A stretch of 15,377 nt of DNA from a virus (taxonomy: Duplodnaviria; Heunggongvirae; Uroviricota; Caudoviricetes). Under the pieces are notes generated by a model. It was not told the origin of the DNA. It made no database searches and saw only the letters and a list, made by a program, of their open reading frames with translations. How positions within the stretch are numbered: position 1 is the stretch's first letter; each line of letters starts with the position of its first letter. The position numbers and the translations under genes are program-made. The stretch lies in the IMG/VR virus record IMGVR_UViG_2713896899_000015. The stretch is one strand, 5' to 3'. Shown one piece after another: positions 1 to 15,377 of the stretch.

Positions 1-174
1 TGTCAGTTATCATCTTCGGTTACGGTTATCGGCAGAAGGCTCTGCCGCTGACAAGAGCTTATTTGCCTGACCAATCTACTTCACATGATAGATAACTATC
101 ATTTATAGCATTTGGCTTATTAACCTTTATTTTTCATTGCGTTACAAACAATAAGTTCGTCAAAAACAGTAAAA

Positions 175-230
175 TTAACTACACCATTAACTACACCGTT
201 CCACGAACAATATCGAACAACCACGAACAA
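175..230. repeat. Direct-repeat array: 2 x 12 bp tandem (ttaactacacc) then 3 x 10-bp phased units ccacgaacaa / tatcgaacaa / ccacgaacaa
   Basis: Read directly at 175-198 and 201-230. The 10-bp unit array recurs at 8402-8431 in the same orientation. One-helical-turn phasing suggests a protein-binding platform. Confidence 0.75.
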
Positions 231-303
231 AGATCAACACGCTTTAATCGTTATCGTTTTCCGGCTATCCGTTATCAAGCTGGTTGATGTGGTGCCATGT
301 TTC

Positions 304-326
304 CCACCAATGGTGGAAAAGCCCAC
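304..326. repeat. 23-bp element ccaccaatggtggaaaagcccac (copy 1), contains inverted repeat CCACC-aat-GGTGG
   Basis: Exact 23/23 match to 1413-1435. Confidence 0.8.
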
Positions 327-455
327 CAGCGCAACGCATTTTTTTAATTTCGCGGGTATAAAAATTTGACGGGGCGGATAGTTCCATAAGTAATGGATTG
401 CAGGAATTTCGATCCCCCTCCTGAATGCAATTTTTCGTATATATATACAAAACAG

Positions 456-612
456 TGCGGGTTATGCGGGTTAGCGGGTTATCTTCGCGTGCTAAGTATT
501 TTTTATACTTTAATATCAATACGTTAAAAAATTACGCGTTTAAATATTAGCCAAAACGTAACCCGCAAGACATTCAAAATAACCCGCAAACACCCCCCAA
601 ATAACCCGCAAA
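456..612. repeat. Iteron cluster A (GCGGGTTAT-type), inverted copy of the origin-type cluster; candidate second ori or P4 crr-like site
   Basis: Three contiguous forward iterons tgcgggttat/gcgggtta/gcgggttat at 456-482, an AT-rich core at 483-558, then three reverse iterons taacccgca at 559-567, 579-588 and 601-610 spaced about 21 bp apart. Mirror image of cluster 9771-9919. Confidence 0.6.
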
Positions 613-1030
613 CGCATCAAGAAAGTGGGTCCAGTGATGCCATCGAACGGCTGAATCGGGTAACGTTCTGTTGCCGGGTTGTTGTTTGCGGGTCAGCAAT
701 ACTGACGCGCAAAGTTAGCCGTACGTGGCGCTGCGTCCACCAGCTACGCCGGAATGGGGTATTCCGTTTCAATGGAACAGGTATGACAAACATGATCGCA
801 CCTTCTCCCGAAAACGGGTTTTCCTGTTTCGGGAAAATGGACACATAAGCGGCGCGGCGATTTTCACCATTCAGAATCTGGAGGGTGAGTTTTCCAGTTT
901 TCCCCAATGGGGGATTCTGGAACAATCAACAGGTTACTCCTTACCAGCAAAAAAGCACATCAACTGTAACGGAAATCGTTATGGTTGCTGGTGGGCCAAA
1001 TCATCATTACGGTGATACAGCCATGTAGAC

Positions 1031-1193
1031 GTTCCGGTCTCCTCAAATTGAGTTTCTCGAAAATATCAGCGGGTTAGCGATTAAGCTGGCGAGTAATTAA
1101 ACTGCGAAAATTTCGTAGTTTGTGACTATCTGAAAGATAGTCGGTTGTTCCGGTCTCAGCCGTTGGCTGTTTCCGAAAATATCAGCAGGTTAG
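1031..1193. repeat. Two imperfect ~47-bp direct repeats (1031-1077 and 1147-1193) flanking a perfect palindrome gactatct-gaa-agatagtc (1124-1142)
   Basis: Both units start gttccggtctc and end tttc(t/c)cgaaaatatcagc(g/a)ggttag. The palindrome has 8-bp arms and a 3-nt loop. No coding potential. Confidence 0.7.
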
Positions 1194-1280
1194 GCCAAAG
1201 CCCGAAAAAGTGCTTTGTAAAAACTGAATACCGTAACTTAAACTTACGGTAATCGTTCTGCCTCGGTGCTCGTCTCTTCC

Positions 1281-1435
1281 GTGGTCATTTCGACCATGCA
1301 CCACACGAAAAGGGGGAGTGTTTATCACCTCCCCTTCGTGGTGATTTCCACCATGCAGCCATCGCACCGCCACGCAAAAGGGATTTACCACTACCAGCTA
1401 TATCCCTCAAATCCACCAATGGTGGAAAAGCCCAC
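1281..1435. repeat. Composite repeat region: direct repeats gtggtcatttcgaccatgca (1281-1300) and gtggtgatttccaccatgca (1338-1357) flanking an imperfect ~15-bp-arm palindrome (1302-1342), plus copy 2 of the 23-bp element (1413-1435)
   Basis: Read directly. Repeated GGTG/CACC half-sites throughout. Candidate cis site (packaging cos, or regulator binding). Confidence 0.65.
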
Positions 1436-1543
1436 AGCACGGCCGCATAAAACCATTACGATGACTCAGGACGCAAAACCACGTTTACGTTGTTTTGCAC
1501 TGAACCAGAATGCTGCTCGTCTTTGTCTCGATGTCCGTACGTA

Positions 1544-1837
1544 TTACGTACGCAGCCGCTCCGGTTTTTTCCACTGGTAAGTCTTTTTCTCGCTCTCCCG
1601 ATACATCTCCACGCGGCGACGATATGACAACAACTCCAGAACTCTGATCCGTATGTCGCGCATATCCACGCCGTTAATCTCGATACCGTCACGGCGCATC
1701 ACCTCAGCCACCACACGCGCGTAATTTTCGGCTATCACGCTGTCCGGCTGCGTGGCCTCCTGTTTGTCTGCTGTCTGGCTGGCTCCGGTAACACGGCGGA
1801 TTATTTTTAGTAGTTCGGTTTCGCTCATTCTCGTCAT
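1544..1837 (-). CDS. Hypothetical protein (97 aa) translationally coupled to the end of terL
   Basis: ATG at 1835-1837 overlaps the terL stop (ATGA). Last gene of the packaging operon. No recognisable motif. Stop codon sits in the centre of palindrome cgtacgta-t-tacgtacg (1536-1552). Confidence 0.5.
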   Translation of the reverse strand: MTRMSETELLKIIRRVTGASQTADKQEATQPDSVIAENYARVVAEVMRRDGIEINGVDMRDIRIRVLELLSYRRRVEMYRESEKKTYQWKKPERLRT

Positions 1838-3495
1838 ACCCCATCAAACGCCGCAAGCCGCTCTTTGTGGCTGTCGCTCATATCGAATGCAAAGTCCTCG
1901 TGCTCTGCCTGGAATGTGCCAAACGCCATCAGCGCCGCAACGCTCGGGTCTATCTTGTTGGATGATTTTTTCTTGTTCGGCTTGATATTGGCGTTCGCGT
2001 CACTCTGCATCACAACATTACTCATTGACCAGGCCAGCACCGGATCACCACGATGAACAATCACCTTCCGGTTAACAAAAACTTCGAACGATTTCGCCGC
2101 CGGACTGAAACGAAGGTATGTTTGCGGGAACGGCTCCACCTCAAATCCTGCCCCCTGTAGCTGCGTTCTCAGGTGCGTGGCGTTCCATGTATCGAAACCC
2201 ACCAGCCTGATATTGAAATTCTCTGCATCCGCCATGATGTCATCACGGATACGGTCATAATCAATGCAGTCACCCGGTGTTGTGCGTATCCAGCCCGCCT
2301 TTGCCCACTGGCGATAGATGGCGCGGTTTTTATTGGCAGGGTTCTGTAGCTGAAATTCCGGCAGATAGTGACGGGAAACCAGCATAATCTTTTTACCGAC
2401 CGGAAAGGCATAGCACACGCTGGAAATATCGCTGGTTGATGATAAGTCCAGCCCCGCGTAGCACTCCTGCCCGTATAAATCCGCCTCCGCGAACGTTCCG
2501 GCGCACTCCGCCCATGCACCGTTACCCATCCACGGCGTAGCCCCCTGACACCAGATATTGAATCGCTTGGTGAGCATTTCCACCCACTGCGACGGAATAC
2601 CCCGCGCTTTCTGGATGGTTGAGGCCAGTTTTTCACGATCGACGGAAACATCGATATTGGGATTCGCCTTTATCCACATCGCCGGATCGTCAACCTCGCT
2701 TTCATCATCCAGCTCGTAAATCAGCACGAACATGGATTCGTTCACCTCTTCACCATCCAGTATCTGGCAGCAATAGTCGTAGTGTTGTTTACAGGCTGAA
2801 ACAACGTTGCTCCCCGATGTGGTGATGGCAAATAACAGCCCCTCCGGGCGCGCCCCCATTCCCAGCTCAAGCGCGGAATAAACCCCGTTGTCAGGATGCA
2901 GGTGATATTCATCCACAATGGCGAGACTCGGGTTTGTCCCCTCAATGGTTGCCGCTTTTGCTGCCAGTGGCTTTAACAGGCTGTTGGTTTTCGGGTGTAT
3001 CACCTTGTGCGCCTGAATATTTACCCGCTTTCGTAACGGTCGGGATAAAAGGCACATCTGACGCGCATCATCAAACACGATCCGCGCCTGATCACGACTC
3101 ACGGCGGCGGTGTAAATATCCTGCTGCCCGTTTTCCATAACCAGAAACCAGTTAGCCAGGATAGCGGCGACCGTGGATTTGGCATTTTTTCGCGGTACTT
3201 CAATGAATGCGCTGGTGTATTTGCGCCGTCCGGTGGCCTTAACCTTAAAGCCCAGGATGCACGCAAAGGCGAACTGCTGCCACGGCTCCAGTTCAATGGG
3301 GCTACCGCGCATTGCACCTTTTACGTGCGGGCACACCCTGGAAAAGGCAATAAACCGCTCCACGACCTCCGGATCGAACGTGTAAAGGGGGTTTTCAAGG
3401 TCAGAAAAATACCGTTTAACGGCCTGTTTCAGTCGTTTACAGGCCGTAATTTTGCCGTTTTTTACGCCTTCTGCGTACTCATGCCAGGCGGTCAA
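1834..3495 (-). CDS. terL: Terminase large subunit (Terminase_1-type ATPase/nuclease), 553 aa
   Basis: Size and N-terminal ATPase region with P-loop-like KNAKST and a DEYH Walker-B-like motif. Follows terS with a 17-nt overlap. Apparent TTG start at 3493-3495 preceded by AGAGGA (Shine-Dalgarno). Confidence 0.88.
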   Translation of the reverse strand: MTAWHEYAEGVKNGKITACKRLKQAVKRYFSDLENPLYTFDPEVVERFIAFSRVCPHVKGAMRGSPIELEPWQQFAFACILGFKVKATGRRKYTSAFIEVPRKNAKSTVAAILANWFLVMENGQQDIYTAAVSRDQARIVFDDARQMCLLSRPLRKRVNIQAHKVIHPKTNSLLKPLAAKAATIEGTNPSLAIVDEYHLHPDNGVYSALELGMGARPEGLLFAITTSGSNVVSACKQHYDYCCQILDGEEVNESMFVLIYELDDESEVDDPAMWIKANPNIDVSVDREKLASTIQKARGIPSQWVEMLTKRFNIWCQGATPWMGNGAWAECAGTFAEADLYGQECYAGLDLSSTSDISSVCYAFPVGKKIMLVSRHYLPEFQLQNPANKNRAIYRQWAKAGWIRTTPGDCIDYDRIRDDIMADAENFNIRLVGFDTWNATHLRTQLQGAGFEVEPFPQTYLRFSPAAKSFEVFVNRKVIVHRGDPVLAWSMSNVVMQSDANANIKPNKKKSSNKIDPSVAALMAFGTFQAEHEDFAFDMSDSHKERLAAFDGV

Positions 3496-3835
3496 GCTCG
3501 TCCTCTTCCTCTGTTTCCGGTGGATTTCTGCGTCGGCTTACCGGGTCAAAACCCAGCAAAGAAGCCATTTTGATCATTATTCTTTCTGCGTCAGCCTTTG
3601 CGCTCAGGGCGGGGTTTCTGCTCTCGCTGCCCTGACTGTTAACAATGCTGAAGCCGCGCGTCGCAAGGTCTTCGACGGCTTTGCGGTATATGGAGTAGTT
3701 AACGCAATACAGTTCCAGATTGCTCCAGTCGGCGGGGGTAAGGTCTTCCCGCCCGGAAAGCTGGCGCGATTTTTCCTTCCACTGCCTGACCGCGATTTCA
3801 TCCAGGTAAGCGGGGGCTTTTGGTGGTCTTGCCAT
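3479..3835 (-). CDS. terS: Terminase small subunit, P27 family (118 aa from MARPPKAP...)
   Basis: N-terminus MARPPKAPAYL, internal LELYC..Y, and C-terminal NP....A.....K...LGFDP.SR then acidic tail, as in phage P27-family TerS. The ORF-track 5' extension to 3976 is judged non-coding. ATG at 3833-3835. Confidence 0.8.
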   Translation of the reverse strand: MARPPKAPAYLDEIAVRQWKEKSRQLSGREDLTPADWSNLELYCVNYSIYRKAVEDLATRGFSIVNSQGSESRNPALSAKADAERIMIKMASLLGFDPVSRRRNPPETEEEDELDRLA

Positions 3836-3954
3836 GTTCTTTTTTCGCCCAATTATTTTCAAAAAAATTCCCGTGCACAAAAATTTGAGGAGGCGGTCGG
3901 TGTCCGGCAGGGGCGGTTTCGTCCTGAAAACCTCCCCCACCCCCTCTGACGGCC

Positions 3955-4140
3955 TCACCAGCGATTGCGAAAACATTCCATGACCTCGCGGTCACGGTCG
4001 GTTAATCGCTTCGCTGTGGTGCGTTCTGTGCGCTCTGTCCTGTTGGCTTTGTGCCCTGTCTCCTGTGTCTTCCATAAGTCACGCTGCCTTATCAGTCCAC
4101 GTATCAGCCTGTTTTGCTCCTGTTCAGTCATCATCGCCAT
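3955..4140 (-). CDS. Possible small basic protein (61 aa) between HNH and terS; uncertain
   Basis: ATG at 4138-4140 overlaps the last 15 nt of the HNH gene in another frame. Weak Shine-Dalgarno, Arg/Thr/Glu-rich. Could instead be non-coding (this region is a cos-site candidate). Confidence 0.3.
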   Translation of the reverse strand: MAMMTEQEQNRLIRGLIRQRDLWKTQETGHKANRTERTERTTAKRLTDRDREVMECFRNRW

Positions 4141-4564
4141 ACATCCAGTCGTTACGATGTGCCGCCCGTTCTTCCTGCTCGCGATACATGCCCGCCTTAC
4201 GGTTCGCTTTCGTGGCTGGATCTTCCCGTGTCGTCTTACGGTTGTGGCACGTCTGGCACAATGCCTGGTGGTTCCACTCAGGCCAGAAGAGAACATCACC
4301 GCCGCCATTGATGGGAATGATGTGATCCACCACAAGAGCTGGCGTATAAATACCCTTAGCCAGACAACGCACGCATAACGGATTTTTTTTCAGGTACATG
4401 GCGCGGTATTTGTCCCACAGTCGGGAATACCCACGTGCGCGGCGGTGTCCCCGTCTGGCATCCTCTGCACGCCATGCAGCCCGCCTGTGCTCTTCACACT
4501 TGCCGGACTTCACGCGCTTATTACAGCCCGGCTCAGTGCATCGCCTTAATGGTTGCCATGGCAT
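4124..4564 (-). CDS. HNH endonuclease (terminase-associated), 146 aa
   Basis: Cys-rich N-terminus (C..C..C), then VDHIIP...WNHQALCQTCHNRKT, an HNH motif. Sits immediately upstream of terS-terL as in HNH-dependent cos packaging modules. TGATG coupling to the upstream gene. Confidence 0.9.
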   Translation of the reverse strand: MPWQPLRRCTEPGCNKRVKSGKCEEHRRAAWRAEDARRGHRRARGYSRLWDKYRAMYLKKNPLCVRCLAKGIYTPALVVDHIIPINGGGDVLFWPEWNHQALCQTCHNRKTTREDPATKANRKAGMYREQEERAAHRNDWMYGDDD

Positions 4565-4860
4565 CAGTACACCCCCACATCACGATAAACCGACCAGAGC
4601 GCGGAAATCGTCAGGGGAATTTCTTTTGTATCGGTATCGCCAAGCGTTGTCCGGTACTCGTACAGTTGCGAGATGTACATCAGGCAACCAATTTTTATTG
4701 CAGGGGTAAATTCCAGGCCGTCATCAAAACGCCTGCCAATATGCTTCTGGCATACCTCCAGCGCCGCGCTTATGTATGCCTGAATCAGTGTGTCTTCTGT
4801 GTTACCATCTATGCGGCAGTGAAGTTTGGCCTCTTCCAGGGTTATTTTTTCTGCTGTCAT
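4564..4860 (-). CDS. Head-tail connector protein, gp6-like (98 aa)
   Basis: N-terminus ITLEEAKLHCRIDGNTEDTLIQAYISAALEVCQ is characteristic of the gp6-like connector family. ATGA overlap with the upstream gene. Confidence 0.7.
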   Translation of the reverse strand: MTAEKITLEEAKLHCRIDGNTEDTLIQAYISAALEVCQKHIGRRFDDGLEFTPAIKIGCLMYISQLYEYRTTLGDTDTKEIPLTISALWSVYRDVGVY

Positions 4861-5195
4861 TTTTCTGTACCCACCTTTGCCAGAATTTCCAGCCGGGTTC
4901 TTTTCGCATCAGGTAAGGGGATCCCGATGATATTAAGCGTGCTCCCGGCAAAAGCGCCGGTAAGCACTTTCAGGCGACTGGCGGCGGATATGTCGCCACG
5001 ATAGCGAACCCATACCCGAATCGTTGCAGGTGCGGTTTCTGCGCCTGCGGTCAGTAATTCCCGTCCGCTGATCCCCTTGACCTCTGCCCAGATGGTTTCC
5101 CCTTCCGTCCATATCTGCTGGATCGCACCTGACGGCAGGCGCTGTGTGGTAAATGTCATAATCGTCACCCGGTCCCGCATATTTCCGGCTATCAT
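4857..5195 (-). CDS. Head-closure / head-tail adaptor protein (Phage_H_T_join-like), 112 aa
   Basis: Pattern RDRVTI...IWAEVKGISGRE...IRVWVRYRGDI...LNIIGI matches the head-closure family. ATGA overlap with the portal stop. Confidence 0.7.
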   Translation of the reverse strand: MIAGNMRDRVTIMTFTTQRLPSGAIQQIWTEGETIWAEVKGISGRELLTAGAETAPATIRVWVRYRGDISAASRLKVLTGAFAGSTLNIIGIPLPDAKRTRLEILAKVGTEK

Positions 5196-6415
5196 TCGTC
5201 ACCGCCCTTACTGTTCTTGCTGATTGTCACTTCCTGCTTCCATGCCTGGCTGAACTCGTCGCCACCTTCACGCGGCGGCATTCCCTCACGCTCACGGGCT
5301 TCGTTCGGATTCATGATCCCGTTCTTAATTCCTTTCTCATACGTGGCGTAACGTTCGGTAGGTGTGGCGCGCAGTAAATCGGCTGAATCAAACTCAACCA
5401 GATAACGGGTACCAGGTACGGGAGAAGCCACCAGCAAAGCAGCCTTGATTTGCTGTTCGAAGTTCGCCAGCCATGGGCGCATTGTCATGGTCAGAAACGC
5501 GCGGCTTGCCTCGCTGAAATTGCTGTAGGTGCTATTGCTGTATTCCTGCAGAAAAATAGGCGATACGTTGAACATCCGGGCGATGTCTTCAATGGAGAAG
5601 CGACGGGAGGCCAGCCATTCCGCATCCTGGTTACTCATTCCCAGTTGCTTGTAATCCATGCCCCCTTCAAGGATTGGCGTTTTTCCGGCATTTTTCGCCC
5701 CCTTGTAGCGTTCCAGAGCATCCAATGCCTGTTTACCTTTCACGCCGTCCAGCCATTCGCCTGACGTGATAATCCCTGCCGCCATCATGCCATCTTTCAT
5801 AATGCTGGCTCCGTGGCGCTGTTGAGCAAGGCCAAGCCCAAGTGCCTCACGGCAAATCGTGACAGGGGAGCGCCCCAGAAAGCCATCATCCGAGGCATAG
5901 CGGAGATGCAGAACTTCTTCCTGTAAATACGTGCGCACCGTTCCTGTATAGGGTTCGGTGATGGTATAGCGGTATTTGTGTGCGCCTGTGCGTTCCGGTA
6001 CAACACAACCCGGTGCATAAGGATGAAGTGATTTGGGCTGCCCGTCCCGCCCCCACTCAATAACCGCATAGGCGTTACCGTTCAGCAGGCAGTGACGCAT
6101 CATTGTGCGTTTAAACTGGTAAGGTGTCTGGCACGAATTAGGCTGCTCATTCAGCAGAATATCTACCGGATGACTGTCCAGCCATTCCCGCGCCTCCCTG
6201 CCCTTGTCATTACGTACCAGATACAGATAACAAGGCATCGTGGCCACCGCCTCAGCGATGACAGAAACCGCGTTCATCACTGCAGGCAATGATTCAGCCG
6301 TTCCGGCAGAAACATATTCTCCGGATCCGGTATTCGGTACACCGGACAGCGCCAGAAAATCATCAATGGACAGGTTACGCAGATCGCTTTTTTTACGACT
6401 AAAAGGCCACCACAT
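5192..6415 (-). CDS. Portal protein, HK97 family (407 aa from MWWPF...)
   Basis: Length and composition typical of HK97-type portals. ATG at 6413-6415 lies 1 nt after the protease stop. The ORF-track extension to 6505 uses a TTG and overlaps the protease gene, so is judged unlikely. Confidence 0.85.
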   Translation of the reverse strand: MWWPFSRKKSDLRNLSIDDFLALSGVPNTGSGEYVSAGTAESLPAVMNAVSVIAEAVATMPCYLYLVRNDKGREAREWLDSHPVDILLNEQPNSCQTPYQFKRTMMRHCLLNGNAYAVIEWGRDGQPKSLHPYAPGCVVPERTGAHKYRYTITEPYTGTVRTYLQEEVLHLRYASDDGFLGRSPVTICREALGLGLAQQRHGASIMKDGMMAAGIITSGEWLDGVKGKQALDALERYKGAKNAGKTPILEGGMDYKQLGMSNQDAEWLASRRFSIEDIARMFNVSPIFLQEYSNSTYSNFSEASRAFLTMTMRPWLANFEQQIKAALLVASPVPGTRYLVEFDSADLLRATPTERYATYEKGIKNGIMNPNEAREREGMPPREGGDEFSQAWKQEVTISKNSKGGDE

Positions 6416-6416
6416 A

Positions 6417-6977
6417 TCACAACCCCGCCAGTTCAGCCCAGCGATGACGATTATTTCCTGCCGGGCGTAATTCAGGGTGCTGTGCAAACAACGAACGGTG
6501 GGCAATCTCCACGCCGGATTCGGGATAAGCAGGCATCGACGTTATCGTGATTTCACGGAGTTCTGCGGCAGTTACGGTACGCAGATACGGTTTTTGCGCG
6601 ATACTCCACTCCTCGCATAATGCGCGAAAACCAAAGCTCATTCCTGTAATGTCGCCACGCTCCACCAGCGTAAGCACATCTTTTCCAAGCTGGGTATCCG
6701 GCGGTGTCAGCTCAAAACGTAACCCGGTGTTATCCTCAGTCAGTACCAGAGTGCCGGATTTGGTGCGCCCCAGCAGTTGGGTATAGTCATGCTCATACAG
6801 GCAGCGCACATCATTACCCGCCGCCAGATAGTCAGCAAAAGCCCCCGGCGTGAACTGTTCGCGGAATTCGTCCCAGATAATTTCTGAAAGGCTGTTCCAG
6901 CGAACGGCATAACCCACCAGTTTTTTATCGCTGGCGGTCAGTTCAGATGTGCGGATTTCAAAATCGGTGTTTTTCAT
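6417..6977 (-). CDS. Prohead protease, HK97 family (186 aa)
   Basis: Motifs GYAVRWNS...GxxxxLxEDxxGL...GMSFGF are characteristic of HK97-family prohead maturation proteases. GGAG Shine-Dalgarno 8 nt upstream of the ATG. Confidence 0.85.
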   Translation of the reverse strand: MKNTDFEIRTSELTASDKKLVGYAVRWNSLSEIIWDEFREQFTPGAFADYLAAGNDVRCLYEHDYTQLLGRTKSGTLVLTEDNTGLRFELTPPDTQLGKDVLTLVERGDITGMSFGFRALCEEWSIAQKPYLRTVTAAELREITITSMPAYPESGVEIAHRSLFAQHPELRPAGNNRHRWAELAGL

Positions 6978-6997
6978 CGGTGTACTCCATAAAGCTG

Positions 6998-7019
6998 AAA
7001 AAGGAGGCCGCAGCCTCCT
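6998..7019 (-). terminator. Intrinsic terminator-like hairpin (partial terminator / mRNA stabiliser) just after the capsid gene
   Basis: On the minus strand: AGGAGGC-tgcg-GCCTCCT followed by TTTT. 7-bp stem, 4-nt loop, U-tract. Lies between the capsid stop (7032) and the protease start (6977). Confidence 0.35.
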
Positions 7020-7031
7020 CCTTACTCATGA

Positions 7032-8201
7032 CTAGCCAGCTTTCATTTCCAGAATTTTGATGGCGTTTGAATCCACCACACCACCGCCCAGATATTTATC
7101 CGTGTGGACCTTGTAGAATCCGGGTTCAGTAATGTTGTCCGGTCGGGTGCGAATCCCTGTTACATGATCAACGATGAAATAACCACGACTGAAATCGCCA
7201 ACCGCTAGCGGTGCTTTTCCTGCGCCGATGTCCGGCATGGACTCCAGGCAGTAAACAGGACGACCAAGCAACATATCCGGCGCACCTTCTTTAAGGCTGT
7301 CGCGCCAGATATAATCGCCGTTCTCATTTTTCAGCTTCTGTAGTGTCCCTGCCGTGCCCGAGTTCATCACCCAGACGGCATTTTTGCGGTATTTCGCTTT
7401 CAGCTTGTAGAGAATGTCGATCAGTTCGTCCGCTGTAATGGCGGTTCCACTTGCCGCTACCATTTTTTCAATGGTGCCAAAAGCGCGGGTTTTGTCACTG
7501 GTCGCCGCACGGGTGTAAGCCATGAATCCTTTCGGCTTGCCGTTACCGTCGCCATTAACAAAATCATCCTCTTCGGTGCTGGCGAACGTGTCGGCAATTT
7601 CGGAGGATAACCAGCCCAGAATATCCACCTCTGAAAAATCCAAGATTTCCTGCGTGGTTTTCGGGTAGGCGTAGATCGGATTCAGCTTGATGGTTACGCG
7701 TTCAATTTTCGGGGTGTTGGTTTCGCTGCGCGCGCTGCCTTCTGTGCCTCTTCCTACAGTTGCGCCGCCAGTGGAAACCAGTTTCTGAAACTCATTTGAT
7801 TTTGCGGTCTTCACGGTCGCGATCACGCGCATAACACTGTCATCCTGTAGCTGGCGCATGACTTCGCGATCAAGCTCAGGAATTACGGTATATCCGCCAT
7901 CCCTGCCGCTGTCAGTGCTGGTGGACAGTGATCGCACATCTCCGGTTACGATATAGTTACGCAATTCATCAGATGATAATTTCTGGATGCCCGTTCCTGG
8001 CTTGCTGCGTTCTTCATCAGCCACAGACTCGAGGCGGGAAATTTCTGTGTCGAGGGAATCGGCTTTTGCACGCAGTTCATCAAACTGTTTGCCCTCGTCA
8101 TCGTTCAGGCTGCGGTTTTCACTGTCGGCTTTTTCCAGCAGGGATCGCATCTGGTTTTTCAGGGCGGTTTTTTGCTGGCGGAGTTCGATTAATTTCTTCA
8201 T
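7032..8201 (-). CDS. Major capsid protein, HK97 fold, with N-terminal coiled-coil delta (scaffold) domain (389 aa)
   Basis: N-terminal ~100 aa is charged and heptad-like (delta domain). C-terminal region GTAGTLQKL...LLGRPV...GDFSRGYFIVD is typical of HK97-family capsid proteins. No separate scaffold gene. Confidence 0.9.
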   Translation of the reverse strand: MKKLIELRQQKTALKNQMRSLLEKADSENRSLNDDEGKQFDELRAKADSLDTEISRLESVADEERSKPGTGIQKLSSDELRNYIVTGDVRSLSTSTDSGRDGGYTVIPELDREVMRQLQDDSVMRVIATVKTAKSNEFQKLVSTGGATVGRGTEGSARSETNTPKIERVTIKLNPIYAYPKTTQEILDFSEVDILGWLSSEIADTFASTEEDDFVNGDGNGKPKGFMAYTRAATSDKTRAFGTIEKMVAASGTAITADELIDILYKLKAKYRKNAVWVMNSGTAGTLQKLKNENGDYIWRDSLKEGAPDMLLGRPVYCLESMPDIGAGKAPLAVGDFSRGYFIVDHVTGIRTRPDNITEPGFYKVHTDKYLGGGVVDSNAIKILEMKAG

Positions 8202-8401
8202 GAAGGTTTTCTCGTATTGGTTAAGATTCAGGACGTGAAACCAACACGGAGGGAGCGCCGCCCGACACTCTCGGCATCTCGCAGATCAACCCGGCATCGC
8301 GCAGGGGGTCAGGCGGCATTGTGGCGGCTCACGTCTGAGTGCCACACGCCAACATATACATAAAAATCAGTATGTAAACATCAGCCAGAATCACCGAACA
8401 A

Positions 8402-8470
8402 CCTGGAACAACCACGAACAAATAATTTACAAAACCTGAAAAAAAGACCTGAAAAAAAATCTAGGCCTTT
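8402..8470. repeat. 3 x 10-bp phased units caccgaacaa / cctggaacaa / ccacgaacaa (8402-8431) plus tandem 13-bp acctgaaaaaaa(g/a) x2 (8445-8470), in the capsid-upstream intergenic gap
   Basis: Near-identical to the array at 201-230 (shared 17-mer ccacgaacaa...). Located in the 275-bp noncoding gap 8202-8476 upstream of the capsid gene. Candidate activator-binding site or late promoter. Confidence 0.7.
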
Positions 8471-8476
8471 ATCGCT

Positions 8477-8725
8477 TTATTGTTTCACTGGATCCCGCAT
8501 TCTGCGTCTTATTTTCCACAGATATTCGATCATCGCTTCCACCTGCTCACGGTTGGTTGCGAAAATTTCCCCGGTCAGTGAGCTGCGCAGAAAATCATGA
8601 TGATCCACAACAAACAACGCATCGGAAGAAAGCAGACGGCGATATTTTTTTGCTGTCGTGGTTTCCAGATCATCAAAACCATGAAACTTTTTATGTTGCT
8701 GAACTTCTTCAAATGTCACTGGCAT
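8477..8725 (-). CDS. Hypothetical protein (82 aa)
   Basis: ATG at 8723-8725 with a GGGGG Shine-Dalgarno 5 nt upstream. Overlaps the ProQ/FinO gene stop by 10 nt. No recognisable motif. Confidence 0.55.
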   Translation of the reverse strand: MPVTFEEVQQHKKFHGFDDLETTTAKKYRRLLSSDALFVVDHHDFLRSSLTGEIFATNREQVEAMIEYLWKIRRRMRDPVKQ

Positions 8726-9246
8726 GTATCCCCCTTTGCTGCCCGGCGCTGGCGCTTGTGCTTCTCATTCAGCGCCATCAGCCGCGTTTCTGCCTCCTGC
8801 TGTTCCTGTGGTGTCACTTCCCCACATGGCTGGCCTTTCAGGTCGTAGCGTACCCCACCAGCTATTAAGGCGCGGTAATAGCGCGGAGACTGCGCATAGG
8901 ATGCCAGCGTCGCACGTAATGCCCCCGGCCCGAATGTCAGCCCCCTGGCGGCGATATCCTGCATCAGGTCGTCGAATATCCCCACCTTAAGCGGCTTCGG
9001 TGCTTCCCGGCTGAATAATTCTGGCCACAATTCAATAAGGCGGTTAACGCGTCTGCGGTTTTTGCGCTGGCGTTTGGTCATATGCCGCCACGCTGTCGCC
9101 CCTGTGGGTTTCTGCTGTGCGTTCTGATTGCCGGGTATCACTTTATGCGCCGATGTGGTTTTATCCTGCTGCTGTGCCGCCTGCGGTATTTTCTGCGGCG
9201 TGCCGTAAATGCCTTTCGGTTTTCGGTTAATGGTCATCTTTGTCAT
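8716..9246 (-). CDS. ProQ/FinO-domain RNA-binding protein (176 aa; alternative start at 9237)
   Basis: C-terminal half KPLKVGIFDDL...LRATLASYAQSPRYYRALIAGGVRYDLKGQPCGEV aligns by eye with E. coli ProQ (RPLKIGIFQDL...LRSALRLYTSSWRYL...RVDLDGNPCGEL). Basic, low-complexity N-terminus. Confidence 0.85.
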   Translation of the reverse strand: MTKMTINRKPKGIYGTPQKIPQAAQQQDKTTSAHKVIPGNQNAQQKPTGATAWRHMTKRQRKNRRRVNRLIELWPELFSREAPKPLKVGIFDDLMQDIAARGLTFGPGALRATLASYAQSPRYYRALIAGGVRYDLKGQPCGEVTPQEQQEAETRLMALNEKHKRQRRAAKGDTCQ

Positions 9247-9282
9247 GCCTTCCCCTGTAATAACTCTGTTCGCTGTTGTGAA

Positions 9283-9708
9283 TTAAAACGGTATGTTGTC
9301 CCCGTACGGATCATCGTGCTGGCCTGTCTGTTGTTTTGCCCTGTTCAGTGCGTCAGTGGCCTGGCCCTGTTGACCTTTTTTGCCGCCCGGTCGCGCCGTT
9401 CGCGCACTGATTACGCTGTCTGCAATAACCTGCCAGCCCTGCCGCGTTTCGCCGTTCTGCCCTGTCCACTGGCTTACCTGCATGTTACCCACCACGCTCA
9501 CCAGTTCGCCTTTGCGGTGTTTTGCCAGTGCGTCGGCCTGTCTGCCAAACGCCAGGACAGATAACCACATCGTCGCCGTTCCGTCATCTGCCTGGCTGCA
9601 CGGCAGGGGAACCGCCATACTCGCCATCGCCATTTGTGTCCCCTTGCTGGTGGTCTTTAACTGCGGGTCAGCCACCAGCCGCCCGTAAGCCGCTATCTGT
9701 GCTGTCAT
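9283..9708 (-). CDS. ssb: Single-stranded DNA-binding protein (SSB), 141 aa
   Basis: OB-fold pattern GRLVADPQL...W.SVLAFGRQA..LAKHRKGELVSVVG.MQVSQWTGQNGETRQ, Gly/Gln-rich linker, and C-terminal acidic tail DDPYGDNIPF (the SSB DIPF signature). Confidence 0.85.
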   Translation of the reverse strand: MTAQIAAYGRLVADPQLKTTSKGTQMAMASMAVPLPCSQADDGTATMWLSVLAFGRQADALAKHRKGELVSVVGNMQVSQWTGQNGETRQGWQVIADSVISARTARPGGKKGQQGQATDALNRAKQQTGQHDDPYGDNIPF

Positions 9709-9770
9709 GCTGTCTGTTCTCCGGTTTTAACGTTGATGGTTACGCTTGTTTACACCCTTACGGTGAAATT

Positions 9771-9919
9771 CTGCGGGTTATAATCGCGCTTTTGCGGGTT
9801 ATAACTGCCGTTTTGCGGGTTATTTTGGGTATTTTGCGGGTTACGATTTTTCTTTCATTCCTTTAATAATCAAATGGATACTGATTTATCCACAGAAATA
9901 ACCCGCATAACCCGCAAAA
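9771..9919. repeat. Iteron-type replication origin (cluster B) immediately downstream of the primase gene
   Basis: Four forward iterons tgcgggtt(at) at 9772, 9793, 9814 and 9835, exactly 21 bp apart. AT-rich core 9845-9896. Two contiguous reverse iterons ataacccgca / taacccgcaaaa at 9897-9919. Sits between primase stop (9945) and ssb start (9708), as in PICI pri-rep-ori. Confidence 0.65.
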
Positions 9920-9944
9920 TTTTCACTCTACACGCGAGAAAAAA

Positions 9945-12080
9945 TTAATCTTCTTCGCTTTCTGGCTGGAACATCAGCACGTAAAAAACATGCTGCTTCC
10001 CCCCAATTTTGCCGAGCGCCTTTTTCTTGTAACGGCGATCGTTACCCGCTTCCAGCATTCCGGCAGCACTCAACGCGCGGGCAAAGTGAGACGGATTAAA
10101 TCCCTGTGCTATCTCACCCTCAAATACATGCGGGAATGTGTAAAAACGGAACTCGTCATCTTCGTTTCTGATACTCCCCTTTCTGTATCCGGCAAGCTCT
10201 TTAATCGGTAAATCACGCTCGTCAGAGTTGGGCCAGGGAAGGTATCTGCTGAATCCGAACGACGCTAAAAAAGCCTCTGCCTGTTCAACCATCTGTTTAA
10301 ACTCCCTGTTACCCGTGCCGAACTCCTTCACCCAGGCATTAAAATTATGCTGTATGGCATCGCGGCATTCCTGCTCATCCCAGCCAGTAACATGACCTGA
10401 AAGCACAAGCGCGGCCTCCAGTATGGCAAATCGCTCCCCCACACGGTGAACCTGTTCGCCGTAGCTCTCCGGTATCAGGTTGCGCCACCGCTCACGGCAT
10501 GTCCTTACCGTGTCCTTTGCCTCCTGCTGGTGTTCTGCCAGCCATTTAACCCACTCACGACCCGCTGCCCCGTGATTTTCTGTCCAGGCATCCTTTAACG
10601 CGTCTGCGTGCGCCTTTCCGGTGCTGTATTCGTGAAATTGTGTGGCTTTTTCCATCGGCACGTTAAGCAGACGGACAAGCTGCCCCGCTTTAATTTTTAT
10701 CCCTTCCGTTTTGAGGAATGTTTCAACGTCCATTTCTCCGGTACTGATTGCCACCGTGCGCCAGTGTTTGATCTCCCTGTTGCCGCCGTCCTTCGCCCCC
10801 TGTAATTTCCCCGAACCGTTAAACAGCGTATAAGCCGACGTGGACACTTCCCGCGCGTTTCCGGCCTGACCTATTTCATCCAGGGGTAACAGCCCGTCAT
10901 TGTGCGCCTCTGCCTCGTTGGCGATGCCTAACGCTGTACCGTACCAGGTCAGCCGTTGCGCGTCCGGCTCTCCCCATAAACTGGATGCGATGTTCTGTGT
11001 GGTGGTTTTCCCTGCCGATGACTGTTCGAAAAGATGTACCCCGAAGCCGTCAGCACCCACCAGCCCGATTAATGGTGCGGATAATGATACCGCCACACCC
11101 AGCATCATGGACGGATTACCACCAGCCAACCGCGCAACGGTATCGCGCCAGCCCTCCGCCGTTCCTGCCACGGAATAACCATTAACAGCGGCAGTTTTTC
11201 CGGTAAACAGGACTGGCTTTTCGCAATCACCAATGACCGAACCGTCCGGCATGATGTACGCGCCAAAATGCCAGCCCGTTGTTGTGCTTAACTGCCATTC
11301 CTCATGGTTTCCGCTTAACTGCATCCAGTCAGCCAGGATAGCCCTGTATTTACCGTTGGTTGTCACATTCAGTCCGTGGTCTTTCAGCAGCCGCCAGCCG
11401 TCACGGTCGCCAATGCCCCCACACGGGATCGCCATTGTGATGACTTCATGGTTTGCTGGTTTTTTCCAGCGCATCACGCGGTAATGCTCTTTGCCGATTG
11501 TCCCCGTTCCCAGTAGTTCAAGCGGGGAACATAACCACGTCTCAGGCCGGATAATTTCGCCTGACTGCTTATCCACTTTTGGCGTTACCCAGAAAACACC
11601 ATCGGCACGGCTTTCAACGCGGGGCTTTAATTCATCATCACCCGGGCTTGTGGTGGTTTTTTTCTTTACCGGAAGTTTAATTACCAGATCTGCAGAAAGA
11701 TTCTGACGCTCAACGTTCAGATAGCGCCGCCAGTTCTCGCATTTCTGACCGTGCATTCCTTCAGGGTAAAAATTCGCATCCTGAATATCTGCCGCCGCCA
11801 GCTTCTGACCGATCTTTTTGGTCTCCACTAAATCCAGTTCTCCGGCCTGGTACAGCCTTACGCGTTTTTTCCCATCCGGAACAATTTTCAGCGCATCAAG
11901 TTCGGCAAGCTGATTTGGCCCAAGCCACACAGGCGGCACATCATCGCCAGATGCGGGGCCGTCCTGCTCCTGCCACTGTTTTGCATGTGCCCACGCATCA
12001 CTACCCGCGAAAATAATTACCTCTGTGTCTTTGTGTTTTATTCCGCGTGGTTGTTTTTTTACGTTCGGTGCCAGTTTCAT
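9945..12080 (-). CDS. Replication initiator, primase/helicase-type (PICI Pri-Rep / P4 alpha-like), 711 aa
   Basis: Large multidomain protein with a P-loop (SSAGKTT) in the central region. Directly upstream of the iteron origin. ATG at 12078-12080 overlaps the preceding gene stop (ATGA). Domain family not verified by search. Confidence 0.75.
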   Translation of the reverse strand: MKLAPNVKKQPRGIKHKDTEVIIFAGSDAWAHAKQWQEQDGPASGDDVPPVWLGPNQLAELDALKIVPDGKKRVRLYQAGELDLVETKKIGQKLAAADIQDANFYPEGMHGQKCENWRRYLNVERQNLSADLVIKLPVKKKTTTSPGDDELKPRVESRADGVFWVTPKVDKQSGEIIRPETWLCSPLELLGTGTIGKEHYRVMRWKKPANHEVITMAIPCGGIGDRDGWRLLKDHGLNVTTNGKYRAILADWMQLSGNHEEWQLSTTTGWHFGAYIMPDGSVIGDCEKPVLFTGKTAAVNGYSVAGTAEGWRDTVARLAGGNPSMMLGVAVSLSAPLIGLVGADGFGVHLFEQSSAGKTTTQNIASSLWGEPDAQRLTWYGTALGIANEAEAHNDGLLPLDEIGQAGNAREVSTSAYTLFNGSGKLQGAKDGGNREIKHWRTVAISTGEMDVETFLKTEGIKIKAGQLVRLLNVPMEKATQFHEYSTGKAHADALKDAWTENHGAAGREWVKWLAEHQQEAKDTVRTCRERWRNLIPESYGEQVHRVGERFAILEAALVLSGHVTGWDEQECRDAIQHNFNAWVKEFGTGNREFKQMVEQAEAFLASFGFSRYLPWPNSDERDLPIKELAGYRKGSIRNEDDEFRFYTFPHVFEGEIAQGFNPSHFARALSAAGMLEAGNDRRYKKKALGKIGGKQHVFYVLMFQPESEED

Positions 12081-12364
12081 TTCTTACCCCCTGCGACCAG
12101 CATTTCACGGATTTTGCGGATATAGCTTGCTGCACGTTTCTGATTTACGGCTTTACGATGGCCCACCAGCGTGAAATCACGCCGGAATTGATAAACAGGC
12201 ATCACGCAGTCATATTCGTAACCTTCACGGCGGTAGGTGATGCGCCGTTCTGCCACGCCTTTAATCGTTACCATGCCGCCATATTTATCGCGGTAAATAT
12301 CGCCGTTCATAAATTCAGGACGAGCGGGGCCGCTGGCAGTAACGCCAGAATTTTTATTTTTCAT
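12077..12364 (-). CDS. Hypothetical protein (95 aa)
   Basis: ATG at 12362-12364, GGAG upstream, ATGA coupling to the primase gene. Basic. No recognisable motif. Confidence 0.6.
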   Translation of the reverse strand: MKNKNSGVTASGPARPEFMNGDIYRDKYGGMVTIKGVAERRITYRREGYEYDCVMPVYQFRRDFTLVGHRKAVNQKRAASYIRKIREMLVAGGKK

Positions 12365-12369
12365 GTTTT

Positions 12370-12597
12370 TTATTCTCCGGTGTGCTGCGCTTTATTATTC
12401 TCGTGAATTGCCATCACTGTATTTAATTCATTAATTACTGGCGTTAATAATGTGTGCACGGCAGAAAACATCATGGGATATGATTCATCGCCATTTTCCT
12501 GCACTTCCATTAACTTAAGTAATAATGCCTCCATTTCCTTTGCGCGGATTAATGCGTTTTCAGAATGAACAAGAACATCAAAGGGTATTTTATGCAT
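12370..12597 (-). CDS. Hypothetical protein (75 aa)
   Basis: ATG at 12595-12597 overlaps the upstream gene stop (ATGCATAA). Helical-looking, acidic. No recognisable motif. Confidence 0.6.
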   Translation of the reverse strand: MHKIPFDVLVHSENALIRAKEMEALLLKLMEVQENGDESYPMMFSAVHTLLTPVINELNTVMAIHENNKAQHTGE

Positions 12598-12793
12598 GAC
12601 TCACCCCCTGACGAATACGGGCGGCGAATACCATCACGCAGCCAGCCGGGGATTGCTGGCGTGCTTCCTGTTCGCTGGTGGCCTCAATGGTAATCACGCG
12701 CGGTTGTGCCGTGCTCAGGGCGATAAAACGCCAGATATATTTATTCAGGTTGTGCGAGTCCCGCCCTTGCGGGTGTGTGGTATGATTTAACAT
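12590..12793 (-). CDS. Hypothetical protein (67 aa), first gene of the leftward replication operon
   Basis: ATG at 12791-12793 preceded by a strong GAGGT Shine-Dalgarno. The 306-aa ORF in the track is this frame extended upstream through the divergent promoter and RHH gene, which is judged spurious. Confidence 0.55.
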   Translation of the reverse strand: MLNHTTHPQGRDSHNLNKYIWRFIALSTAQPRVITIEATSEQEARQQSPAGCVMVFAARIRQGVSHA

Positions 12794-12992
12794 AGCTACC
12801 TCGATACGCTTTCTATCGTTGGTGGTTAGAAGCCCTGCGAGTGATAACGACACTTGCGGGGCTTTGCATTTATGCACCTTGACAACCTCAAGGTGTGGCC
12901 CACTATATTCTTTAGGTGTGGCCCACGTCAAGAGTTTTATTTGTGCTTTTTCTGTGTATACTGTCCCCCACCAATCCAACAGAGGAATAGAA
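12794..12992. promoter_or_regulatory. Divergent promoter/operator region between the replication operon (-) and the RHH gene (+)
   Basis: Consensus -35 TTGACA at 12879-12884 with candidate -10 TATATT at 12904-12909 (19-bp spacer). Two perfect 13-bp direct repeats aggtgtggcccac at 12891-12903 and 12914-12926 overlap the -10 and start region. TATACT at 12957-12962. GAGG Shine-Dalgarno before the RHH ATG. Confidence 0.5.
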
Positions 12993-13172
12993 ATGGCAAC
13001 GGGTACAACAAACGCAAAATCACAAGCTCTAAAGGCTCGTGTACCACACGAAATAGTAAACGCCATGGAATCAGTGAAAGAATCAGGCGAAAGCACATCA
13101 CAATTCATCATTGCGTCAATGCAAGGCGAGATCAAACGCCGCCAGCGACGCAAAGCCAAGGAGTCAGAATAA
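12993..13172 (+). CDS. Ribbon-helix-helix (CopG/Arc/MetJ-like) DNA-binding protein, 59 aa; candidate island repressor/regulator
   Basis: ATG at 12993 with GAGGAATAGAA Shine-Dalgarno. Sequence KARVPHEIVNAMESVKESGESTSQFIIASMQGEI fits the RHH pattern (beta-strand RVP, helix, G.S.S..I, helix). Confidence 0.65.
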   Translation: MATGTTNAKSQALKARVPHEIVNAMESVKESGESTSQFIIASMQGEIKRRQRRKAKESE

Positions 13173-13229
13173 TCACTATCAGCGCCGTGGTGTGAGTAAC
13201 TACGGCGCATTGCTATGCAGGTGCTTACC

Positions 13230-13409
13230 ATGAACGATAAAGAGTTAAAAAAAACACCACCACAAACACTGAAAGGACAGCGCAAAAAGATAGCGCATGA
13301 GCATGAATCAGAAAGATTCGCCCCCTGTTCTTTTGCTCTTGAGAAATTCCTTAAGGAGCACAAGAAAAAGCTATCATTGCAAACCAGGGAACGAACCGAA
13401 TCTGACTGA
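13230..13409 (+). CDS. Hypothetical small Lys-rich protein (59 aa), co-transcribed with the RHH gene
   Basis: ATG at 13230 with AGGTG 6 nt upstream. Followed by an intrinsic terminator. A stem gcgccgt/acggcgc (13182-13208) lies between the two genes. No recognisable motif. Confidence 0.4.
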   Translation: MNDKELKKTPPQTLKGQRKKIAHEHESERFAPCSFALEKFLKEHKKKLSLQTRERTESD

Positions 13410-13473
13410 TCACATTGCCCACCAGCCAGCAAATCGCTATGATGTTCGGGCTTATGTTTAGTGTTTTCCCATT

Positions 13474-13501
13474 GGCGACCGCCCCCGGTCGCCTTTGTTT
13501 T
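13474..13501 (+). terminator. Rho-independent terminator of the RHH operon
   Basis: Stem ggcgaccg (13474-13481), loop cccc, stem cggtcgcc (13486-13493), then tttgtttt. There is no U-tract on the other strand, so it is unidirectional. Confidence 0.7.
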
Positions 13502-13520
13502 ATGTGTCATATACTCCCCT

Positions 13521-13730
13521 TTACGCTGCCTTGCCTGAATTAATGCGATCCCGGCTTTTAACCCATTCCATAACCTCGGACAGCAGCCAACCTACAGAAC
13601 GACCGCCCAGATTAAGGCGTGACGGAAATCGCCCTTTTTTCTCCAGTTCGTAGCGTGTAGTGCGACACACTCCAGTTAACTTACGACATTCATCCTCACG
13701 GATTACGCGATCTTCATTTATTTCACGCAT
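13521..13730 (-). CDS. alpA: AlpA-family (MerR/excisionase-like) transcriptional regulator, 69 aa
   Basis: LTGVCRTTRYELEKKGRFPSRLNLGGRSVGWLLSEVMEWVKSR matches the AlpA/Xis helix-turn-helix pattern (..T.Y.....G.FP....LG.R.VGW...EV.EW...R). ATG at 13728-13730 with AGGT Shine-Dalgarno. The track's longer ORF starts at a GTG (13817) with no Shine-Dalgarno. Confidence 0.8.
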   Translation of the reverse strand: MREINEDRVIREDECRKLTGVCRTTRYELEKKGRFPSRLNLGGRSVGWLLSEVMEWVKSRDRINSGKAA

Positions 13731-13817
13731 ACAAAAACCTACATAAAAATTACGTATATAAACTTTTCTCTTAGCTGTAGATATATGAGATCGGATATTA
13801 CTTAGATTCTTTTTCAC

Positions 13818-14138
13818 CTCTTAAATTAAAAACACAACCTTGCTAAAGGCTTGTTCGCTAAGGTTCGTAGAAGCTCGTTAGTGTTTAAAATCGTGTCACG
13901 AGTTTTTAAGCGACGCAACAAAAAATGTCGTCACTTGGCATTACGCTTGAATTATCTCATTAAAAACAAATAGATAAATCATCAGGTATTGGAACAATCA
14001 AGAAATAGCTAATAAGGGTTTAGTAGGGTGCATTTCAATTTTTTCGATGGTTGACAAATAAAAAATTAACGAACTTGACCGATATTTAGCGTTTTATTCA
14101 CGGCTGTAATCTCTTAAAGAAAAAACAGCCGTAATTTG
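13818..14138. promoter_or_regulatory. AT-rich int-alpA intergenic region with inverted repeat acggctgt-N17-acagccgt (14100-14132); probable alpA promoter/operator
   Basis: 321-bp gap at about 70% AT between the int stop and alpA. Contains TTGACA at 14051-14056 (+) and TTGACA on the minus strand at 14133-14138, plus an 8-bp-arm inverted repeat. No confident -10/-35 pairing could be resolved by eye. Confidence 0.3.
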
Positions 14139-15377
14139 TCAAGAATTTTGGGTGTAAATTCGCGGGGTCATAACAACGATTTTTTCATCATTGTTCTGGA
14201 GAAGCTCGAGACGGTCTACCCATAGATTAAGAGCATCACGTTTTGCATCAAGATAACGGGAGTGGTTATAGACTCGTTGCATCCCTGGCATCTGGTGGGC
14301 TGTAAGCTGCTCGACAATATGCGGATCCACGCCTAAATCGTTCAGCATGGTTGTAAATGTGTGCCGGATATCGTGTAACGTCCAGGGGGCTTGATTAATT
14401 CGTCTGTGCGCTGTTCTTCCGTACTCTGCTACGGATGATTGCCCTTTCAGTTCTCCAAGCAATAAGCCCGTGTGCCTGTTCTTCTCCACCAGCTGCGTGA
14501 CGAACGGCAGAATGCTTTCCGGTATTGGTCTGAATATGGCGACCTTCGTTTTGCTGTGCTCCTTCGGTACTGTCCAGAGCATTTCCTTAAAATCCCACTC
14601 CTGCACCTCAGAGCGCCTTAGCTCAGTGGTACGGCATCCAAAAACAATCAGGAGGCGAATTAGGGCGCTGTAGTACGGCGGGAAGATTTTTTCATCCAGT
14701 GCGCGGAGTAGTTCCCCAAGCTCTTTGTTTGTCAGTACACGCTCACTTATTTCTGCTTTTTTCCCCACATCACCTACGACCATATCATCAAGAACGTTGC
14801 TGATTGCGTATCGTCGTTTTCGGCAGTACTTAAGCGCCTGTTTGCATACCTGTAGCAAAAATCCGGCTGATACCGGATTACGCTTAGCAAGCTGGTCAAA
14901 ACAGGCCAGCCAGTGGCGTAGCTCGCATTTTTCCAGTGGCATAGCGCCAATCTGGCTAATTATGTGTTTATTGATCCGGCTTTTCAGTGATTCGTAGTCA
15001 GTGCGCTTTTCCTTTGCGTACGATTCAAGCCAGTAAGTGAGCGCTTCCTTAACCGTCACGGGGGCTAACGCATCCTGTACAGCATGATTAAGTTCATAAC
15101 GCGGATTTTTCCCCTCAGCCAGCCAGGCGCGACACTGTGCCGCTTTTTCCCTGGCAGCTTTCAGGCTCAGATCGGGATAATTGCCCAGCCTCAGACGTTC
15201 CGGTGATATCTGCCTACCAGTTCCGGCCCTGTAAGTGAAATACCAGGTTAACAGGCCATTGATTGAATGCCTTACGCTAAGGTTGCCACCATCATTAAAA
15301 AAGGTGCTTTTTGTGGTTGGTGATCCGCTTAATTTTCGTAAAAGAGTGTCGCTAAGTCTATGAATTGCCCTGCTCAT
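14139..15377 (-). CDS. int: Tyrosine recombinase / site-specific integrase, P4-like (412 aa; start codon on the window edge)
   Basis: C-terminal catalytic region HDIRHTF...LTAHQMPGMQRVYNHSRY contains the H-x-x-R and terminal Tyr nucleophile context of tyrosine integrases. Size is typical of P4-family integrases. The ATG occupies 15375-15377, so a further upstream start cannot be excluded. Confidence 0.9.
   Translation of the reverse strand: MSRAIHRLSDTLLRKLSGSPTTKSTFFNDGGNLSVRHSINGLLTWYFTYRAGTGRQISPERLRLGNYPDLSLKAAREKAAQCRAWLAEGKNPRYELNHAVQDALAPVTVKEALTYWLESYAKEKRTDYESLKSRINKHIISQIGAMPLEKCELRHWLACFDQLAKRNPVSAGFLLQVCKQALKYCRKRRYAISNVLDDMVVGDVGKKAEISERVLTNKELGELLRALDEKIFPPYYSALIRLLIVFGCRTTELRRSEVQEWDFKEMLWTVPKEHSKTKVAIFRPIPESILPFVTQLVEKNRHTGLLLGELKGQSSVAEYGRTAHRRINQAPWTLHDIRHTFTTMLNDLGVDPHIVEQLTAHQMPGMQRVYNHSRYLDAKRDALNLWVDRLELLQNNDEKIVVMTPRIYTQNS

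Follow-up and report, generated by a model that had tools for sequence, protein, structure and literature searches.

The window, the whole stretch of 15,377 nucleotides analysed here, is by its gene content an Escherichia coli capsid-forming PICI (cf-PICI), with every large gene on the minus strand (Table 1). Its gene set and gene order match those of cf-PICIs such as EcCIEDL933 (bioRxiv 10.1101/2022.09.08.507074), and both proved to be shared when the EDL933 locus was compared directly with the window. Among the encoded proteins, the 69-residue AlpA matches a structure described as an 'AlpA family phage regulatory protein', whereas its single-sequence AF2 model, with a pLDDT of 62.5, was too poor to confirm the fold. 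No Rfam family was matched anywhere in the window.

The left boundary of the island can be placed by comparison with host genomes. Window positions 1-106 have a match in 5425 of the 5426 complete E. coli genomes. In the island-free K-12, this match stops at 106, within yljB, where the att core sits. At the syntenic island L001, the clpS start codon abuts window base 1, and ATAACTATCAT is the only 11-nt word common to both junctions. These alignments place the insertion at the 3' end of yljB, some 95 bp ahead of clpS. Given the host flank and the att core at 92-102, the repeats described below lie 72-138 bp inside the integrase-distal att arm. The window ends at the int start codon, and the proximal arm was therefore read in L001 and in a second island, L002. 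The left end had been described in the first-pass annotation as apparently gene-free, which holds insofar as no ORF in 1-1540 has a match in Pfam or PHROGs; it is nevertheless not devoid of function, comprising host flank DNA, the core and arm of the att site, and an iteron cluster.

Table 1. Coordinates, strands and supporting evidence for features of the window.
Feature	Position	Strand	Evidence or remark
Host chromosomal DNA directly upstream of clpS, outside the island	1..91	.	E. coli genome matches; L001 synteny
att core/crossover region ATAACTATCAT, integrase-distal junction	92..102	.	L001 junction comparison; end of K-12 match
ATTAACTACACC x2, a 12-bp tandem doublet; two of the four predicted integrase arm-type sites of attP	174..197	+	Repeat finding; covariation
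10-bp array, three strong units and one degenerate unit (nnnCGAACAA), predicted AlpA (RDF) operator	201..240	+	Phasing; covariation
HNH, TerS, TerL	1834-3495	-	
Major capsid	7032-8201	-	Start at 8201
Promoter-like site TTTACA-16-TATGTT, toward capsid gene	8351..8378	-	13 nt from array; sole match in 8150-8550
Second 3-unit array CACCGAACAA CCTGGAACAA CCACGAACAA	8392..8421	+	Upstream of capsid operon
DUF927 primase	9945-12080	-	
alpA, 69 aa	13521..13730	-	Pfam Phage_AlpA E=1.7e-16, 60 bits (cut-off 21); PDB 8c3t E=4.9e-8
Third, weaker array TAACGAGCTT CTACGAACCT TAGCGAACAA	13851..13880	-	121-150 nt upstream of alpA start codon
int, tyrosine integrase with N-terminal arm-binding domain	14139..15377	-	Pfam Arm-DNA-bind_3 E=8e-16, Phage_integrase E=1e-18
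Prohead protease, portal, head-completion and connector genes		-	
SSB and ProQ/FinO-family protein genes		-	
DUF4222 protein gene		-	

A doublet and a phased array in both att arms

Two repeat families stand side by side in the distal arm. The first is the doublet, whose copies at 174-185 and 186-197 were 100% identical in TRF and in a second repeat search, in agreement with the 12-bp tandem repeat noted beside the array in the first-pass annotation; the start of 175 given there falls one base into the first 12-mer, a difference of no consequence. No other copy of ATTAACTACACC with 0-1 mismatch occurs in the window, and a single copy with two mismatches, at 3692-3703, is within chance expectation. 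After a gap of 3 nt follows the second family, an array reading CCACGAACAA TATCGAACAA CCACGAACAA at 201-230 with a degenerate fourth unit, AGATCAACAC, in phase at 231-240. The three strong units were found as previously described, as was the same-strand array upstream of the capsid genes, with which they have in common the 17-mer GAACAACCACGAACAAA (215-231 and 8406-8422), the longest word present in both. The window contains two three-unit GAACA(A) chains at exact 10-bp spacing, and when it was shuffled 1000 times with dinucleotide composition preserved, three-unit chains of GAACA or GAACAA with this spacing appeared in none of the shuffles (0/1000). No match to the IHF consensus WATCAANNNNTTR with at most one mismatch was found in 95-262.

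The distribution of these elements is restricted. When the window and six fetched loci were scanned together with their host flanks, chains of at least three units were confined to the att arms of PICIs and to the regions upstream of alpA and of the capsid genes of cf-PICIs, and the host flanks of the seven loci carried no three-unit chain. Homologues of 150-260 are found in 962 of 5426 E. coli genomes, at one to six places in each. The left-end module does not look like a genome-wide repeat unrelated to the island, a possibility raised in the first-pass annotation. In a separate scan of contigs for GAACAAN4GAACAAN4GAACAA, the matches listed come from unrelated taxa, for example Dehalococcoidia and Streptomyces, and are uninformative.

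The same composite module is present in the other att arm of two near-identical islands. Compared with the window, L001 and L002 are 97-100% identical in the Int N-domain and 99% identical in AlpA. Upstream of int, both islands carry AAATTAACTACACC ATTGACTACACC, then ..GGGCAAACAG CGACGAACAA GGGCGAACAA, co-oriented with the distal module. The proximal doublet lies about 24 bp upstream of the int ATG, the array starts 12 bp from it, and a further co-oriented pair, GGCGAACACC CGCGAACACT, adjoins the core about 50 bp beyond the proximal array. Measured from the core centre, the distal doublet is at 77 bp (in the window) and the proximal doublet at 132 bp (in L001 and L002). The same arm architecture is found in EcCIEDL933 and EcCICFT073, with units of type TGGAACAA / TGAAACAA. 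EcCICFT073 is the island where excision was shown experimentally to be induced by AlpA, which also activates the alpA promoter there (PMC6092414). Inspection of its sequence revealed doublet/array modules in both arms, together with a six-unit array in the int-alpA intergenic region.

Covariation of the two repeats with the integrase and AlpA

About 60 loci were compared, namely the window, eight E. coli islands (L001-L005, L128 (EcCIEDL933), L129 and L183 (EcCICFT073)), and 51 IMG/VR loci encoding close relatives of AlpA. Three doublet types pair with three types of Int N-domain. Type A, ATTRACTACACC x2, accompanies Int N-domains that are 74-100% identical to that of the window; type B, ACTGACCACACA x2, accompanies those that are 97-100% identical to that of L129 and 58-61% identical to that of the window; and GCAATACAC x2 accompanies the integrase of the prophage- or helper-embedded (HE-PICI) type, at 44-48% identity. 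Types A and B agree with the type of Int N-domain in 20/20 arm-containing loci, whatever the AlpA. The simplest reading of this pairing is that the 12-bp doublet represents integrase arm-type sites.

The array behaves differently. With each distinct arm sequence entered once, the two bases preceding AACA are CG in 35 units and GG or GA in none among 17 arms with a window-type AlpA (at least 80% identical) and an integrase of type A or B, while among five arms with an EDL933/CFT073-type AlpA and a type A integrase they are GG in seven units, GA in three and CG in none. Over 20 distinct arm arrays, the unit consensus is nnnC(G/A)AACAA with the window-type AlpA, whereas it is nnTG(G/A)AACAA with the EDL933/CFT073-type AlpA, so that position 4 of the unit is C with the former and G with the latter. 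The array follows the AlpA allele, and neither the integrase nor the primase type, for which the simplest reading is that the 10-bp array is the operator of AlpA. This favours one of two suggestions made in the first-pass annotation, namely a binding site concerned with recombination directionality near the island end, a role to which the att-arm position and the presence of the composite module in the other arm also point.

The array adjoins the doublet in both arms, and in lambda tandem arm-type sites are found at about 10-bp spacing (P'1-P'3). Both repeat families might on this precedent be arm-type sites of the integrase, the 10-bp units being additional or of lower affinity and the copies at promoters serving Int autoregulation; the KplE1 integrase, which is of such a type, represses its own promoter (PMC2951348). 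The covariation makes this reading decidedly unlikely. Where the Int N-domain has diverged to 58-61% identity, the doublet is replaced but the CGAACAA units stay: in type B arms, the spacer between doublet and array and the three to four variable bases of each unit all differ from the window, and the CRAACAA core is kept. Where the AlpA class changes on a type A integrase, the units switch at position 4 but the doublet is unchanged. In addition, arrays stand without a doublet upstream of alpA and of the capsid genes.

A replication function for the array can be weighed against the same loci. The type-1 iterons of P4, GGTGAACAG, resemble the unit and have a spacing of about 10 bp; the crr of P4 lies next to the distal arm, and in the window only about 220 bp separate the array from an iteron cluster. 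On these grounds, the arrays could belong to a P4-like ori/crr, as iterons to which the primase of the island binds, but the real iterons of the window are TAACCCGC, at 456-612 and 9772-9916, in place of the GGTGAACAG carried by L129 as well as P4. Moreover, the array persists across replication types, being kept with the DUF927 primase of the window, the P4-type primase of L129 and the RepA helicase of L003, so that an iteron function is hardly credible.

The positions of the repeats, their non-random phasing, their conservation and the two independent covariations are matters of direct observation. Since int, alpA and both arms are contiguous (about 2.2 kb) in the excised circle, co-inheritance contributes to the covariation. 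Within 30 bp, doublet and array are interleaved and yet show opposite behaviour in two lineages, which argues for, but does not prove, selection beyond linkage.

Arrays at alpA and the capsid operon, and a model of their use

Arrays like those of the att arms recur far from att, upstream of alpA and of the capsid operon (Table 1). Upstream of alpA, phased CGAAC units are kept over three diverged promoter variants (28 distinct sequences). The array at the capsid operon, which lies just past the end of the preceding operon, is kept in cf-PICIs with two unrelated leader sequences. In EcCIEDL933, for example, a non-homologous leader carries the array CAGTGAACAA CGTGGAACAA CCACGAACAA, with TTTACC-16-TATTCT 15 nt off. 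Judging from the promoter-like sites, the capsid array lies at roughly -48 to -77 of a likely capsid-operon promoter. Its units mix the CG and GG flavours, and no covariation with AlpA class was found when capsid-array flavour was tested. The units read toward alpA at one gene and away from the capsid operon at the other. In L005, a prophage-embedded cf-PICI (HE-PICI) with a divergent AlpA, the capsid array is kept unchanged and arm arrays are absent; as the capsid module of L005 is 97.8% identical to that of the window, recent exchange could explain the kept array.

The left-end array and the capsid-upstream copy point the same way, the latter standing beside a leftward promoter-like site, and a TTGACG hexamer occupies 158-163 on the minus strand. 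An outward AlpA-dependent promoter, whose transcripts would enter clpS-clpA, is nonetheless very unlikely indeed. No promoter-like (sigma-70-like) site is present on either strand in 1-1600, the predicted integrase doublet stands where the capsid-upstream copy has its -35/-10 pair, and the TTGACG hexamer is without an acceptable -10 and is missing from the EDL933 and CFT073 arms. The regulated leftward promoter proposed in the first-pass annotation would have served unseen accessory genes on the minus strand beyond the window, but the neighbour on that side is clpS, a host core gene and no island cargo, and the island stops at the att core; there are therefore no unseen accessory genes leftward.

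Proteins other than AlpA also have to be considered as readers of the 10-bp units. Winged-helix regulators of the OmpR/PhoB/TorR type read direct repeats at a 10-11-bp period, the tor boxes being CTGTTCATAT. The binder could thus be a host regulator of this type, the helper-phage inducer of alpA, or the product of an 82-aa ORF (phrog_1957) that is conserved and always precedes the capsid array in cf-PICIs. The capsid array fits such a binder, as it shows no covariation with AlpA class and survives in L005 alongside a divergent AlpA, and induction of alpA requires a helper factor (PMC6092414). A host or helper protein would, however, leave unexplained the switch from C to G at position 4 that accompanies the AlpA class in otherwise similar arms, and the 82-aa ORF is absent from L001 and L129 and has an equivalent of only 19% identity in EcCICFT073, although all three islands have arm arrays. 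A binder other than AlpA is accordingly considered unlikely. Searched against Pfam and PHROGs, the 82-aa ORF had no match to a DNA-binding family and was rejected as a candidate.

The reading preferred here, which draws on the sequence comparisons and on known systems, is that 174-240 is probably a composite module for Int (doublet) and AlpA (array) in the distal att arm of a cf-PICI, with the array code reused at alpA and at the capsid operon. From these comparisons, we infer the binding of AlpA and Int, the cooperativity of that binding and whether it raises or lowers the activity of each promoter. The doublet would be a site pair for the N-terminal domain of the P4-like integrase of the island, and the matching doublet in the other arm would bring the number of sites to four, for an integrase tetramer. 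The nnnCGAACAA array, with three or four units, would be the operator of AlpA, a small winged-helix, excisionase-like protein, with AlpA monomers placed on successive helical turns, as expected from other recombination directionality factors. Once a helper phage switches on alpA, AlpA would fill the arrays beside the integrase sites in both arms, giving rise to the excisive complex. Bound to the related array upstream of alpA, it may confer positive autoregulation, and bound to the array 13 nt upstream of the promoter-like site, it may turn on the capsid and packaging operon. One protein, AlpA, would in this way couple excision to capsid production.

Several observations stand against parts of this model. 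In the distal arm, the doublet stands between the core and the array; the Xis sites of lambda are found between P2 and the core. A simple model of bending towards the core is therefore inapplicable to the distal arm. Units that face in opposite directions at alpA and at the capsid operon do not sit easily with a contact-specific activator. Moreover, AlpA of EcCICFT073 left int promoter activity unchanged (PMC6092414); arrays are present at the int promoter region of that island despite the lack of an AlpA effect there. AlpA-dependent control of the capsid operon, as we infer it here, is the weakest step of the explanation, because of the mixed CG and GG units, the opposite orientation and the retention of the capsid array in L005.

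A broader reading can be put forward tentatively and is somewhat less probable than even. A single (C/G)RAACAA code at 10-bp phase, read by AlpA, may wire the whole cf-PICI life cycle, comprising both arms, the int promoter region, the alpA promoter and the capsid/packaging operon. As the capsid copy mixes the CG and GG flavours, it would under such a code be allele-tolerant, that is, a portable 'AlpA-responsive cassette' that accompanies the capsid module as it moves among PICIs differing in integrase and AlpA allele. If so, cross-activation between co-resident satellites would be possible.

Comparison with known systems

AlpA has been called the master switch of Gram-negative PICIs. It is needed for excision and induction in EcCICFT073 (PMC6092414), EcCIEDL933 (bioRxiv 10.1101/2022.09.08.507074), EcCIMP1 and PICMI115. 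In the literature searched, no published AlpA operator in PICIs was found, nor any description of how a cf-PICI switches on its own capsid operon. The predicted operator, its putative one-base allele specificity and its proposed link to the capsid operon are likewise not described in the literature found. The analysis makes a concrete prediction, in that it names three or four arrays, gives a consensus for the unit and has two AlpA classes differ in specificity by one base. The layout is familiar from other mobile elements (P4, KplE1, 186/P2 and lambda) and undescribed for the cf-PICI family. To specialists, the reuse of phased RDF operators at promoters is the established logic of P2, 186, P4 and KplE1, and its appearance here is tidy rather than surprising.

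In satellite P4, Vis is an excisionase of the AlpA family and a regulator of late promoters (PMC7498355, PMC2603039). The GenBank record of P4 lists 12-bp 'attP arm sequence repeats' that are tandem and co-oriented and occur in both arms, a layout shared with the island. The P4 doublets, at 3942-3965 and 4151-4174, surround a core at 4078-4097, with about 122 and 64 bp separating its centre from the nearest edge of each, similar to the distances of about 132 and 77 bp in the island. Both elements have a P4-like integrase with an N-terminal arm-binding domain and an int start close to the proximal doublet, and a second iteron cluster stands beside the distal arm of the island, as crr does in P4. 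However, the sequence of the P4 doublet, (A/G)T(T/G)GGGGGCA.., is unrelated to that of the island. P4 is also without GAACAA arrays beside its doublets, the sole candidate seen being a TCCG motif that recurs every 10.5 bp or so in the proximal arm. The gene order of the island differs from that of P4 as well, and the island encodes its own capsid and terminase.

TorI of KplE1/HK620 is a small winged-helix RDF whose attL sites have the core GTTCG/GTCCG/GATCG (PMC2951348). GTTCG is the reverse complement of the CGAAC of the island. Directly next to the -35 of PintS is a block of three TorI sites with a 10-bp period, and a block of two lies nearer the core (PMC2951348; K-12 sequence). TorI is 25% identical to the AlpA of the island and falls below the Phage_AlpA threshold; given this low identity, the GTTCG core common to both offers a lead but no test of membership. 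Furthermore, the TorI sites are found in one arm only and repress, with no late-operon role known, whereas the island has arrays in both arms.

In phage 186, the operators of Apl are direct repeats one helix turn apart, of which three adjacent copies are needed, and the RDFs of P2-like phages and P4 reuse att-like operators at promoters far from att (PMC7498355). The island arrays present the same features, with at least three direct repeats, one per helical turn, a position in the att arm and copies at distant promoters. The proteins themselves differ, as Apl of 186 and Cox of P2 are of a family unrelated to AlpA. In 186, the lytic and lysogenic promoters face each other and the distant operator between them is repressive, whereas the distant arrays of the island lie upstream of alpA and the capsid operon, where activation would be expected.

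The AlpA of Pseudomonas aeruginosa, which has the same Pfam family name, is also a small winged-helix protein and turns on lysis and late-type genes. It is a processive antiterminator acting through an element, GGGACGN5GGTA, between the -35 and the -10 (PMC7969949). A loading site for an antiterminator of this type was rejected for the island, as the array lies upstream of the -35 and its sequence is unrelated.

The closest parallel to the doublet among PICIs is the 'doubled motif' tgTGTATTGCantgTGTATTGCa of HE-PICIs, a 12-bp tandem repeat that is present, co-oriented, in both arms, 81 ± 2 and 132 ± 2 bp from the attP centre (PMC10111431). It was called unique to HE-PICIs, and its binder was left open between the arm-binding domains of Int, AlpA and something else (PMC10111431). 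The covariation of the doublet bears on this question. L005 and a further locus, L165, carry the doubled motif as GCAATACAC x2, in the same layout as ATTAACTACACC x2 in the island. Because the doublets of other PICI clades covary with the Int N-domain, the integrase is favoured as the binder of the doubled motif. The comparison of sequences suggests that HE-PICIs have, in the doubled motif, their own version of a feature general to P4-like satellite integrases, one that follows the integrase and not AlpA.

Further phased arrays around alpA

Among IMG/VR loci encoding close AlpA relatives, three (L175, L176 and L178), whose AlpA shares 80% identity with that of the window, carry an extra three-unit array, TCACGAACAA CCGCGAACAA (G/C)TACAAACAA, directly 3' of the alpA stop codon. 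This alpA-downstream array is a fourth location type of the predicted AlpA operator. A separate 10-bp-phased repeat, AATATC(G/T) x3, lies between int and alpA in many relatives (L133, L136, L139 and others), directly past the int stop and approximately 330-400 nt upstream of alpA. Its counterpart in the window, at about 14070-14095, is shorter. A candidate binder of this repeat is the helper-phage factor that induces alpA.

Genes and repeats of the island

The capsid-upstream array in cf-PICIs is directly preceded by an 82-aa ORF, with 39-45% identity among cf-PICI variants, and a ProQ/FinO-family gene (see table). In the 306-aa ORF, only residues 223-305 match PHROGs (Icd-like, "transcriptional repressor"), and this ORF is probably an over-long gene call.

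Coordinates of genes and repeats in the window and in phage P4
Feature	Position	Strand	Remarks
82-aa ORF, phrog_1957	window 8477-8725	-	conserved; PHROG without known function
ProQ/FinO-family gene	window 8716-9246	-	
306-aa ORF	window 12590-13510	-	
Iteron cluster 1	window 456-482 / 559-612		~220 bp from distal att arm
Iteron cluster 2	window 9772-9850 / 9898-9916		directly downstream of primase
23-nt direct repeat, CCACCAATGGTGGAAAAGCCCAC	window 304-326 and 1413-1435		exact; copies 1.1 kb apart
47-nt repeat, ending ..CGAAAATATCAGCGGGTTAG	window 1031-1077 and 1147-1193		
P4 ori type 2 repeats	L181 9176-9205		annotated; CCACTTAAAG TCATTTAAAG CCACTTAAAG

EcCIEDL933, EcCICFT073 and a further E. 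coli island (L003) also carry the 23-nt and 47-nt repeat elements at their TerL-side ends. These elements are candidate cos or TerS-recognition sequences.

Integration sites

The island of E. coli ZH063 (L002) encodes int and alpA that are 99% identical to those of the window and its syntenic island L001. It is inserted between bioD and uvrB with the att core AACTGTCAT, and the window's island is found at the yljB 3' end, upstream of clpS, with the core ATAACTATCAT. The two cores resemble each other, and a single integrase seems to act at both places in the chromosome.

Likeness to phage P4

Both iteron clusters share a common architecture, in which GCGGGTTA repeats are followed by an AT-rich spacer and inverted TAACCCGC repeats. 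This pair resembles ori and crr of P4, where crr lies beside the distal arm repeats. Additionally, the P4 ori type 2 repeats, located upstream of vis/PLL, where they may serve as Vis operators, consist of three 10-bp units, as does the array at 201-230 in the window, and the two have in common the variable-base pattern CCAC / T..T / CCAC.

Follow-up and report, generated by a model that had tools for sequence, protein, structure and literature searches.

In iteron plasmids such as P1 and R6K, initiator-binding repeats outside the main origin act over kilobases: in R6K, looping mediated by the initiator lets the gamma origin activate the alpha and beta origins, and incA, an auxiliary iteron cluster of P1, limits initiation by titration or handcuffing. 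In the satellite phage P4, ori and a second site, crr, are reportedly both required in cis. The P4 genome record (NC_001609) notes crr as ‘cis required region’ and annotates it as a tandem 120-bp direct duplication, 3′ of the helicase–primase gene and near attP, with ori distant. The origins of PICIs have so far been described as one block after rep. As published, the SaPI/PICI origin has an AT-rich region flanked on either side by two or more iterons, the two flanks being oppositely oriented, and a winged-helix domain in the C-terminus of Rep recognizes the iterons (PMC9371898; PMC6092414); rep and ori driving autonomous replication have been reported for EcCICFT073 and SaPIs (PMC6092414). 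We found no description in the literature of a second iteron cluster or a split origin in PICIs.

The window (the whole 15,377-nucleotide stretch of DNA analysed here) contains a capsid-forming PICI, a phage satellite of E. coli of ~15.2 kb, inserted between clpS and cspD. Its left boundary is the att core (ATTAACTACACCATTAACTACACCG) at 174–198 on the plus strand. In an E. coli island that is 92% identical (L001), this core is repeated directly at both ends, the right copy lying 24 bp past the int start codon; the right copy of the studied island falls outside the window. AT content over the window as a whole is 49.4%, and no tRNA, tmRNA or Rfam family was found across it. The island resembles EcCIEDL933, the prototype capsid-forming PICI (Alqurainy et al., bioRxiv 10.1101/2022.09.08.507074), in type, gene order, Rep family and GCGGGTTA iterons, in a Rep C-terminal coding region that is 84% identical, and in a cos-like site (cos1) upstream of terS. 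EcCIEDL933 differs in having both of its origin units side by side after rep, with neither a unit at the att end nor a second cos site (cos2); a term search of the paper describing it returned no ‘iteron’ and no passage on the origin.

There are 13 exact matches to GCGGGTTA in the window against 0.49 expected, and 0 of 200 dinucleotide shuffles reached 13, which rules out chance. The matches bear out the sequence-only reading of two inverted clusters ~9.3 kb apart, A at 457–609 and B at 9773–9915, which are mirror images of each other and in both of which iterons flank an AT-rich core; the 13th copy (position 1069) is a member of another repeat family. Cluster A comprises three contiguous iterons on the plus strand (GCGGGTTAT GCGGGTTA GCGGGTTAT; 457–481, exact matches, diversity 0.03), a 77-bp core of 72.7% AT (482–558) and, towards the cargo, three phased iterons on the minus strand (559–609; starts 559, 580 and 602, a spacing of 21 and 22 bp). 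Cluster B is made up of four phased iterons on the plus strand, again towards the cargo (9773–9843; starts 9773, 9794, 9815 and 9836, a spacing of exactly 21 bp), a 55-bp core of 72.7% AT (9844–9898) and two contiguous iterons on the minus strand that adjoin the rep stop codon (9899–9915). Both clusters thus show the published arrangement, an AT-rich region between opposed sets of two or more iterons (4+2 in B, 3+3 in A). When A is aligned with the reverse complement of B, the comparison that the earlier reading had proposed, the iteron blocks align, and the longest inverted pair (553–590 versus 9812–9849) covers 38 nt at 87%. Outside the contiguous iterons of A lies a tail (GTTTTGTATATATATACGAAAAA on the minus strand; 431–456), 81% AT with a (TA)n palindrome, which is conserved after the contiguous iterons in all iteron lineages. 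A promoter in this tail that drives int across attP after circularization was a speculation for which no sigma-70-like site was found in 1–1900 or 9200–10200. Together the clusters bracket ssb (9283–9708, minus strand; Pfam SSB, E 2.9e-16), which is the first cargo gene between B and A, the ProQ/FinO gene (8716–9246), and the capsid and terminase genes, as had been noted from the sequence. On the excised circle of ~15.2 kb, the two would be separated by arcs of 9.3 kb and 5.9 kb.

B begins 30 bp past the stop codon of rep, the position at which an origin had been expected and the canonical place in PICI/SaPI anatomy; A, 9.3 kb off, does not lie immediately downstream of rep. The gene itself (9945–12080, minus strand, stop codon at 9945), which the sequence-only reading had called a primase, has to be renamed: it encodes a 711-aa initiator-helicase (DUF927; SaPI Rep/Cch-like). 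Pfam DUF927 was matched at E 1.1e-45, and in a phmmer search of the PDB residues 220–604 matched SaPI Rep (8tch, ‘Pathogenicity island protein’) at E 3.8e-15, with 5dgk at E 0.0025, which marks the protein as a homologue of SaPI Rep; the match to Cch1 (SCCmec Cch) in NCBIfam was weak. Domain searches found no primase catalytic domain, and the name ‘primase’ comes from a PHROG label only.

Across six iteron types, Rep residues 601–711 co-vary with the iteron. The Rep of one relative (L017) is 90–100% identical to the window Rep over residues 1–600 and falls to 50%, 30% and 9% in successive blocks of 601–711, and its iteron is GGGACAAC. Conversely, two Reps (L024 and L037) whose N-termini are only 26–64% identical to that of the window Rep share 92–100% of residues 601–700 with it, and use GCGGGTTA. 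The N-terminal ~145 residues were set aside as the iteron reader, being common to all Rep types without tracking iteron type. We infer that the Rep C-terminal domain, approximately the last 110 residues (9945–10280, minus strand), is the probable iteron reader; a single-sequence AlphaFold2 model of the C-terminal 151 residues, run without an alignment, reached a pLDDT of 37.5.

The relationship between A and B becomes clearer from related islands. In about 60 relatives with at least six iteron types, including EcCIEDL933, both units lie side by side after rep, about 45 bp apart, and form one bipartite dyad-symmetric origin of 265–330 bp. From the outside in, each unit consists of an outer palindrome with an A-tract, two to four contiguous iterons, an AT-rich core and two to five iterons phased at 21 bp; at the dyad centre, the phased iterons of one unit face those of the other. 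In every lineage, a change of iteron affects both units alike. A composite pattern written ‘aabbbbbaabb(b)’, in some cases in a closely similar form (the dyad is the same in L042 and L050), was found at 19 GCGGGTTA loci, four of four GTGGGTTA loci, 27 of 28 GAACCAAC/TGAACCA loci and the CGTGGTTC locus, and in EcCIEDL933; with exact 7-mer counting, it was seen in two of seven GGGACAAC loci and in none with TGGGATAA, where the inner iterons are degenerate. One locus of the GAACCAAC lineage (L078) apparently has unit 1 only, with no second cluster within 10 kb. Taken together, these loci indicate that this large Gram-negative DUF927-Rep family has a mirror-image origin with two cores, in which the iterons follow the C-terminus of Rep. 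PICI/SaPI replicons such as those of SaPIbov1, SaPI1 and EcCICFT073 (Fillol-Salom 2018, PMC6092414; Qiao et al. 2022, PMC9371898) share with it a homologous Rep, an origin immediately 3′ of rep, opposed iterons around an AT-rich core and specificity in the Rep C-terminus; the family studied here differs in its two mirror units with two AT cores and, in the window, in the position of unit 2, 9.3 kb off and beside cos.

In the window, only unit 1 (B) follows rep, and unit 2 lies at 431–609. The stretch 428–591 is collinear by blastn with 4164–4335 of L014 (83.7%) and 2078–2233 of L039 (80.9%), two loci in which unit 2 adjoins unit 1, and cluster A has the core 2, the contiguous iterons and the GTTTTGTATATATAC tail of unit 2, the tail being present in all lineages. 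The core of A, which had been read as a diverged copy of the B core, is instead the orthologue of core 2 in these alignments. Judged by this homology, A is the second half of a formerly contiguous dyad-symmetric origin, and neither an extra site nor a decayed copy of B. A survey of related islands, suggested by the sequence-only reading, did recover both clusters widely, but as contiguous units in the relatives and split in the lineage of the window.

The likeness to P4 drawn by that reading survives as an analogy only. Both are small integrative satellites in which a single 8-bp iteron forms two clusters on one replicon, several kilobases apart, one of them just 3′ of the helicase gene and one within 200–260 bp of attP, and the layout of a crr repeat (two contiguous iterons, an AT stretch, inverted iterons) is similar. 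However, Rep is unlike the P4 alpha protein and is not an alpha-type primase–helicase (best BLASTP E 0.07, with P4 absent from the tblastn hits), which led us to reject homology. It is also crr, not ori, that lies 3′ of the gene in P4, and the tandem 120-bp pair found there has no counterpart in the island, where the distal A is a single inverted unit from a once-contiguous origin, far from rep. Likewise, the iteron plasmids have other initiator families and are theta plasmids under copy-number control, with no homology to the island.

A junction of B with ssb, specific to the split, was found in 59 of 5,426 E. coli genomes, which puts the lineage in about 1% of the complete genomes of this species. 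In this lineage, unit 2 lies 7.7–10.8 kb from unit 1, at the att end, where it adjoins a phiP27-type cos site. All 28 islands with half-origin B in which the att end is visible also carry the distal A, and B without A was found in none of the 28; these islands are spread over at least seven insertion sites, and their cargo is of at least two kinds, either the capsid module or three large unknown ORFs (L037/L097, L127 and L128). An apparent B-only candidate, L037, was discarded on finding A 10.7 kb downstream on the same contig (L097), and in two others (L034 and L036) the sequence ends too early to judge.

The cos site predicted beside A, cos2 (TTTGACGGGGCGG...; 341–425, plus strand), is oriented with the terS side facing att and the HNH side facing cluster A. 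Positions 341–377 match the annotated phiP27 cos-site region at 97.3% over 37 bp (E 4e-8), with the alignment reaching ~425, and 348–377 match the end of the ST64B genome. A and cos2 form a terminal module of ~300 bp that also occurs in islands whose Rep uses other iterons, and a cos-like site stands 97–103 bp from the contiguous iterons in 15 of the 16 att-end A units checked. No iterons were found beside the cos of phiP27 itself. The persistence of A may, in part, reflect this linkage to cos, and not replication.

At first, a comparison of L002 with L001 and L003 seemed to show strict covariation of A with Rep: L002, a capsid-forming PICI at the same att site, lacks both A and cos2. That view was overturned by eight islands in which an intact A and cos2 stand beside a non-cognate replication module. 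These modules comprise TGTTCAC iterons in two islands (L086 and L119), GGTAGAGG in L098, GGTAGACA in L122, a rep pseudogene in L123, a DUF927 protein with GGGACAAC in L124, a RepA helicase in L125 and CTGTTCAC in L126. A tblastn search with the Rep C-terminal domain found no GCGGGTTA-type domain in any of the eight, and 46 of the 48 iterons in their orphan A units are intact.

Sequence conservation is concentrated in the iterons and the tail. Among 31 distinct att-end modules, from islands that are only 3–15% diverged and share ancestry, so that such statistics overstate independence, nucleotide diversity was 0.0185 in the iterons (0.000, 0.000 and 0.016 for the three phased ones), 0.013 in the tail, 0.166 in the core, 0.08–0.21 in the spacers and 0.218 in cos2. 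Within cognate islands, which are subject to the same reservation, non-consensus bases occupied 4 of 480 iteron positions versus 128 of 1040 core and spacer positions.

Our data are consistent with a model in which the island has a split bipartite origin whose distal half, A, would still be bound by Rep, a reading to which we give about an even chance of being correct; most likely, A serves as a second Rep-binding site at a distance. Unit 1 would have stayed behind rep as B and unit 2 would have shifted to the att-proximal end beside cos, so that the ssb, ProQ, capsid and terminase cargo now occupies the old dyad centre. The Rep C-terminal domain would bind the GCGGGTTA iterons of both units and the AT cores would melt, allowing the self-loading helicase to be loaded, with A providing a second site of loading or else serving as a cis partner of B drawn near via Rep–Rep contacts, as for ori and crr of P4. 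Since free recombination carries the module of A and cos into other backbones, it would be expected also to yield the reciprocal product, an island with B and no A, if such an island were viable, and none was seen; a single split event and limited time can also explain why B never occurs without A. A further constraint concerns the geometry of the circle. If each unit loads one helicase one way, two separated units that both fire would leave one arc unreplicated, so a viable split would require either that each unit suffices by itself or that just one of the two fires.

The persistence of A without its Rep in the orphan islands fits hitch-hiking with cos2, and A could be a functionless leftover, kept ~5 bp from a cos needed for packaging by this island or by classical PICIs with the same module, with B alone sufficient. 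We consider this possible but on balance unlikely. In its favour, A and cos2 travel as one module of fixed spacing with at least six unrelated replication modules, nothing encoded in those orphan islands can recognize GCGGGTTA, and L002 does without both elements; moreover, the published sufficient origin is a single SaPI-type unit, and with unit 1 only in L078, one unit is possibly enough. A leftover would not be expected to have iterons and a tail better conserved than the adjoining cos2 (diversity 0.013–0.019 versus 0.218), and the second unit is kept in every lineage, its iteron changing with Rep, which implies that it is not dispensable when contiguous; the absence of B-only islands also speaks against this explanation. 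A conserved cluster of cognate iterons outside the origin proper might instead be a locus at which bound Rep limits initiation at B by titration or handcuffing. This would leave the full origin anatomy of A (an AT core, both iteron sets and the (TA)n tail) needless for a pure binding sink, and in relatives unit 2 belongs to the origin itself; satellites replicate in a burst after induction, in which restraint of copy number would presumably have no obvious value, and we judge negative control to be very unlikely.

The fixed distance between A and cos2 and the intact iterons of the orphans also raise the idea that the fusion couples cos recognition or concatemer formation to the loading of Rep or to local replication, or that orphans are replicated by a co-resident GCGGGTTA-type Rep; by its orientation, a translocating terminase would cross A just ahead of cos2. 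Given that phiP27 has a cos without neighbouring iterons, that capsid-forming islands with contiguous origins have cos1 without an adjoining origin unit, and that recent recombination can explain the intact orphan iterons, a packaging-linked or trans function seems a poor prospect. Decidedly unlikely, too, is the broader notion that the cos-fused half-origin is a portable cis element and has its own function, whether B needs it via Rep looping over 6–9 kb of cargo, Rep loading is coupled to cos through concatemers or terminase pausing, or orphans are served by a co-resident GCGGGTTA-type Rep. The surroundings of A are mosaic: a 23-nt exact direct repeat (304–326/1413–1435) flanks cos2 and A, and 118-nt repeats flank A in L001. 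This could suggest that A derives from an adjacent tandem island, or that the inverted pair is a substrate for inversion of the cargo, both of which we regard as extremely improbable. The att core at 174–198 lies outside A, which places A within the same island, and at six or more further insertion sites (yifB, thiM–rcnR, tRNA-Ile, yqeG, cvrA and prophage-terL) A has travelled along with the island, against a tandem element, the outcome that the sequence-only reading had named as its refutation; terL, capsid or rep lies on the same strand relative to A in all 29 orientable A-bearing loci, with no inverted isomers among them.

The split lineage therefore offers a natural test of origin halves working at a distance: the halves lie 8–11 kb apart in nature, with cargo at the old dyad centre, and the displaced half moves with cos between islands. 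If the distal half is needed, the island would be a separation-of-function system for a self-loading SaPI-type helicase at paired sites, looping or not as P4 alpha does, and dependence of B on A by looping would make it a natural, evolutionarily stable split of such a helicase’s dyad-symmetric origin. If it is not needed, A would exemplify the hitch-hiking of cis-acting sites in satellite mosaicism, and would warn against taking an iteron cluster by itself as the mark of a functional origin. Use of an orphan A by a co-resident Rep, in replication or competition, would represent one satellite exploiting the initiator of another. For origin prediction and incompatibility typing in PICIs, both island ends are worth inspecting.

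The island also carries cos1, a diverged cos-like site at 3860–3945 (plus strand) in the canonical place, flanked by the HNH and terS genes, and in the same orientation as cos2; the two share a repeat, D10 (346–377 versus 3865–3896, 78%). All 14 scanned islands with this packaging module have cos1 upstream of terS. EcCICFT073 is likewise a PICI with two cos-like sites, one of which matches the cos of the helper phage (PMC6092414; PMC6739421), but its sites are lambda-type and dependent on Rpp and TerS, whereas both sites here belong to the phiP27/HK97 type and a half-origin is fused to one of them. The presence of two cos sites suggests that the island may be packaged in two ways.

The iteron GCGGGTTA occurs 13 times in the window against an expected 0.49, a number reached by none of 200 shuffled sequences. 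Two mirrored clusters account for all copies except that at 1069, which is a member of the separate repeat family found in the 617-1543 stretch. Cluster A, towards the att end, has three contiguous forward iterons (457-481), a 77 bp core and three phased reverse iterons (559, 580 and 602). Cluster B, beside rep, has four forward iterons at an exact 21 bp spacing (9773-9843), a 55 bp core and two contiguous reverse iterons (9899-9915). Both cores are 72.7% AT, compared with 49.4% for the window. These counts, positions and shuffles bear out the pair of mirrored clusters described in a sequence-only reading of this DNA. That reading also took the core of A for a diverged form of the core of B, and here it fails: in an alignment of the reverse complement of A to B the iteron blocks match and the cores do not, and the A core is orthologous to the second core of an origin shared by the wider island family.

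The gene set of the window is that of a capsid-forming phage-inducible chromosomal island, or cf-PICI (bioRxiv 10.1101/2022.09.08.507074). Escherichia coli chromosomal islands of ~15 kb align with most of the window at 92-95% identity. Their annotated gene order runs from a tyrosine integrase, an AlpA-type regulator, an Icd-like protein, a DUF4222 protein and a DUF927 protein, through SSB, ProQ/FinO or PerC, an HK97-type major capsid protein, prohead protease and portal, to a head-tail connector, an HNH endonuclease, a P27-family small terminase and the large terminase. In L001, the closest relative with annotation, clpS and yljB/cspD border the island, which has a direct repeat on both flanks; on this basis 174-198 is the left att copy, and the right one, 24 bp beyond the start codon of int, falls just outside the window. 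The island measures ~15.2 kb, and positions 1-173 are host DNA. Two other readings of the clusters, as parts of tandem islands or as a pair that inverts the cargo, were rejected.

Cluster B starts 30 bp past the stop codon of a 711-aa gene (9945-12080, minus strand). The name 'primase', previously given to this gene, comes from its PHROG label alone and found no support in domain searches. Pfam returned only DUF927 (residues 171-438, E 1.1e-45), a PDB sequence search matched the SaPI 'Pathogenicity island protein' 8tch (E 3.8e-15, residues 220-604) and also the SCCmec helicase Cch (5dgk), and NCBIfam gave a weak match to Cch1. SaPI Reps are self-loading initiator-helicases whose C-terminal winged-helix domain reads iterons directly downstream of rep, and the SaPI origin has at its centre an AT-rich region flanked on each side by two or more iterons, in opposite directions (PMC9371898). 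The same layout is reported for Gram-negative PICIs, in which the rep-ori segment of EcCICFT073 sustains plasmid replication (PMC6092414). Since its layout and position match these published origins, B is, to judge from its sequence, an ordinary PICI origin at the ordinary position. The earlier expectation of an ori 3′ of the replication gene thus stands, with a SaPI Rep homologue upstream and canonical anatomy.

We inspected the DNA 3′ of rep in 80 IMG/VR loci encoding Rep homologues (59-99% identity), and in the great majority the origin is a single block of 265-330 bp composed of two mirror-image units. Read from rep, unit 1 comprises two contiguous iterons, AT core 1 and four to five iterons of opposite orientation phased at 21 bp. 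After ~45 bp, unit 2 comprises two phased iterons in the first orientation, AT core 2 and two to four contiguous opposite iterons, followed by a conserved GTTTTGTATATATAC-AAAAA 'tail' and the ribosome-binding site of the next gene. This two-core design was present in 19 GCGGGTTA loci, all four GTGGGTTA loci, 27 of the 28 GAACCAAC/TGAACCA loci, the CGTGGTTC locus and EcCIEDL933, the prototype cf-PICI. Exact 7-mer counting scored it in just two of seven GGGACAAC loci and not in the TGGGATAA locus (L077), the inner iterons being degenerate; reading the L077 sequence reveals the two-core layout despite the failed score.

Positions 428-591 of the window, holding core 2 and the tail, are collinear with unit 2 of two loci in which that unit directly adjoins unit 1 (L014, 83.7%; L039, 80.9%), and this collinearity marks cluster A as the orthologue of the second half of the family origin. 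In A and B alike the phased iterons are on the side of the cargo and the contiguous ones on the outer side, so the cargo occupies the old dyad centre, and the inverted orientation of A is the dyad symmetry of the ancestral origin. The sole locus outside the GCGGGTTA lineage with a unit-1-only origin is L078 (IMG/VR 3300028977_000034), which has GAACCAAC iterons in the pattern aabbbb and lacks another cluster within 10 kb; this makes it either an island with a natural half-origin or an independent second case of the split.

Alignment of Rep across loci with differing iterons showed that iteron type follows the last ~110 residues of the protein and nothing else. The Rep of L017, a locus with GGGACAAC iterons, is 90-100% identical to that of the window over residues 1-600 and 50%, 30% and 9% identical in successive blocks of 601-711. 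Two loci that use GCGGGTTA, L024 and L037, share 26-64% with the window Rep at the N-terminus and 92-100% over residues 601-700. Wherever iterons switch between lineages, both origin units change together. Indirectly but strongly, this joint tracking points to binding of both units by the Rep C-terminal domain and to selection on unit 2 where the two units are contiguous. For the C-terminal domain, structure prediction from the single sequence was of too low a quality to be used (pLDDT 37.5). At its other end (residues 1-145, window 11646-12080), Rep has a ~145-aa domain common to PICI replication proteins with otherwise unrelated bodies, namely DUF927, a 'DNA primase family' of 584-604 aa and a RepA-family helicase. 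This N-terminal domain, shared at 45-95% identity by loci L002, L086, L098 and L122-L126, does not follow iteron type and may be a docking domain for host or helper.

The split-specific junction of B with ssb was found, at a coverage of at least 80%, in 59 of 5,426 complete E. coli genomes; the coding region of the cognate Rep C-terminus was present in 252 and the A unit in 183. Split islands occupy clpS-cspD, yifB, thiM-rcnR, tRNA-Ile, sites next to yqeG and next to cvrA, and the inside of a prophage terL. One of them, L133 (E. coli NRZ96606, NZ_OZ501612.1), is a cf-PICI embedded in its helper, within the gene for the large terminase of a P27-type prophage. B and A are 7.7 to 10.8 kb apart, separated by cargo that is the capsid and terminase module in some islands and three large ORFs in others (L037/L097, L127 and L128). 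These ORFs, of ~560-925 aa, could form a defence or accessory system replacing the capsid module; the L037 copies had no Pfam match, and RefSeq labels one L128 ORF as transglycosylase SLT domain-containing. The left flank of A is variable, the unit lying 70 bp past the terL stop, beyond a 930-bp non-coding stretch or amid 118-nt repeats, and the constant part is the A unit plus ~110 bp on its att side. Because the split is seen solely in the GCGGGTTA lineage and always has the same flank, it most likely arose once. The survey of related islands that had been proposed found a distal A in 28 of 28 half-origin B islands with a visible att end, a tally that includes four loci picked via the B|ssb junction alone and leaves aside ten B loci that end too early to judge; B without A was never seen.

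About 5 bp from the tail of A ends a cos-like site, cos2 (341-425), which matches the annotated phiP27 cos-site region at 97.3% over 37 bp (E 4e-8) and also the genome end of phage ST64B. A cos-like motif lies 97-103 bp from the contiguous iterons in 15 of the 16 att-end A units examined; in L133, none was found beside A within three mismatches. A diverged second copy, cos1 (~3860-3945), lies 3.5 kb away between the HNH and terS genes, its canonical place, and is oriented like cos2. It reads GAGGAGGCGG versus GACGGGGCGG in cos2, the copy nearly identical to phiP27 cos. Only cos1 is present in L002 and in the contiguous-origin cf-PICIs EcCIEDL933, L039, L042, L054 and L065, only cos2 in non-capsid PICIs carrying an att-end A, and both in window-type islands. 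The island of the window might be packaged from cos1 by the terminase it encodes and from cos2 by the terminase of a phiP27-like helper.

The best-supported account of these data, in which our confidence and our doubt are evenly balanced, is that A and B form a split bipartite origin. The Rep C-terminal domain would bind the same iterons at both, each unit, with full SaPI-type origin anatomy, would melt at its AT core, and the distal unit A would either load helicase itself or assist B from afar. As the split arrangement has been successful in evolution, adjacency of the origin halves is evidently not required. A strict model of one helicase per half fits poorly with the split, since replication from two distant units firing at each other would miss one arc of the circle.

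The main rival, which we consider rather unlikely, holds that A has become a passenger, retained through its 5-bp linkage to cos2. Orphan modules, in which A and cos2 accompany a non-cognate replication module, speak for it. Eight E. coli matches to the A unit, sampled down the identity ranking, comprised a single contiguous origin, two cognate split islands and five orphans. The replication modules of these orphans had primase-family proteins in two cases, with GGTAGACA and CTGTTCAC iterons, and in the other three a DUF927 Rep with GGGACAAC iterons, a RepA-family helicase with AGTGGGGA repeats and a pseudogene of rep. IMG/VR supplied three more orphans (L086, L119 and L098), and none of the eight orphan islands encodes a GCGGGTTA-type Rep C-terminal domain; A can therefore exist without its Rep. 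The unit-1-only origin of L078 points the same way. However, unit 2 is retained family-wide, B without A is absent, and the iterons of A are more conserved than the cos2 site that would be carrying them. Across 31 distinct att-end modules, nucleotide diversity was 0.0185 in the iterons and 0.013 in the tail, compared with 0.08-0.21 in the spacers separating iterons, 0.166 in the AT core, 0.30 in the left flank and 0.218 in cos2, which many of these islands require. Off-consensus positions in cognate islands numbered 4/480 in iterons versus 128/1040 in core and spacers, and in orphans 9/336 (eight from a single one-iteron deletion) versus 53/728, for modules that share ancestry, so that nominal P values overstate independence. 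The orphan pattern could be inherited from a cognate past. Handcuffing or titration at A, and a packaging-linked role or action in trans, are minor alternatives to the split origin.

The second site had also been likened to crr of phage P4, and the likeness holds for design and not for homology. In the P4 GenBank record, crr, annotated as 'cis required region for replication', spans 4291-4590, immediately 3′ of alpha and at a distance of 194 bp from the attP core; ori spans 9086-9809, and both contain the type-1 repeat. The island of the window and P4 are both small satellites in which two clusters of a single iteron are separated by kilobases and one cluster is close to attP, and each 120-bp crr repeat, with two contiguous iterons, an AT stretch and inverted iterons, is much like one PICI unit. 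However, Rep and alpha are unrelated, the positional roles of the two clusters are swapped and crr is a tandem direct duplication; the resemblance is analogy, not membership. The P4 type-1 repeat itself is seen as TGTTCAC(C) iterons in the E. coli PICI replication modules of L086 (2530-2750), L119 and L126. The papers searched describe PICI origins as iterons around one AT-rich region after rep (PMC6092414), and our searches turned up no PICI for which a second iteron cluster, an origin with two cores or a cos-fused half-origin had been described. In the cf-PICI paper (bioRxiv 10.1101/2022.09.08.507074), a term search found no 'iteron' and no passage describing the origin.

Several other repeats were seen in these islands. 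An exact 23-nt direct repeat (304-326 and 1413-1435), containing the palindrome CCACCAATGGTGG, encloses cos2, A and the non-coding stretch that follows, and in L001 a 118-nt direct repeat (97%; 3624-3741 and 4058-4175) with a different palindrome encloses A; both may have been left by the recombination that brought the module to its place. The 927-bp non-coding stretch at 617-1543, 3′ of the terL-adjacent ORF (also L120, 2975-3400), had no Rfam match and contains repeated units comprising the hairpin CCTCAAATTGAGG plus GAAAATATCA(A/G)C(C/G)GGTTA, of which the left end of EcCIEDL933 has ~5 copies. Lastly, three GAACAA repeats at 10-bp phasing lie beside the att core (205-230) and again ~195 bp upstream of the capsid start (8396-8421), the two-repeat pattern giving five matches against 0.13 expected, and L001 has a similar set near its right att. 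These sets are candidate binding sites of the AlpA-type excisionase/activator, through which excision would be tied to the activation of late genes.

Follow-up and report, generated by a model that had tools for sequence, protein, structure and literature searches.

A very probable capsid-forming phage-inducible chromosomal island between yljB and clpS in an Escherichia coli-type chromosome

The 15,377-nt stretch of DNA analysed here (the window) very probably contains almost the whole of an intact capsid-forming phage-inducible chromosomal island (cf-PICI), 15,459 bp long and seated in the yljB–clpS intergenic region of an E. coli-type chromosome. The element is real and not new: it is an ordinary member of a known family, described in 2022–2023 and common in Enterobacteriaceae, and it carries every genomic feature by which cf-PICIs are recognized in the literature. 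A preliminary description had proposed either a cf-PICI or a new relative of one; with gene-for-gene collinearity to the prototype EcCIEDL933, the first option stands and the second is not needed.

The window is 100% identical to part of the E. coli-like draft contig BJCT01000003.1 (locus L003), in which the neighbours of the island are yljB/cspD on one side and clpS on the other. A 17-nt att repeat bounds the island and occurs as a single copy in the K-12 empty site; alignment of that site to both junctions (17-nt overlap) places the copies at 6520–6536 and 21979–21995 of L003, with one mismatch, and the duplication and empty site together give an insertion of exactly 15,459 bp. The extent proposed earlier, 1834–15377, was too short, as the island runs from the att core at 86–102 to a second core 168–184 nt past the window end, reaching about 185 nt beyond the window. 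Outside it, the clpS-proximal flank (1–85) is matched in 5425 of 5426 complete E. coli genomes.

Features of the window, with coordinates, strand and basis, are:

1–85, unstranded: chromosomal flank upstream of clpS, outside the island (97% to the K-12 yljB–clpS intergenic region)
86–102, minus: clpS-proximal att core, ATGATAGTTATCTATCA (K-12 empty-site alignment)
103–1543, unstranded: gene-free terminal region of the island (profile searches)
174–229, minus: putative recombination arm sites, GGTGTAGTTAAT twice (174–197) and TGTTCG three times at 10-nt spacing (205–229) (TRF)
438–612, unstranded: second origin-like unit, three direct iterons, a 76-nt AT-rich spacer and three inverted iterons (repeat analysis)
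1544–1837, minus: 97-aa conserved ORF after TerL, no assigned function (phrog_1561, 1.5e-48)
1834–3495, minus: TerL, 553 aa, TTG start (Pfam TerL_ATPase and TerL_nuclease)
3479–3835, minus: TerS, P27 family, 118 aa from a conserved ATG (Pfam Terminase_4; TIGR01558)
3836–3954, minus: probable cos region (conservation and the ends of one database record)
3955–4140, minus: 61-aa ORF between HNH and TerS (phrog_3173, 1e-28)
4124–4564, minus: HNH endonuclease, packaging accessory (Pfam HNH, 9e-10; 84% to EcCIEDL933)
4564–4860, minus: head–tail connector, gp6-like (Pfam Phage_connect_1; 68% to EcCIEDL933)
4857–5195, minus: head closure/head–tail adaptor (Pfam Phage_HCP, 2e-18; 54% to EcCIEDL933)
5192–6415, minus: portal protein, 407 aa, with the start called in L003 (Pfam Phage_portal, 7e-93; 81% to EcCIEDL933)
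6417–6977, minus: prohead serine protease, S78, HK97 family (Pfam Peptidase_S78, 9e-46; 63% to EcCIEDL933)
7032–8201, minus: major capsid protein, HK97 fold (Pfam Phage_capsid, 2e-71, residues 102–385)
8396–8420, minus: TGTTC(G/C) three times in phase, ~200 nt upstream of the capsid gene (same place in EcCIEDL933, locus L013 27884–27908)
8477–8725, minus: 82-aa conserved ORF, no assigned function (phrog_1957, 1.6e-36; 43% to EcCIEDL933)
8716–9246, minus: ProQ/FinO-domain protein, accessory cargo (Pfam ProQ, 4e-25)
9283–9708, minus: single-strand DNA-binding protein, SSB (Pfam SSB, 3e-16; 69% to EcCIEDL933)
9766–9922, unstranded: replication origin right after pri-rep, four direct and two inverted TGCGGGTTA iterons around a spacer (repeat counts)
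9945–12080, minus: Pri-Rep primase/helicase (Pfam DUF927, 1e-45; phrog_1139 DNA primase, 1e-178)
12077–12364, minus: DUF4222 protein (Pfam, 1e-24; 61% to EcCIEDL933)
12370–12597, minus: 75-aa ORF, no assigned function (phrog_2196; called gene in all related loci)
12590–12793, minus: Icd-like protein, 67 aa (NCBIfam phage_ICD_like, 1.5e-19; phrog_6196)
12993–13172, plus: YlcI/YnfO family small protein, opposite in strand to the rest (NCBIfam NF041551, 8e-19, over cut-off; phrog_949)
13230–13409, plus: second small ORF, 59 aa, YlcI/YnfO-like (phrog_21027, 3e-14)
13521–13730, minus: AlpA regulator/excisionase, 69 aa (Pfam Phage_AlpA, 2e-16; 66% to EcCIEDL933)
14139–15377, minus: P4-type tyrosine integrase, 412 aa (Pfam Arm-DNA-bind_3 and Phage_integrase)

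All of the genes named in the preliminary description stood up to profile searches. On the minus strand, the HK97-type head set (capsid with delta domain, protease, portal, head closure, connector) matched Pfam families at very low E-values, as did the packaging trio of HNH, TerS and TerL and the P4-like integrase, AlpA and primase/helicase with their own Pfam families; the claimed genes contain no internal stops, and those for head and packaging are all intact rather than degraded. SSB, the ProQ/FinO, DUF4222 and Icd-like proteins, the 61-aa ORF and the 97-aa ORF are additions to that list, and a 306-aa ORF at 12590–13510 is probably spurious: a called gene exists only for its Icd-like final 67 aa. 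The claimed genes do share one strand, but they do not form one operon as had been supposed, because plus-strand genes lie at 12993–13172 and 13230–13409 and sizeable intergenic gaps intervene, one at the origin and another of 275 nt upstream of the capsid gene. The TGTTC(G/C) repeats in the latter gap may be where a regulator of the packaging operon binds.

Tail and lysis genes are absent, as had been noted: no annotated protein of the window matched tail, holin or lysin families in Pfam or PHROG, and none of 65 further ORFs (50 aa or longer) in the other frames did so. Nor do they lie just outside, where the identical contig carries only housekeeping genes, over 6.7 kb on the int side (cspD, macAB, ybjX, ybjD) and 8.4 kb on the clpS side (clpS, clpA, infA, aat, cydCD). 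An ordinary prophage is thus rejected because the att-bounded unit measures 15,459 bp and its flanks are housekeeping DNA.

The cf-PICI reading draws on the likeness to EcCIEDL933, the experimentally characterized prototype from E. coli O157:H7 EDL933 (NZ_CP008957.1, about 1,680,150–1,695,600). Both islands are ~15.5 kb, their gene orders are collinear and all 11 core proteins are 54–94% identical, and they have in common the TGCGGGTTA iteron, the GGTGTAGTTAAT repeats of the arms and, upstream of the capsid gene, the TGTTC repeats. TerL is 94%, Pri-Rep 90% and TerS 81% identical to the prototype's, and the 61-aa and 97-aa ORFs (80% and 72%) match prototype genes at the same positions; the 59-aa ORF is 63% identical to a homologue that is likewise located antisense. 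Differences are found in the attachment site (roxA–phoQ in the prototype versus yljB–clpS here), the integrase (77%; its ATG is the window's final codon), the capsid (64%), protease (63%), adaptor (54%) and connector (68%), and the cargo, PerC in EcCIEDL933 versus ProQ/FinO here. EcCIGN02175 and KpCIDSM30104 (He et al., bioRxiv 10.1101/2025.02.11.637232) belong to the same cf-PICI family.

The capsid protein aligns over residues 1–386 with PDB entry 9gyi ('Major head protein', 385 aa; 1.7e-155), its top match, which appears to be the solved EcCIEDL933 capsid, judging from the cryo-EM report and the equal 385-aa length of the gene. The loop at prototype residues 227–248 is aligned with a gap of only one residue, and an N-terminal scaffold (delta) region of ~100 aa is present; the maturation motif that EcCIEDL933 shares with HK97, SxGxxAD, is inexact here (STSTDSGRD, with a 2-aa insertion). 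HK97, HK106 and HK022 resemble the island in their HK97-fold capsid with cleaved N-terminal scaffold, S78 protease and HNH-dependent cos packaging, but the best identity of any true phage to the island is 37%, for capsid and TerL alike. HK97 itself has T=7 capsids, a ~40-kb genome and its own tail and lysis genes. 'Phage' records closer than 37% in capsid or TerL are satellite-sized (10.7–16.5 kb), with the one exception of a 106-kb Klebsiella record that carries the packaging module at one end. Among them, 'Escherichia phage vB_KppS-Ant' (LR881103.1, 16.5 kb; capsid 76%, TerL 83%) and 'Pasteurella phage Pmp8' (15.3 kb; capsid 61%, TerL 70%) share the packaging module, but were deposited as phages and differ in integrase, primase and cargo genes.

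These comparisons bear on the alternative that survives best, which is nonetheless very unlikely: that the element is a decayed HK97-like prophage, a cryptic remnant that lost its tail and lysis modules and is without an independent life cycle. In favour of this, the head and packaging genes are of phage (HK97) type, and the equivalent EDL933 element was reportedly long regarded as a cryptic prophage. Against decay, about 20 genes are all intact, no tailed phage exceeds 37% identity in capsid or TerL, the att sites enclose exactly 15.46 kb free of residual phage DNA, and the replication and regulation module (int, alpA, pri-rep, iterons) is of PICI rather than lambdoid type. The same compact architecture, moreover, occurs at two attB sites with different integrases and is collinear with a satellite whose mobility has been shown experimentally.

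Between terS and the 61-aa ORF lies an intergenic block, GGGGTGGGGGAGGTTTTCAGGAC, that is kept in three diverged islands, and LR881103.1, a record derived from particles, has linear ends that map near window position 3921; together these make 3836–3954 the probable cos region, and cf-PICI DNA is reported to have cohesive ends. The terS ORF is open up to 3976, leaving its start ambiguous (118 or 165 aa), with the start at ATGGCAAGACCACC conserved in a three-way alignment. If prototype genes are numbered from the capsid as 1786, the 61-aa ORF is the positional homologue of gene 1792, a mutant of which shows severely reduced transfer.

The preliminary call of an iteron origin was borne out: TGCGGGTTA occurs 11 times versus 0.17 expected, with six copies directly downstream of pri-rep. 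This origin shares the architecture of tested origins of Gram-negative PICIs, two iteron sets around an AT-rich region (PMC6092414). The second unit, at 438–612, is kept in nine of nine related islands and is 80.6% identical to the second of EcCIEDL933's two origin units, which stand in tandem by pri-rep; in the present island, by contrast, one of the pair is at the island end, 9.2 kb away. Replication of P4 requires two separated iteron regions, ori and crr, a layout that the island's two units resemble; P4-type integrase, AlpA/Vis-type regulator and iteron-binding primase-helicase are further points in common.

Another reading, to which we give hardly any credence, is a classical PICI or P4-like satellite that rides in helper capsid proteins and uses its own capsid genes only to interfere with the helper. 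Classical E. coli PICIs (EcCICFT073, EcCIED1a) do share the int, alpA and pri-rep–ori module and AlpA-dependent helper induction, and one classical-type PICI likewise contains both the terminal non-coding region and the ProQ/FinO cargo. However, classical islands have no capsid, portal, connectors or TerL of their own and redirect the helper terminase and capsid, whereas the full portal, adaptor, connector and TerL set is present here; SatelliteFinder treats the first three as forbidden for classical PICIs and TerL as a marker of cf-PICIs. In the prototype each of these genes is needed for island transfer, with the exception of the small hypothetical gene 1792, and the helper needs none of them. 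P4 encodes no capsid, portal or terminase, and its Sid resizes P2 capsids; no sid, psu or delta-type families were found here in Pfam or PHROG searches that included other-frame ORFs.

Just as hard to credit is some other sort of autonomous element, for instance a GTA-like producer of tail-less particles without a helper: Rhodobacter GTA supplies the next PDB capsid matches after 9gyi, and release of tail-less, DNA-filled capsids has been reported for cf-PICIs, but in the published cases these are non-infective until joined with phage tails, the island has no lysis genes, and it possesses three things that, to our knowledge, GTAs lack: an integrase, a replicon of its own and a specific cos-type terminase.

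For a cf-PICI, the published experimental picture comprises alpA-mediated helper induction, island-encoded small capsids, borrowed tails and control of tail choice by adaptor and connector. By extension from experiments on the homologous EcCIEDL933, the island would be quiescent until a helper phage turns on alpA; AlpA, acting with the P4-type integrase, would then excise it at the 17-nt att core and switch on island genes, and Pri-Rep would bind the TGCGGGTTA iterons and replicate the circle. Capsid protein, S78 protease and portal would build small procapsids, for which T=4 and ~47 nm are expected, while HNH–TerS–TerL would cut the island-specific cos, probably between the 61-aa ORF and terS, and package island DNA only. 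Adaptor and connector would close the head and dock it onto helper-made tails, with lysis also provided by the helper. The tail partner may differ from the prototype's, because adaptor (54%) and connector (68%) both differ. At an identity of at least 95%, this adaptor-plus-connector allele occurs in 17 of 5426 complete E. coli genomes, and the connector allele is replaced in an island (L005) that is elsewhere 98–99% identical.

The regions reported to vary among cf-PICIs follow alpA, flank the packaging operon on either side and include the adaptor/connector genes (bioRxiv 10.1101/2025.02.11.637232), a pattern also seen between this island and its 98–99% identical relatives. The ProQ/FinO protein, which does not reach the NCBIfam cut-off for either FinO or ProQ proper, is missing from the related loci L001 and L002 and from EcCIEDL933, where PerC holds the slot. 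At the island end, the phased TGTTC pattern occurs four times versus 0.03 expected, and in L003 the arm motifs are found again next to the second att, immediately upstream of int; EcCIEDL933 has them at either end. The stretch 174–229 may hold recombination arm sites. The terminal region as a whole (103–1543), whose ORFs have no Pfam, PHROG or NCBIfam match and which has no Rfam match, is a variable or cargo slot that follows the packaging module and is empty here; parts of it recur in other E. coli satellites, in which cargo genes occupy that position.

The element is an ordinary, intact capsid-forming PICI (cf-PICI), an island that makes its own capsid and takes its tails from a helper phage, and it belongs to a family that has already been described, dissected experimentally, solved structurally and catalogued across hundreds of genomes. 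The preliminary description had offered two options, a cf-PICI or a new relative; the genomic evidence supports the first, and the island is a known type of member rather than a new relative. Annotation of the window's proteins against Pfam, PHROGs and NCBIfam recovered, intact, every gene of the head and packaging set, int, alpA and pri-rep that had been read from the sequence, and all substantial genes of the window lie on the minus strand.

Genes of the island in the window. Percentages are amino-acid identities to the homologue in EcCIEDL933, the experimentally tested cf-PICI prototype of Escherichia coli O157:H7 EDL933.
14139-15377, minus, P4-type tyrosine integrase (Int; Pfam Arm-DNA-bind_3 and Phage_integrase), 77%
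13521-13730, minus, AlpA (Pfam Phage_AlpA), 66%
13230-13409, plus, small gene
12993-13172, plus, small gene of the YlcI/YnfO family
12590-12793, minus, Icd-like protein
between the Icd-like and DUF4222 genes, 75-aa ORF
12077-12364, minus, DUF4222 protein, 61%
9945-12080, minus, primase/helicase (Pri-Rep) of 711 aa (DUF927 / phrog_1139), 90%
9283-9708, minus, SSB, 69%
8716-9246, minus, ProQ/FinO-domain protein
between the ProQ/FinO and capsid genes, 82-aa ORF
7032-8201, minus, HK97-type major capsid protein, 64%
6417-6977, minus, S78 prohead protease, 63%
5192-6415, minus, portal, 81%
4857-5195, minus, head-closure/adaptor, 54%
4564-4860, minus, gp6-like connector, 68%
4124-4564, minus, HNH endonuclease, 84%
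between the HNH and TerS genes, 61-aa ORF, 80%
3479-3835, minus, P27-family TerS, 81%
1834-3495, minus, TerL, 94%
1544-1837, minus, 97-aa ORF, 72%

None of these genes has an internal stop, which disposes of the possibility that the capsid and terminase are degraded pseudogenes, and all eight genes of the packaging module are intact and in canonical order. As the preliminary description had stated for tail and lysis genes, no tail, tape-measure, baseplate, holin or endolysin family was matched by the island proteins or by the 65 further ORFs of ≥50 aa in the other frames. Its picture of a single operon has to be given up: the genes are co-oriented, but two small genes lie on the opposite strand and there are several sizeable intergenic regions. 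A scan for sigma-70 promoters and terminators returned signal no higher than the shuffled expectation.

Two gene calls call for comment. A 306-aa ORF after alpA (12590-13510) is probably spurious, since in this stretch the plus-strand genes and its Icd-like C-terminus alone gave family matches; codon-position substitutions relative to EcCIEDL933 were flat both in this frame and in that of the antisense YlcI-like genes. The frame runs antisense to the two plus-strand YlcI/YnfO-like genes, and in EcCIEDL933 RefSeq calls a 247-aa ORF that is antisense in the same way. The TerS ORF stays open for 47 codons further upstream, into the putative cos region (window 3836-3976); in EcCIEDL933 the stretch upstream of TerS is in another frame, and a conserved ATG at 3835 yields a 118-aa protein, so that gene calls of 165 aa are probably over-extended.

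The limits of the island were set on contig BJCT01000003.1 (assembly GCA_005403485.1), which is 100% identical across the whole window and continues past both its ends; the primase protein is found on many public contigs. Before the integrase the contig carries ybjD, ybjX, macA, macB, cspD and yljB, and after the 97-aa ORF clpS, clpA, infA, aat, cydC and cydD. These flanks are housekeeping genes, so the case for an ordinary prophage with tail or lysis genes just outside the window fails. When the yljB-clpS region of K-12 was aligned to the contig, it matched as two blocks overlapping by 17 nt, ATGATAGTTAT(C/T)TATCA. This att core occurs once in K-12 (the empty site) and twice in the contig, at window 86-102 and, upstream of int, 168-184 nt beyond the end of the window. 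The insertion thus comprises the 15,459 bp between the cores and nothing besides, and the element runs further on both sides than the 1834-15377 first assigned to it. Neither a tRNA scan nor an Rfam scan at E ≤ 0.1 matched anything in the window, and attB is therefore intergenic rather than a tRNA gene.

EcCIEDL933, located between roxA and phoQ on the EDL933 chromosome, is 15.4-15.5 kb long and encodes int, alpA, rep, capsid, protease, portal, connectors, HNH, TerS and TerL, with no tails. The comparison with a published cf-PICI suggested in the preliminary description bears out its proposal: the window is collinear with EcCIEDL933 gene for gene, at 43-94% amino-acid identity over 18 proteins. 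The best PDB match of the capsid, over its full length, is the 385-aa 'Major head protein' 9gyi (1.7e-155), which we take to be the EcCIEDL933 capsid, given the cryo-EM report and a gene of matching length.

The island shows every published genomic hallmark of the cf-PICIs. The island is a discrete, att-bounded insertion within the size range of about 10-18 kb, with an integrase at one end and an AlpA regulation module, its own replication module (pri-rep and an adjacent iteron ori), an eight-gene packaging module whose capsid and TerL are less than 40% identical to those of any true phage, no lysis genes, no tail module inside or contiguous, and homology and synteny with the experimentally validated EcCIEDL933. 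SatelliteFinder defines cf-PICIs by 11 core components and forbids tails and holins; on our reading, the eight packaging genes with int, alpA and pri-rep appear to be those 11 (Type A). A temperate HK97-like prophage would be expected to span ~35-45 kb and to carry its tail, tape-measure and lysis genes adjoining the head module; what was found is a 15.46-kb insertion with precise att junctions relative to K-12 and no tail or lysis genes, which does not fit this reading. A classical PICI of the EcCICFT073 type does not agree with the presence of portal, adaptor, connector and TerL, the SatelliteFinder rule for that class forbidding portal and adaptor/connector and taking terL as the mark of a cf-PICI. 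A P4-like satellite is at odds with the island's own structural genes and with the lack of sid, psu, delta and epsilon families in any ORF.

In a comparison with 50,697 phage records, no true phage exceeded 37% identity for either capsid or TerL, in line with the published finding that packaging proteins of cf-PICIs share <40% identity with those of phages. The handful of records with higher identity are mostly deposits of satellite size (10.7-16.5 kb) labelled as phages, the exception being a 106-kb Klebsiella record. Among the cf-PICI-like deposits are 'Escherichia phage vB_KppS-Ant' (LR881103.1, 16.5 kb) and the Pasteurella phages Pmp7 (10.7 kb) and Pmp8 (15.3 kb), deposited under OR544139.1 and OR544138.1, while one end (90,984-105,251) of the 106-kb 'Klebsiella phage P12620-1' (PQ569648.1) looks like a cf-PICI. 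In vB_KppS-Ant the 765-aa gene after TerL, annotated as a tape-measure protein, is probably cargo.

cf-PICIs are important mobile elements, spreading between species as their own DNA-filled capsids dock onto foreign phage tails (Alqurainy et al. 2022 preprint; He et al. 2025 preprint), and the SatelliteFinder catalogue lists 969 of them, in 13% of Enterobacteriaceae genomes. To these the window adds an intact, well-delimited member at yljB-clpS with a minority adaptor/connector allele and ProQ/FinO cargo. Its value lies in annotation and in comparative work on tail specificity and origins, and by itself it raises no new question; the leads it offers, a split origin and shared repeat motifs, are only mildly novel.

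For EcCIEDL933, induction has been shown to depend on a helper and on alpA, the small capsids are encoded by the island, which packages itself exclusively, and only tails are required from the helper. Its capsid is T=4 and 47.5 nm, with the protein cleaved at residue 93; the window capsid does not match the maturation-site motif SxGxxAD exactly. From the 64% full-length identity to the presumed EcCIEDL933 capsid (9gyi) and the matching genome size, we infer that the present island would likewise have helper-dependent induction, T=4 capsids of its own making and a need for helper tails only. By homology, its whole cycle would follow that of EcCIEDL933: a helper phage would activate alpA, excision by Int and AlpA would take place at the 17-nt core, and Pri-Rep would replicate the island from the iterons. 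T=4 procapsids would then assemble, HNH, TerS and TerL would cut at the island cos site, the heads would be closed and joined to helper tails, and the helper would lyse the cell. In EcCIEDL933, adaptor and connector have been shown to control tail choice, and with an adaptor identity of only 54%, the tail type of the helper may differ here.

The cos site probably lies between the 61-aa ORF and terS, which are 119 nt apart. This placement is suggested by the block GGGGTGGGGGAGGTTTTCAGGAC in the gap, conserved in three diverged islands, and by the linear ends of LR881103.1, a particle-derived record, which map to the same gap near window 3921. For lambda/phi80 cosN (GGGCGGCGACCT, allowing up to 2 mismatches), the only match is at chance level and falls within the capsid gene, and there is no sign of an additional lambdoid helper cos on the island.

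The iteron origin of the preliminary description proved real. The iteron TGCGGGTTA occurs 11 times in the window against 0.17 expected, and six copies, four direct and two inverted, form an origin at 9766-9922 directly downstream of pri-rep, with the same architecture as origins of Gram-negative PICIs that have been tested by experiment (PMC6092414). A second complete unit resembling an origin (438-612), in which three direct and three inverted iterons flank an AT-rich spacer of 76 nt, sits in a 1.4-kb gene-free terminal region (103-1543), 9.2 kb from pri-rep. All nine related loci retain it, among them islands that sit at ilvG and have another integrase, whereas its EcCIEDL933 homologue (80.6% identity) stands in tandem with the first unit beside pri-rep (26193-26508 of L013, the EDL933 locus). 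The split units recall ori and crr of P4, and by analogy the second could act like crr; alternatively, it could be a Pri-Rep sink, serving copy number or incompatibility with co-resident PICIs that share Pri-Rep. That the lineage replicates from two split sites is a tentative idea, to which we give rather low credence. The gene-free region holds several internal repeats. In some near-identical islands (on the Logan contigs L016 and L017) a D5_N/DUF5906 primase replaces the DUF927 Pri-Rep, which indicates that the replication module swaps independently of the packaging module.

Two families of short repeats recur at the ends of the island, and one of them also upstream of the capsid gene.

Repeat motifs. 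L003 is the locus of contig BJCT01000003.1 and L013 that of EDL933.
TGTTC(G/C) repeats: window 205-229 and 8396-8420; L003 6542-6556 and 6615-6629; L013 27884-27908
GGTGTAGTTAAT tandem repeats: window 174-197; L003 6657-6683; L013 20282-20302 and 35510-35530

The TGTTC(G/C) repeats, at 10-nt spacing, occur in both att arms and ~200 nt upstream of the capsid gene, the latter position being shared with EcCIEDL933. The phased TGTTC-N5-TGTTC pattern is significant (4 occurrences against 0.03 expected), while the GGTTGTTCG 9-mer alone shows no enrichment (6 against 4). Near each of its ends the window island carries GGTGTAGTTAAT tandem repeats, as does EcCIEDL933 despite its different attB site, and these are probably arm-type integrase sites. 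Both families are candidate binding sites of AlpA or Int, and at the phased TGTTC repeats one of these proteins could couple excision to activation of the packaging operon, though we regard such coupling as a doubtful prospect.

In L005, a related island otherwise 98-99% identical, the adaptor/connector segment (~4768-5233) is replaced, a single 100-aa connector standing where the window island has its two genes (4564-5195), which matches the adaptor/connector swapping for tail specificity already published. Of 5426 complete E. coli genomes, only 17 carry the window's allele at ≥95% identity. PADLOC detected no family of defence systems among the accessory proteins, and the 'immune cargo' slots appear to be without a known defence gene here. 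The cargo slot upstream of the capsid gene, which in EcCIEDL933 holds PerC, is occupied by the RNA-chaperone-like ProQ/FinO-domain protein (8716-9246); a ProQ/FinO gene is also present in a classical-type PICI near yejO.

Follow-up and report, generated by a model that had tools for sequence, protein, structure and literature searches.

Capsid-forming phage satellites (cf-PICIs) are of importance because their own capsids attach to the tails of different phages, thereby carrying DNA across species. In the founding paper of the family (Alqurainy et al., bioRxiv 10.1101/2022.09.08.507074), the order capsid-protease-portal-head connectors, followed by hnh-terS-terL, was described as the conserved organisation of the clade, and packaging proteins 50-90% similar to those of EcCIEDL933 (the cf-PICI prototype, from E. 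coli O157:H7 EDL933) serve as one criterion for the family, as does an attachment site of the island's own at which prophages are never inserted. It has been shown in published work on EcCIEDL933 and its relatives that these islands are induced by helper phages, form T=4 capsids of their own, package from their own cos and use helper tails.

The window, that is, the whole 15,377-nucleotide stretch of viral DNA analysed here, is a cf-PICI inserted in an E. coli-type chromosome between clpS and yljB/cspD. From sequence comparison, we put at about 0.95 the probability that positions 1834-8201 form the operon with which an integrated Proteobacterial cf-PICI builds its capsids and packages its DNA, as known from its homologues. 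The assignment to this clade follows from the combination of an integrase, AlpA, a DUF927 primase and a packaging module with the absence of tail and lysis genes, a size of approximately 15.3 kb and a location next to clpS. The features outside the packaging operon are as follows.

1-106, no strand assigned: chromosomal flank by clpS, with the right-hand island junction near 106 (context of locus L001)
9945-12080, minus: DUF927 primase/helicase-type replication protein (Pfam DUF927, 1e-45; phrog_1139 DNA primase, 1e-178)
12590-12793, minus: Icd-like small protein (phrog_6196, 2e-45; Icd-like annotation at the homologous position of L001)
13521-13730, minus: AlpA-family regulator/excisionase, the PICI inducer gene (Pfam Phage_AlpA, 2e-16), its start set by the 210-nt homologue annotated in L001
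14139-15377, minus: integrase (Pfam Phage_integrase, 1e-18; Arm-DNA-bind_3, 8e-16), whose start codon is the window end

The Icd-like gene lies within a 306-aa open reading frame (12590-13510) that is probably spurious upstream of the Icd-like part. Island-free E. coli genomes match positions 1-106 only, with 96% identity and an overlap with yljB, and the clpS/yljB insertion site is common to other cf-PICIs. Measured from the junction near 106 to the integrase start at 15377, the size is slightly underestimated because attL lies beyond the window, and it is within the cf-PICI range of about 10-18 kb. All 11 core components of SatelliteFinder ('Type A') were found by Pfam and PHROGs, namely eight packaging genes together with int, alpA and the primase, so that the integrase, the AlpA regulation module and the primase-replicase (phrog_1139) are all accounted for. 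No tail or lysis gene was matched by PHROGs or Pfam among the window ORFs scanned, no PHROG or PADLOC match was obtained for the ORFs scanned in 107-1543, and a PADLOC search of the accessory ORFs, a tRNA scan of the window and an Rfam scan of it up to E 0.1 returned nothing. The window thus contains neither the tail/lysis modules nor the TerS-TerL-portal-protease-capsid order of a complete HK97-like temperate phage, and it does contain a portal, connectors and TerL, all of which are 'forbidden' in the SatelliteFinder model for classical PICIs and keep it out of the classical PICI/P4-like class. Nothing counts against the cf-PICI assignment, and cf-PICI should be the label of the window.

The operon is read on the minus strand from 8201 to 1834 in the order capsid, S78 protease, portal, Hc1, Ad1, HNH, 61-aa ORF, TerS and TerL (Pfam, PHROGs).

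7032-8201, minus: HK97-fold major capsid protein with an N-terminal delta/scaffold domain (Pfam Phage_capsid, 2e-71)
6417-6977, minus: prohead serine protease, S78 (Pfam Peptidase_S78, 9e-46; phrog_80)
5192-6415, minus: portal protein (Pfam Phage_portal, 7e-93; phrog_12, 6e-119)
4857-5195, minus: head-closure Hc1, HK97 gp7-like, a variable cassette (Pfam Phage_HCP, 2e-18; phrog_25)
4564-4860, minus: gp6-like head-tail connector Ad1 (Pfam Phage_connect_1, 8e-12; phrog_40)
4124-4564, minus: HNH endonuclease, terminase partner (Pfam HNH, 9e-10; phrog_144, 1e-44)
3955-4140, minus: 61-aa basic protein, homologue of EcCIEDL933 gene 1792 (phrog_3173, 1e-28)
3880-3944, minus: cos region, with a G-rich box (3931-3944) and GACCGCCTCCTC at 3887-3898, then an A/T-rich tract
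3479-3835, minus: small terminase TerS, P27 family (Pfam Terminase_4, 4e-23; phrog_83)
1834-3495, minus: large terminase TerL (Pfam TerL_ATPase and TerL_nuclease, 3e-52; phrog_9, 6e-181)
1544-1837, minus: conserved 97-aa protein after TerL (phrog_1561, 1.5e-48)

Hc1 is the 'adaptor' in the naming of the cf-PICI papers, and mutation of gene 1792 was reported in the cf-PICI paper on EcCIEDL933 to cause a severe drop in transfer. The best solved-structure match of the capsid protein is PDB 9gyi (E=1.7e-155), which shares its starting residues with the EcCIEDL933 capsid. All nine packaging ORFs are intact and tightly coupled: neighbours abut or overlap by no more than 17 nt from the protease to the 61-aa ORF and from TerS to the 97-aa ORF, and the sole gaps are 275 bp upstream of the capsid gene, 54 bp downstream of it and 119 bp upstream of TerS. 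The eight family assignments made in the first-pass annotation all hold at their coordinates on the minus strand, and the comparison with satellites that it proposed was the right one. The packaging proteins share 54-94% amino acid identity with those of EcCIEDL933 and are collinear with them over ten consecutive genes.

The Proteobacterial cf-PICI clade has a fixed architecture, capsid-protease-portal-Hc1-Ad1-HNH-ORF-cos-TerS-TerL. This order was kept in all 141 complete relatives fetched, which come from Enterobacterales, Pasteurellales and Orbales; a panel of tail and lysis genes gave no match in 129 of these and a single stray tail-type gene in the other 12. Since each relatives scan took the best 80 matches, all with a capsid identity of at least 59%, the scans sample the satellite clade and not distant phages, which were drawn separately from an annotated phage collection. 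Among the matches listed, identity drops sharply from the satellites, with at least 61% in the capsid and at least 70% in TerL, to true phages, with at most 37%. The order can therefore be used for finding relatives, as had been suggested, and is among the criteria published for cf-PICI searches; as a signal it is not new, because capsid first and terminase last is already the defining published organisation of Proteobacterial cf-PICIs, and credit for the signature should go to that family definition.

That the order departs from canonical HK97-like phages was borne out by all eight true phages compared, in which (HNH-cos-)TerS-TerL-portal-protease-capsid-Ad1-Hc1-tail was found (ST64B, phiP27, Klebsiella ST101-KPC2phi6.3, Burkholderia PhiBt-E264.1, Vibrio K306, Streptococcus Javan29, HK97 and Ralstonia YO036_3). 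The word 'inverted' is nevertheless inaccurate, because HNH-cos-TerS-TerL retains the phage arrangement and the operon is no mirror image; the portal-protease-capsid and Ad1-Hc1 sub-blocks are each reversed and placed upstream of HNH-TerS-TerL with the strand unchanged. The suggestion of independent module assembly stands for sub-cassettes only, for instance the capsid and protease, which are 63-64% identical to those of EcCIEDL933 versus 94% for TerL, and Hc1/Ad1, which are swapped or missing in near-identical relatives. Different sources for the head and terminase blocks were also considered, and the comparison was uninformative, as the same kinds of phage match both blocks at 30-37% identity.

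The cos region can be aligned both to the physical ends of HK97 (...GACCGCCGCCAAA/GTTTG...) and to the annotated cos-site of phiP27. With the terminase-cos sub-block unchanged from HK97/phiP27-type phages, cos cleavage is likely at about 3887-3898, a position that should be useful to those working on cf-PICIs. The ends of the linear record of vB_KppS-Ant were rejected as a cos cut, since this record is without approximately 60 nt found in all other relatives and since both the ends of HK97 and the cos annotated in phiP27 indicate a site approximately 35 nt further downstream.

Conserved non-coding elements lie on both sides of the capsid gene and provide a testable handle on capsid stoichiometry and operon timing.

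8202-8476, minus: regulatory gap, with block A, promoter-like site and structured 5' leader
8415-8434, minus: conserved block A, in the conserved region upstream of the capsid gene
8378-8373 (TTTACA) and 8356-8351 (TATGTT), 16-nt spacer, minus: putative sigma70-like promoter (promoter scan, conservation)
about 8345-8202, minus: structured 5' leader with helices P1 (8345-8321), P2 and P3 (covariation)
6998-7023, minus: GC-rich hairpin and T-run just past the capsid stop codon, terminator- or stabiliser-like

The leader, 125-165 nt in length, covaries across the relatives and has no Rfam match. P1 is near-invariant in sequence, including the loops, and starts close to the transcription start expected from the promoter-like site; P3, which overlaps a weak ribosome-binding site, shows almost no covariation, and the minimum-energy fold of the leader copy in the window has a different third helix. 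A generic scan of the window showed no enrichment over shuffled sequences (7 promoters against 16 expected, 19 terminators against 18) and missed the post-capsid hairpin; because fewer promoters were found than by chance, the case for the promoter rests on its conservation and position. By eye, none of the LexA, CRP, boxA/nut or P2-type TGT-N12-ACA readings fits the upstream box and the -10 region. With a GC-core criterion, the post-capsid hairpin was detected in 82 of 111 unique relatives versus 0.1-0.3% in controls. Two earlier hairpin-plus-T-run detectors undercounted it, one (38 of 114 unique intergenic regions) by folding whole segments and the other (27 of 116) by letting A-T and G-T pairs absorb the T-run. 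True phages carry a post-capsid hairpin too, and in the HK97 record this place is annotated as a putative terminator; the hairpin alone therefore does not explain the reordering. No mention of the leader or the hairpin was found in the cf-PICI literature searched.

It is conceivable that the window holds an HK97-like prophage in decay, in which the tail and lysis genes are gone and rearrangement has changed the order of the head genes. The module genes are all phage-derived, and relatives are routinely named proviruses in IMG/VR, some having been deposited as phages. However, 141 loci from three bacterial orders have this content and order, and nine of nine ORFs are intact and tightly coupled; furthermore, the left half is the int-alpA-DUF927 set of PICI/P4 type and not a lambdoid one, the nearest relative that has been studied functions as a satellite, and capsid or TerL identity to true phages never exceeded 37% among the phages sampled, so that we regard a decayed prophage as highly improbable. 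There is an equally slight chance that the locus produces particles autonomously, as a gene transfer agent or minimal phage, instead of depending on a helper. After 9gyi, the next-best solved structures for the capsid are 6tb9 ('Rcc01687') and 6tba of Rhodobacter capsulatus, both near E=2e-55, which we take to be a gene transfer agent capsid. Against this, the PHROGs scan of the window ORFs found no tail, holin or endolysin genes; gene transfer agent clusters such as RcGTA retain the canonical order and include tail genes; and the presence of an integrase and its own cos indicates that the element packages itself and not random DNA.

As to why the order arose, the selection for high expression of the capsid that was proposed in the first-pass annotation is plausible given the conserved promoter-like site and 5' leader before the capsid gene and the hairpin and T-run after it. 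We tentatively suggest, at a little short of even odds, that in Enterobacterales cf-PICIs the capsid-first order is linked to a regulatory cassette not described before, which travels with the packaging module and is made up of the upstream box with the promoter-like site, the structured leader and the terminator-like hairpin, in which the leader would be a new cis-regulatory RNA family that sets capsid output or couples the operon to a conserved factor. If true, this cassette would explain the move of the capsid gene to the front. Alternatively, the order may be a frozen accident of ancestral module assembly, retained through translational coupling and without a role in expression, which we consider a serious possibility though a somewhat doubtful one. 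In favour of an accident, two Firmicute cf-PICI clades function with other orders, a capsid gene in fifth place gives high capsid levels in canonical phages, and gene overlaps make reshuffling costly; yet the capsid gene is the only one with a conserved promoter-like site, covarying leader and hairpin with T-run around it, and the gene order descends with the copy number needed per product, an HK97-type head having approximately 235 capsid subunits, 12 each of the portal and connectors, and few terminase molecules.

For the copy in the window, we infer from homologues how it is induced, how large its capsids are, that it is cleaved at cos and that it hijacks tails. By homology with EcCIEDL933, a helper phage would switch on alpA, and the island would excise and replicate by means of the DUF927 primase. 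Its own capsid, protease and portal would form small T=4 HK97-fold capsids, HNH, TerS and TerL would cut the island's cos, which lies between the 61-aa ORF and terS, and fill the head with a single island genome, and Hc1 and Ad1 would seal the head and join it to tails from a helper phage. If the capsid gene heads the operon in an expression cassette of its own, consisting of promoter-like site, 5' leader and hairpin with T-run, capsid mRNA would exceed the read-through message for the genes whose products are needed in far lower copy.

Among known systems, EcCIEDL933 has the same ten-gene order, from the capsid to the ORF after TerL, which is 72% identical at the same position, the same DUF927 replication protein (93% identical over the region compared) and about the same size, near 15.4 kb. 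Identity is high for TerL (94%), TerS (88%), HNH (84%), the portal (81%) and the gene 1792 homologue (80%), and lower for the capsid (64%), protease (63%) and Hc1 (54%). In contrast to the window element at clpS/yljB, EcCIEDL933 is integrated by phoQ, and its 5' leader has diverged (40 versus 91 bits with the leader model). The accessory genes preceding the operon encode ProQ/FinO and a phrog_1957 protein in the window and PerC in EcCIEDL933. Near-identical E. coli cf-PICIs inserted at clpS (NZ_CP182378.1, for instance) and the IMG/VR proviruses L010-L018 share the insertion site of the window and 96-99% identity across capsid, protease, portal, HNH, TerS and TerL, but are mostly without Hc1 (portal-Ad1 spacing of 14 bp) and also without the ProQ/FinO gene; NZ_CP182378.1, the only one compared at the protein level, has a different Ad1 (56% identity). 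HK97 and phiP27-type cos phages have the same protein families, the HNH-cos-TerS-TerL arrangement and a recognisably homologous cos region, whereas their head genes follow TerL as portal-protease-capsid-Ad1-Hc1, tail and lysis genes are present, and capsid, portal and TerL are only 30-37% identical to those of the window. Hc1 is 59-69% identical to Hc1 of true HK97-like phages (59% to HK97 gp7). Classical PICIs of the EcCICFT073 type and P4-like satellites resemble the window element in their left half (int-alpA-primase), in being induced through AlpA and in having an Icd-like gene, but are without a capsid, portal, connectors and TerL of their own and instead remodel or redirect helper capsids. 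Finally, the two Firmicute cf-PICI clades have the same gene content and lifestyle but different gene orders, with either portal-protease-capsid or HNH-TerS-TerL first, and are of independent origin according to the capsid and TerL trees of the founding paper.

The families and coordinates that the first-pass annotation had assigned to the head and packaging ORFs were correct according to Pfam, and PHROGs gave the same functions for them. All long ORFs in the window lie on the minus strand, and they are listed here, together with the non-coding features, in the direction of transcription.

Features of the window. Families are by Pfam down to the ProQ/FinO-domain protein and by Pfam and PHROGs for the head and packaging genes; percentages are amino acid identities to EcCIEDL933, the prototype capsid-forming phage-inducible chromosomal island (cf-PICI), from E. 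coli O157:H7 EDL933.
14139-15377, minus: tyrosine integrase
13521-13730, minus: AlpA
between the AlpA and DUF927 genes, minus: DUF4222 protein
9945-12080, minus: DUF927 primase-type protein
after the DUF927 gene, minus: SSB
8716-9246, minus: ProQ/FinO-domain protein
last gene ahead of the 275-bp gap, minus: 82-aa protein
8202-8476, minus: 275-bp gap before the capsid gene, with conserved box, promoter-like site and structured leader
7032-8201, minus: major capsid protein (64%)
6998-7023, minus: GC hairpin and T-run in the 54-bp gap after the capsid gene
6417-6977, minus: S78 prohead protease (63%)
5192-6415, minus: portal (81%)
4768-5233: variable cassette holding Hc1
4857-5195, minus: Phage_HCP head-closure protein, Hc1 (54%)
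4564-4860, minus: gp6-like connector, Ad1 (68%)
4124-4564, minus: HNH (84%)
3955-4140, minus: 61-aa ORF between HNH and TerS (phrog_3173; 80%)
3880-3944, minus: cos region, by homology to the HK97 ends and the phiP27 cos
3931-3944, minus: G-rich box of the cos region
3887-3898, minus: GACCGCCTCCTC (GACCGCC...), about 32 nt after the G-rich box and followed by an A/T-rich run
3479-3835, minus: TerS, P27-family (88%)
1834-3495, minus: TerL (94%)
1544-1837, minus: 97-aa ORF 3' of TerL (phrog_1561; 72%)

None of the scanned window ORFs matched a tail or lysis family in Pfam or PHROGs. This combination of an integrase, AlpA, a primase and a full head and packaging set, tail-less and within about 15 kb, is how a cf-PICI is described.

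The distribution of the gene order was analyzed in 160 loci from IMG/VR and from bacterial contigs (one genome per species), retrieved with a capsid alignment as the best 80 matches per scan; capsid identity was at least 59% throughout, so that the satellite clade was sampled. These loci belong to Enterobacterales, Pasteurellales and Orbales. The order capsid, protease, portal, (Hc1), Ad1, HNH, TerS, TerL was found in all 141 loci with capsid, portal and TerL, and it was unchanged in the other 19, which hold only a few genes from the start of the module. In a comparison of the 141 complete loci with 25 tail, neck and lysis proteins, 129 had no match and 12 had one stray tail-type gene, and none contained a tail module. 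In the phage collection, a handful of small records had 61-77% (capsid) and 70-83% (TerL) identity to the window, with a clean gap to all remaining matches (37% or less); those high-identity records that were examined, vB_KppS-Ant, Pmp8 and P12620-1, have the satellite order. All eight true phages examined (ST64B, phiP27, Klebsiella ST101-KPC2phi6.3, Burkholderia PhiBt-E264.1, Vibrio K306, Streptococcus Javan29, HK97 and Ralstonia YO036_3) have the canonical order, (HNH-cos-)TerS-TerL-portal-protease-capsid-Ad1-Hc1, followed by tail genes. The satellite order was therefore not found to be common in ordinary prophages in this sample, a possibility for which the first-pass annotation had allowed. 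A complete-looking lambdoid prophage of EDL933 (L007, 29209-36882) carries, by annotation, HNH-TerS-TerL, a 645-aa 'major capsid protein' and then the portal, so that even real phages do not all follow the canonical order.

Some relatives carry tail-type genes. A tape-measure-like gene, with up to 59% identity to a Klebsiella phage tape measure protein and no Pfam match, is located in the cargo position just 3' of TerL in L002 (2036-4333), L020, L022, L025 and L069. A lambda gpU-type tail terminator gene (Phage_tail_U in Pfam, 1e-19 in Pmp8) is found beside the capsid gene or directly after TerL in the Pasteurellaceae loci L005 (14914-15321), L133, L148, L154, L156, L160, L162 and L165. In addition, all or part of the cf-PICI packaging module is matched by five GenBank records labelled as phages (LR881103.1, OR544138.1, OR544139.1, OR850982.1 and PQ569648.1). 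Of these, vB_KppS-Ant (16.5 kb) and Pmp8 (15.3 kb) are laid out as satellites, a cf-PICI occupies one end of the 106-kb Klebsiella phage P12620-1, and Pmp7 (10.7 kb; terminase genes) and the 3.8-kb S.Kent 1-2-1 (capsid and leader) are partial matches.

The first-pass annotation had described the order as inverted, which is imprecise: the head sub-blocks are reversed and moved upstream, but the terminase-cos sub-block and the strand are unchanged. In phiP27 and HK97, HNH, cos, TerS and TerL become adjacent upon genome circularisation, and this sub-block has the identical order in the window, where the stretch from the 61-aa ORF to TerS can be aligned both to the physical ends of HK97 (terminus ...GACCGCCGCCAAA|GTTTG) and to the cos annotated in phiP27. 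The ends of the vB_KppS-Ant GenBank record do not coincide with the predicted cos site, and about 60 nt are absent there. Whereas in the phages the head genes follow TerL as portal-protease-capsid-Ad1-Hc1, in the window they precede HNH as capsid-protease-portal-Hc1-Ad1. Both head sub-blocks are reversed in order without a change of strand, an arrangement that simple DNA inversions cannot yield. The packaged linear map of the island would begin with TerS-TerL, as in phages, and carry the head genes at its far right end. In phages of this type, the lysis genes are located upstream of HNH, the slot that the island head genes would take.

Within the head genes, Hc1 is a variable element. The closest DNA relatives are 96-98% identical on either side of it and lack it, with 14 bp separating portal from Ad1, and in 29 of 144 loci there is no space for it; in one of these closest relatives, NZ_CP182378.1, Ad1 is just 56% identical to that of the window. 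The window Hc1 is 59-69% identical to those of true HK97-like phages (including HK97 gp7) and 54% identical to that of EcCIEDL933, while the remaining module proteins are at most 40% identical to those of the phages compared. This apparent mosaicism of Hc1 and Ad1 is in agreement with published cf-PICI work, in which adaptor and connector genes determine tail specificity and are exchanged among otherwise identical islands.

The gap upstream of the capsid gene contains a sigma70-like site (TTTACA, a 16-nt spacer, TATGTT), and an alignment of 52 relatives revealed three conserved elements, namely the box TTTGTAAATTATTTGTTC, the -10 region and a leader of 125-165 nt that extends to the start codon. 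RNAalifold predicted 18 pairs in the leader and compensatory changes at 13 of these. In a three-helix model, 93.5% of cells were paired, as against 34-46% when partner columns were slid, and 14 pairs had changes on both sides, which none of 500 shuffles equalled; helix P1 was 100% paired with four of its eight pairs covarying, P2 covaried at all nine pairs, and P3 was conserved almost without covariation. The leader covariance model matched solely directly upstream of capsid genes of Enterobacterales cf-PICIs, with zero matches in the true-phage loci and EDL933 prophages searched, and each BLAST match of the leader in E. coli genomes and the phage collection whose context was examined was also upstream of a cf-PICI capsid gene. 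Rfam had no match anywhere in the window, and the papers that were searched make no mention of a promoter for the packaging operon.

In 82 of 111 unique relatives, a strict criterion detected a hairpin after the capsid gene, no more than 60 nt from its stop codon; the control rates were 0.3% for shuffles and 0.1% for coding windows. A putative terminator is annotated at the equivalent position in HK97, and in five of six other phages the capsid gene is followed by a GC hairpin. The capsid gene would stand alone at the head of the operon between a 5' and a 3' hairpin, which may favour abundant capsid message and less read-through to genes needed in far fewer copies. These predicted structures lend some support to high capsid expression, one of the explanations that the first-pass annotation had offered for the order. 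Alternatively, the order could be a frozen accident, which we hold somewhat short of an even chance and with which the other gene orders published for Firmicute cf-PICIs are consistent. A homing-endonuclease-like gene of the HNH_3 type (weak AP2 match) is located between capsid and protease, downstream of the hairpin, in L029 (11209-11748), L050, L051 and L054.

Outside the module, the 306-aa ORF at 12590-13510 looks spurious; an Icd-like family match is confined to its final 67 codons (12590-12793), there is a phrog_949 ORF at about 12993-13172 on the other strand, and the best sigma70-like match of the window is at 12931-12902, minus strand. Island-free E. coli genomes match only positions 1-106, which adjoin clpS and overlap yljB, and the island junction is therefore near 106. 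Positions 107-1543 are of lower GC, and four of the larger ORFs there had no match in PHROGs, nor did three of these in PADLOC; for the 309-nt ORF at 617-925, an equal-length 'hypothetical protein' is annotated at an approximately matching position in strain A34. The ProQ/FinO-domain gene is cargo directly ahead of the packaging operon and is missing from a same-site E. coli relative and from EcCIEDL933, where a PerC-family gene takes its place.

The gene-order observation as a whole was confirmed by the ORF families, the coordinates and the comparison with the eight true phages, and its interpretation is partly supported. EcCIEDL933 was located within the EDL933 chromosome, where ten consecutive genes are collinear with the window. 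The top solved-structure match of the capsid is PDB 9gyi (E=1.7e-155), whose printed sequence shares its first residues with the EcCIEDL933 capsid. It has been reported that each gene of the EcCIEDL933 module is required for transfer, which was severely impaired in a mutant of the small gene 1792 (bioRxiv 10.1101/2022.09.08.507074), the counterpart by position of the 61-aa ORF. Given this collinearity and the published account of cf-PICIs, the capsid-first order restates the published, already known hallmark of the family. Only the conserved leader and the post-capsid hairpin may be new.

Follow-up and report, generated by a model that had tools for sequence, protein, structure and literature searches.

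Phage HK97 has 10-nt 3' overhangs, and cleavage at its cos requires an HNH protein together with the terminase (PMC9410871, PMC11331095). This cos lies between the genes for the HNH protein gp74 and for TerS (gp1), 319 nt past the former and 49 nt ahead of the latter; TerL is gp2. A G-run precedes the cut by ~45-55 nt, and the 10-nt overhang region is GC-rich (GAC followed by CGCCGCCAAA). In phiP27, a full Stx2e phage with a P27-family TerS, the depositors annotated a 10-nt cos-site, CGCCCGCCCC, and the order is HNH (L34)-cos-terS (L35). The cos of lambda is tripartite (cosQ-cosN-cosB), with an upstream element at the packaged end, a nick site, and a TerS-binding region before terS. The island described here follows the same tripartite logic, whereas lambda has 12-nt 5' overhangs, no HNH partner, a terminase unrelated to that of the island, and no sequence similarity to it. 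Among satellites, the classical PICI EcCICFT073 carries two cos sites and Rpp, a small packaging-specificity protein (Fillol-Salom 2018, 2019), and provides a precedent for this combination; its cos sites are of the lambda type and depend on the helper terminase, and Rpp is a TerS-like DNA-binding protein. [quoted passage not shown] The accessible parts of the texts describing them (Alqurainy et al. 2022/2023, He et al. 2025) contain neither a cos placement nor a name for the small ORF discussed below.

The window, i.e. the whole stretch of 15,377 nt that was analysed, is a cf-PICI, a phage satellite, with its genes on the minus strand. The island extends over ~15.3 kb from the chromosomal flank (window positions 1-106) to int at 14139-15377 and encodes, besides the integrase, a DUF927 primase, capsid, protease, portal, two connector genes, HNH, P27 terS, and terL; no tail genes occur in the gene set of the window. 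This content agrees with the definition of cf-PICIs, namely an integrase, regulation and replication genes, and a full capsid and packaging module within ~10-18 kb, without a complete tail or lysis module. The HNH gene is labelled 'HNH endonuclease signature motif containing protein' by PGAP, and its product shows 36% identity to HK97 gp74 (E 8e-17). By analogy, this protein would act together with the terminase when cos is cleaved in the HK97 manner.

HNH and terS are separated by 288 nt (3836-4123), the terS ATG being at position 3835. The interval is found in ~9% of complete E. coli genomes. A preliminary description of this DNA regarded it as an unusual 290-bp gap between two genes that are normally adjacent. 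The gap is real, but it is not unusual, since a cos-bearing HNH-terS interval is the norm for this packaging type. Adjacency is not what related elements show either: across 12 related elements of 11 genera the two genes are 262-289 nt apart, phiP27 has 115 nt between them, ST64B ~125 nt, Pasteurella Pmp8 127 nt, and HK97 368 nt, and cos sits between HNH and terS wherever it has been mapped or annotated in related phages (HK97, phiP27). Most likely, the interval is composite, with a small conserved gene followed by a 119-nt non-coding cos region (Table 1), so that the two options offered earlier, an extra small packaging factor or a cis-acting site such as cos, are both represented, one by a conserved gene and the other by a cos-like non-coding element. 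An O157:H7 island that is 83% identical to the window over the interval also carries the small ORF and the cos blocks. An N-terminal extension of terS from an ATG at 3976 was considered and rejected; its frame is not kept in other genera.

Table 1. Coordinates of the packaging genes, of the parts of the HNH-terS interval, and of the left-end element (window positions).
Feature	Length	Position	Strand	Basis
Second cos-like element, phiP27 type		345..425	(-)	nhmmer E 3e-4
terL, large terminase	553 aa	1834..3495	(-)	Pfam PF03354 and PF20441
terS, small terminase, P27 family	118 aa	3479..3835	(-)	Pfam PF05119, E 1.6e-23; PGAP
Non-coding region with predicted cos, small-ORF stop to terS ATG	119 nt	3836..3954	(-)	nhmmer profile
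Core downstream of predicted cut, CTCAAATTTTTGTGCACGGGAATTTTTTTGAAAATAA		3853..3889	(-)	Pairwise identity 0.84-0.96 (3860-3889), highest of the HNH-terS region
Predicted cohesive-end 10-mer, CGACCGCCTC	10 nt	3890..3899	(-)	Aligned to phiP27 cos-site and to HK97 terminal 10 nt
Variable spacer, G-block to C-rich block		3900..3920	(-)	Pairwise identity 0.53 at 3910-3919; highest diversity within E. coli
G-block, GAGGGGGTGGGGGAGGTTTTCAGGAC		3921..3946	(-)	Pairwise identity 0.81-0.85 over 13 genera
Small conserved gene (PGAP annotation)	61 aa	3955..4140	(-)	ORF; WP_072248979.1, hypothetical protein; phrog_3173
Variable ACAG-rich middle of small ORF		4006..4066	(-)	Alignment gap, lowest conservation
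HNH endonuclease gene	146 aa	4124..4564	(-)	Pfam PF01844, E 9e-10

The non-coding segment was compared among elements with an nhmmer profile built from 14 of its cf-PICI copies. This profile recovers the window (E 2.8e-33), Pasteurella Pmp8 (E 1.5e-14), and the cos region of phiP27 (E 9.5e-7). In Pmp8, the same blocks are found directly between HNH and terS, without the small ORF. The conserved element of the window (3853-3946) stops 17 nt before the terS ATG, which places it in the position between HNH and terS. Its ~95 nt are arranged as G-block, variable spacer, C-rich 10-mer, and (C/G)TCAAATTTTT...GCACGG..ATTTTTTT. The G-rich tracts mentioned in the preliminary description are indeed present (GAGGGGGTGGGGGAGG at 3931-3946, minus strand); GGTGGGGG is invariant across the 14 aligned enterobacterial copies, the G-run is shifted in the Pasteurella element, and G-runs occur at the matching relative position in Pmp8, phiP27, ST64B, and HK97. 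The G-block is located upstream of the predicted cut, i.e. at the end of the packaged DNA, and forms an inverted repeat with the C-rich 10-mer region. A GTGCAC palindrome was also considered and dropped, being specific to E. coli and not conserved.

The link to a phage-defined cos runs through phiP27. A blastn search with the consensus gave a match on the phiP27 feature annotated as cos-site (E 6e-3 against 2.3 Gb), and the similarity covers nearly the whole non-coding element (profile positions 7-93). The annotated phiP27 10-mer aligns column for column with CGACCGCCTC of the window, and its register matches that of the final 10 nt of the HK97 record. Directly after the 10-mer, phiP27 and the island share (G/C)TCAAATTTTTA, followed by ACACCCGCGAAATTAAAAA in phiP27 and GTGCACGGGAATTTTTTTG in the island, a difference that would fit differing TerS specificities. 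By analogy with these phages, we predict a cut between 3890 and 3889 on the minus strand that would leave a 10-nt 3' overhang, both its exact position and its polarity being inferred. Positions +15 to +29 from the cut (3861-3875, CACGGGAATTTTTTT) form a putative TerS-binding site, in register with the minimal TerS site of HK97, an A-tract at +15 to +29, CTAACCCGATTTTTT. This assignment is one of analogy, because the TerS of HK97 shows no sequence relationship to the P27-family TerS of the island. A T7 tract ~20-26 nt before the terS ATG lies at +23 to +29 in the island, where it is conserved in all cf-PICIs, and at +24 to +30 in HK97. At the DNA level, HK97 cos was rejected as a homologue (local alignment score of 17, against 14.8 +/- 2.1 for shuffles, and no nhmmer match in HK97), and we treat it as an architectural analogue.

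The anatomy of the segment, its conservation, and its homology to the annotated cos region of phiP27 are established by sequence comparison. None of the features listed in the preliminary description (gap, ORF, G-tract, CTGT-rich repeats) exceeds chance when taken by itself: the window holds 117 ORFs of at least 40 aa, and GGGGTGGGGG with at most one mismatch is expected 1.17 times per window. Their support is comparative and does not come from statistics within the window. Taken as a whole, we consider it likely that 3836-3954 is the island's own cos, of the ordinary HNH-dependent type, accompanied by a lineage-specific accessory gene. This reading overturns nothing, the site being where the HK97 paradigm predicts it. 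Nor does it agree with the earlier suggestion of an alternative cos location, as the site is conserved in every related cf-PICI examined, including those without the left-end site discussed below.

Two assemblies place the ends of the linear element around the segment and thereby support this position indirectly, the second of them weakly. The record vB_KppS-Ant corresponds to the cf-PICI of K. pneumoniae DSM 30104, has the same HNH-small ORF-cos-terS layout as the window, and is a SPAdes assembly of Nextera XT libraries made from particle DNA. It is linear and lacks exactly 69 nt of the segment, the missing stretch reaching 31 nt from the predicted cut in one direction and 38 nt in the other. 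In the chimeric record PQ569648.1, the cf-PICI part ends on both sides of the segment. This argument assumes that tagmentation loses reads at the ends of molecules. For the Klebsiella element KpCIDSM30104, cohesive-end concatemers have been reported (He et al.). A contig from a phage lysate, OR845787.1, runs straight across the site, and whole-element contigs of 15-17 kb cross it uninterrupted. Two Logan contigs stop 44 and 59 nt past the small-ORF stop, and one 15.9-kb IMG/VR contig stops 77 nt past it with divergent terminal bases; we set these ends aside as evidence for termini, since they may be assembly breaks.

Two other readings of the conserved blocks have to be weighed against an own cos between HNH and terS. 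The phiP27-type element at the left end could be the functional cos, with the HNH-terS element as a relic. It has the same orientation as the main cos and lies ~3.5 kb downstream of it, and its 97% identity to the phiP27 cos-site region over 37 nt, together with a G-block of its own, speaks for such a role. In classical PICIs, too, cos is located close to an end, and the left end is shared by a satellite of strain BH100N that resembles classical PICIs. The element occurs in ~20 of the cf-PICI loci examined and in 252 of 5426 E. coli genomes, but the EDL933 island, another O157:H7 island, and the Klebsiella vB_KppS-Ant record all lack it, and EcCIEDL933 packages itself with its own terminase (Alqurainy et al.). 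The HNH-terS element, in contrast, occurs in all cf-PICIs examined, no other DNA of the region is as conserved, and the Klebsiella particle-DNA assembly ends there; a relic at this position is therefore very unlikely. The blocks might also act at the transcript level on terS and terL, as a translation-controlling stem-loop or an attenuator, instead of being cut. The element does occur in the terS 5' leader, and RNAalifold predicts pairing between G-block and C-block (9 bp) and between TCAAA and TTTGA, but the covariation term amounts to 0.03 kcal/mol, a compensatory change is found in 1 of 17 pairs, and the non-coding segment has no Rfam match at E <= 1. Since the same element bears the annotated cos-site in phiP27 and particle-DNA assemblies end inside it, we regard a regulatory RNA in place of a cut site as highly improbable.

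With the HNH-terS element as the probable cos, packaging could proceed as follows. After excision and replication, the island TerS would bind the GCACGG/T-tract region ~15-29 bp downstream of the cut, and TerL and the HNH protein would introduce staggered nicks around the 10-mer, giving cohesive ends. Packaging would then run from the terS side via terL, att, int, and the replication and capsid genes to HNH and the small gene, and would halt at the next cos, leaving the G-block just inside the packaged end. A probable packaging cut site is thereby placed for a widespread family of phage satellites, with related forms from Klebsiella to Xenorhabdus and in Pasteurella, and the prediction is specific: a cut next to CGACCGCCTC and TerS binding at the T-tract. 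It may be of use for engineering DNA delivery based on cf-PICIs, for reading virome assemblies, and for interpreting published mutants of the packaging module. The analysis also flags a conserved accessory gene of ~50 aa that is always coupled to HNH.

This small gene corresponds to the 61-aa ORF overlapping the HNH stop that had been pointed out in the preliminary description, and the ORF holds up: it runs from ATG 4140 to the stop at 3955-3957 on the minus strand and overlaps the last 17 nt of HNH. Additional in-frame ATGs occur at 4134 and 4131, and the start conserved across genera is ATG 4131 (58 aa), which directly overlaps the HNH stop (ATGACTGA). Because of this overlap, translation of the small gene is probably coupled to that of HNH. 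The product matches phrog_3173 over profile positions 1-57 of 57 (E 1.3e-28), as do homologues from Klebsiella, Rahnella, and Rosenbergiella. The family falls into 139 clusters at 90% identity and into 25 at 50%, and every member is a stand-alone protein of ~50 aa. The proteins are basic (pI 10-11.6), and the AF2 model (pLDDT 79) shows two helices, at 3-38 and 45-55. The C-terminal motif RDRE(L/V)xECFRNR is near-invariant, and the N-terminal half occurs in two sequence types, for which no co-variation with TerS, HNH, or cos variants was found. A likeness of the C-terminal motif to the first helix of a LuxR/sigma-r4 HTH was dropped, as it had no profile support.

The gene was observed only in the HNH-terS slot of enterobacterial cf-PICI packaging modules, across more than 12 enterobacterial genera. 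It occupies this slot in 12 GTDB genomes of other genera, as well as in Xenorhabdus and Hafnia, and all 12 enterobacterial elements whose interval is intact have retained it. Two further elements were sampled: one from Citrobacter has mostly lost the small gene and kept cos, and a decayed one from Shigella keeps the small gene. Among 64 E. coli haplotypes, the gene is intact in 61 and cut short in three; a TGA at codon 42 is one nonsense change that occurs in nature. When conservation of the ORF was set against synonymous drift, a check proposed earlier, the reading frame proved to be maintained: the indels (+21, -12, and -9 nt) are all in frame, and dN/dS for unsaturated pairs is 0.25 for the window and an O157:H7 island, 0.19 for Phytobacter and Klebsiella, and 0.06 for Rahnella and Erwinia. 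On these comparisons, the small gene is a real, conserved gene under purifying selection.

What the small protein does is less clear, and several readings compete. That the ORF arises by chance and the whole 288 nt are cis-acting DNA is scarcely credible. Short ORFs are common in the window, and other frames over the non-coding part are also open in several genera, the DNA being so conserved, but the frame of the small ORF stays open at ~50% amino-acid divergence with every indel in frame, variation by codon position is 0.33, 0.32, and 0.50 (highest at the third position), dN/dS is well below 1, and the family is recognised by both PHROGs and PGAP. A gene that is real and unrelated to packaging, i.e. 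cargo (a 'moron') in a permissive slot by the distal end of the packaged genome, is a genuine possibility; its target could be the helper phage or competing elements, or it could have a regulatory role. The core machinery works in the absence of the protein, as Pasteurella cf-PICIs, phiP27, and ST64B show. This also tempers the earlier proposal of a small packaging factor, while the conservation of the gene and the purifying selection on it stand. The slot moreover tolerates different inserts, because HK97 has an unrelated, unannotated 67-aa ORF there, and natural nonsense and deletion alleles of the small gene exist, as do swaps of its N-terminal half between the two types independently of neighbouring genes. 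Against cargo stand the position kept in all intact enterobacterial intervals and in Xenorhabdus and Hafnia, the constant overlap with the HNH stop, and the near-invariant C-terminal motif.

Our tentative preference is for a protein that aids packaging at cos, or the function of HNH and terminase, without being essential. When the genes of the EcCIEDL933 packaging module were mutated one by one (Alqurainy et al.), 'hypothetical gene 1792' was the only one whose mutation left transfer severely reduced, not abolished. The small gene may be this gene 1792, in which case its loss would severely cut transfer, again at odds with cargo. The EDL933 RefSeq tags leave two candidates, the small ORF and a hypothetical gene after terL; a cluster look-up returned no EDL933 tag. 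A more specific role is conceivable although rather unlikely, in which the small basic protein would be a cf-PICI-specific packaging-specificity factor and the left-end second cos would serve as a back-up route via the helper terminase. The synthesis of such a factor would keep pace with that of HNH, and its site of action would be the island's cos, with the G-block or the HNH-TerL nicking complex as possible targets. If so, the island terminase would cut and package island DNA only, which would answer in part why cf-PICI packaging is exclusive from that of the helper. The protein shows no similarity to known packaging accessory or specificity proteins (Rpp, Ppi, lambda gpFI, and TerS-like DNA-binding domains), it belongs to no Pfam family and to no annotated PHROG beyond phrog_3173, a Foldseek search against the PDB gave no match, and a search among 1.84 billion representatives returned matches of the same family only.

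The middle of the small ORF contains the CTGT-rich repeats (plus strand) to which the preliminary description had drawn attention. They are present, but they are weak and are situated within the variable, ACAG-rich part of the coding sequence, where a 21-nt in-frame insertion specific to Escherichia is accompanied by a 9-nt tandem unit (RTERTER). A terminator-like hairpin at 3978-3997, also within the small ORF, was discarded after inspection of the multi-genus alignment, as it is not conserved in other genera. A search for promoter-like sites gave none on the minus strand. TRF reports the 9-nt unit with 2.2 copies at 4019-4038 (score 33), and one 17-nt direct repeat with 82% identity connects 4027-4043 and 4050-4066.

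The interval between HNH and terS is most probably an ordinary cos site of the HK97/phiP27 type with a lineage-specific small gene upstream. The features noted in the preliminary description are present: the gap measures 288 nt from the HNH stop (4124-4126) to the terS ATG (3835), a 61-aa ORF runs from an ATG at 4140 to a stop at 3955-3957 and shares the last 17 nt of HNH, and a G-rich tract, GAGGGGGTGGGGGAGG, occurs at 3931-3946. The CTGT-rich repeats amount to a 9-nt unit in 2.2 copies and one imperfect 17-nt repeat, both of which fall within the ORF. Neither the gap, the ORF, the G-tract nor the repeats are statistically remarkable inside the window, so their importance had to be decided by comparison with other sequences. 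The gap, described as unusual, proved not to be, since HK97 also has a cos-bearing HNH-terS interval, with 319 nt from HNH to the right end and 49 nt from the left end to terS; such an interval is thus the archetype rather than an anomaly. HK97 also has an unannotated 67-aa ORF (NC_002167.1 39394-39597; comparison locus L020, 495-698) whose start codon falls inside the 3' end of gp74, the HNH gene; its slot is that of the window's small gene, but it is unrelated in sequence and has no Pfam match.

All large ORFs in the window lie on the minus strand, and no tail or lysis genes are found among them. RefSeq annotates near-identical DNA in E. coli O177:H21, and likewise an 83% identical island in O157:H7, with this layout. 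The window belongs with the capsid-forming PICIs (cf-PICIs) such as EcCIEDL933 (Alqurainy et al.), and positions 1-106 are the chromosomal yljB-clpS flank.

Genes and second cos-like element of the island, in window coordinates
Feature	Coordinates	Strand	Remark
Tyrosine integrase	14139-15377	minus	
DUF927 primase	9945-12080	minus	
Major capsid	7032-8201	minus	
Prohead protease	6417-6977	minus	
Portal	5192-6505	minus	
Head closure	4857-5195	minus	
Head-tail connector	4564-4860	minus	
HNH endonuclease	4124-4564	minus	
P27-family small terminase (terS)	3479-3835	minus	
Large terminase (terL)	1834-3495	minus	
Second cos-like element, phiP27 type	345-425	minus	own G-block, then CCGCCCCGTCAAATTTTTATACCCGCGAAATTAAAAA

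By sequence comparison, the 119 nt at 3836-3954 are most probably the cos region. Across 13 genera, pairwise identity is 0.84-0.96 at 3860-3889, above that of the flanking coding DNA, and 0.81-0.85 in the G-block (3920-3939), with 0.53 in the spacer between them. This set of blocks is also present in the Pasteurella element Pmp8, directly between HNH and terS. When the consensus was compared by BLAST with 50,697 phage records, it matched a phiP27 feature labelled 'cos-site' by its depositors, located between the phiP27 HNH and P27-type terS. An nhmmer profile built from 14 cf-PICI copies of the non-coding element matched Pmp8 (E 1.5e-14), phiP27 (E 9.5e-7, profile positions 7-93) and ST64B (E 0.1), with no match in HK97. 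Eight junctions aligned with MAFFT are colinear, in the order G-run, spacer, GC-rich 10-mer, (G/C)TCAAATTTTT, A/T tract and terS ATG, and the phiP27 cos 10-mer CGCCCGCCCC falls in register with the decamer that ends the HK97 record, CGCCGCCAAA; the window counterpart is CGACCGCCTC at 3890-3899. The ends of HK97 DNA are 10-nt 3' overhangs, and HK97 TerS binds +15 to +29, A-tract included (PMC9410871, PMC11331095). With 3889 as +1, these positions read CACGGGAATTTTTTT in the window versus CTAACCCGATTTTTT in HK97.

Indirect evidence on the ends of packaged DNA comes from vB_KppS-Ant, a 16.5-kb cf-PICI in GenBank that was grown on K. pneumoniae DSM 30104 and assembled with SPAdes from Nextera XT reads of its particle DNA. 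This linear record begins 22 nt upstream of terS and ends 37 nt past the small ORF. Exactly 69 nt of an integrated Klebsiella copy are absent from it, 31 nt on one side of the predicted cut and 38 nt on the other, a pattern expected from tagmentation of a linear fixed-end molecule. The DSM 30104 element forms cohesive-end concatemers (He et al.). As counter-evidence, one low-coverage lysate contig runs across the site; whole-element metagenome contigs do so too, as expected from integrated or concatemeric DNA. We also observe that the 106.5-kb 'complete genome' PQ569648.1 ('Klebsiella phage P12620-1'; locus L230, 1146-17004) is chimeric. The final 15.9 kb are a cf-PICI that starts at terS codon 2, where unrelated sequence adjoins it, and ends in the last codons of its small ORF, with the segment between again omitted.

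As to other readings of the non-coding segment, there was no Rfam match, no covariation in the predicted pairing of G-block and C-block, and no promoter-like site on the minus strand. The only terminator-like hairpin lies inside the ORF and, by inspection of the multi-genus alignment, is not conserved. A longer N-terminus for terS is excluded, as the frame is not kept in other genera. In a Shigella flexneri element (L003, 3605-3659), the right half of cos and the start of terS are gone.

The cf-PICI cos profile gives a weaker second match at 348-386 (E 3e-4), oriented like the main cos and ~3.5 kb downstream of it, within the island and ~240 nt from its boundary. Over 37 nt, its core and the phiP27 cos region share 97% identity. 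This left-end site occurs in ~20 of the compared cf-PICI loci and in 252 of 5426 E. coli genomes, and is absent from the EDL933 island (EcCIEDL933), the other O157:H7 island compared and the vB_KppS-Ant record. It is probably what the preliminary description had in mind as the primary cos, with the HNH-terS site as an alternative; the evidence favors the latter as the island's own cos. Since the left-end 10-mer TATCCGCCCC and the downstream tract differ from those of the main site, both sites are unlikely to be cut by one enzyme. There is precedent for two cos sites in classical PICIs, and the left-end site may serve packaging via a helper's terminase or be left over from recombination with a classical PICI. 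E. coli BH100N (NZ_CP025703.1; L239, 5722-16141) carries at yljB-clpS a 10.7-kb classical PICI-like satellite with int, alpA, primase, a ClpP-protease/capsid fusion and a DUF1441 protein, and without portal, HNH or terminase genes. One end matches the first 900 nt of the window at 96% identity, second cos-like site included. Given this shared end, the window island seems to be a mosaic in which a cf-PICI packaging module is joined to this end segment.

The comparisons also show the small ORF to be a genuine gene. It is annotated by PGAP in E. coli, and its product matches phrog_3173 (E 1.3e-28). Scanning a single genome of each species with HNH as the query gave 12 usable loci in other genera (Shigella, Intestinirhabdus, Phytobacter, Pantoea, Klebsiella, Enterobacter, Kosakonia, Rahnella, Rosenbergiella, Erwinia, Citrobacter and Pluralibacter). 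All except Citrobacter have a 46-57-aa ORF (60 aa in the annotation) at the HNH stop, starting on or just before it and ending 125-131 nt before terS. Reading-frame conservation, proposed earlier as a check, holds: with proteins only ~40-50% identical to that of the window, the frame is open in every case, and lengths differ by +21, -12 and -9 nt. Mean pairwise differences at codon positions 1, 2 and 3 are 0.33, 0.32 and 0.50, and dN/dS is 0.06-0.25 for pairs with unsaturated dS (0.03-0.15 for HNH and terS). A profile search extends the family to 139 clusters at 90% identity (25 at 50%), all stand-alone ~50-aa proteins of Enterobacterales, unnamed and without Pfam domains; distant members from Xenorhabdus and Hafnia occupy the identical slot in cf-PICI modules.

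The preliminary description had offered a packaging factor or a cos site, and each of these options is half right. The interval appears to hold both a gene and a cos region, and the role of a non-essential packaging helper is our best guess for the small protein, held tentatively as the weakest step of the analysis. It is suggested by a start codon that overlaps the HNH stop, by the basic charge (pI 10-11.6), by the fixed place beside cos and by the C-terminus, where the motif RDRE(L/V)xECFRNR is almost invariant. When every packaging-module gene of EcCIEDL933 was mutated, transfer was abolished in all but 'hypothetical gene 1792', whose mutant showed severely reduced transfer (Alqurainy et al.). 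Gene 1792 is probably the small ORF, since the EDL933 module contains no other hypothetical gene, and the region beyond, where a further hypothetical gene follows terL, is variable cargo (He et al.).

The main rival, that the small gene is itself cargo unrelated to packaging, is somewhat doubtful but deserves serious weight. The gene is accessory, not a core part: phiP27 and ST64B lack it, as does Pmp8 (TerS 61% identical; HNH-terS 127 nt), the Citrobacter amalonaticus element (L014, 3413-3585) has lost most of it while keeping the non-coding element with cos, and 3 of 64 E. coli haplotypes (IMG/VR loci L061, L065 and L066) have a nonsense codon at position 42. Two types of the N-terminal half exist, and they show no correspondence to the neighboring genes. 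The predicted structure, a long helix and a short C-terminal helix (pLDDT 79), has no fold match in the PDB. The role of this protein and the dual-cos arrangement are the points of interest in an otherwise modest region.

Elsewhere in the island, window 172-231 is similar to both ends of the related O177:H21 island (L001, 9190-9249 and 23768-23796), and these segments are probably att or integrase-arm sites. The HNH N-terminus (residues 1-40, window 4564-4450) has a ~38-aa extension, not in HK97 gp74, that bears the Cys/His pattern CTEPGCNKRVKSGKCEEH. Directly 3' of terL, Hafnia cf-PICIs (L241 and L242, 11294-14569) have a gene of 1089-1091 aa whose product matches tape-measure Pfam families, and Klebsiella cf-PICIs (L017, 2036-4333; L021, 12295-14601) one of 765-768 aa, labelled tape measure protein in the vB_KppS-Ant record and without a recorded Pfam match in the other copy; these cf-PICIs are otherwise without tail genes.

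Follow-up and report, generated by a model that had tools for sequence, protein, structure and literature searches.

What reads the phased direct repeats that lie upstream of the capsid gene in this 15,377-nucleotide stretch of viral DNA (IMGVR_UViG_2713896899_000015; "the window" below means the whole of this stretch), and is it at these repeats that the morphogenesis genes are switched on? An earlier note on this DNA had described three such repeats and had proposed that an excisionase/AlpA-like protein or a late activator binds them cooperatively.

Judged by its gene content, the window is a capsid-forming PICI (cf-PICI). The hallmarks of such islands are all present. One end carries int and alpA, the replicon is of the primase type, and genes for capsid, protease, portal, connectors, HNH, TerS and TerL, recognized by their Pfam matches, belong to the island itself. 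Tail and lysis genes are absent and the size is about 15 kb, as is also typical of cf-PICIs. This content agrees with the gene set described for EcCIEDL933 (bioRxiv 10.1101/2022.09.08.507074), and the gene order is that of EcCIEDL933-type islands, with every gene of the window on the minus strand. The island is inserted between clpS and cspD; the leftmost ~100 bp of the window belong to the host and lie upstream of clpS, and in related islands the opposite junction adjoins yljB and cspD. The start of alpA was taken as the ATG that is annotated for the homologue in a related island, L003. Coordinates of all features are collected in the table.

The repeats had been said to lie in a 275-bp gap interrupting an otherwise tightly coupled operon. 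The gap itself (8202–8476) stands, flanked by an 82-aa ORF on one side and on the other by the capsid gene, after which come the genes for prohead protease, portal, head completion protein, connector, HNH, TerS and TerL. Coupling elsewhere is not uniformly tight, since there are further gaps of 236 bp (9709–9944) and 147 bp (3977–4123). The first of these is the replication origin. The second separates the HNH and terS genes and is presumably the position of cos, by analogy with HK97-like phages. Two clusters of iteron-like TAACCCGC/GCGGGTTA units were also seen, one at 9772–9916, directly downstream of the primase gene where an origin is expected, and one at 456–612, where inverted copies surround an AT-rich segment close to the far att arm. 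Window positions 1–892, which include the latter cluster, are 96.5% identical in L004, an island of a different type that encodes a protease-capsid fusion protein.

Features of the window, from the int end to the far att arm
Feature	Coordinates	Strand	Basis or remark
Tyrosine integrase with N-terminal arm-DNA-binding domain	14139–15377	−	PF00589, PF13356
Phased pair TTGTTCG-ctaa-GGTTCG	13851–13867	+	~125 bp upstream of alpA start
alpA, 68-aa winged-helix excisionase/regulator	13521–13727	−	Pfam PF05930, 2e-16
Small ORFs	between alpA and DUF927 primase	−	gene calls
DUF927 primase	9945–12080	−	Pfam
SSB gene	between primase and ProQ/FinO-domain gene	−	Pfam
ProQ/FinO-domain RNA-chaperone-like protein	8716–9246	−	Pfam PF04352, 4e-25
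82-aa ORF	8477–8725	−	ORF call
Tandem 13-bp repeat ACCTGAAAAAAAG, 1.9 copies	8434–8458		T-rich on transcribed strand; 100% match
TTTGTAAAT box	8425–8433	−	11 bp, in phase, upstream of first unit; single exact copy in window
Three head-to-tail 10-bp units TTGTTCGTGG, TTGTTCCAGG, TTGTTCGGTG	8392–8421	−	candidate AlpA operator
Predicted sigma-70-type promoter of the capsid–terminase operon	8351–8378	−	consensus scan
Conserved structured 5′ leader of capsid mRNA, ~140 nt	8202–8345	−	covariation
HK97-fold major capsid gene, first of the packaging operon behind the predicted promoter	7032–8201	−	Pfam
terS	3479–3976		
Second triple array TTGTTCGTGG TTGTTCGATA TTGTTCGTGG	201–230	−	att arm, island end far from int
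Tandem 12-bp pair ATTAACTACACC (two copies), putative integrase arm-type sites	174–197		adjoins second array, 3 bp apart
Probable att core ATAACTATCAT	92–102		common to int-side junction of L003; host DNA upstream of clpS to left

Read on the minus strand, positions 8433 to 8392 are TTTGTAAAT-tat-TTGTTCGTGG-TTGTTCCAGG-TTGTTCGGTG, that is, a short box followed by units at 8421–8412, 8411–8402 and 8401–8392, whose cores appear on the plus strand as GAACAA starting at 8396, 8406 and 8416. Three direct repeats in the same orientation and at exact 10-bp spacing are thus what the sequence contains, as had been reported; the array was, however, made to begin at 8402, which cuts off the third unit. 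Counted on both strands, 6-mers occurring three times at exact 10-bp spacing number six in the window and zero in 200 dinucleotide shuffles, so the array is non-random. All six counts come from two places, the capsid-gap array and a TTGTTCG triple at 201–230 that the earlier note had missed, and the first 17 bases of this second array are identical to those of the first. Across 1.45 Mb of related loci we found only 12 arrays of at least three phased TGTT[CT] units. The 13-bp A-rich tandem repeat that had been described next to the array is real but not conserved; because it is absent from O157-type (L001-type) gaps, we regard it as lineage-specific and outside the conserved core.

Related islands, in which the repeats could have been missing, do carry them upstream of the capsid gene (L001, L002, L085 and L086). 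A query with the gap matched 523 of 5,426 complete E. coli genomes. For 396 of these 523 records the identity was 90–95%, and the examples listed among them align only over the ~50–56 bp of box and array. The flanks of such matches belong to a different capsid lineage and are unalignable, leaving box and array as the sole alignable part between two E. coli capsid lineages; in each case inspected they lie upstream of a cf-PICI capsid gene. When box and array were compared with 50,697 phage records (blastn), only spurious 26-nt matches in Prevotella megaphages were returned. Since no phage record carries them, they do not appear to have been borrowed from any known helper-phage late promoter.

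Downstream of the array a consensus scan predicts a promoter consisting of a −35 element TTTACA (8378–8373), a 16-bp spacer and a −10 element TATGTT (8356–8351), together matching the consensus at nine of 12 positions. It is the only sigma-70-like site found in a scan of 8100–8800, where shuffles average 0.7; such a lone match is not significant by itself and becomes convincing because relatives keep the same elements in the same order and at the same distance. The relatives were taken from 80 loci of other species that encode related capsid proteins. The TTTGTAAAT box is conserved in the cf-PICI capsid gaps of Enterobacterales, Xenorhabdus/Photorhabdus and Testudinibacter, and in all of these groups it is followed by about three phased units, a promoter and a conserved leader. 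The phased units vary (TTGTTC, GTTTAC, GATTAC and others), and the promoter has either TTTAC(A/T/G) as its −35 element or, instead, a GC hairpin and T-run, then a 16-bp spacer and a TAT(C/G)TT −10 element. In all 20 of the 20 distinct Enterobacterales gaps with a leader anchor, the distance from the box to this anchor is 87 or 88 bp, a spacing that has remained constant although the sequence between has turned over, and 75 bp separate the box from the −10 region in 11 of 16 Xenorhabdus-type gaps. The GTGTTCAC/GTATTCAC triple arrays of Pasteurellaceae were rejected as homologues and excluded from the array comparisons; they come from one locus, form inverted copies on either side of an AT-rich segment and are best explained as iterons of an origin.

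From the predicted promoter we infer a transcription start at ~8344 on the minus strand. The array would then occupy about −77 to −48, with its units centred near −75, −65 and −55, a position that suits an upstream activator. The earlier suggestion that the repeats form an AlpA-like or activator site switching on the morphogenesis genes is supported, in that the predicted promoter lies immediately downstream on the correct strand and at a conserved distance. The −35 and −10 elements of the window are fairly good ones, so the need for an activator is not obvious from the sequence. Many relatives have a GC hairpin and T-run in place of the −35 element where the window has a good TTTACA, which implies that the same box and array precede promoters of two classes. 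In L010, L017–L020 and others, the terminator-like hairpin and its T-run (for example CCCCTC-N6-GAGGGG-TTTTCTTT) overlap the third unit.

The second array places the same motif in an att arm, and this is not peculiar to the window. Across islands the phased arrays of the att arms lie 32–53 bp from tandem 12-bp pairs, and both arms carry arrays in L001, L002 and L088. L001 (from O157:H7, between thiM and rcnR) has at either end of the island a copy of a 70-bp block made up of a 12-bp pair and three units of the TTGTTC type, with another triple array nearer the core; L002 (inserted in yifB) and L003 have the same layout beside the int start codon, and in L003 the ATTAACTACACC pair adjoins that codon. 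Phased TGTT[CT] pairs were found in 10 of 27 arm segments (110 bp each) and in 12 of 18 capsid gaps, as against 6 in 462 kb of background. The 12-bp pairs themselves fall into several types (GGTGTAGT, GGTGTATC, TGTATAAAC, GTGGGGTA and TGTGGTC, among others), and the type tracks the N-terminal domain of the integrase, which is 72% identical within types and 44% between them, while islands with identical AlpA carry different types. Because the pairs covary with the integrase N-terminal domain and not with AlpA, we take the pairs to be integrase arm-type sites and the TGTT arrays to belong to a different factor.

AlpA is the excision (recombination directionality) factor and master activator of Gram-negative PICIs. 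That of EcCICFT073 activates its own promoter and downstream genes and triggers int-dependent excision (PMC6092414); in EcCIMP1, alpA is needed for excision and circularization, and its deletion lowers the activity of an alpA-promoter reporter (PMC11773190); and in EcCIEDL933 an alpA mutation abolishes induction and transfer (bioRxiv 10.1101/2022.09.08.507074). The window's protein matches PHROG 2790 ("excisionase and transcriptional regulator") and PDB 8c3t ("AlpA family phage regulatory protein", 5e-8). The sites of excisionase-type winged-helix proteins, lambda Xis and P2 Cox among them, are direct repeats with a spacing of about one helical turn. No published operator or binding site of AlpA turned up in the literature that we searched, and a search for the code 8C3T returned no relevant paper.

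Differences between islands allow AlpA and integrase to be told apart as possible readers of the arrays. The window (with L003) and L001 have 97%-identical AlpA but different integrase arm types, whereas L002 and EcCICFT073 have the window's integrase arm type but a 57%-identical AlpA, which in these two islands is the same protein accession. In islands with window-type AlpA, whose integrase types differ, 19 of 20 units have a G directly after the TTGTTC core; in islands with CFT073-type AlpA, whose integrase arm type is that of the window, 15 of 20 have a C there. The flanking base thus appears to go with the allele of AlpA rather than with the type of integrase, which points to AlpA, in a correlation that covers only some three independent lineages and in which alpA and the arms are physically linked. 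Since the capsid array is mixed (units ending in G, C and G) under either allele, allele specificity cannot be read from it. A whole-array comparison of the 32-nt capsid array with the island's own int-side arm gave no island-specific signal, with 18.5 of 32 positions matching in the own arm, 16.6–18.8 in the arms of other islands and 16.0 in coding controls.

The motif also occurs near alpA. EcCICFT073 has three (plus one) GAACAA units in its int–alpA intergenic region, in addition to TTGTTC pairs beside the 12-bp pairs of both arms, and L002 likewise has an array between int and alpA. The phased pair that the window carries upstream of alpA reads GAACAA on the transcribed strand, which is the orientation of the EcCICFT073 array upstream of alpA, and it is a weak candidate for an autoregulatory site. 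In L001, an EcCIEDL933-type island, we found no clear array upstream of alpA, just a GTTCG pair in a terminator-like hairpin. Such a GC hairpin with a T-run lies directly before the alpA start codon in L001 (~18020–18130, minus strand), L006 and L021, and its loop carries two units, GTTCG or CGAAC, at a distance of 10 bp; L001 has, besides, two GTGATATCAC palindromes 20 bp apart just upstream. These elements might be relevant to the induction of alpA by a helper phage.

On this evidence we consider it moderately probable that the triple array is an AlpA operator serving as the upstream activating site of the capsid–terminase operon. An excisionase/AlpA-like binder, as proposed earlier, finds support in the motif's presence in the att arms beside the integrase arm-type sites, the place at which excision factors bind, in its presence in the int–alpA region of EcCICFT073 and in the flanking base linked to the AlpA allele. 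According to the mechanism that we propose, a helper phage would induce alpA, and AlpA monomers would bind head to tail, one per helical turn. Bound to the att-arm arrays, with integrase on the 12-bp pairs, AlpA would promote excision; on an array upstream of alpA it would bring about positive autoregulation; and on the capsid-gap array it would drive transcription of the capsid–protease–portal–connector–HNH–terminase operon. The invariant TTTGTAAAT box, one turn further upstream, would be part of the same promoter architecture. Both the binding of AlpA and its acting here as an activator rather than a repressor are inferred from sequence.

The arrays could also be real protein sites, at the att arms and at the capsid promoter alike, for a binder other than AlpA. 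An architectural protein of the host, for example Fis, might be this binder, or a response regulator with direct repeats as its target, and each of them could aid both recombination and transcription. Several observations lean this way. The TGTT(C/T) core and the TTTGTAAAT box are near-constant while AlpA diverges to ~40–50% identity, and in some islands the type of array tracks the packaging module and not the AlpA class (in L015 and L028 the spacing, 10+10 or 8+10, goes with the class of promoter). Box and first unit together (GTAAATTATTTGTTC, 8416–8430, minus strand) fit the Fis consensus GNNNAWWWWWTNNNC, as do 12 of the 42 distinct capsid gaps, while in background sequence a match turns up once per 2,985 nt; Fis is known to cooperate with Xis in lambda excision. 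However, the remaining 30 of 42 gaps fall outside the Fis consensus, the box is absent from the att arms, and a host factor leaves the switch of the flanking base from G to C with the AlpA allele unexplained. We think a binder of this kind unlikely and regard Fis as a weak lead. Several related islands, as it happens, are apparently inserted at the 3′ end of what we take to be fis (flank ...gttcatgccgta).

It is very unlikely, in our view, that the arrays are themselves integrase arm-type sites, with the capsid copy reflecting an influence of integrase on late transcription or being a relic of an att arm. Arrays do lie in both att arms, where arm-type sites are found, the integrase does have an arm-DNA-binding domain, and P′1–P′3 of lambda are likewise three direct repeats ~10 bp apart. 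It is nevertheless the 12-bp pairs and not the TGTT arrays that covary with the integrase N-terminal domain, and the TGTT core is unchanged across integrases in which this domain is just 44% identical; the unit flank, moreover, appears to track AlpA, and the EcCICFT073 and L002 arrays between int and alpA lie away from att. We find it highly improbable that the array is only a patch of DNA shape or of H-NS-type silencing whose likeness to the arm arrays is one of shared composition. The region is AT-rich with T-tracts, and whole-array matches to the arms exceed the coding controls only modestly, but identical hexamers in 10-bp phase appeared in 0 of 200 shuffles, background arrays number 6 in 462 kb, and 17 bases are identical between the two arrays of the window.

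That the repeats are packaging sites (TerS, cos or pac) or replication iterons is scarcely credible. Phased direct repeats are indeed bound by the small subunits of terminases as well as by initiators of replication, and the threefold GTGTTCAC arrays upstream of the capsid gene in Pasteurellaceae cf-PICIs resemble origin iterons. Terminase sites are disfavoured, however, because the motif is found in the att arms, at a great distance from terS, and in EcCICFT073, which has no annotated terminase gene; the capsid-gap array, too, lies 4.4 kb from terS. Origin iterons are disfavoured because the array is unchanged in L002 despite a different replicase (RepA helicase as against the DUF927 primase of the window) and because in the window it is the TAACCCGC repeats next to the primase gene that are the real iterons.

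Some more specific candidates were tried and rejected. The 82-aa protein encoded next to the gap had been called an RHH protein and put forward for binding assays; it has no detectable DNA-binding family (no Pfam match, and a PHROG of unknown function only), and in relatives that keep the array a PerC-like gene stands in its place, so that it is an unlikely binder. Late promoters of the P2 Ogr/P4 Delta type carry a dyad, TGT-N12-ACA, centred near −55; here the sequence 12 nt from the TGT of the box is CGT, not ACA, and the repeats are direct, with no dyad. The consensus sequences for CRP and IHF did not fit by eye.

Beyond the predicted start, the leader of the capsid mRNA is conserved in its own right. 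It comprises a hairpin P1 (8345–8321, GUGGCACUCAGACGUGAGCCGCCAC), a long variable stem P2, the sequence TCACGTC (8238–8232) and a helix over the ribosome-binding region. Both P1 and P2 show compensatory changes. The loop of P1, GACGUGA, is complementary to the UCACGUC that lies just ahead of the ribosome-binding helix (GGUUUC/GAAACC), and this pairing is kept in 17 of 17 sequences, with one compensatory pair (UA to GC in three sequences). An Rfam search of the gap at a permissive E-value returned nothing meaningful. The pairing suggests a translational switch. The ProQ/FinO-domain gene lies two genes upstream of the leader, and any link between its protein and the leader is speculation on our part. 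A fuller version of our proposal would have one TTGTTC code read by AlpA for excision at both att arms, for alpA autoactivation and for the firing of the capsid–terminase operon. A host factor, Fis for instance, would recognize the box, and the leader, a structure not described before, would switch between the P1 hairpin and a long-range pairing beside the ribosome-binding site, possibly under the action of the ProQ/FinO-domain protein, making capsid production a decision with three inputs. As a whole, this composite seems to us unlikely and is offered as such.

A candidate operator made up of TTGTTC units one turn apart makes the AlpA induction circuit directly testable. If AlpA does read the array, this would explain how cf-PICIs time the production of their own capsids, would allow AlpA regulons to be annotated by motif in the ~10% of complete E. 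coli genomes with a match (523 of 5,426), and would add a satellite example to the theme of excisionases as regulators. Further layers of control are suggested by the constant spacing at the promoter and by the structure of the leader.

How does such an arrangement compare with known systems? The AlpA of Pseudomonas aeruginosa is a Q-like antiterminator with a helix-turn-helix at residues 128–142, which loads onto RNA polymerase and recognizes a single GGGACG lying between the −35 and −10 elements (PMC9371919). We rejected it as a model: it is a larger, unrelated protein without phased upstream repeats and has the name and the role of a positive regulator alone in common with the AlpA considered here. 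RdfS of ICEMlSymR7A is reported to be a winged-helix excision factor that controls excision and transfer, a class of protein said there often to oligomerise on DNA (PMC11963761); RdfS differs in belonging to an ICE from a distant host. The AlpA proteins of EcCICFT073, EcCIMP1 and EcCIEDL933 are of the same family as that of the window and 57–97% identical to it, and the papers that describe them define no binding site (PMC6092414; PMC11773190; bioRxiv 10.1101/2022.09.08.507074). EcCICFT073 is a classical PICI, and in its gap between perC and the late operon both box and array are absent, from which we conclude that the capsid-promoter array is specific to cf-PICIs.

In its logic the array appears to resemble the sites of lambda Xis, P2 Cox and P4 Vis, while an AlpA operator as such would be new to the literature that we searched. 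On X1-X1.5-X2, three winged-helix monomers of lambda Xis form a micro-filament, head to tail and about one turn apart, beside an integrase arm-type site, a geometry matched by the three 10-bp units adjoining the 12-bp pairs. The known lambda sites are confined to one arm and Xis is not known to activate late genes, whereas here arrays occur in both arms and at a predicted promoter. P2 Cox and P4 Vis are small excision factors that bind direct repeats in attP and at promoters, including satellite late promoters. Cox belongs to a protein family different from AlpA; Vis, which P4 needs for its excision, is distantly homologous to AlpA (PMC6092414). The TTGTTC motif, the triple 10-bp layout and the satellite-encoded capsid–terminase target set the window apart from both, and binding is in our case a prediction; the likeness that we propose is that here, too, one protein would couple excision to a transcriptional switch.

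Follow-up and report, generated by a model that had tools for sequence, protein, structure and literature searches.

Gene content and organization of the island

In the present study, we analysed a 15,377-nt viral sequence, referred to below as the window. Profile searches with Pfam and PHROG models showed that it carried genes for an integrase, AlpA, a primase/replication protein with an origin, capsid, protease, portal, connectors, HNH, TerS and TerL. Genes for tails or lysis were absent from the window, and this gene content is the one that defines capsid-forming PICIs (cf-PICIs, about 10-17 kb). Over 6-8 kb, the window was 96-99% identical to E. coli islands flanked by int and by chromosomal or prophage genes. 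The window is a capsid-forming, PICI-type phage satellite of 15 kb, as an earlier sequence-only reading had supposed. That reading had also described an SSB gene and a gene for a ProQ/FinO-domain protein lying together after a replication origin. Both ORFs were confirmed on the minus strand, and an iteron array was found at 9709-9944. The features of this region, in the direction of transcription of the minus strand, were as follows:

12902..12931, minus strand: sigma-70-like promoter match TTGACG-18-TATAGT (10/12 consensus positions, the best in the window)
12077..12364, minus strand: DUF4222 small ORF, 95 aa (PF13973, E 1.1e-24)
9945..12080, minus strand: DUF927 primase/helicase-type replication protein, 711 aa (PF06048, E 1.1e-45)
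9709..9944, no strand: iteron-type replication origin (sequence feature) between the primase-helicase gene and the SSB gene
9283..9708, minus strand: SSB gene, 141 aa, with an OB fold, a short linker and the tip D-N-I-P-F (PF00436, TIGR00621, phrog_44)
8716..9246, minus strand: ProQ/FinO-family gene, 176 aa, 19.9 kDa, pI 10.5 (PF04352, PDB matches, AF2/Foldseek)
8477..8725, minus strand: 82-aa ORF of a function-unknown family (phrog_1957, E 1.6e-36)
8439..8470, minus strand: terminator-like hairpin GGCCU-A-GA / U7 loop / UC-AGGUC followed by a U run (read from the sequence and present in the MFE fold)
7032-8201: capsid gene (PF05065, E 2e-71), beyond the 8477-8725 ORF and 275 nt of non-coding sequence

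The promoter match at 12902..12931, which is a consensus match only, lies upstream of an Icd-like ORF and is the putative start of an operon that would run through the SSB, FinO-domain and 82-aa genes. The DUF4222 ORF precedes the replication gene, as it also does in related islands with that region annotated, and its stop is overlapped by the start of the DUF927 gene, whose product additionally gave a weak match to a cassette-chromosome replicative helicase. The interval from the primase gene to the SSB gene contained no promoter-like site. The SSB and FinO-domain genes are separated by 36 nt, and the ATG of the 82-aa ORF overlaps the stop codon of the FinO-domain gene by 10 nt (8716-8725). 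Directly after the 82-aa ORF lies the hairpin at 8439..8470, the putative 3' end of the replication operon with the SSB and FinO-domain genes. Its fold energy was no better than that of shuffled sequences (z = -0.9), and the terminator consensus scan missed it because of its bulge. The best explanation of this organization is that the segment with the SSB and FinO-domain genes carries the end of the cf-PICI replication operon.

The origin contained six copies of TAACCCGCA(A/G)AA, four of them at 9769-9843 with 21-nt spacing and two inverted at 9899-9919, and the spacer between the iteron groups was AT-rich (GC 0.32-0.33, 9800-9949). In the whole window, 10 iteron matches were counted versus 0.21 expected by chance. 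The same arrangement was present in the related islands L001, L006 and L010.

The 82-aa ORF was found in 134 E. coli genomes and stands where classical PICIs have PerC. It had no match in Pfam, NCBIfam or PADLOC, and its AF2 model was uninformative (pLDDT 50). The possibility that it is a diverged PerC was rejected, as it showed no similarity to PerC.

The SSB gene

The assignment of the 141-aa product as an SSB held. It matched PF00436 with an E of 2.9e-16 and 59.8 bits (cut-off 26), TIGR00621 with 61.1 bits (cut-off 53.95) and phrog_44 with an E of 1.4e-39, and 25 solved SSBs matched it at E <= 0.001. The tail had been read as DIPF; the C-terminal end is instead ...DDPYGDNIPF, that is, D-x-IPF. 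D137, I139, P140 and F141 were invariant in all eight aligned sequences (seven island SSBs and E. coli SSB). An OB fold and an acidic C-terminal tip ending in IPF are common to the SSB family and the island protein, which shares 30% identity with the SSB of the E. coli host. The host protein is longer (178 aa versus 141), with a longer linker and the tip D-D-D-I-P-F, whereas the island SSB has a short linker and D-N-I-P-F. SSB-family proteins bind ssDNA as homotetramers. W48, F54 and W81 of the island SSB aligned with W54, F60 and W88 of E. coli SSB, three of its four aromatic ssDNA-contact positions; the equivalents of W40 and H55 were not conserved. The dN/dS values of 0.06-0.19 indicated purifying selection.

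According to the published classification, the replication category of PICIs comprises SSB, primase and a mapped ori (PMC10111431), and in that module the SSB gene adjoins the primase and ori, just as it does here. RefSeq names this SSB identically in 1352 of 5426 complete E. coli genomes. The island SSB would coat the ssDNA exposed when the neighbouring iteron origin is opened by the DUF927 primase-helicase. Its D-x-IPF tip may engage host proteins whose usual docking site is the host SSB. As a routine part of the PICI replication module, the SSB is of lesser importance here.

The SSB might instead serve mainly as a decoy or in counter-defence, by titrating the partners of the host SSB or by masking ssDNA from nucleases and sensors of the host or helper. 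Such a function would fit a protein that has kept the partner-binding tip at only 30% identity to the host SSB and that is very common in PICIs (1352 genomes). We nevertheless consider it very unlikely, given that the gene always adjoins the primase and ori, that constraint is strong (dN/dS 0.06-0.19), that three of the four aromatic contact positions align, that PADLOC gave no match and that the published classification places SSB in the replication module.

The ProQ/FinO-family protein

The Pfam search proposed in the sequence-only reading was run, and it placed the protein in the predicted family and not in another one. The match to PF04352 (E 4.1e-25, 88.3 bits, gathering 27) covered residues 64-168 and profile positions 5-108 of 109. 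Among solved structures, the best relatives by sequence were the ProQ N-terminal domain (5nb9, E 8e-13) and FinO (1dvo, E 7e-11), with further PDB sequence matches to NMB1681 and RocC. These matches, together with the superposition on FinO, bore out the claim that the C-terminal half of the protein aligns with the ProQ N-terminal FinO domain.

The protein consists of a disordered basic N-terminal extension (1-57), a FinO domain (about 58-145) and a long C-terminal helix (146-172). The AF2 model, with a pLDDT of 87-96 over residues 60-170, contained helices at 58-73, 90-101, 107-118, 121-129 and 146-172 and strands at 132-134 and 140-143, thus displaying the helical bowl and two-stranded beta hairpin that characterize the FinO fold. 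The top 27 Foldseek matches were all FinO, NMB1681, RocC, Lpp1663 or ProQ. Superposition of the model on FinO gave an rmsd of 1.9 A across 102 columns, and the TM-score to RocC was 0.83 (normalised to RocC).

In a study of E. coli ProQ, R58, Y70 and R80 are reported as essential for all seven RNAs tested (PMC10168233). These residues, which belong to the concave-face pocket for the RNA 3' end, aligned to R111, Y123 and R133 of the island protein, positions that were kept in 20/24, 23/24 and 23/24 diverse relatives, respectively. The positions of ProQ K54 and R62, which contribute moderately to binding, were not conserved in the island protein, and one subclade had Cys at the positions of ProQ R58 and R69. 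The net charge of the island protein is +19. Members of the ProQ/FinO family are basic proteins of 14-27 kDa (PMC9977716), a description that its mass of 19.9 kDa and pI of 10.5 fit. The dN/dS of the gene was 0.24-0.36, indicating purifying selection; the SSB and FinO-domain genes are therefore far beyond chance ORFs. These results suggested that the protein probably binds RNA. It is an ordinary member of a known family and forms a separate clade that is neither FinO, ProQ nor FopA.

No PADLOC match was obtained for the SSB, the FinO-domain protein or the 82-aa protein (0/3), and a defence-system role was rejected.

Distribution and accessory status

RefSeq names the ProQ/FinO gene in 319 of 5426 complete E. 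coli genomes (~6%). Neither gene is new, as both are already labelled in public genomes. The novelty implied by the sequence-only reading has to be withdrawn, since NCBI annotation names both in hundreds of genomes, and ProQ/FinO-like genes on satellites were mentioned in passing in two papers of 2026 (PMC13612085, PMC13230959). In the literature searched, no function was given for the ProQ/FinO proteins or SSBs that PICIs encode.

Both types of PICI, classical and capsid-forming, repeatedly showed the order primase, ori, SSB and ProQ/FinO, with PerC or a small ORF next, in Escherichia, Salmonella and Citrobacter. Fifteen related island contexts were inspected overall. In 13 of 13 contexts, which came from E. 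coli, E. ruysiae, E. albertii, Salmonella and Citrobacter, the FinO-domain gene lay directly after the primase-ori(-SSB) unit. Its position was the same with DUF927, D5/DUF5906 primase or RepA helicase replication proteins. Breadth was taken from the protein database and the E. coli genomes; a scan of one genome per species added only two loci, in E. ruysiae and E. albertii. Among phage genomes, FinO-domain genes were found in 7 of 50,697 records, with none from Escherichia phages.

The capsid-forming island of O157:H7 (L010) carried the SSB and lacked the ProQ/FinO gene. From its strain and gene order, we take L010 to be the prototype EcCIEDL933. It shares with the window island the order int, alpA, DUF4222, primase, ori, SSB, capsid, protease, portal, connectors, HNH, TerS and TerL, the absence of tail genes, a length of about 15 kb and the origin iterons, but has PerC and small ORFs where the window island has the FinO-domain gene and the 82-aa ORF. 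In the cf-PICI paper, EcCIEDL933 was shown to be induced by a helper phage and to be transferred in small capsids of its own to which helper tails are joined. Given its presence in 319 genomes versus 1352 for the SSB and its absence from L010, the FinO-domain gene is an optional accessory and not a core element of the satellite life cycle. The statement in the sequence-only reading that neither gene is required for capsid formation was addressed in part and indirectly, by capsid-forming L010, which lacks the FinO-domain gene and has an SSB. Capsid formation is assigned to the capsid and packaging genes (cf-PICI paper).

These distribution data also bear on a direct role of the FinO-domain protein in replication together with the SSB, for example by binding or stabilising primer RNAs, R-loops or origin-crossing transcripts instead of regulating gene expression. 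The gene was always located by the ori and was directly joined to the SSB gene in at least 161 genomes, and a review of FinO and ProQ points to a pervasive connection between this family and DNA metabolism. On the other hand, the gene also occurred without SSB (L003, L007), it was missing from many islands that share the origin and primase (e.g. L010), and no FinO-domain protein is known to act on primers or R-loops. A direct replication role is improbable.

Search for a partner RNA

The Rfam scan detected no family in the window at E <= 1. In the related islands, C4/isrK was present only in L005 and L008 and the int-alpA RNA only in L003 and L006. Neither tracked the FinO-domain gene across islands, and both were rejected as partners. 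A plus-strand terminator-like hairpin within the SSB gene (9352-9374) was also discarded, as its T-run was lost in L005 and L008. The window contained 19 terminator-like sites versus 18.3 expected by chance. The 275-nt leader of the capsid gene was rejected as a structured target, with a fold z-score of -1.3 and with L010 having the capsid module without the FinO-domain gene.

One antisense candidate was located at the start of DUF4222, with a promoter-like site at 12188-12216 and a hairpin at 12333-12348 followed by a T-run. The hairpin sequence was invariant across 12 islands, but it showed no covariation and overlaps a conserved peptide. The fold z-score was -1.4, so that this candidate, like the operon terminator, folded no better than shuffled sequence, and its T-run was degenerate in L006, which has the FinO-domain gene. 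An antisense RNA at the DUF4222 start was kept as a lead only. Since the replication protein type varies among islands with the gene, a partner tied to one replicon is unlikely.

Proposed role of the FinO-domain protein

Proteins of the ProQ/FinO family bind hairpins followed by a single-stranded 3' tail with high affinity, and they protect RNAs and promote duplex formation. The FinO-domain protein may act as a small basic FinO-type RNA chaperone. Its R111/Y123/R133 pocket would clamp the base of the terminator hairpin and the 3' U-tail of a few RNAs, and a clamped RNA would be shielded from 3' exonucleases and helped to pair with a complementary transcript. We tentatively propose that the protein provides post-transcriptional tuning, after induction, of replication or gene expression in the satellite itself. 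Such self-regulation is the most probable job by analogy with FinO, which controls transfer, and with FopA and PcnR, which control the replication of their own plasmids. Against it, we know of no case in which PICI replication is under antisense control.

The protein could also act outward, by binding helper or host RNAs, and thereby interfere with or re-time the helper in favour of the satellite, or change the physiology or virulence of the host in concert with a neighbouring PerC-type regulator. The candidate RNAs would be antisense RNAs, the 3' ends of late or regulatory transcripts and ProQ-dependent sRNAs. An optional gene (319 versus 1352 genomes for the SSB, and none in L010) in a variable slot common to PerC and small function-unknown ORFs, independent of the replication protein type and with no island-encoded partner RNA detected in the searches made, is consistent with outward action. 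The regulons of ProQ and Neisseria ProQ are likewise broad and include phage and island RNAs (PMC9977716). However, nothing found here identified a helper or host target, and the characterised mobile-element proteins FinO, FopA and PcnR act mainly on the RNAs of their own element. Moreover, the grouping of the gene with replication genes implies probable silence in uninduced lysogens and hence a limit on host-directed roles. Outward action is thus possible, though on balance we consider it rather unlikely.

A narrower proposal is that the protein is a satellite weapon, capturing the 3' terminator ends of helper RNAs, or of host RNAs that the helper needs, and so re-timing or damping helper late genes. 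We regard this as a long shot. If true, it would be the first satellite-helper interference by an RNA chaperone, and it would explain why FinO-domain genes are common in PICIs and almost absent from phage genomes.

PerC is described in the literature as a virulence or accessory gene. Its occurrence after the FinO-domain gene in classical PICIs is as compatible with an accessory module directed at the host as it is with self-regulation.

Among bacterial RNA chaperones, FinO-domain proteins make up the third major class. The members studied on mobile elements (FinO, FopA and PcnR) each control the transfer or copy number of their own element via one cognate antisense RNA. To our knowledge, satellite regulation has so far been described at the protein and DNA level. 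The satellite-borne FinO clade, found in ~6% of complete E. coli genomes and across Escherichia, Salmonella and Citrobacter, suggests RNA-level control in satellite biology. Its RNA ligand, once found, would be either a new regulatory RNA in PICIs or evidence of a satellite acting on helper or host RNAs.

Comparison with known FinO-domain systems

FinO of F-like plasmids (1dvo, NF010317) was the best structural match, with 35% identity over the FinO domain. The two proteins share their layout, namely a basic N-terminal extension and no ProQ-type C-terminal domain, and both are encoded on mobile elements. The island protein scored 66.4 bits against NF010317, below the cut-off of 136, and is therefore not FinO proper. 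FinO is also plasmid-borne, at the end of the tra region, whereas the island gene is chromosomal without tra neighbours; all 363 places of the island-type gene in E. coli were chromosomal. The partner RNA of FinO is FinP, and the Rfam scan found no match to a FinP-like RNA in the window. In the N-terminal extension, LTINRKPKG showed a weak similarity of nine residues to LTLKRKTEG of FinO (hhalign P 0.029); otherwise, the extension was not alignable with those of FinO and FopA. The idea that the F-plasmid pair of FinO and an ANR regulator is the ancestor of the ProQ and PerC pair was rejected, as the ANR protein and PerC showed no similarity.

ProQ (5nb9, NF003434) was the best sequence match among solved structures, and the essential pocket residues are common to both proteins. 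Against NF003434, the island protein scored 59.6 bits (cut-off 127) over profile positions 6-117 of 205 only, so it is not ProQ proper. ProQ has a linker and a C-terminal Tudor-like domain, whereas the island protein lacks both, ends 8 residues after the C-terminal helix of the domain and carries its extension at the N-terminus. In contrast to ProQ, it is carried by islands, and only 6% of E. coli genomes have it.

RocC of Legionella pneumophila (7rgt, 7rgu) has the same fold as the island protein, with 27-31% identity. RocC is a product of the core genome, encoded on the chromosome, and is extended by a long segment at its C-terminus; its partner RocR has no counterpart in the island. The RocC-RNA crystal structure provides a template for how the pocket would grip the 3' end of a terminator.

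FopA (pCol1B9, IncI1) and PcnR (IncI2) combine N-terminal basic stretches with a C-terminal FinO domain and are encoded on mobile elements, as here. The identity between FopA and the island protein was 36% over 83 residues of the FinO domain only, which does not place the latter in the FopA clade. The partner antisense RNA of FopA is Inc, and no counterpart was detected in the island. The island has an iteron origin and a primase-helicase instead of an antisense-controlled RepZ/RepA replicon. FinO is a repressor of transfer, and FopA and PcnR each repress replication of the plasmid on which they are encoded (PMC9977716, PMC7491321, PMC8053102). In Vibrio satellite-plasmids, a ProQ/FinO-like gene lies beside parA and repA (PMC13230959). 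The fopA and pcnR genes are located near the replicon that they control, and they serve as the working model for the function of the island protein.

Gene content of the window

All convincing genes in the 15,377-base window were on the minus strand. In transcription order, the features were as follows.

14139-15377, minus: tyrosine integrase, first in the order
13521-13817, minus: AlpA-family regulator
end of an implausible 306-codon frame, minus: short Icd-like ORF
between the Icd-like and DUF4222 ORFs, minus: 75-aa ORF
12077-12364, minus: DUF4222 ORF, its stop overlapped by the primase gene start
9945-12080, minus: DUF927 primase/helicase-type protein, 711 aa
between the primase and SSB genes: non-coding DNA, 236 nt
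9283-9708, minus: SSB ORF
8716-9246, minus: FinO-domain ORF
8477-8725, minus: 82-aa ORF
between the 82-aa ORF and the capsid gene: non-coding DNA, 275 nt
after the 275-nt gap, minus: HK97-type capsid gene, then prohead protease, portal, head-closure and adaptor proteins
after the head genes, minus, last in the order: HNH endonuclease, small and large terminase subunits

Tail and lysis genes were absent from the window. The gene set and order are those of a capsid-forming phage-inducible chromosomal island (PICI), and the window was 96-99% identical over 6-8 kb to islands of this type in complete E. coli genomes.

The 306-codon minus-strand ORF (12590-13510) was Cys-rich and without a family match, with Icd-like resemblance limited to its last ~60 codons, and it looks spurious. 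On the plus strand opposite this frame, we observed a YlcI/YnfO-like ORF with ribbon-helix-helix-like sequence (12993-13172) and a 64-aa ORF (13215-13409), a unit ended by the strongest terminator of the window (13474-13493, plus strand). This unit converges on alpA and is antisense to the region from alpA to the Icd-like ORF.

In the last 1.5 kb (1-1540), past the 97-aa ORF that comes after the terminase gene, there was no convincing ORF. Some portion of it matched 5425 of 5426 E. coli genomes, mostly at 95-99% identity; thus the window probably extends beyond the island attachment site and takes in either core chromosomal DNA or a duplicated piece of the target gene. The segment 894-1197 matched the yifB-side junction region outside the island end in L002, a related island locus. 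In the bovine strain OkiPb01701 (L001; NZ_AP042598.1, 2527-19265), a near-identical island was located within a prophage large-terminase gene, with the halves on both sides. This helper-embedded configuration has been described (PMC10111431).

SSB gene and replication origin

The 141-aa product of 9283-9708 scored above the curated SSB thresholds of Pfam (E 2.9e-16) and NCBIfam TIGR00621 and matched 25 solved SSBs, with only 30% identity to E. coli SSB. Its C-terminus was DNIPF and not the DIPF proposed in the sequence-only reading; the D-x-IPF tip was invariant in all eight aligned proteins (seven island SSBs and E. coli SSB). The non-coding stretch upstream of the gene contained six copies of TAACCCGCA(A/G)AA, four at 21-nt spacing and opposed by two inverted copies over a spacer with 32-33% GC; only 0.21 such matches were expected by chance per whole window. 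Iteron origins are usually built in this way, and mapped PICI origins occupy this position (PMC10111431). The family scores and upstream iterons bore out the earlier placement of a canonical SSB right after the origin. The SSB is an ordinary component. It would most likely act in island replication at the adjoining origin, with its tip as the link to host replisome proteins, in agreement with its assignment to the PICI replication category (PMC10111431).

A second TAACCCGCA cluster was observed beyond the terminase genes (456-613), with two minus-strand copies followed by three plus-strand copies at 21-22-nt spacing, which is the inverted arrangement of the origin at 9769-9919. The two clusters were likewise apart in L001; in the O157:H7 capsid-forming island L010 they lay side by side, adjoining the primase gene. 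The second cluster could be another initiator-binding site or could be left over from an adjacent island.

Identity of the FinO-domain protein

The sequence-only reading had also placed a ProQ/FinO-domain protein beside the SSB and proposed a Pfam search, which returned the ProQ/FinO family for residues 64-168 of the 176-aa product of 8716-9246 (E 4.1e-25). The closest solved structure was the E. coli ProQ N-terminal domain, followed by FinO, NMB1681 and RocC. The AlphaFold model (24 relatives) had a pLDDT of 87-96 over residues 60-170 and was disordered before residue 45. Its top 27 structural neighbours were all FinO-domain proteins, and FinO superposed at 1.9 A. Compared with relatives at synonymous divergence of 0.1-1.7, dN/dS was 0.24-0.36 for this gene and 0.06-0.19 for the SSB gene, indicating that both are kept by selection, the FinO-domain gene more loosely.

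The subfamily scores were far under the NCBI cut-offs (66 vs 136 bits for FinO and 60 vs 127 bits for ProQ), and identity to FopA was only 36% over 83 residues. These results place the island protein, by sequence, in a clade separate from FinO, ProQ and FopA. Its layout, a basic disordered N-terminal extension without a C-terminal domain, was shared with plasmid FinO-domain proteins but not with ProQ. The extension carried a net charge of +12 over residues 1-63, and at 52-69 a conserved W preceded a run of Arg/Lys; a short N-terminal motif resembled the start of FinO at P 0.029 only.

In E. coli ProQ, R58, Y70 and R80 were found essential for the binding of each of seven tested RNAs (PMC10168233). 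Of 24 diverse relatives, 20, 23 and 23 had the aligned residues R111, Y123 and R133, respectively, and the size (19.9 kDa) and pI (10.5) fit the family expectation (PMC9977716). These features suggested that the protein likely still binds RNA through the 3'-end pocket. In the subclade of P0080, P0089 and P0113 (L014, a related locus; Citrobacter portucalensis), Cys occupied the positions of R111 and R122 (ProQ R58, an essential residue, and R69), while Y123 and R133 were kept. This subclade may have a changed RNA specificity.

Operon structure

The gap between the SSB and FinO-domain genes was 36 nt, and the FinO-domain stop and the start codon (ATG) of the 82-aa ORF shared a 10-nt overlap. 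A consensus scan found no promoter-like site between the primase and SSB genes; the best promoter match of the window was upstream of the Icd-like ORF, and a hairpin with a U run lay just 3' of the 82-aa ORF. From these consensus matches, we infer that the SSB and FinO-domain genes form the distal end of a single replication operon expressed on island induction.

Three features were noted in the non-coding stretch 8202-8476. A hairpin resembling a terminator, with U7 in the loop and a U-tail, is at 8439-8470; TTTTTTTCAGG occurs as two direct repeats; and the promoter-like TTTACA-16-TATGTT at 8378-8351 leads into ~150 nt of GC-rich leader, in which GC reaches 69%. The stretch probably separates the replication operon from the capsid/packaging operon.

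Candidate RNA partners

An Rfam scan of the window gave no matches even at E <= 1. Among classical PICIs, int-alpA RNA was observed between int and alpA in L003 (16403-16470) and L006 (16453-16520), and a C4 antisense RNA and isrK pair beside ash/icd genes in L005 (13282-13470) and L008 (6236-6424); all were absent from the window. These RNAs were sporadic among related islands and did not track the FinO-domain gene. An opposite-strand terminator-like hairpin within the SSB gene was rejected because it was not conserved.

Within 12333-12364, CTGGC-N6-GCCAG at codons 6-11 of the DUF4222 ORF was near-invariant in 12 islands, including synonymous positions, with flanks only 67-84% identical. Read on the plus strand, it has a promoter-like site ahead of it (12188-12216) and a T-run behind it that abuts the start codon. 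The element may act as a hairpin in translation, or it may terminate an antisense RNA directed at the primase-coupled leader ORF, which would be reminiscent of Inc and repY-repZ. The hairpin showed no covariation, folded no better than shuffles (z-score -1.4) and overlapped a conserved peptide; the T-run was missing in one island that carries the FinO-domain gene. The operon's own terminator was another, generic candidate ligand. None of the candidates in the window or the related islands reached the level of evidence.

Distribution and proposed role of the FinO-domain gene

Megablast against 5426 complete E. coli genomes found the SSB gene in 1352 of them and the FinO-domain gene in 319, at chromosomal places in all cases but one. 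The junction of the two genes was found in at least 161 genomes, and the 82-aa ORF in 134. The island contexts compared numbered 15 and came from E. coli, E. ruysiae, E. albertii, Salmonella enterica and Citrobacter portucalensis. Among them were 13 carriers, in all of which the FinO-domain gene directly followed the replication gene and origin, usually with the SSB gene in between, and this placement was the same with DUF927, D5/DUF5906 or RepA-helicase replication proteins. The next gene was a PerC-family regulator in classical PICIs, which are without capsid genes, and the 82-aa ORF, unrelated to PerC on comparison, in capsid-forming islands. L010, which we take to be the prototype EcCIEDL933, carried SSB and PerC and lacked the FinO-domain gene. 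The variable next gene and this absence indicated that the FinO-domain gene is accessory rather than core and occupies a variable slot.

Relatives were found in 7 of 50,697 phage records, none of them an Escherichia phage. Among the plasmid matches listed, FinO and other ProQ/FinO-family genes were below 42% identity; the sole closer one (60%), beside AlpA-family and phage-like genes, is apparently a fragment of a related island.

Both genes are already named, with their families, in the public NCBI annotation. FinO-domain proteins are typical of mobile elements, so one on an island is unsurprising to a specialist. To our knowledge, RNA-level control has so far not been described for this class of element. 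A survey of Enterobacter cloacae (PMC13612085) and a Vibrio study (PMC13230959) mention satellite ProQ/FinO-like genes briefly, and the literature searched contained no functional work on them. The protein is an uncharacterised family member on satellite islands and a reasonable experimental lead.

We tentatively propose that the protein would bind one or a few RNAs at their terminator hairpin and 3' tail, stabilise them and promote their pairing, with the island's own transcripts as the most probable target. Outward action, on RNAs of the helper or host, is only somewhat less probable, since the optional, PerC-linked and replicon-independent distribution of the gene fits it equally well. Direct action at the replication fork is improbable. 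Action on the island's own transcripts is suggested by the characterised members on mobile elements, which act in this way: FinO on FinP-traJ, FopA on Inc-repZ and PcnR on IncI2 copy number (PMC9977716, PMC7491321, PMC8053102). In Vibrio satellite-plasmids, a ProQ/FinO-like gene also accompanies repA and parA (PMC13230959).

What the first reader, a model, noticed from the sequence alone, without database searches (positions are those of the whole stretch)
12077..12793. Three small unknown proteins at the head of the replication operon
Genes of 67, 75 and 95 aa, translationally coupled and just upstream of the primase, occupy the position where satellites often encode helper-sensing, anti-repressor or phage-interference functions. 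I recognise no motif in any of them.
Basis: inference. Interest (0 to 1): 0.5.

Follow-up and report, generated by a model that had tools for sequence, protein, structure and literature searches.

The report
Small genes heading a satellite's replication operon
The three small genes ahead of the primase of this E. coli-type phage satellite are real, but two belong to known families (a homologue of phage P1's cell-division inhibitor Icd, and the DNA-binding regulator RgdR), so the finding is largely ordinary; the surprise is that the first gene sits at the end of a 306-codon frame kept open across genera.

Summary
The three minus-strand ORFs exist as described: 67, 75 and 95 aa, with overlapping or abutting stops and starts, directly upstream of a DUF927 primase-helicase. 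The window is a capsid-forming PICI-type satellite.

Two of the three are not unknown.
- ORF1 is an Icd-like protein. It matches NCBIfam NF033153 over the segment that in P1 Icd is the FtsZ-binding core.
- ORF3 is an RgdR/DUF4222 protein, 63% identical to the E. coli O157 RgdR-type protein. RgdR is reported in all E. coli PICIs analysed. Here it always abuts the replicase gene.
- ORF2 is a narrow, satellite-restricted acidic two-helix hairpin with no informative fold match.

The module occurs in about 35% of complete E. coli genomes.

The most likely role is an early-operon set made together with the replicase on island induction. Icd-like would arrest host division. RgdR would act as a DNA-binding accessory or regulator. 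ORF2 would be a partner protein. No function was tested.

Outside the stated coordinates, ORF1's frame stays open for 248-374 codons in 18 of 20 assessable related loci. It runs antisense through a ylcI gene whose GTG-N5-CAC sites co-vary with the YlcI protein.

Verdict: a new member of a known kind, of modest interest.

The parts
12590..12793 (-). ORF1, 67 aa, pI 10: Icd-like protein (short form)
   Evidence: NF033153 at 1.5e-19, 69.8 bits against a cut-off of 25. PHROG 6196 at 2e-45. 31% identity to P1 Icd, E 2e-6. The internal ATG with a GAGGT motif is conserved in 17 of 18 loci. Codon-position changes 30/30/52.
12590..13510 (-). Extended frame of ORF1: 306 codons from ATG 13510 (AGGGGAG 3 nt upstream), starting 11 nt after the alpA stop. 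It runs antisense through orf64, ylcI and the intergenic control region.
   Evidence: The frame is open for 248-374 codons in 18 of 20 assessable related loci, while the other frames carry 11-26 stops. An SD-like motif plus ATG lies at the 5' end in most loci. NCBI records name the long form 'Icd-like protein'; 2186 clusters match it. The extension has no Pfam or PHROG match, is poorly conserved, and has 4-5% Cys.
12370..12597 (-). ORF2, 75 aa, pI 5.2: satellite-restricted two-helix hairpin protein, function unknown
   Evidence: PHROG 2196 (unknown function) at 8e-10. 69 clusters, nearly all E. coli or Shigella. Only 14 hits among 1.84 billion representative proteins. AlphaFold2 pLDDT 85.5, helices 6-30 and 39-72. 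No Foldseek PDB hit below E 0.7. The family sits directly upstream of DUF4222 or of the primase in 11 other loci.
12077..12364 (-). ORF3, 95 aa, pI 10.2: RgdR-family (DUF4222) protein, translationally coupled to the replicase
   Evidence: Pfam PF13973 at 1.1e-24, 86.2 bits against 27. 63% identity to the O157 RgdR-type protein, E 4e-41. The model shows a disordered N-terminus, a 5-strand SH3/KOW-like barrel (residues 22-69, pLDDT about 90) and a basic C-terminal helix. There is a 4-nt overlap with the replicase start in the window and 12 related loci.
9945..12080 (-). Primase-helicase (DUF927 type), 711 aa; the downstream partner of the three ORFs
   Evidence: Pfam DUF927 at 1e-45. PHROG 1139 'DNA primase' at 1e-178.
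12891..12926 (.). Two copies of AGGTGTGGCCCAC (12891-12903 and 12914-12926), each holding a GTG-N5-CAC palindrome; candidate operators
   Evidence: The sites sit at fixed positions -100/-102 and -77 from the ylcI ATG in nearly all of the 16 loci examined (14 of 16), and their centres co-vary with the YlcI N-terminal segment.
12902..12931 (-). Sigma-70-like promoter TTGACG-18-TATAGT pointing at ORF1, overlapped by both candidate operators
   Evidence: 10 of 12 matches, but the number of such sites in the region is no higher than in shuffles, so this is a consensus match only.
12829..12865 (.). 15-bp hairpin in the leader between the promoter region and ORF1's ATG
   Evidence: Folding of 12815-12880 on the + strand gives -29.8 kcal/mol, z = -5.15. 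It is followed by TTTGCATTTAT on the + strand. Its function is untested.
12993..13172 (+). ylcI/ynfO-family gene, 59 aa, divergent from ORF1 and nested antisense in the long frame; candidate repressor
   Evidence: NF041551 at 7.8e-19. Its third codon positions coincide with those of the long frame (coordinates). Operator covariation.
13215..13409 (+). Second small + strand ORF (64 aa; probable start at the Met at 13230) downstream of ylcI
   Evidence: PHROG 21027 at 3.7e-14. Conserved with in-frame indels in 10 loci.
13474..13503 (+). Terminator-like hairpin plus T-run ending the ylcI-orf64 transcript
   Evidence: Folding z = -4.24. Its T-run explains the conserved 'KTKA' at the start of the long frame.
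13521..13817 (-). alpA (AlpA-family activator); the probable true start is ATG 13730 (69 aa)
   Evidence: Pfam Phage_AlpA at 2.2e-16, covering residues 36-86 of the 98-aa ORF. Homologues are annotated at 62-74 aa.

Best explanation
The three ORFs are the conserved front end of the early (replication) operon of an E. coli-type PICI satellite, here a capsid-forming one. They are made together with the primase-helicase when the island is switched on.

- ORF1 is a homologue of phage P1 Icd. By homology it would bind FtsZ and stop the host from dividing while the island replicates and is packaged. As in P1, its translation probably also feeds expression of the genes coupled behind it.
- ORF3 is RgdR, a small basic protein with an SH3/KOW-like barrel and a basic helix. 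It binds DNA weakly. Because its gene overlaps the replicase start in every relative, whatever the replicase type, it most likely acts with the replicase or on island DNA. Its known effects on LEE and motility would then be side effects of a DNA-binding protein.
- ORF2 is an acidic helical hairpin lying between two basic proteins. It most likely acts by binding one of them or a host or helper protein.

Shown here: the family memberships, the gene coupling, the conserved gene order and how widespread the module is.
Inferred: FtsZ targeting by ORF1, a replication role for RgdR, and any role for ORF2.
For: Satellite context. The window carries int, alpA, primase-helicase, SSB, major capsid, protease, portal, head closure and adaptor proteins, HNH, TerS and TerL, all on one strand.

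ORF1.
- It matches NF033153 at 1.5e-19.
- P1 Icd matches the same model at residues 12-51. That is exactly the FtsZ-binding, growth-inhibiting core defined experimentally (PMC11897509).
- The pairwise alignment shares the IWRF, TE.EAR and P.G.C motifs.
- P1 icd also overlaps the next gene, ant1, by 4 nt, and its record says it is 'apparently required for expression of ant'.

ORF3.
- It matches DUF4222 at 1e-24 and is 63% identical to the O157 protein carrying the RGD motif.
- RefSeq names one homologue in the sample 'prophage regulator RgdR'.
- It shows low-affinity, non-specific DNA binding (PMC3378721).
- All 48 sampled E. coli rows that span the junction pair DUF4222 with a replicase. The replicase is of four annotation types: primase family, DUF5906, DUF927 and RepA helicase.
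- The 4-nt overlap with the replicase start is seen in the window and 12 related loci.

ORF2. The family recurs directly upstream of DUF4222, or of the primase where DUF4222 is missing, in 11 other loci from four genera.

Expression. AlpA activates transcription of the downstream PICI genes, and alpA is induced by the helper phage (PMC6092414).
Against: - No function was tested.
- ORF1 is only 31% identical to P1 Icd, and P1 Icd's action is species-specific. FtsZ binding by ORF1 is therefore an extrapolation.
- RgdR's only published phenotypes concern LEE, motility and Congo-red binding, not replication.
- The window's ORF3 has NGD where the O157 protein has RGD. An R20N change lowered type III secretion activation.
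- The ORF3 fold matches are not statistically significant (E 0.02-0.3).
- ORF2 is absent from several relatives, which carry unrelated 85-106 aa genes in its place. It is therefore dispensable for the core cycle.
- The long frame upstream of ORF1 shows that expression of this operon is more complicated than the simple model.
Confidence: 0.6

Rival explanations
1. The module is mainly a phage-interference (abortive-infection or superinfection-exclusion) device. The Icd-like protein is a toxic effector, and the linked small genes and the primase act as sensor or regulator. It is triggered by accessory proteins of an infecting phage.
For: Silas et al. (bioRxiv 10.1101/2023.04.06.535777) report an ECOR61 'prophage' system. 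[quoted passage not shown] The window encodes exactly such a long Icd-like frame next to a primase. PICIs are known to interfere with helper phages (PMC6092414).
Against: - PADLOC finds nothing in any of the genes.
- Transposon hits in the 'extension' could act through polarity on the operon or by disrupting ylcI or the promoter.
- The module's conserved coupling to the replicase fits the satellite's own life cycle at least as well.
- The two readings are not mutually exclusive.
Confidence: 0.3
2. ORF1's main role is in cis, as a translated leader. Ribosomes reading the long alpA-proximal frame carry RNA polymerase through the antisense ylcI region and its operators and prevent Rho-dependent termination, so that ORF2, rgdR and the primase gene are expressed. 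The peptide itself matters little.
For: - The frame is open for 248-374 codons in 18 of 20 assessable loci from several genera.
- The upstream 240 codons are poorly conserved. In the intergenic segment, changes are spread evenly over codon positions (76/59/68, against 30/30/52 in the Icd domain).
- An SD-like motif plus ATG lies next to the end of alpA in most loci.
- The composition of the extension looks non-coding, with 4-5% Cys.
- P1 gives a precedent: icd translation is needed for ant expression (record note). That C4 RNA causes Rho-dependent termination by blocking icd translation is my own recollection of Biere, Citron and Schuster 1992 and was not checked here.
Against: - The Icd domain itself is under purifying selection and has its own conserved ribosome-binding site and ATG, so a protein product is clearly selected for.
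- There is no direct evidence of translation of the long frame.
- Part of the stop-codon avoidance could come from the two + strand genes that share third codon positions with it.
Confidence: 0.3
3. ORF1 and ORF2 form a toxin-antidote pair. The basic Icd-like division inhibitor would be neutralised by the acidic helical-hairpin protein encoded by the overlapping next gene.
For: The stop and start overlap by 8 nt. The charges are opposite, pI 10.0 against 5.2. Icd homologues are toxic when expressed.
Against: - In relatives the ORF2 family is adjacent to DUF4222 or the primase, not to Icd, and one to four unrelated genes can lie between it and Icd.
- Many loci have Icd-like without the ORF2 family.
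- No toxin-antitoxin or defence model matches.
- Fold matches to the immunity protein Tsi2 are non-significant (E above 2).
Confidence: 0.1
4. One or more of the three proteins senses the helper phage or acts as an anti-repressor that induces the helper or the island.
For: The genes lie in the regulatory-proximal part of the island. He et al. note that the gene downstream of alpA is a variable region between otherwise identical cf-PICIs (bioRxiv 10.1101/2025.02.11.637232). In relatives the slot between Icd-like and the ORF2 family holds one to four variable small genes, counted from the annotated loci that carry an ORF2-family gene.
Against: - There is no similarity to Ant, Bro, Rha or other anti-repressor families.
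- In E. coli PICIs, sensing is attributed to helper-dependent activation of alpA.
- ORF1 and ORF3 are conserved core genes, not variable ones.
Confidence: 0.1

Closest known systems
Phage P1 Icd (immI operon: c4 - icd - ant1/2)
   Same: Both match NCBIfam model NF033153, over the region that in P1 is the FtsZ-binding core, residues 12-51. Both are small and basic, are the first cistron of an operon, and overlap the next gene.
   Different: Identity is only 31%. No C4-like RNA was found in the window (Rfam). Here the downstream genes are a replicase module rather than an anti-repressor. The frame is extended upstream by about 240 codons and is antisense to another gene, which is not so in P1.
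RgdR (ECs1581) of E. coli O157:H7 O-island 51 / CP-933C
   Same: Both are DUF4222 proteins. ORF3 is 63% identical over 92 residues. Both are 95-99 aa with pI about 10, and both sit directly upstream of the island replicase.
   Different: The window has NGD where O157 has RGD at residues 20-22, and the C-terminal third is divergent. Whether this variant affects LEE or motility is unknown. The published work did not address a role in the satellite life cycle.
Gram-negative PICIs and capsid-forming PICIs (EcCICFT073, EcCIEDL933, EcCIGN02175)
   Same: The order int - alpA - small genes - pri/rep - packaging module is the same. The window carries its own capsid, portal, protease, connector, HNH and terminase genes, and no tail genes were found in it. 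AlpA is the activator.
   Different: The published descriptions read here do not assign roles to the Icd-like or ORF2 genes, and they state that a repressor is unclear. The data here point to a YlcI-type repressor candidate with its own operators.
ECOR61 prophage-encoded growth-arrest system (Silas et al. preprint)
   Same: [quoted passage not shown]
   Different: The sequences could not be compared, and the trigger and phenotype are untested for this island.

Membership tests
Icd-like proteins (NCBIfam NF033153) | Score above the curated cut-off of the family model | tested here: met
   69.8 bits against a cut-off of 25, E 1.5e-19, ORF1 residues 19-62. The 306-aa form scores 66.2 bits at residues 258-301.
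Icd-like proteins (NCBIfam NF033153) | Homology covers the functional core of the founding member (P1 Icd residues 12-51, FtsZ binding) | tested here: met
   P1 Icd matches the same model at residues 12-51. The core is defined in PMC11897509. The direct alignment has E 2e-6.
Icd-like proteins (NCBIfam NF033153) | Binds FtsZ and blocks cell division | not testable with these tools
   Needs expression, microscopy and interaction assays.
RgdR / DUF4222 (Pfam PF13973) | Score above the Pfam gathering threshold | tested here: met
   86.2 bits against 27, E 1.1e-24, residues 16-67.
RgdR / DUF4222 (Pfam PF13973) | Full-length similarity to the characterised O157 protein and the same genomic position | tested here: met
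   63% identity, E 4e-41, to L004:2316-2615, which carries the RGD motif and lies upstream of the replicase in an O157 island next to roxA and pepT.
RgdR / DUF4222 (Pfam PF13973) | RGD tripeptide at residues 20-22, which gave the protein its name | tested here: not met
   The window has N20-G21-D22. Many relatives also have NGD or PGD. The motif is not invariant in the family, so this bears on the LEE-activating phenotype rather than on family membership.
RgdR / DUF4222 (Pfam PF13973) | Activates LEE1 and represses motility | not testable with these tools
   This is an experimental phenotype (PMC3378721).
Capsid-forming PICI | int, alpA and pri/rep, plus own capsid, portal, protease, connectors, HNH, TerS and TerL, without tail genes | tested here: met
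   No tail genes were found in the 15.4-kb window. The integrase is cut by the window end.
Capsid-forming PICI | Helper-dependent induction, att sites and transfer using helper tails | not testable with these tools
   The window lacks both island ends, and no tRNA gene was found.
P4-like satellites | psu, delta and sid capsid-hijacking genes, and an alpha-type primase | tested here: not met
   None of these appears among the PHROG or Pfam assignments of the window's genes.
Known anti-phage defence or toxin-antitoxin systems (PADLOC-DB) | Any model match in ORF1-3, the long frame, the primase, YlcI or the 176-aa ORF at 8716-9246 | tested here: not met
   0 families at E up to 0.1.
C4 antisense-RNA control (P1/P7 type) | A C4-family RNA upstream of icd | tested here: not met
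   The Rfam scan of the whole window at E up to 1 gave no match.

The most novel reading that the evidence does not exclude
Gram-negative PICIs may carry a repressor-based immunity switch after all. YlcI would be a small DNA-binding repressor; a ribbon-helix-helix fold is guessed from its sequence pattern only. It would bind paired GTG-N5-CAC operators whose centres differ between 'immunity types'. It would shut the promoter of the Icd-ORF2-RgdR-primase operon. Induction would work by AlpA-driven transcription that is kept going by translation of a roughly 300-codon, sequence-indifferent frame. That frame runs antisense through ylcI and its operators and ends in the Icd domain. It would flip the switch by transcriptional and antisense interference.
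Probability: 0.25. Interest if true: 0.7.

Novelty: new member of a known kind. Interest (0 to 1): 0.4.

Why it matters
The module sits in roughly a third of complete E. coli genomes and heads the operon that starts satellite replication, yet none of its three products has a demonstrated role in the satellite life cycle.
- If ORF1 does target FtsZ, PICIs stall host division as phages do.
- If RgdR works with the replicase, its reported effects on EHEC virulence genes are a by-product of a replication or DNA-binding factor carried by a very common mobile element.
- The conserved long frame and the YlcI/operator pairs would give a testable model for how Gram-negative PICIs are kept silent and then switched on. 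A 2018 study (PMC6092414) describes this as unclear.

Tried and rejected
- Rfam scan for a C4-like or other RNA: nothing.
- PADLOC defence models: nothing.
- PDB sequence searches for ORF1, ORF2, ORF3 and YlcI: nothing useful.
- Foldseek of the ORF2 model against the PDB: only generic helical hairpins, E 0.7 or higher (EncB, Tsi2, Rop). Rejected as uninformative.
- Foldseek of the ORF3 model: KOW, PWWP and Tudor barrels at E 0.02-0.3. Used only to name the fold class.
- DNA and protein searches of the phage collection. There was no DNA match. ORF1 hits only vB_KppS-Ant, which is itself a 16.5-kb cf-PICI-like record. ORF3 gives one weak hit (E 6e-4) beside the O gene of phage PhiR29, but in a frame that is neither annotated gene. 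Rejected.
- The genome-contig scan with ORF1 returned only 11 loci.
- Hydrophobic segments in the long extension (Kyte-Doolittle 1.6-2.2) were considered as membrane helices. Rejected, because they are the antisense of charged parts of ylcI and orf64 and so are expected from complementary coding.
- Antisense ORFs 12047-12406 and 12596-12790 (+): no convincing family support.
- The left end of the window, ORFs 8477-8725 and 3955-4335, and a tRNA search: no Pfam hits and no tRNA.
Full report
OBSERVATION

The three ORFs lie on the minus strand at 12590-12793 (67 aa), 12370-12597 (75 aa) and 12077-12364 (95 aa). The 711-aa gene at 9945-12080 follows them.

Their junctions are those of a coupled operon:
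- ORF1's stop overlaps ORF2's start by 8 nt (ATGCATAA).
- ORF2's stop lies 5 nt before ORF3's ATG, with a GGAGA motif inside the end of ORF2.
- ORF3's stop overlaps the primase start by 4 nt (ATGA).

All three are coding by independent criteria:
- ORF1 and ORF3 have family-model matches.
- The ORF2 family and DUF4222 both show more change at third codon positions: 78/54/109 and 102/102/168 minimum changes at positions 1/2/3.

CONTEXT

The window is a phage satellite of the capsid-forming PICI kind. On one strand it carries, in order:
- a tyrosine integrase (cut by the window end),
- AlpA,
- the three ORFs,
- a DUF927 primase-helicase,
- SSB,
- a 176-aa unknown protein,
- major capsid protein, prohead protease and portal,
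- head-closure and adaptor proteins,
- HNH endonuclease, TerS and TerL.

No tail genes were found. A small YlcI/YnfO-family gene is transcribed divergently from ORF1.

The stretch 11900-13300 matches 1804 of 5426 complete E. coli genomes, at best 90.8% identity. A 306-aa protein identical to the window's long frame is on record from E. coli. The source is therefore E. coli or a very close relative.

IDENTITY OF THE THREE PROTEINS

ORF1 is an Icd-like protein.
- It matches NF033153 at 69.8 bits against a cut-off of 25.
- I fetched phage P1 and found that P1 Icd matches the same model at residues 12-51. That is exactly the 40-residue core shown to bind FtsZ and to inhibit E. coli growth and division (PMC11897509).
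- The direct alignment is 31% identical over 52 residues (E 2e-6). It shares the motifs IWRF, TE.EAR and P.G.C.

ORF3 is an RgdR-family protein.
- It matches Pfam DUF4222 at 86.2 bits against 27.
- It is 63% identical (E 4e-41) to the 99-aa protein of an O157 island next to roxA and pepT, which carries the eponymous RGD motif.
- RefSeq names one homologue in the sample 'prophage regulator RgdR'.
- RgdR activates LEE1, represses motility and binds DNA weakly and non-specifically (PMC3378721).
- The window's copy has NGD in place of RGD.
- The AlphaFold2 model has a disordered N-terminus, a five-strand barrel at residues 22-69 (pLDDT about 90) and a basic C-terminal helix.
- The nearest PDB folds are Spt5 KOW, PWWP/Tudor and the TnsB barrel. 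Their E-values are 0.02-0.3, so only the fold class can be named.

ORF2 is the one true unknown.
- Its only match is PHROG 2196, of unknown function.
- It has 69 clusters, nearly all from E. coli or Shigella.
- An exhaustive profile search of 1.84 billion representative proteins found 14 hits.
- The confident model (pLDDT 85.5) is a two-helix hairpin. It has no significant structural neighbour.
- It is acidic (pI 5.2), and it lies between two basic proteins of pI 10.0 and 10.2.

COMPARATIVE ANATOMY

I compared 21 related loci: 11 from species genomes, 9 from E. coli genomes and 1 'phage' record. The order is constant: alpA, Icd-like, a variable slot, ORF2 family, DUF4222, replicase.
- DUF4222 overlaps the replicase start by 4 nt in the window and 12 related loci.
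- In a spread sample of the 1919 E. coli genomes that match the junction, all 48 rows spanning it pair DUF4222 with a replicase. The replicases are annotated as primase family, DUF5906, DUF927 or RepA helicase.
- These replicases share their first 120-160 residues.
- The ORF2 family lies immediately upstream of DUF4222. Where DUF4222 is missing it lies immediately upstream of the primase. This holds in 11 other loci, including Enterobacter, Intestinirhabdus and Citrobacter.
- Between Icd-like and the ORF2 family, relatives carry further unrelated small genes: one to four in the annotated loci that have an ORF2-family gene, in one case including a second Icd-like copy. The window itself has none there.
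- Some relatives replace ORF2 with unrelated genes of 85-106 aa.

ORF1 and ORF3 are therefore core genes. ORF2 is semi-conserved. The truly variable accessory slot is empty in this window.

BEYOND THE STATED COORDINATES

ORF1's frame continues upstream to an ATG at 13510. That ATG is preceded by AGGGGAG and lies 11 nt after the alpA stop, which gives 306 codons.

The frame is open for 248-374 codons in 18 of 20 assessable related loci. These include Cedecea, Rahnella, Enterobacter, Superficieibacter and Rosenbergiella. The other two frames of that strand carry 11-26 stops, and shuffled sequences never stay open.

Most loci have an SD-like motif and an ATG at the 5' end of the frame. NCBI records widely call the long form 'Icd-like protein'; 2186 clusters match it.

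Yet the upstream 240 codons do not look like a normal protein:
- They are poorly conserved.
- They have no Pfam or PHROG match.
- They contain 4-5% cysteine.
- In the 66-codon intergenic segment, changes are spread evenly over codon positions (76/59/68, against 30/30/52 in the Icd domain).

The frame runs antisense through three things:
- ylcI, with which it shares third codon positions;
- a second conserved + strand ORF (13215-13409; PHROG 21027);
- the divergent control region.

At the same time, the short form's ATG and GAGG-type motif are conserved in 17 of 18 frames. Both a short product and translation of the long frame have sequence support. Openness of the long frame, rather than its peptide sequence, appears to be what is selected.

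THE CONTROL REGION

- Two copies of AGGTGTGGCCCAC lie at 12891-12903 and 12914-12926. Each holds a GTG-N5-CAC palindrome.
- A promoter-like site, TTGACG-18-TATAGT, points at ORF1 and overlaps both copies. It is a consensus match only.
- A 15-bp hairpin lies in the leader.

Across 16 loci, such palindromes sit at -100/-102 and -77 from the ylcI ATG. Their central bases change together with residues 10-17 of YlcI:

| Loci | YlcI residues 10-17 | Palindrome |
|---|---|---|
| window, L001, L016 | SQALKARV | GTGTGGCCCAC |
| L002, L003, L019, L020 | SQTVAARV | GTGTT(A/G)AACAC |
| L017 | SKKLEARV | GTGTCAGCCAC |
| L018 (E. coli), L013 (Superficieibacter) | SQSVTARI | GTGTAAGACAC |

The pattern is what one expects of a repressor and its operators with several immunity types. 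YlcI binding was not tested. Its ribbon-helix-helix character is my reading of the sequence pattern and is not a database result.

MECHANISM

Best supported (confidence about 0.6): the three proteins are made with the replicase when the island is induced.
- AlpA is the helper-dependent activator of the downstream genes.
- The Icd-like product stops host division, by homology with P1 Icd.
- RgdR acts on DNA or with the replicase, inferred from its invariant coupling to the replicase gene and its DNA binding.
- ORF2 is a binding partner of unknown target.

Rivals:
[quoted passage not shown] This is compatible with the main reading.
- A cis role of ORF1 as a translated leader, as in P1, where icd is 'apparently required for expression of ant'.
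- An Icd/ORF2 toxin-antidote pair. This is weakened because ORF2 travels with rgdR and the primase, not with Icd.

COMPARISON AND NOVELTY

- Family membership of ORF1 (Icd-like) and ORF3 (DUF4222/RgdR) is met on the sequence criteria. The functional criteria could not be tested, and the RGD motif is absent.
- The island fits cf-PICI and does not fit P4-like satellites.
- No C4-type RNA and no known defence model is present.
- The finding itself is a new member of a known kind. Satellites are already noted to carry Icd-like genes (PMC13612085) and RgdR. [quoted passage not shown]
- What I did not find described in the papers I read is the cross-genus conservation of the long open frame antisense to ylcI, and the YlcI/operator covariation.

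SCORES

Interest is 0.4. The most novel reading not excluded is a YlcI immunity switch flipped by translation-coupled read-through from alpA. I give it a probability of about 0.25 and an interest of 0.7 if true.

Noticed in passing
window 12590-13510 (-): ORF1's reading frame is open for 306 codons from an SD plus ATG just after alpA. The equivalent frame is open for 248-374 codons in 18 of 20 assessable related loci across several genera, although the upstream 240 codons are poorly conserved and Cys-rich and evolve like non-coding DNA in the intergenic part.
   Followed up: partly
window 12891-12926, and ylcI at 12993-13172 (+): Paired GTG-N5-CAC palindromes sit at fixed distances (-100/-102 and -77) from the ylcI start. 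In 16 loci their central bases co-vary with residues 10-17 of YlcI. An E. coli locus and a Superficieibacter locus share both the protein segment and the operator. This suggests that YlcI is a repressor with immunity types.
   Followed up: partly
window 13215-13409 (+) and 13474-13503 (+): A second conserved small + strand ORF lies downstream of ylcI (64 aa, core EHESERFAPCSFALEKFLKE, PHROG 21027). It is followed by a terminator-like hairpin. RefSeq annotates this ORF in only one of the E. coli loci looked at (L018). The whole ylcI transcript would be antisense to the long frame.
   Followed up: partly
window 12829-12865: A strong 15-bp hairpin (z = -5.15 on the + strand) lies in the leader between the control region and ORF1's ATG, followed on the + strand by TTTGCATTTAT. 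Relatives with different sequence also show an inverted repeat there (for example L017 3237-3269).
   Followed up: no
window 9945-12080 (-), residues 1-160 of the primase: The first 120-160 residues are shared (61-82% identity) with replicases of other architectures in related islands: primase family of about 600 aa and RepA helicase of 466 aa. The conserved unit is therefore RgdR plus this N-terminal domain. The domain has no Pfam match.
   Followed up: partly
L003 3049-3510; L004 2847-3513; L016 2334-3003; L020 2539-3003: In related islands, the slot between Icd-like and the ORF2 family holds one to four extra small genes, in one case a second Icd-like copy of 153 aa. It is an accessory hotspot that is empty in this window.
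   Followed up: no
L021 (LR881103.1, 'Escherichia phage vB_KppS-Ant', 16.5 kb): This record, deposited as a phage from an induced prophage, has the gene content of a cf-PICI: int, alpA-like regulator, a 324-aa Icd-like frame, an ORF2-family gene, primase, capsid, portal and terminase. It also carries one gene labelled tape measure protein.
   Followed up: no
window 13521-13817 (-): The listed alpA ORF starts at a GTG (98 aa), but the AlpA domain begins at residue 36 and homologues are 62-74 aa. ATG 13730 (69 aa) is the more likely start.
   Followed up: no
window 1-1830 and 8716-9246: The lower-GC left end beyond TerL (GC 0.41-0.47 in the first 1.5 kb) contains several 84-104 aa ORFs with no Pfam match. 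The 176-aa ORF between SSB and the capsid gene matches only PHROGs of unknown function. These are possible accessory cargo.
   Followed up: partly
L010 (Shigella flexneri) 3342-4592 and 5866-6168: In the one island whose integrase is split into two ORFs, the long Icd frame is also broken (100 aa). This fits decay of a no-longer-mobile element.
   Followed up: no

Follow-up and report, generated by a model that had tools for sequence, protein, structure and literature searches.

By its gene content, the window (the whole stretch of DNA analysed here, 15,377 bp) is an E. coli-type capsid-forming PICI (cf-PICI) of 15.4 kb. Pfam matches identify int, alpA and primase genes together with capsid, portal, protease, connector and terminase genes of its own, there are no tail or lysis genes, and the size is about 15 kb; a 15.4-kb prototype is described in the cf-PICI preprint. 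In an annotated near relative (L060), the island lies between clpS and yljB/cspD. All island genes from int to terminase are on the minus strand, and two small open reading frames, rhh and ORF2, face them on the plus strand:

14139-15377, minus strand: int
13521-13730, minus strand: alpA, the P4 vis analogue and known activator of Gram-negative PICIs (Pfam Phage_AlpA, E 2.2e-16; PMC6092414)
13230-13409, plus strand: ORF2, 59 aa, downstream of rhh and in the same frame, function not assigned (phrog_21027)
12993-13172, plus strand: rhh, 59-aa ribbon-helix-helix (RHH) protein of the YlcI/YnfO family, candidate immunity repressor (open reading frame and family model)
12590-12793, minus strand: Icd-like gene, 67 aa, P4 kil homologue and first gene of the operon (NCBIfam phage_ICD_like, E 1.5e-19)
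after the Icd-like gene, minus strand: a 75-aa ORF, then a DUF4222 gene
9945-12080, minus strand: DUF927 primase gene
further island genes, minus strand: an SSB and a ProQ/FinO protein (the latter at 8716-9246); capsid, protease, portal, connector, HNH and terminase genes

A plus-strand terminator follows ORF2 at 13474-13493. The rhh start codon is separated by 199 bp from the start of the Icd-like gene at 12793, in keeping with the divergent operon start, about 200 bp away, of the initial annotation, and the gene does occupy the Stl-like repressor position proposed there, divergent from the replication operon and beside alpA and int. The comparison set consisted of 56 related loci taken from genomes of GTDB species together with relatives from E. 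coli, and counts are given over 60 loci unless another denominator is stated. The same layout is found in 60 related islands from many Enterobacterales, with genera including Escherichia, Citrobacter, Serratia, Pectobacterium, Dickeya, Yersinia, Xenorhabdus, Proteus, Morganella and others. Among 50,697 phage records, a tblastn search with the RHH protein gave no match, and the sole match to the Icd-like protein was a satellite-like 'phage' of 16.5 kb. The label 'transcriptional repressor' that PHROG gives the Icd-like protein was discounted as evidence; it may go back to an obsolete ORF annotation in P4, 'cI gene product'.

The rhh gene extends over 59 codons from its ATG at 12993 to a TAA at 13170-13172, is preceded by an AGAGGA Shine-Dalgarno sequence, and is predicted with confidence to encode an RHH protein, as had been proposed from the letters alone. 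Its product scores 67.4 bits against the NCBIfam YlcI/YnfO model (NF041551, cut-off 30) over residues 9-50, and an AF2 single-chain model from 42 homologues (pLDDT 88.5) has an extended N-terminal segment and two helices, i.e. the strand-helix-helix fold of about 45 residues that defines the RHH superfamily (Arc/MetJ/CopG). The G-x-S/T/N turn at the start of helix 2 is present as G32-E33-S34, with E33 invariant and S34 nearly so in the 42 homologues, and on our reading of the sequences R16-V-P-H-E and G32-E-S match the R-W-P-R-E and G-R-S of Arc. Homologues fall into 55 clusters across Enterobacterales, are 50-98% identical and share 12 invariant residues; apart from a basic tail, there is no extension that could bind a toxin. 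A Pfam scan of the window protein returned only Lyase_1, which was judged spurious, and the 42 homologues gave weak, scattered matches to the RHH families CB_ParB_C, PSK_trans_fac, Arc (one homologue, E 0.012), HicB_lk_antitox and RHH_5. Pfam DUF3950 (PF13132) was matched neither by the window protein (E<=0.1) nor among the 42 homologues. A 2026 survey of Enterobacter satellites lists YlcI/YnfO in cf-PICIs as a 'prophage-associated protein' (PMC13612085), and our literature search found no function for the YlcI/YnfO-type family.

The interval between the two divergent genes contains the following repeats and promoter elements:

12891-12903: O1, putative operator copy 1, with the 11-bp core GTGTGGCCCAC at 12893-12903
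12914-12926: O2, putative operator copy 2, with its core at 12916-12926
12961-12971: O3, putative degenerate third operator CTGTCCCCCAC, fused to the rhh promoter's -10 and with two mismatches in its core
12902-12931, minus strand: P_L, sigma-70-type promoter of the kil/replication/packaging operon, TTGACG (12931-12926), an 18-bp spacer and TATAGT (12907-12902)
12957-12962, plus strand: TATACT, the conserved -10 hexamer of the rhh promoter
12879-12884, plus strand: TTGACA of the initial annotation, part of an 8-bp inverted repeat CACCTTGA/TCAAGGTG at 12875-12895

The perfect 13-bp repeat reported earlier is indeed there twice, 23 bp apart from start to start and with a gap of 10 bp, as exact copies of AGGTGTGGCCCAC that make up O1 and O2, and no further exact copy was found on either strand of the window; by chance, about 2x10^4 position pairs in 200 bp over 4^13 would give some 3x10^-4 such pairs. 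Across the family, the region upstream of the RHH gene carries three 11-bp sites of the form (G/C)TG-N5-CAC, so that the two operators of the initial annotation stood as the perfect sites and its count of two did not. Counted from the ATG, the window's sites begin at -102, -79 and -32, and family positions vary by a few bp; O2, at -76, is constant in essentially all loci and abuts a conserved CGTCAA/CTTCAA, and a conserved GTATACT runs directly into the last site. Taken alone, O3 in the window is a chance-level match; it sits at the family-wide O3 position (-31), directly 3' of TATACT. O3 is often the weaker site, by one or two core mismatches relative to O2, and occupancy of the sites may accordingly be graded.

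P_L is the best promoter-scan match of the region (10/12), with its -35 (TTGAnn) at a constant position in 54/60 loci and a TAnnnT -10 at 17-18 bp, and we saw no other conserved promoter for the replication/packaging operon. The repeats had been placed chiefly on the promoter of the RHH gene; instead, O1 and O2 bracket the -10 of minus-strand P_L. O1 overlaps the last two -10 bases and the predicted start site near 12895 (-8 to +3), and O2 lies inside the spacer and abuts the -35, with its centre at about -48 from the predicted rhh start site near 12969, positions at which bound protein would be predicted to occlude RNA polymerase. The TTGACA that had been thought to drive rhh has a single usable -10 (TATATT, 12904-12909) at 19-bp spacing, is absent from the consensus-scan output, and was rejected as a promoter since it reaches at least 9/12 in only five of the loci. 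The conserved element of the RHH gene is TATACT, found at -36 in 46/60 loci (TAnnnT in 58/60), and O3 has the same geometry to this -10 as O1 has to P_L. A conserved or recognisable -35 was not found for the rhh promoter in the 60 loci, and its activity is therefore an assumption.

The sites and the RHH protein vary jointly. The N5 core differs among loci and changes with residues 11-15 of the RHH beta-strand (19 classes; QALKA in the window protein and, for example, KKLEA in another class): cores are identical where the beta-strands differ by at most one residue, and near-random (3-3.8 of 5 positions) where they differ by three or more. The sites of one locus change together, the cores of O2 and O3 having a mean within-locus Hamming distance of 0.74 of 5 versus 3.25 for the null (p<=1e-5). 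Site 10-mers are confined to this region of each 7-15-kb locus, and a search for additional operator copies elsewhere in the islands found none. Because the core co-varies with the beta-strand and the sites in one locus change in concert, the reading of the repeats as operators that the RHH protein would bind is well supported; that the beta-strand reads the variable core is a prediction for which the paired variation of residues 11-15 and the 5-bp core gives strong indirect support.

Comparison with close relatives shows that sites and protein also move together, within a segment with sharp borders:

12826-13122: specificity cassette, comprising the small-RNA terminator hairpin described below, O1-O3, the promoters and rhh codons 1-43 (window compared with L001)

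The int, alpA and icd products of E. coli SaT040 (L001) and of the window are 99-100% identical, and the DNA of the two is 37-73% identical exactly over 12826-13122, with about 100% identity in the flanking icd and alpA; the RHH proteins are 59% identical and the sites differ. Another locus (L059) has the same sites as the window and an unrelated alpA. This cassette recurs, at about 97.5% identity, in 71 E. coli genomes, and the islands that carry it have int, alpA and primase genes that are unrelated. E. coli O26:H11 FWSEC0001 is one strain with the cassette. The sites thus track rhh, not alpA or other neighbours, and such exchange resembles the behaviour of a phage immunity region. With the N5 core and the beta-strand changing together and the cassette exchanged as a unit, the repressor idea of the initial annotation is well supported, and its promoter assignment has to be given up.

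These patterns bear directly on whether the repeats might serve some other protein (AlpA, a primase acting at iterons or an origin, or a ParG/omega-type centromere system), with the RHH gene a mere neighbour. Ten family members do match Pfam CB_ParB_C, a centromere-binding RHH family, if weakly, and the omega repressor binds direct repeats. However, the sites change with the RHH beta-strand and not with AlpA, which is 99% identical in L001 although the sites there differ; islands with three replication protein types (DUF927, D5_N/DUF5906 and AAA_25) carry the same cassette; there is no ParA gene; and the sites occur only at the two promoters. We regard this explanation as highly improbable. 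A type II antitoxin, with ORF2 as the toxin and the repeats as an autoregulatory operator, had been raised at the outset as another role for the RHH protein, and is very unlikely. What speaks against it is that only loci of the E. coli subgroup (5/60) have ORF2, which is missing downstream of rhh in more than 50 others; moreover, ORF2 has no Pfam or NCBIfam toxin match, the two genes do not overlap (57-nt gap), the operators lie on the promoter of the divergent operon, and beyond its basic tail the RHH protein has nothing to hold a toxin. We therefore keep to the reading of the repeats as probable operators of the RHH protein.

Family-wide conservation extends beyond the operators into the segment 12793-12876, which separates O1 from the start of icd, contains two hairpins and is read here as a plus-strand transcript:

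12778-12876, plus strand: candidate cis-antisense small RNA against the kil/icd ribosome site (fold and covariation)
its parts, plus strand: extended -10 TGgTATGAT (12778-12786), hairpin 1 (12793-12828), terminator-like hairpin 2 (12829-12865) and a U-rich tail

The RNAalifold consensus is -31.2 kcal/mol for the plus strand versus -4.4 for the minus strand, and per-locus stability favours the plus strand in 53/53 loci (mean -36.2 versus -23.1 kcal/mol). In the minus orientation, the non-Watson-Crick cells are 95 A.C versus 4 G.U. The consensus pairs form in 96.6% of cells, with compensatory changes in 17/24 pairs, and slid controls reach 37-49%. In hairpin 1, the stem includes the bases complementary to the icd start codon, and the loop of the consensus carries CUCC, complementary to the icd Shine-Dalgarno; the 15-bp stem of hairpin 2 is followed by a moderately U-rich tail, with a mean of 4.8 U in 10 nt across loci and a weak 5 U in 10 nt in the window. 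A terminator scan of the window did not report this terminator, and Rfam has no family for the leader structure. A TAnnnT -10 is found about 7 nt upstream of the small RNA in 52/53 loci; it lies inside coding sequence, and its conservation is therefore confounded and is not independent evidence. Given the wobble asymmetry, the strand-specific energies, and the pairing with its compensatory changes, we read the element as a candidate cis-antisense RNA, about 80 nt long, directed at the Kil-type gene and supported by covariation; the idea that the hairpins are a 5'UTR structure of the operon mRNA was dropped on account of the wobble asymmetry and the energies.

On the minus strand, the whole of this region is crossed by one long open reading frame:

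12590-13510, minus strand: read-through ORF, 306 codons, eta-like, with an ATG at 13510 and a AAGGGGAG Shine-Dalgarno, starting 10 nt past the alpA stop

The ORF runs antisense across all of rhh, the operators and the small-RNA region and enters the Icd-like gene in frame. In the 200-bp intergenic region its frame is stop-free in 49/60 loci (0.87 expected from shuffles), and the other two minus frames are open in 0/60 and 1/60. It is likewise stop-free across the rhh antisense in 60/60 loci, the other two frames having about 5.6 and 2.8-3.8 stops there, and over the next 110 nt in 48/60. Since the frame is interrupted in the intergenic region of 11/60 loci, this layer is not universal. In the overlap, both strands share their third codon positions; close relatives differ by indels whose lengths are multiples of three, and outside the rhh overlap no codon bias is seen among substitutions. 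The upstream part of the ORF varies from 31 to 225 residues and is seldom alignable, so that neither sequence nor length is conserved, and the product looks non-protein-like. What is conserved in this ORF is openness, not protein. The initial annotation did not mention this antisense ORF, nor the antisense RNA or the scaffold's homology to P4.

The conserved frame raises the question of which strand is coding, the alternative being that the long minus-strand ORF is the real gene and the 59-aa plus-strand ORF its by-product. The minus frame is kept open, and some GenBank records annotate it as a gene of 332-342 aa. Yet it is the plus-strand protein that retains 50-98% identity and 12 invariant residues among homologues, has the support of a curated HMM and a confident RHH model, and is preceded by a conserved Shine-Dalgarno sequence and promoter; substitutions fit the plus frame (codon position 2 < 1 < 3), and the minus product, not conserved outside the overlap, does not resemble a protein. 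This makes the alternative scarcely credible, and rhh is taken in what follows as the protein-coding gene.

The arrangement of the long ORF has a counterpart in satellite P4, where ORF88 (vis) directly precedes eta, within which lie an internal promoter, the CI RNA and, at its end and in frame, kil. In the window, too, a Kil-type gene is nested in frame in a long ORF that starts at the end of vis/alpA, and the Kil region of P4 matches the same NCBIfam phage_ICD_like model (E 7.8e-21) as the Icd-like protein of the window. For P4 eta, translation from the upstream promoter is described as overriding immunity (PMC10111431). The Rfam families C4, c4-a1b1 and isrK, all three of which the same search found in P4 at 8420-8705, were not found in the window (12300-14200, even at E<=5), and C4/isrK were not found at the gathering threshold in 13 relatives. 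On homology and gene order, the module is embedded in a P4-type vis/eta/kil scaffold, and with this scaffold present and C4/CI and isrK/seqA not found, it holds the place of P4's RNA immunity.

Taken together, we consider it likely that the RHH protein is the Arc/Mnt-like dimeric immunity (maintenance) repressor of this cf-PICI, with sites on P_L and on its own promoter and with a P4-type bypass. In the proposed mechanism, the RHH beta-ribbon would read the variable 5-bp core of the 11-bp (G/C)TG-N5-CAC sites, and dimers at O1 and O2, covering the spacer and the -10/+1 of P_L, would shut this promoter and keep the kil (icd-like)-replication-capsid operon off. Occupancy of the weaker O3, over the -10/+1 of the rhh promoter, would provide negative autoregulation, and in the quiescent state the antisense RNA would mask the kil ribosome site on transcripts that escape. 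That AlpA is an activator and that the helper turns on alpA have been shown in related islands (PMC6092414); here, activation of alpA by a helper phage would let transcription from upstream continue through the 306-codon ORF into kil. By analogy with P4 eta, translation of this ORF would protect the transcript from Rho and from the antisense RNA, read-through would give kil, replication and capsid expression independent of P_L, and its head-on encounter with rhh transcription would flip the switch.

The chief remaining alternative to a master repressor is that the RHH protein binds these sites as a local damper of kil, a fine-tuner that limits leak of the Kil-like product and autoregulates, with AlpA alone deciding between quiescence and induction. 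The requirement for AlpA in EcCICFT073 and EcCIEDL933 (PMC6092414; cf-PICI preprint) is consistent with such a role, as are the induction of EcCICFT073 by AlpA overexpression alone (PMC6092414), the identity of the first gene of P_L as a Kil/Icd homologue, and the presence of an upstream read-through route. P_L, however, heads the whole replication and packaging operon, for which it is the only conserved promoter that we saw, and the module is swapped as a cassette, as immunity regions are, its diversification having produced at least 19 specificities. A mere damper is on this evidence unlikely, and the immunity repressor remains our preferred reading.

We further propose, tentatively and at somewhat less than even chances, that an exchangeable module replaces P4 RNA immunity in many Gram-negative PICIs and cf-PICIs. 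It would consist of an RHH repressor with a three-site operator (at least 19 types), an antisense RNA masking the ribosome site of a toxic Kil-type gene, and a translated but sequence-unconstrained ORF in which rhh is embedded antisense, with AlpA-driven, ribosome-protected transcription overriding both repressors and colliding with repressor synthesis. The parts are of kinds already known (RHH repressors, three-site operators, immunity cassettes, nested eta/kil genes and cis-antisense RNAs). As the initial annotation rightly stated, Gram-negative PICIs have been described without such a repressor, AlpA being the only known regulator and a global repressor 'unclear' (PMC6092414). In the literature searched we found no report of a YlcI/YnfO-type protein as the repressor of a Gram-negative PICI or cf-PICI, of P4 RNA immunity replaced by a protein and a cis-antisense RNA, or of a repressor gene lying antisense inside a conserved read-through frame. 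If correct, the proposal would supply the long-sought repressor side of the Gram-negative PICI switch, define satellite immunity groups, account for the silence of islands that carry a toxic Kil-type gene, and predict immunity or incompatibility groups among co-resident satellites. The orthogonal small repressor/operator pairs (residues 11-15 with the 5-bp core) could yield an RHH recognition code and serve engineered PICI 'drones', and rhh, wholly antisense in a conserved open frame, would be a clear natural case of opposite-strand overlapping genes.

The immI region of phage P22 has the Mnt and Arc RHH repressors, the divergent promoters Pant and Pmnt, and the sar antisense RNA; sar, like FinP, is an antisense RNA to which the candidate of the window would be analogous. 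With Pfam Arc matched by only 1/42 RHH homologues (E 0.012), there is no sequence-level membership, and, unlike in P22, the sites of the window are three 11-bp (G/C)TG-N5-CAC elements rather than Arc/Mnt operators, the operon is a satellite kil-replication-capsid operon, and rhh lies antisense inside a predicted translated ORF. With P4, the window shares its gene order, i.e. an alpA/vis homologue, a long ORF from its stop, an internal promoter and an in-frame Kil-type protein, whereas the immunity factor of P4 is the C4/CI RNA with isrK/seqA targets and that of the window is predicted to be a protein repressor with operators and an antisense RNA from the opposite strand. SaPI Stl and the Rpr of Gram-positive PICIs occupy the same place as rhh, beside int and divergent from the replication operon, with the same proposed silencing role (PMC6092414). 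Stl, however, has a fold unrelated to RHH and no homology to the window protein, and its repression is relieved by proteins of the helper phage, whereas for the window we propose a bypass by AlpA-driven read-through; int and alpA of the window are moreover co-oriented with the operon, unlike in the SaPI/Rpr layout. In E. coli K-12, YlcI (DLP12) and YnfO (Qin) share NCBIfam NF041551 with the window protein, and YlcI is a small protein transcribed divergently from nohD, as rhh is from its operon; the similarity of YlcI to the window protein is slight (BLASTP E 0.15), and YlcI carries DUF3950 (1.9e-20), whereas the window protein does not. Phage lambda CI acts at the operators OR1-OR2-OR3 between divergent promoters. 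It differs from the window in protein fold and site architecture, and activation of the rhh promoter from O2 is speculation. As a functional analogy only, lambda offers a three-part operator with two strong sites on the lytic-type promoter and a weaker one on the repressor's own, and an immunity region that, like that of the window, is an exchangeable, diversified cassette.

The ribbon-helix-helix (RHH) gene rhh, the candidate immunity repressor, lies in part within an exchangeable cassette, as seen in comparisons of the window with L001 (the E. coli SaT040 island), L059 (the same operator sites with an unrelated alpA) and the related loci L063-L066.

Features of the window, in the cassette and elsewhere
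12826-13122: exchangeable cassette, comprising a small-RNA terminator hairpin, the predicted operators and rhh codons 1-43
12875-12895: perfect 8-bp inverted repeat, CACCTTGA-N5-TCAAGGTG, its right arm overlapping predicted operator O1
12778-12876, plus strand: candidate cis-antisense small RNA of ~80 nt, opposite the Icd/Kil ribosome site
12590-13510, minus strand: 306-codon ORF, starting 10 nt after the alpA stop
8716-9246, minus strand: island-encoded ProQ/FinO-domain protein (Pfam E 4e-25)
13230-13409, plus strand: ORF2, basic, 59 aa, sharing the reading frame of rhh; phrog_21027 (unknown function)
13474-13493, plus strand: good terminator after ORF2

One recombination boundary of the cassette falls within the invariant region coding for the C-terminal tail GEIKRRQR of the RHH protein, and 552 indexed blocks of public assemblies carry the identical RHH protein, across islands that have three different replication proteins. 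This basic tail (residues 45-52, window 13125-13148) is invariant or nearly so in all specificity classes, unlike the DNA-reading strand, which varies among them; the tail could double as a recombination hotspot and a shared contact, whether with the DNA backbone, for cooperativity or with a partner protein. Within the operator region, the CCTTGA...TCAAGG motif of the inverted repeat is found again in some, but not all, relatives. In loci where O1 is inverted, the core itself is flanked by the arms AGGTG/CACCT, which suggests a full predicted operator site of 15 bp.

Strong covariation marks both hairpins of the candidate small RNA, whose wobble signature is clearly that of the plus strand; Rfam has no entry for it. 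Since FinO-type proteins bind the terminator hairpins of antisense RNAs, the island's own ProQ/FinO-domain protein could act as its chaperone. Another RNA element, the Rfam int-alpA motif (RF02996), was detected between int and alpA in the related loci L018 (8842-8911), L021 (8461-8529) and L029 (8251-8319), but not in the window. Downstream of rhh, ORF2 is limited to the E. coli subgroup of related loci, and a 10-bp stem-loop (13182-13208) is situated immediately 3' of the rhh stop codon.

On the opposite strand, the 306-codon ORF crosses the rhh gene and operator region antisense and joins the Icd-like gene (12590-12793, minus strand) in frame. This frame is free of stops in most of 60 related loci, the sequence itself is not conserved, and pieces of it appear as pseudogenes in PGAP annotation. 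In PHROGs (phrog_6196, phrog_1743), the Icd/Kil-like family goes under the name 'transcriptional repressor'; this name may come from an obsolete ORF in the P4 record annotated as 'cI gene product', and would then be misleading. The structural counterpart of the read-through ORF with its in-frame Icd-like gene is eta/kil of P4. The namesake YlcI of E. coli K-12 (prophage DLP12; locus L062, 2752-2946) is, like the window's rhh, encoded by a small, divergently transcribed gene, which there diverges across a 388-bp gap from nohD, a terminase small-subunit homologue.

Follow-up and report, generated by a model that had tools for sequence, protein, structure and literature searches.

A one-way terminator and a long reading frame behind alpA suggest P4-like read-through across an antisense, putative repressor cassette in a capsid-forming PICI

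In the capsid-forming PICI (cf-PICI) described here, alpA converges with a two-gene cassette that encodes a putative repressor of the island, and the terminator that lies between them serves the cassette strand only. On the alpA strand, the hairpin of that terminator falls within a long reading frame, called here the bridge ORF, which begins just behind the alpA stop codon, crosses the cassette antisense to both of its genes, and ends together with an Icd/Kil-like gene that is nested within it. The original prediction for this DNA had described the convergence and the one-sided terminator, and both are borne out; it made no mention of the bridge ORF.

Read-through from alpA is probably functional, because the bridge frame is open, because it has a counterpart in P4, and because reporters from the related EcCICFT073 are active beyond the homologous hairpin. 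Here, the best explanation of the locus as a whole is an override of the P4 kind, built from the one-way terminator and the bridge ORF, and we regard this as moderately probable. This view is drawn, of course, from comparison of sequences and from reporters that others made in a relative.

The matter bears on how Gram-negative PICIs stay silent, and on how AlpA activates the rest of the island. A passage in the founding PICI paper calls the global repressor of Gram-negative PICIs unclear.

The element, its relatives, and alpA

Profile annotation places the window (the whole stretch of DNA that was analysed, 15,377 bp in length) in the cf-PICI class, and the element looks complete. It carries the gene set of that class, which is int, alpA, and a primase gene together with capsid and packaging genes of its own, and its size is that of the class as well, about 15 kb. 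No tail or lysis genes were found in the 15,377-bp window. Its + strand holds two genes only, one for a 59-aa protein of the YlcI/YnfO family and one a 64-aa ORF; these two make up the cassette (Table 1).

Of 5426 complete E. coli genomes, 1404 contain DNA related to this region; in 145 of the 1404, the match takes in at least 80% of a 1.5-kb query. A scan of genome contigs with AlpA gave two distant loci among the matches listed. In the RefSeq relatives that were inspected, the gene order is that of the window. Most of the relatives come from E. coli or its kin, and they have flanks in common, which means that the alleles compared below are only partly independent of each other.

AlpA itself is a homologue of the PICI master activator. 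It matches the Pfam family PF05930 (Phage_AlpA) over residues 7-57 with E = 1.7e-16, and is 43% identical to ORF88/Vis of P4 (E = 1e-19). The region given in the original prediction ends at 13817, at an in-frame GTG upstream. The gene most likely starts at the ATG at 13730 instead, to give a protein of 69 aa, as judged by the span of the Pfam match and by the AlpA homologues in RefSeq, which are 69 aa long.

Table 1. Positions of features in the window, and of reporter inserts in the EcCICFT073 locus (L058)
Feature	Position	Strand	Description
int	15377-14139	-	
alpA	13521-13730	-	69 aa; stop TAA 13523-13521
Bridge-ORF SD-like sequence	13520-13514	-	AGGGGAG
Bridge-ORF start codon	13510-13508	-	ATG; 10 nt past the alpA stop
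Bridge ORF	12590-13510	-	306 codons
T tract of terminator	13494-13501	+	TTTGTTTT; cassette strand only
Terminator hairpin	13474-13493	+	GGCGACCG-CCCC-CGGTCGCC; 8-bp stem, 7 G-C pairs, loop CCCC
Promoter-like segment	13415-13443	+	TTGCCC-17 nt-TATGAT; upstream of hairpin (scan)
Chi octamer	13419-13426	-	Inside promoter-like segment 13415-13443
orf64	13215-13409	+	phrog_21027, E = 3.7e-14; 59 aa if started at ATG 13230
YlcI/YnfO-family ribbon-helix-helix (RHH) gene	12993-13172	+	59 aa; putative island repressor
Weak terminator-like site	13041-13021	-	Consensus scan
Cassette promoter (predicted)	12957-12971	+	TATACT, -10-like hexamer; third, degenerate repeat CTGTCCCCCAC over it
Direct repeats	12891-12903, 12914-12926		AGGTGTGGCCCAC twice; operator-like
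Promoter-like site facing Icd-like gene	12931-12902	-	TTGACG 12931-12926, 18 nt, TATAGT 12907-12902
Icd/Kil-like gene	12590-12793	-	67 aa; nested in bridge ORF; own GAGG ribosome-binding site
orf75, then DUF4222 protein	start of orf75 12597	-	
Primase	12080-9945	-	
SSB, major capsid, protease, portal		-	
Head-closure and adaptor proteins (head-tail connectors), HNH, TerS, TerL		-	
pJP1288 insert	L058 8128-8714		Up to alpA stop
pJP1289 insert	L058 8128-8540		Without alpA
pJP1290 insert	L058 8128-9200		'ORF3' fusion
pJP1291 insert	As pJP1290		alpA deleted

A terminator for one strand

The strong + strand terminator that the original prediction placed at 13474-13501 stands, on the hairpin and T tract themselves, on folding, and on conservation. 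On this strand the site has both parts of an intrinsic (Rho-independent) terminator, a G+C-rich stem-loop and then the tail UUUGUUUU, and it is the sole + strand terminator-like site that a consensus scan finds in the convergence zone. Its hairpin begins 65 nt behind the stop codon of orf64. The folding energy calculated for the hairpin in the + sense is -14.5 kcal/mol. For a 32-nt segment that includes the flanks, it is -17.1 kcal/mol (z = -5.5), and none of 200 shuffled sequences was as stable.

The hairpin loses no stability on the - strand (-16.0 kcal/mol). The tail behind it in the alpA sense is, however, AAUGGGAA, which has 1 U in 8; the alpA strand was rightly said to have no U tract, and a bidirectional terminator is ruled out for that reason. 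The distance between the two converging units was also given correctly, at 20 bp; 19 nt separate the alpA stop codon from the T tract.

Terminator-like motifs are not, as a class, rare. Three were found in this region, versus 2.4 expected in shuffles. The weight given to the site at 13474-13501 must therefore come from its conservation in relatives. Here, the terminator is retained in 48 related loci, whatever the content of their cassettes. Its 7-bp stem is unchanged across these 48, and its loop is variable. The tail in the cassette sense is TTTGTTTT, but TTTGTTAT in 2 loci, with 6-7 T in 8; the tail in the alpA sense has 1-3 U in 8 in the relatives, and never more than 3. Thus, the asymmetry between the strands is seen in 48 of the 48 close relatives examined. 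In the hairpin of EcCICFT073, a G-C pair has flipped to C-G by compensatory change (GGCCACC/GGTGGCC), with TTTGTTTT kept. Three loci carry a substitution that gives G.U in the cassette-sense RNA and A.C in the alpA-sense RNA. Transcripts of alpA may, even so, undergo partial termination or pausing at the hairpin.

A long open frame across the cassette

The bridge ORF starts close behind alpA. The spacing between its SD-like sequence and its ATG is short, 3-5 nt, and the ATG is found 8-11 nt behind the alpA stop codon in all of the 50 loci (50/50) whose AlpA is at least 77% identical. From this ATG, the frame runs through the hairpin, which falls in its codons 6-12, then antisense through orf64, antisense through the RHH gene, and across the divergent promoter region, to enter the Icd-like gene in frame. 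The Icd-like protein matches NF033153 with E = 1.5e-19 and also phrog_1743, and the match to NF033153 is recovered from residues 258-301 of the bridge ORF itself (E = 2e-18). At its end, the Icd-like gene overlaps orf75 by 8 nt.

Upstream of the Icd-like start, the bridge ORF has 239 codons and 0 stops. In the window's own genes, frames read antisense contain about 0.03 stops per codon, from which about 7 would be expected in 239 codons. When the cassette codons were resampled with their proteins unchanged and the spacers shuffled, the probability of finding no stop in the bridge frame was 4e-4 overall. It was 0.17 over the cassette coding parts only, with the codons of both genes resampled, and 0.002 over the intergenic parts only, which were shuffled.

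Comparison with relatives was made over 40 distinct homologous segments (441-1378 nt in length, falling in 27 clusters at 88% identity). The bridge frame is free of stops in 28 of these; the other two alpA-sense frames have 6-38. Among the 50 loci, 35 have a bridge ORF without stops that joins the Icd-like gene in frame, and in most of those that remain the frame stops within a few tens of nucleotides of the Icd-like start. In two loci (L008 and L009) it is carried on by a second, overlapping ORF. Insertions and deletions in the spacers of relatives come in multiples of 3, and third codon positions are always shared with the bridge ORF, in the RHH gene (45 loci) as in orf64 (38 loci).

A group of loci with a variant alpA (represented by L051), in which the downstream region and the hairpin differ, keeps the bridge ORF. 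Loci where the RHH protein is Arc-like keep the same design, one of them (L018) as in the window, and L008 and L009 as the two overlapping ORFs. The bridge ORF of EcCICFT073 has 428 codons (L058 8767-10053).

The product that would be made from the frame before the Icd-like domain is rich in Cys, Ser, and Phe, and varies between alleles; searches that included Pfam gave no family match for it. Because the upstream product differs between alleles in this way, and is without a family match, selection appears to act on an open and translatable frame, rather than on a protein sequence.

One reason why translation might be needed here is escape from Rho. In the antisense stretch, however, the - strand RNA is G-rich, with C/G below 1 until about 12900, and such RNA is a poor substrate for Rho. 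This weakens the case that translation is needed for that escape. When the - strand RNA between 13520 and about 12930 was checked for Rho sites, it gave no prediction of a strong Rho terminator for alpA.

Evidence for passage beyond the hairpin

Reporters made by Fillol-Salom et al. (2018) can be placed on this map. Their primers were mapped onto EcCICFT073, to give the inserts listed in Table 1. The homologous hairpin lies at L058 9144-9163, which puts the fusion in pJP1290 37 nt beyond it, and the insert is without the convergent promoter of the cassette. According to passages of that paper, pJP1290 and pJP1291 are significantly different, pJP1290 is induced by helper phage, and the AlpA of EcCICFT073 turns on PalpA and not Pint (Fillol-Salom et al., 2018). 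An AlpA-dependent signal 37 nt past the hairpin implies, in turn, that alpA-sense transcription passes the homologous hairpin in EcCICFT073.

This divides what had been said of the read-through. The original prediction had an int-alpA transcript running on into the cassette. The read-through is very likely real, given an open ORF coupled to the alpA stop and the behavior of pJP1290, but an int-alpA transcript is not required, given that in EcCICFT073 AlpA acts on PalpA and not on Pint. The original prediction had also seen in such read-through a possible interference with the cassette. The arrangement looks less like incidental interference, and more like the late promoter, vis, and eta of P4.

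A rival explanation is an ordinary convergent pair. Here, the hairpin would end the cassette and nothing else, alpA RNA would fade nearby (by pausing, Rho, or RNases), AlpA would act in trans at 12931-12902 to turn on the Icd-like and primase genes, and the long antisense ORF would be a by-product. The Icd-like gene does face a promoter-like site of its own, with 10/12 positions of the consensus, and does have its own ribosome-binding site, so AlpA could act there in trans instead. The weak - strand terminator-like site of Table 1 also fits an ordinary pair, as does the fact that shadow ORFs are common, the cassette coding parts alone being free of stops with a probability of 0.17. The intergenic parts, however, are open too, and with a far smaller probability (0.002). 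The frame is open in 28/40 distinct alleles whose lengths and sequences are very different, the spacers change by multiples of 3, and the start keeps its place behind alpA at every one of the 50 loci. The AlpA-dependent reporter in EcCICFT073 is active beyond the homologous hairpin, and P4 offers a precedent. We consider an ordinary pair unlikely on this evidence.

The repressor cassette and its operator-like repeats

The 59-aa protein carries the sequence signature of an RHH protein, with a strand (KARVP) and helix A, then a G-E-S turn followed by helix B. Its structure model is confident (pLDDT 88) and has the elements of the fold in order, a beta-strand, a helix, the G-x-S/T turn, and a second helix; its structural neighbours are RHH proteins only. 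Pfam has no family for either cassette protein. Homologues of the 59-aa RHH gene are found across the Enterobacterales, and in some relatives an Arc-like RHH protein stands in place of the YlcI/YnfO type. The second gene, orf64, is annotated in RefSeq relatives and is missing from some relatives.

Three repeats lie in the 199-bp region between the RHH and the Icd-like genes. Two of them, the copies of AGGTGTGGCCCAC, lie on either side of the -10 of the - strand promoter-like TTGACG-18-TATAGT and directly adjoin its -35. The third (CTGTCCCCCAC) lies over the -10-like hexamer of the predicted cassette promoter. Their sequences change together with the RHH allele across about 12 groups of alleles. 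Each allele has repeat sequences of its own at the same three places, examples being GTCAGCCAC, GTGTTGAACAC, and GAATCGCAC, and the third copy occupies the same position in every allele. A plausible reading of this pattern is that RHH and orf64 form a repressor module with operator-like repeats, in which the RHH protein would repress by way of the three repeats.

Just upstream of the hairpin lies the second + strand promoter-like segment (13415-13443). One may speculate that an RNA of about 52 nt is made from it, ending at the terminator. A further explanation of the locus holds that the hairpin serves chiefly to end this RNA (roughly 13450-13501), which, being antisense to the bridge ORF from codon 4 on, would in the manner of OOP block its translation or trigger cleavage by RNase III. 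Comparable cases are OOP against cII in lambda and sar against ant in P22. The scan did find the promoter-like site, and four alleles that are unrelated in sequence retain the -35, its 17-nt spacing, and A2/T6 of the -10. In the L051 group, moreover, the terminator is so placed that the cassette RNA covers both the SD and the ATG of the bridge ORF.

Against this, the conserved "-35" block falls together with the Chi octamer, which may itself be the cause of the conservation, and one allele has a poor -10 (CATTGT). Rfam, searched with the entire window at E <= 5, gave no C4, isrK, or other sRNA family, and only two chance-level matches elsewhere. Further, no separate promoter would be needed for such an antisense RNA, since the 3' end of the cassette mRNA would supply it. 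We therefore find it improbable that a short RNA is the chief business of the hairpin. A search for targets in trans of the putative sRNA returned its perfect cis-antisense site and, beyond that, chance-level matches only. The sRNAs of O157 in the literature (Esr41 and the Pas sRNAs) were also considered; they come from unrelated loci.

Last, it is highly improbable that the 306-aa - strand product is a functional long protein of the Icd/Eta type and the small + strand ORFs artefacts of annotation: the long frame is conserved, P4 makes a real Eta protein of 199 aa whose C-terminal domain is the same, and weak Ant/Bro-N-like matches are found at the N-terminus of the EcCICFT073 ORF, but the part upstream of the Icd-like domain varies between alleles, with its Cys/Ser/Phe-rich composition and no family, for which reason an ordinary protein gene was rejected, and the + strand gene opposite it models confidently as RHH with RHH-only neighbours, has homologues across the Enterobacterales, and comes with a predicted promoter, a ribosome-binding site, a terminator, and operator-like repeats matched to its allele.

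How the override might work

The preferred explanation, a P4-like override through the bridge ORF, would run as follows. A helper phage would switch on PalpA, after which AlpA would activate its own promoter. Transcripts would then go past the alpA stop codon, and ribosomes would re-initiate at ATG 13510, to translate the hairpin and the antisense cassette into the Icd-like gene. With its RNA covered in this way, transcription would reach the Icd-like gene, the primase gene, and the packaging operon, independent of the promoter that the repressor controls. Both the translation of the bridge ORF and its part in anti-termination are what we infer from the conserved openness of the frame.

The terminator would be one-way because the RNA of the cassette must stop before alpA, yet the other strand is a translated frame. 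On the + strand, it would keep cassette transcripts out of alpA and the alpA promoter, which they would otherwise enter in antisense. On the alpA strand, the hairpin would sit inside a frame under translation, where RNA polymerase must pass.

Interference with the RHH cassette, by collision or by antisense pairing, is plausible as a companion to this override. Convergent transcription and the pair of sense and antisense RNAs would together lower cassette expression and sharpen the switch, and duplex RNA at the start of the bridge ORF would be one route of interference beside collision. The geometry and the one-way terminator fit a transcriptional-interference switch between AlpA and the RHH cassette, as the original prediction would have it.

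A broader conjecture can be added, to which we give somewhat less than even credence. In PICIs and cf-PICIs of the E. coli type, immunity would consist of a repressor cassette held wholly antisense inside a translated eta-like ORF, with both strands coding, wobble on wobble, across alleles that are swapped. Reading the cassette backwards, under the drive of AlpA, would both bypass the repressed promoter and silence the repressor. If this is true, the locus is an override switch that depends on translation and codes on both strands, and with it the repressor long sought in Gram-negative PICIs would be identified.

The locus gives a wiring that can be tested, consisting of a putative, allele-specific RHH repressor with three operators, a terminator that shields alpA, and an eta-like override ORF. 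It would also be a rare case of long, conserved, antisense dual coding. Such wiring is relevant to the immunity types of satellites and to the engineering of delivery vehicles based on PICIs.

Comparison with known systems

In phages 186 (pR/pL) and P2, the lytic and lysogenic promoters stand face to face, and the stronger suppresses the weaker. The transcripts of 186 overlap by about 60 bp, whereas the overlap predicted for the window is about 0.5-0.8 kb, and takes in whole genes and a one-way terminator.

In lambda, the transcript that CII activates from PRE runs antisense through cro into cI, and OOP RNA is convergent with cII. In lambda, and as proposed for the window, a promoter that depends on an activator reads antisense through the gene of an opposing regulator into target genes, and at the 3' end of the activator gene lies a short unit that converges on it and has a strong intrinsic terminator. 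However, lambda has no conserved, translated ORF opposite cro, and in the window alpA itself would head the read-through transcript.

The immI regions share parts with the window. That of P1 is ordered c4 RNA, icd, ant, and that of P22 has mnt / arc and ant, with the sar RNA; in P1, downstream transcription depends on the translation of icd. An Icd-like protein, RHH repressors, and an antisense RNA at a translation start recur among P1, P22, and the window. Their gene order and orientation are different, however, and the window has no match to a c4-like RNA and no ant.

The E. coli PICIs EcCICFT073 and EcCIEDL933 have the same int-alpA module, with AlpA as an autoactivated, helper-induced master activator. 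EcCICFT073, the prototype PICI, further has a convergent YlcI-family cassette (its protein is 98% identical), the homologous hairpin, and the bridge ORF of 428 codons. The passages of two PICI papers that a keyword search brought up (Fillol-Salom, 2018; Alqurainy, 2022, preprint) make no mention of a cassette lying antisense, a terminator that works one way, or the bridge ORF.

P4 supplies a close parallel in layout. Its order is PLL, vis (ORF88), eta with kil nested in it, epsilon, and alpha. The eta gene (8767-8168) begins with an ATG that overlaps the vis stop (ATGA) and ends 8 nt inside epsilon; residues 161-208, at the C-terminus of Eta, match NF033153 with E = 1.4e-20, and phrog_1743 as well. 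In both elements, a long ORF comes after a gene of the AlpA family, with its start at or near the stop codon of that gene (by the ATGA overlap in P4, at 10 nt in the window); this ORF crosses the immunity region to an Icd/Kil-like C-terminus with NF033153 in both, and its last 8 nt are shared with the gene that comes next in the primase operon. The passages on P4 in PMC10111431 state that full-length Eta is made from the upstream late promoter alone, its translation being coupled to the alpA homologue (Forti et al., 1999), and that translation of eta keeps termination from occurring, with the result that the late promoter reads into the downstream genes (PMC10111431).

The differences lie in what is crossed. 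Immunity in P4 is due to CI RNA with seqA/seqC, on the same strand and inside eta, whereas the window has no match to C4 or isrK. The window instead has RHH and orf64 antisense within the ORF, with a predicted promoter of their own, operator-like repeats, and a one-way terminator. Outside the C-terminal domain, the bridge ORF has no similarity to Eta. Even so, judged by position and by their homologous C-termini, the bridge ORF corresponds to eta, and the Icd-like gene nested in it to kil. This would tie PICI induction to vis-eta-kil of P4, in mechanism and in evolution. What would be new is the combination of read-through coupled to translation, as in P4, with a cassette for a protein repressor embedded antisense in the frame and closed by a one-way terminator.

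Reading frame and signals in and around the cassette

In three relatives (L008, L009 and L018), the place of the YlcI-type gene is taken by an RHH protein of another, Arc-like type (motif FQFRLDPDLREKMEK...). Here, the long frame read in the sense of alpA stays open despite the exchange, taking the form of two overlapping ORFs in L008 and L009. In the window, the corresponding frame (the bridge ORF, which runs from just past the alpA stop antisense across the RHH-orf64 cassette into the Icd-like gene) passes a weak terminator-like hairpin, which translation of that ORF would be expected to mask.

A second hairpin, in the leader of the Icd-like gene, has a conserved structure, with compensatory changes in 9 of its 14 pairs among the eight alleles compared. 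Read in the + strand sense, it has a T-rich tail behind it and resembles a terminator; read in the - strand sense, it lies inside the bridge ORF as well as the leader of the Icd-like gene.

EcCICFT073 (L058) carries approximately 370 nt between alpA and the counterpart of the cassette terminator hairpin (8767-9140) that have no RefSeq annotation. This stretch is an N-terminal extension of the bridge ORF, gives weak matches to anti-repressors (Ant/Bro-N-like), and holds two additional hairpins. It probably corresponds to the "ORF3" in Fillol-Salom 2018.

In the window, the + strand has a promoter-like site directly before the cassette terminator. Its spacing and key -10 positions are kept in four unrelated sequence alleles of the relatives, and it may give rise to a short antisense transcript, about 52 nt long.

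Features of the window discussed in the text
Feature	Position	Strand	Location
Weak terminator-like hairpin, tail AUUUUGCG	13041-13021	-	antisense to RHH gene
Promoter-like TTGCCC-17-TATGAT	13415-13443	+	immediately 5' of terminator
Conserved-structure hairpin	12829-12864	both	leader, divergent promoter region to Icd-like start
Chi octamers	323, 737, 2199, 5428, 6662, 8855, 9672, 11057, 11119, 12163, 13419, 14486	-	
Chi octamers	987, 7917, 9646, 12674	+	
AT-rich stretch	9810-9920		directly downstream of primase gene
Three operator-like repeats	12891-12971		

Chi octamers and a candidate origin

The 15.4 kb window contains 16 Chi octamers (GCTGGTGG), where shuffles predict 0.48, and 12 of the 16 lie on the coding (-) strand; one (13419-13426) falls within the conserved block that separates orf64 from the terminator. 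This suggests that replicating or packaged satellite DNA is shielded from RecBCD. The AT-rich stretch beside the primase gene is a candidate replication origin. It has inverted copies of GTTTTGCGGGTTAT / ATAACCCGCAAAAT and was noticed solely through a chance-level Rfam alignment.

The cassette and its putative operators as a module

Three operator-like repeats are found in the window and in the same region of L002-L055, and their sequences co-vary with the RHH protein allele in some 12 allele groups. The cassette and its putative operators behave as a swappable module, lying between alpA and the Icd-like gene, which are conserved. This co-variation of repeat and RHH allele is reminiscent of the types of immunity specificity in lambdoid phages.
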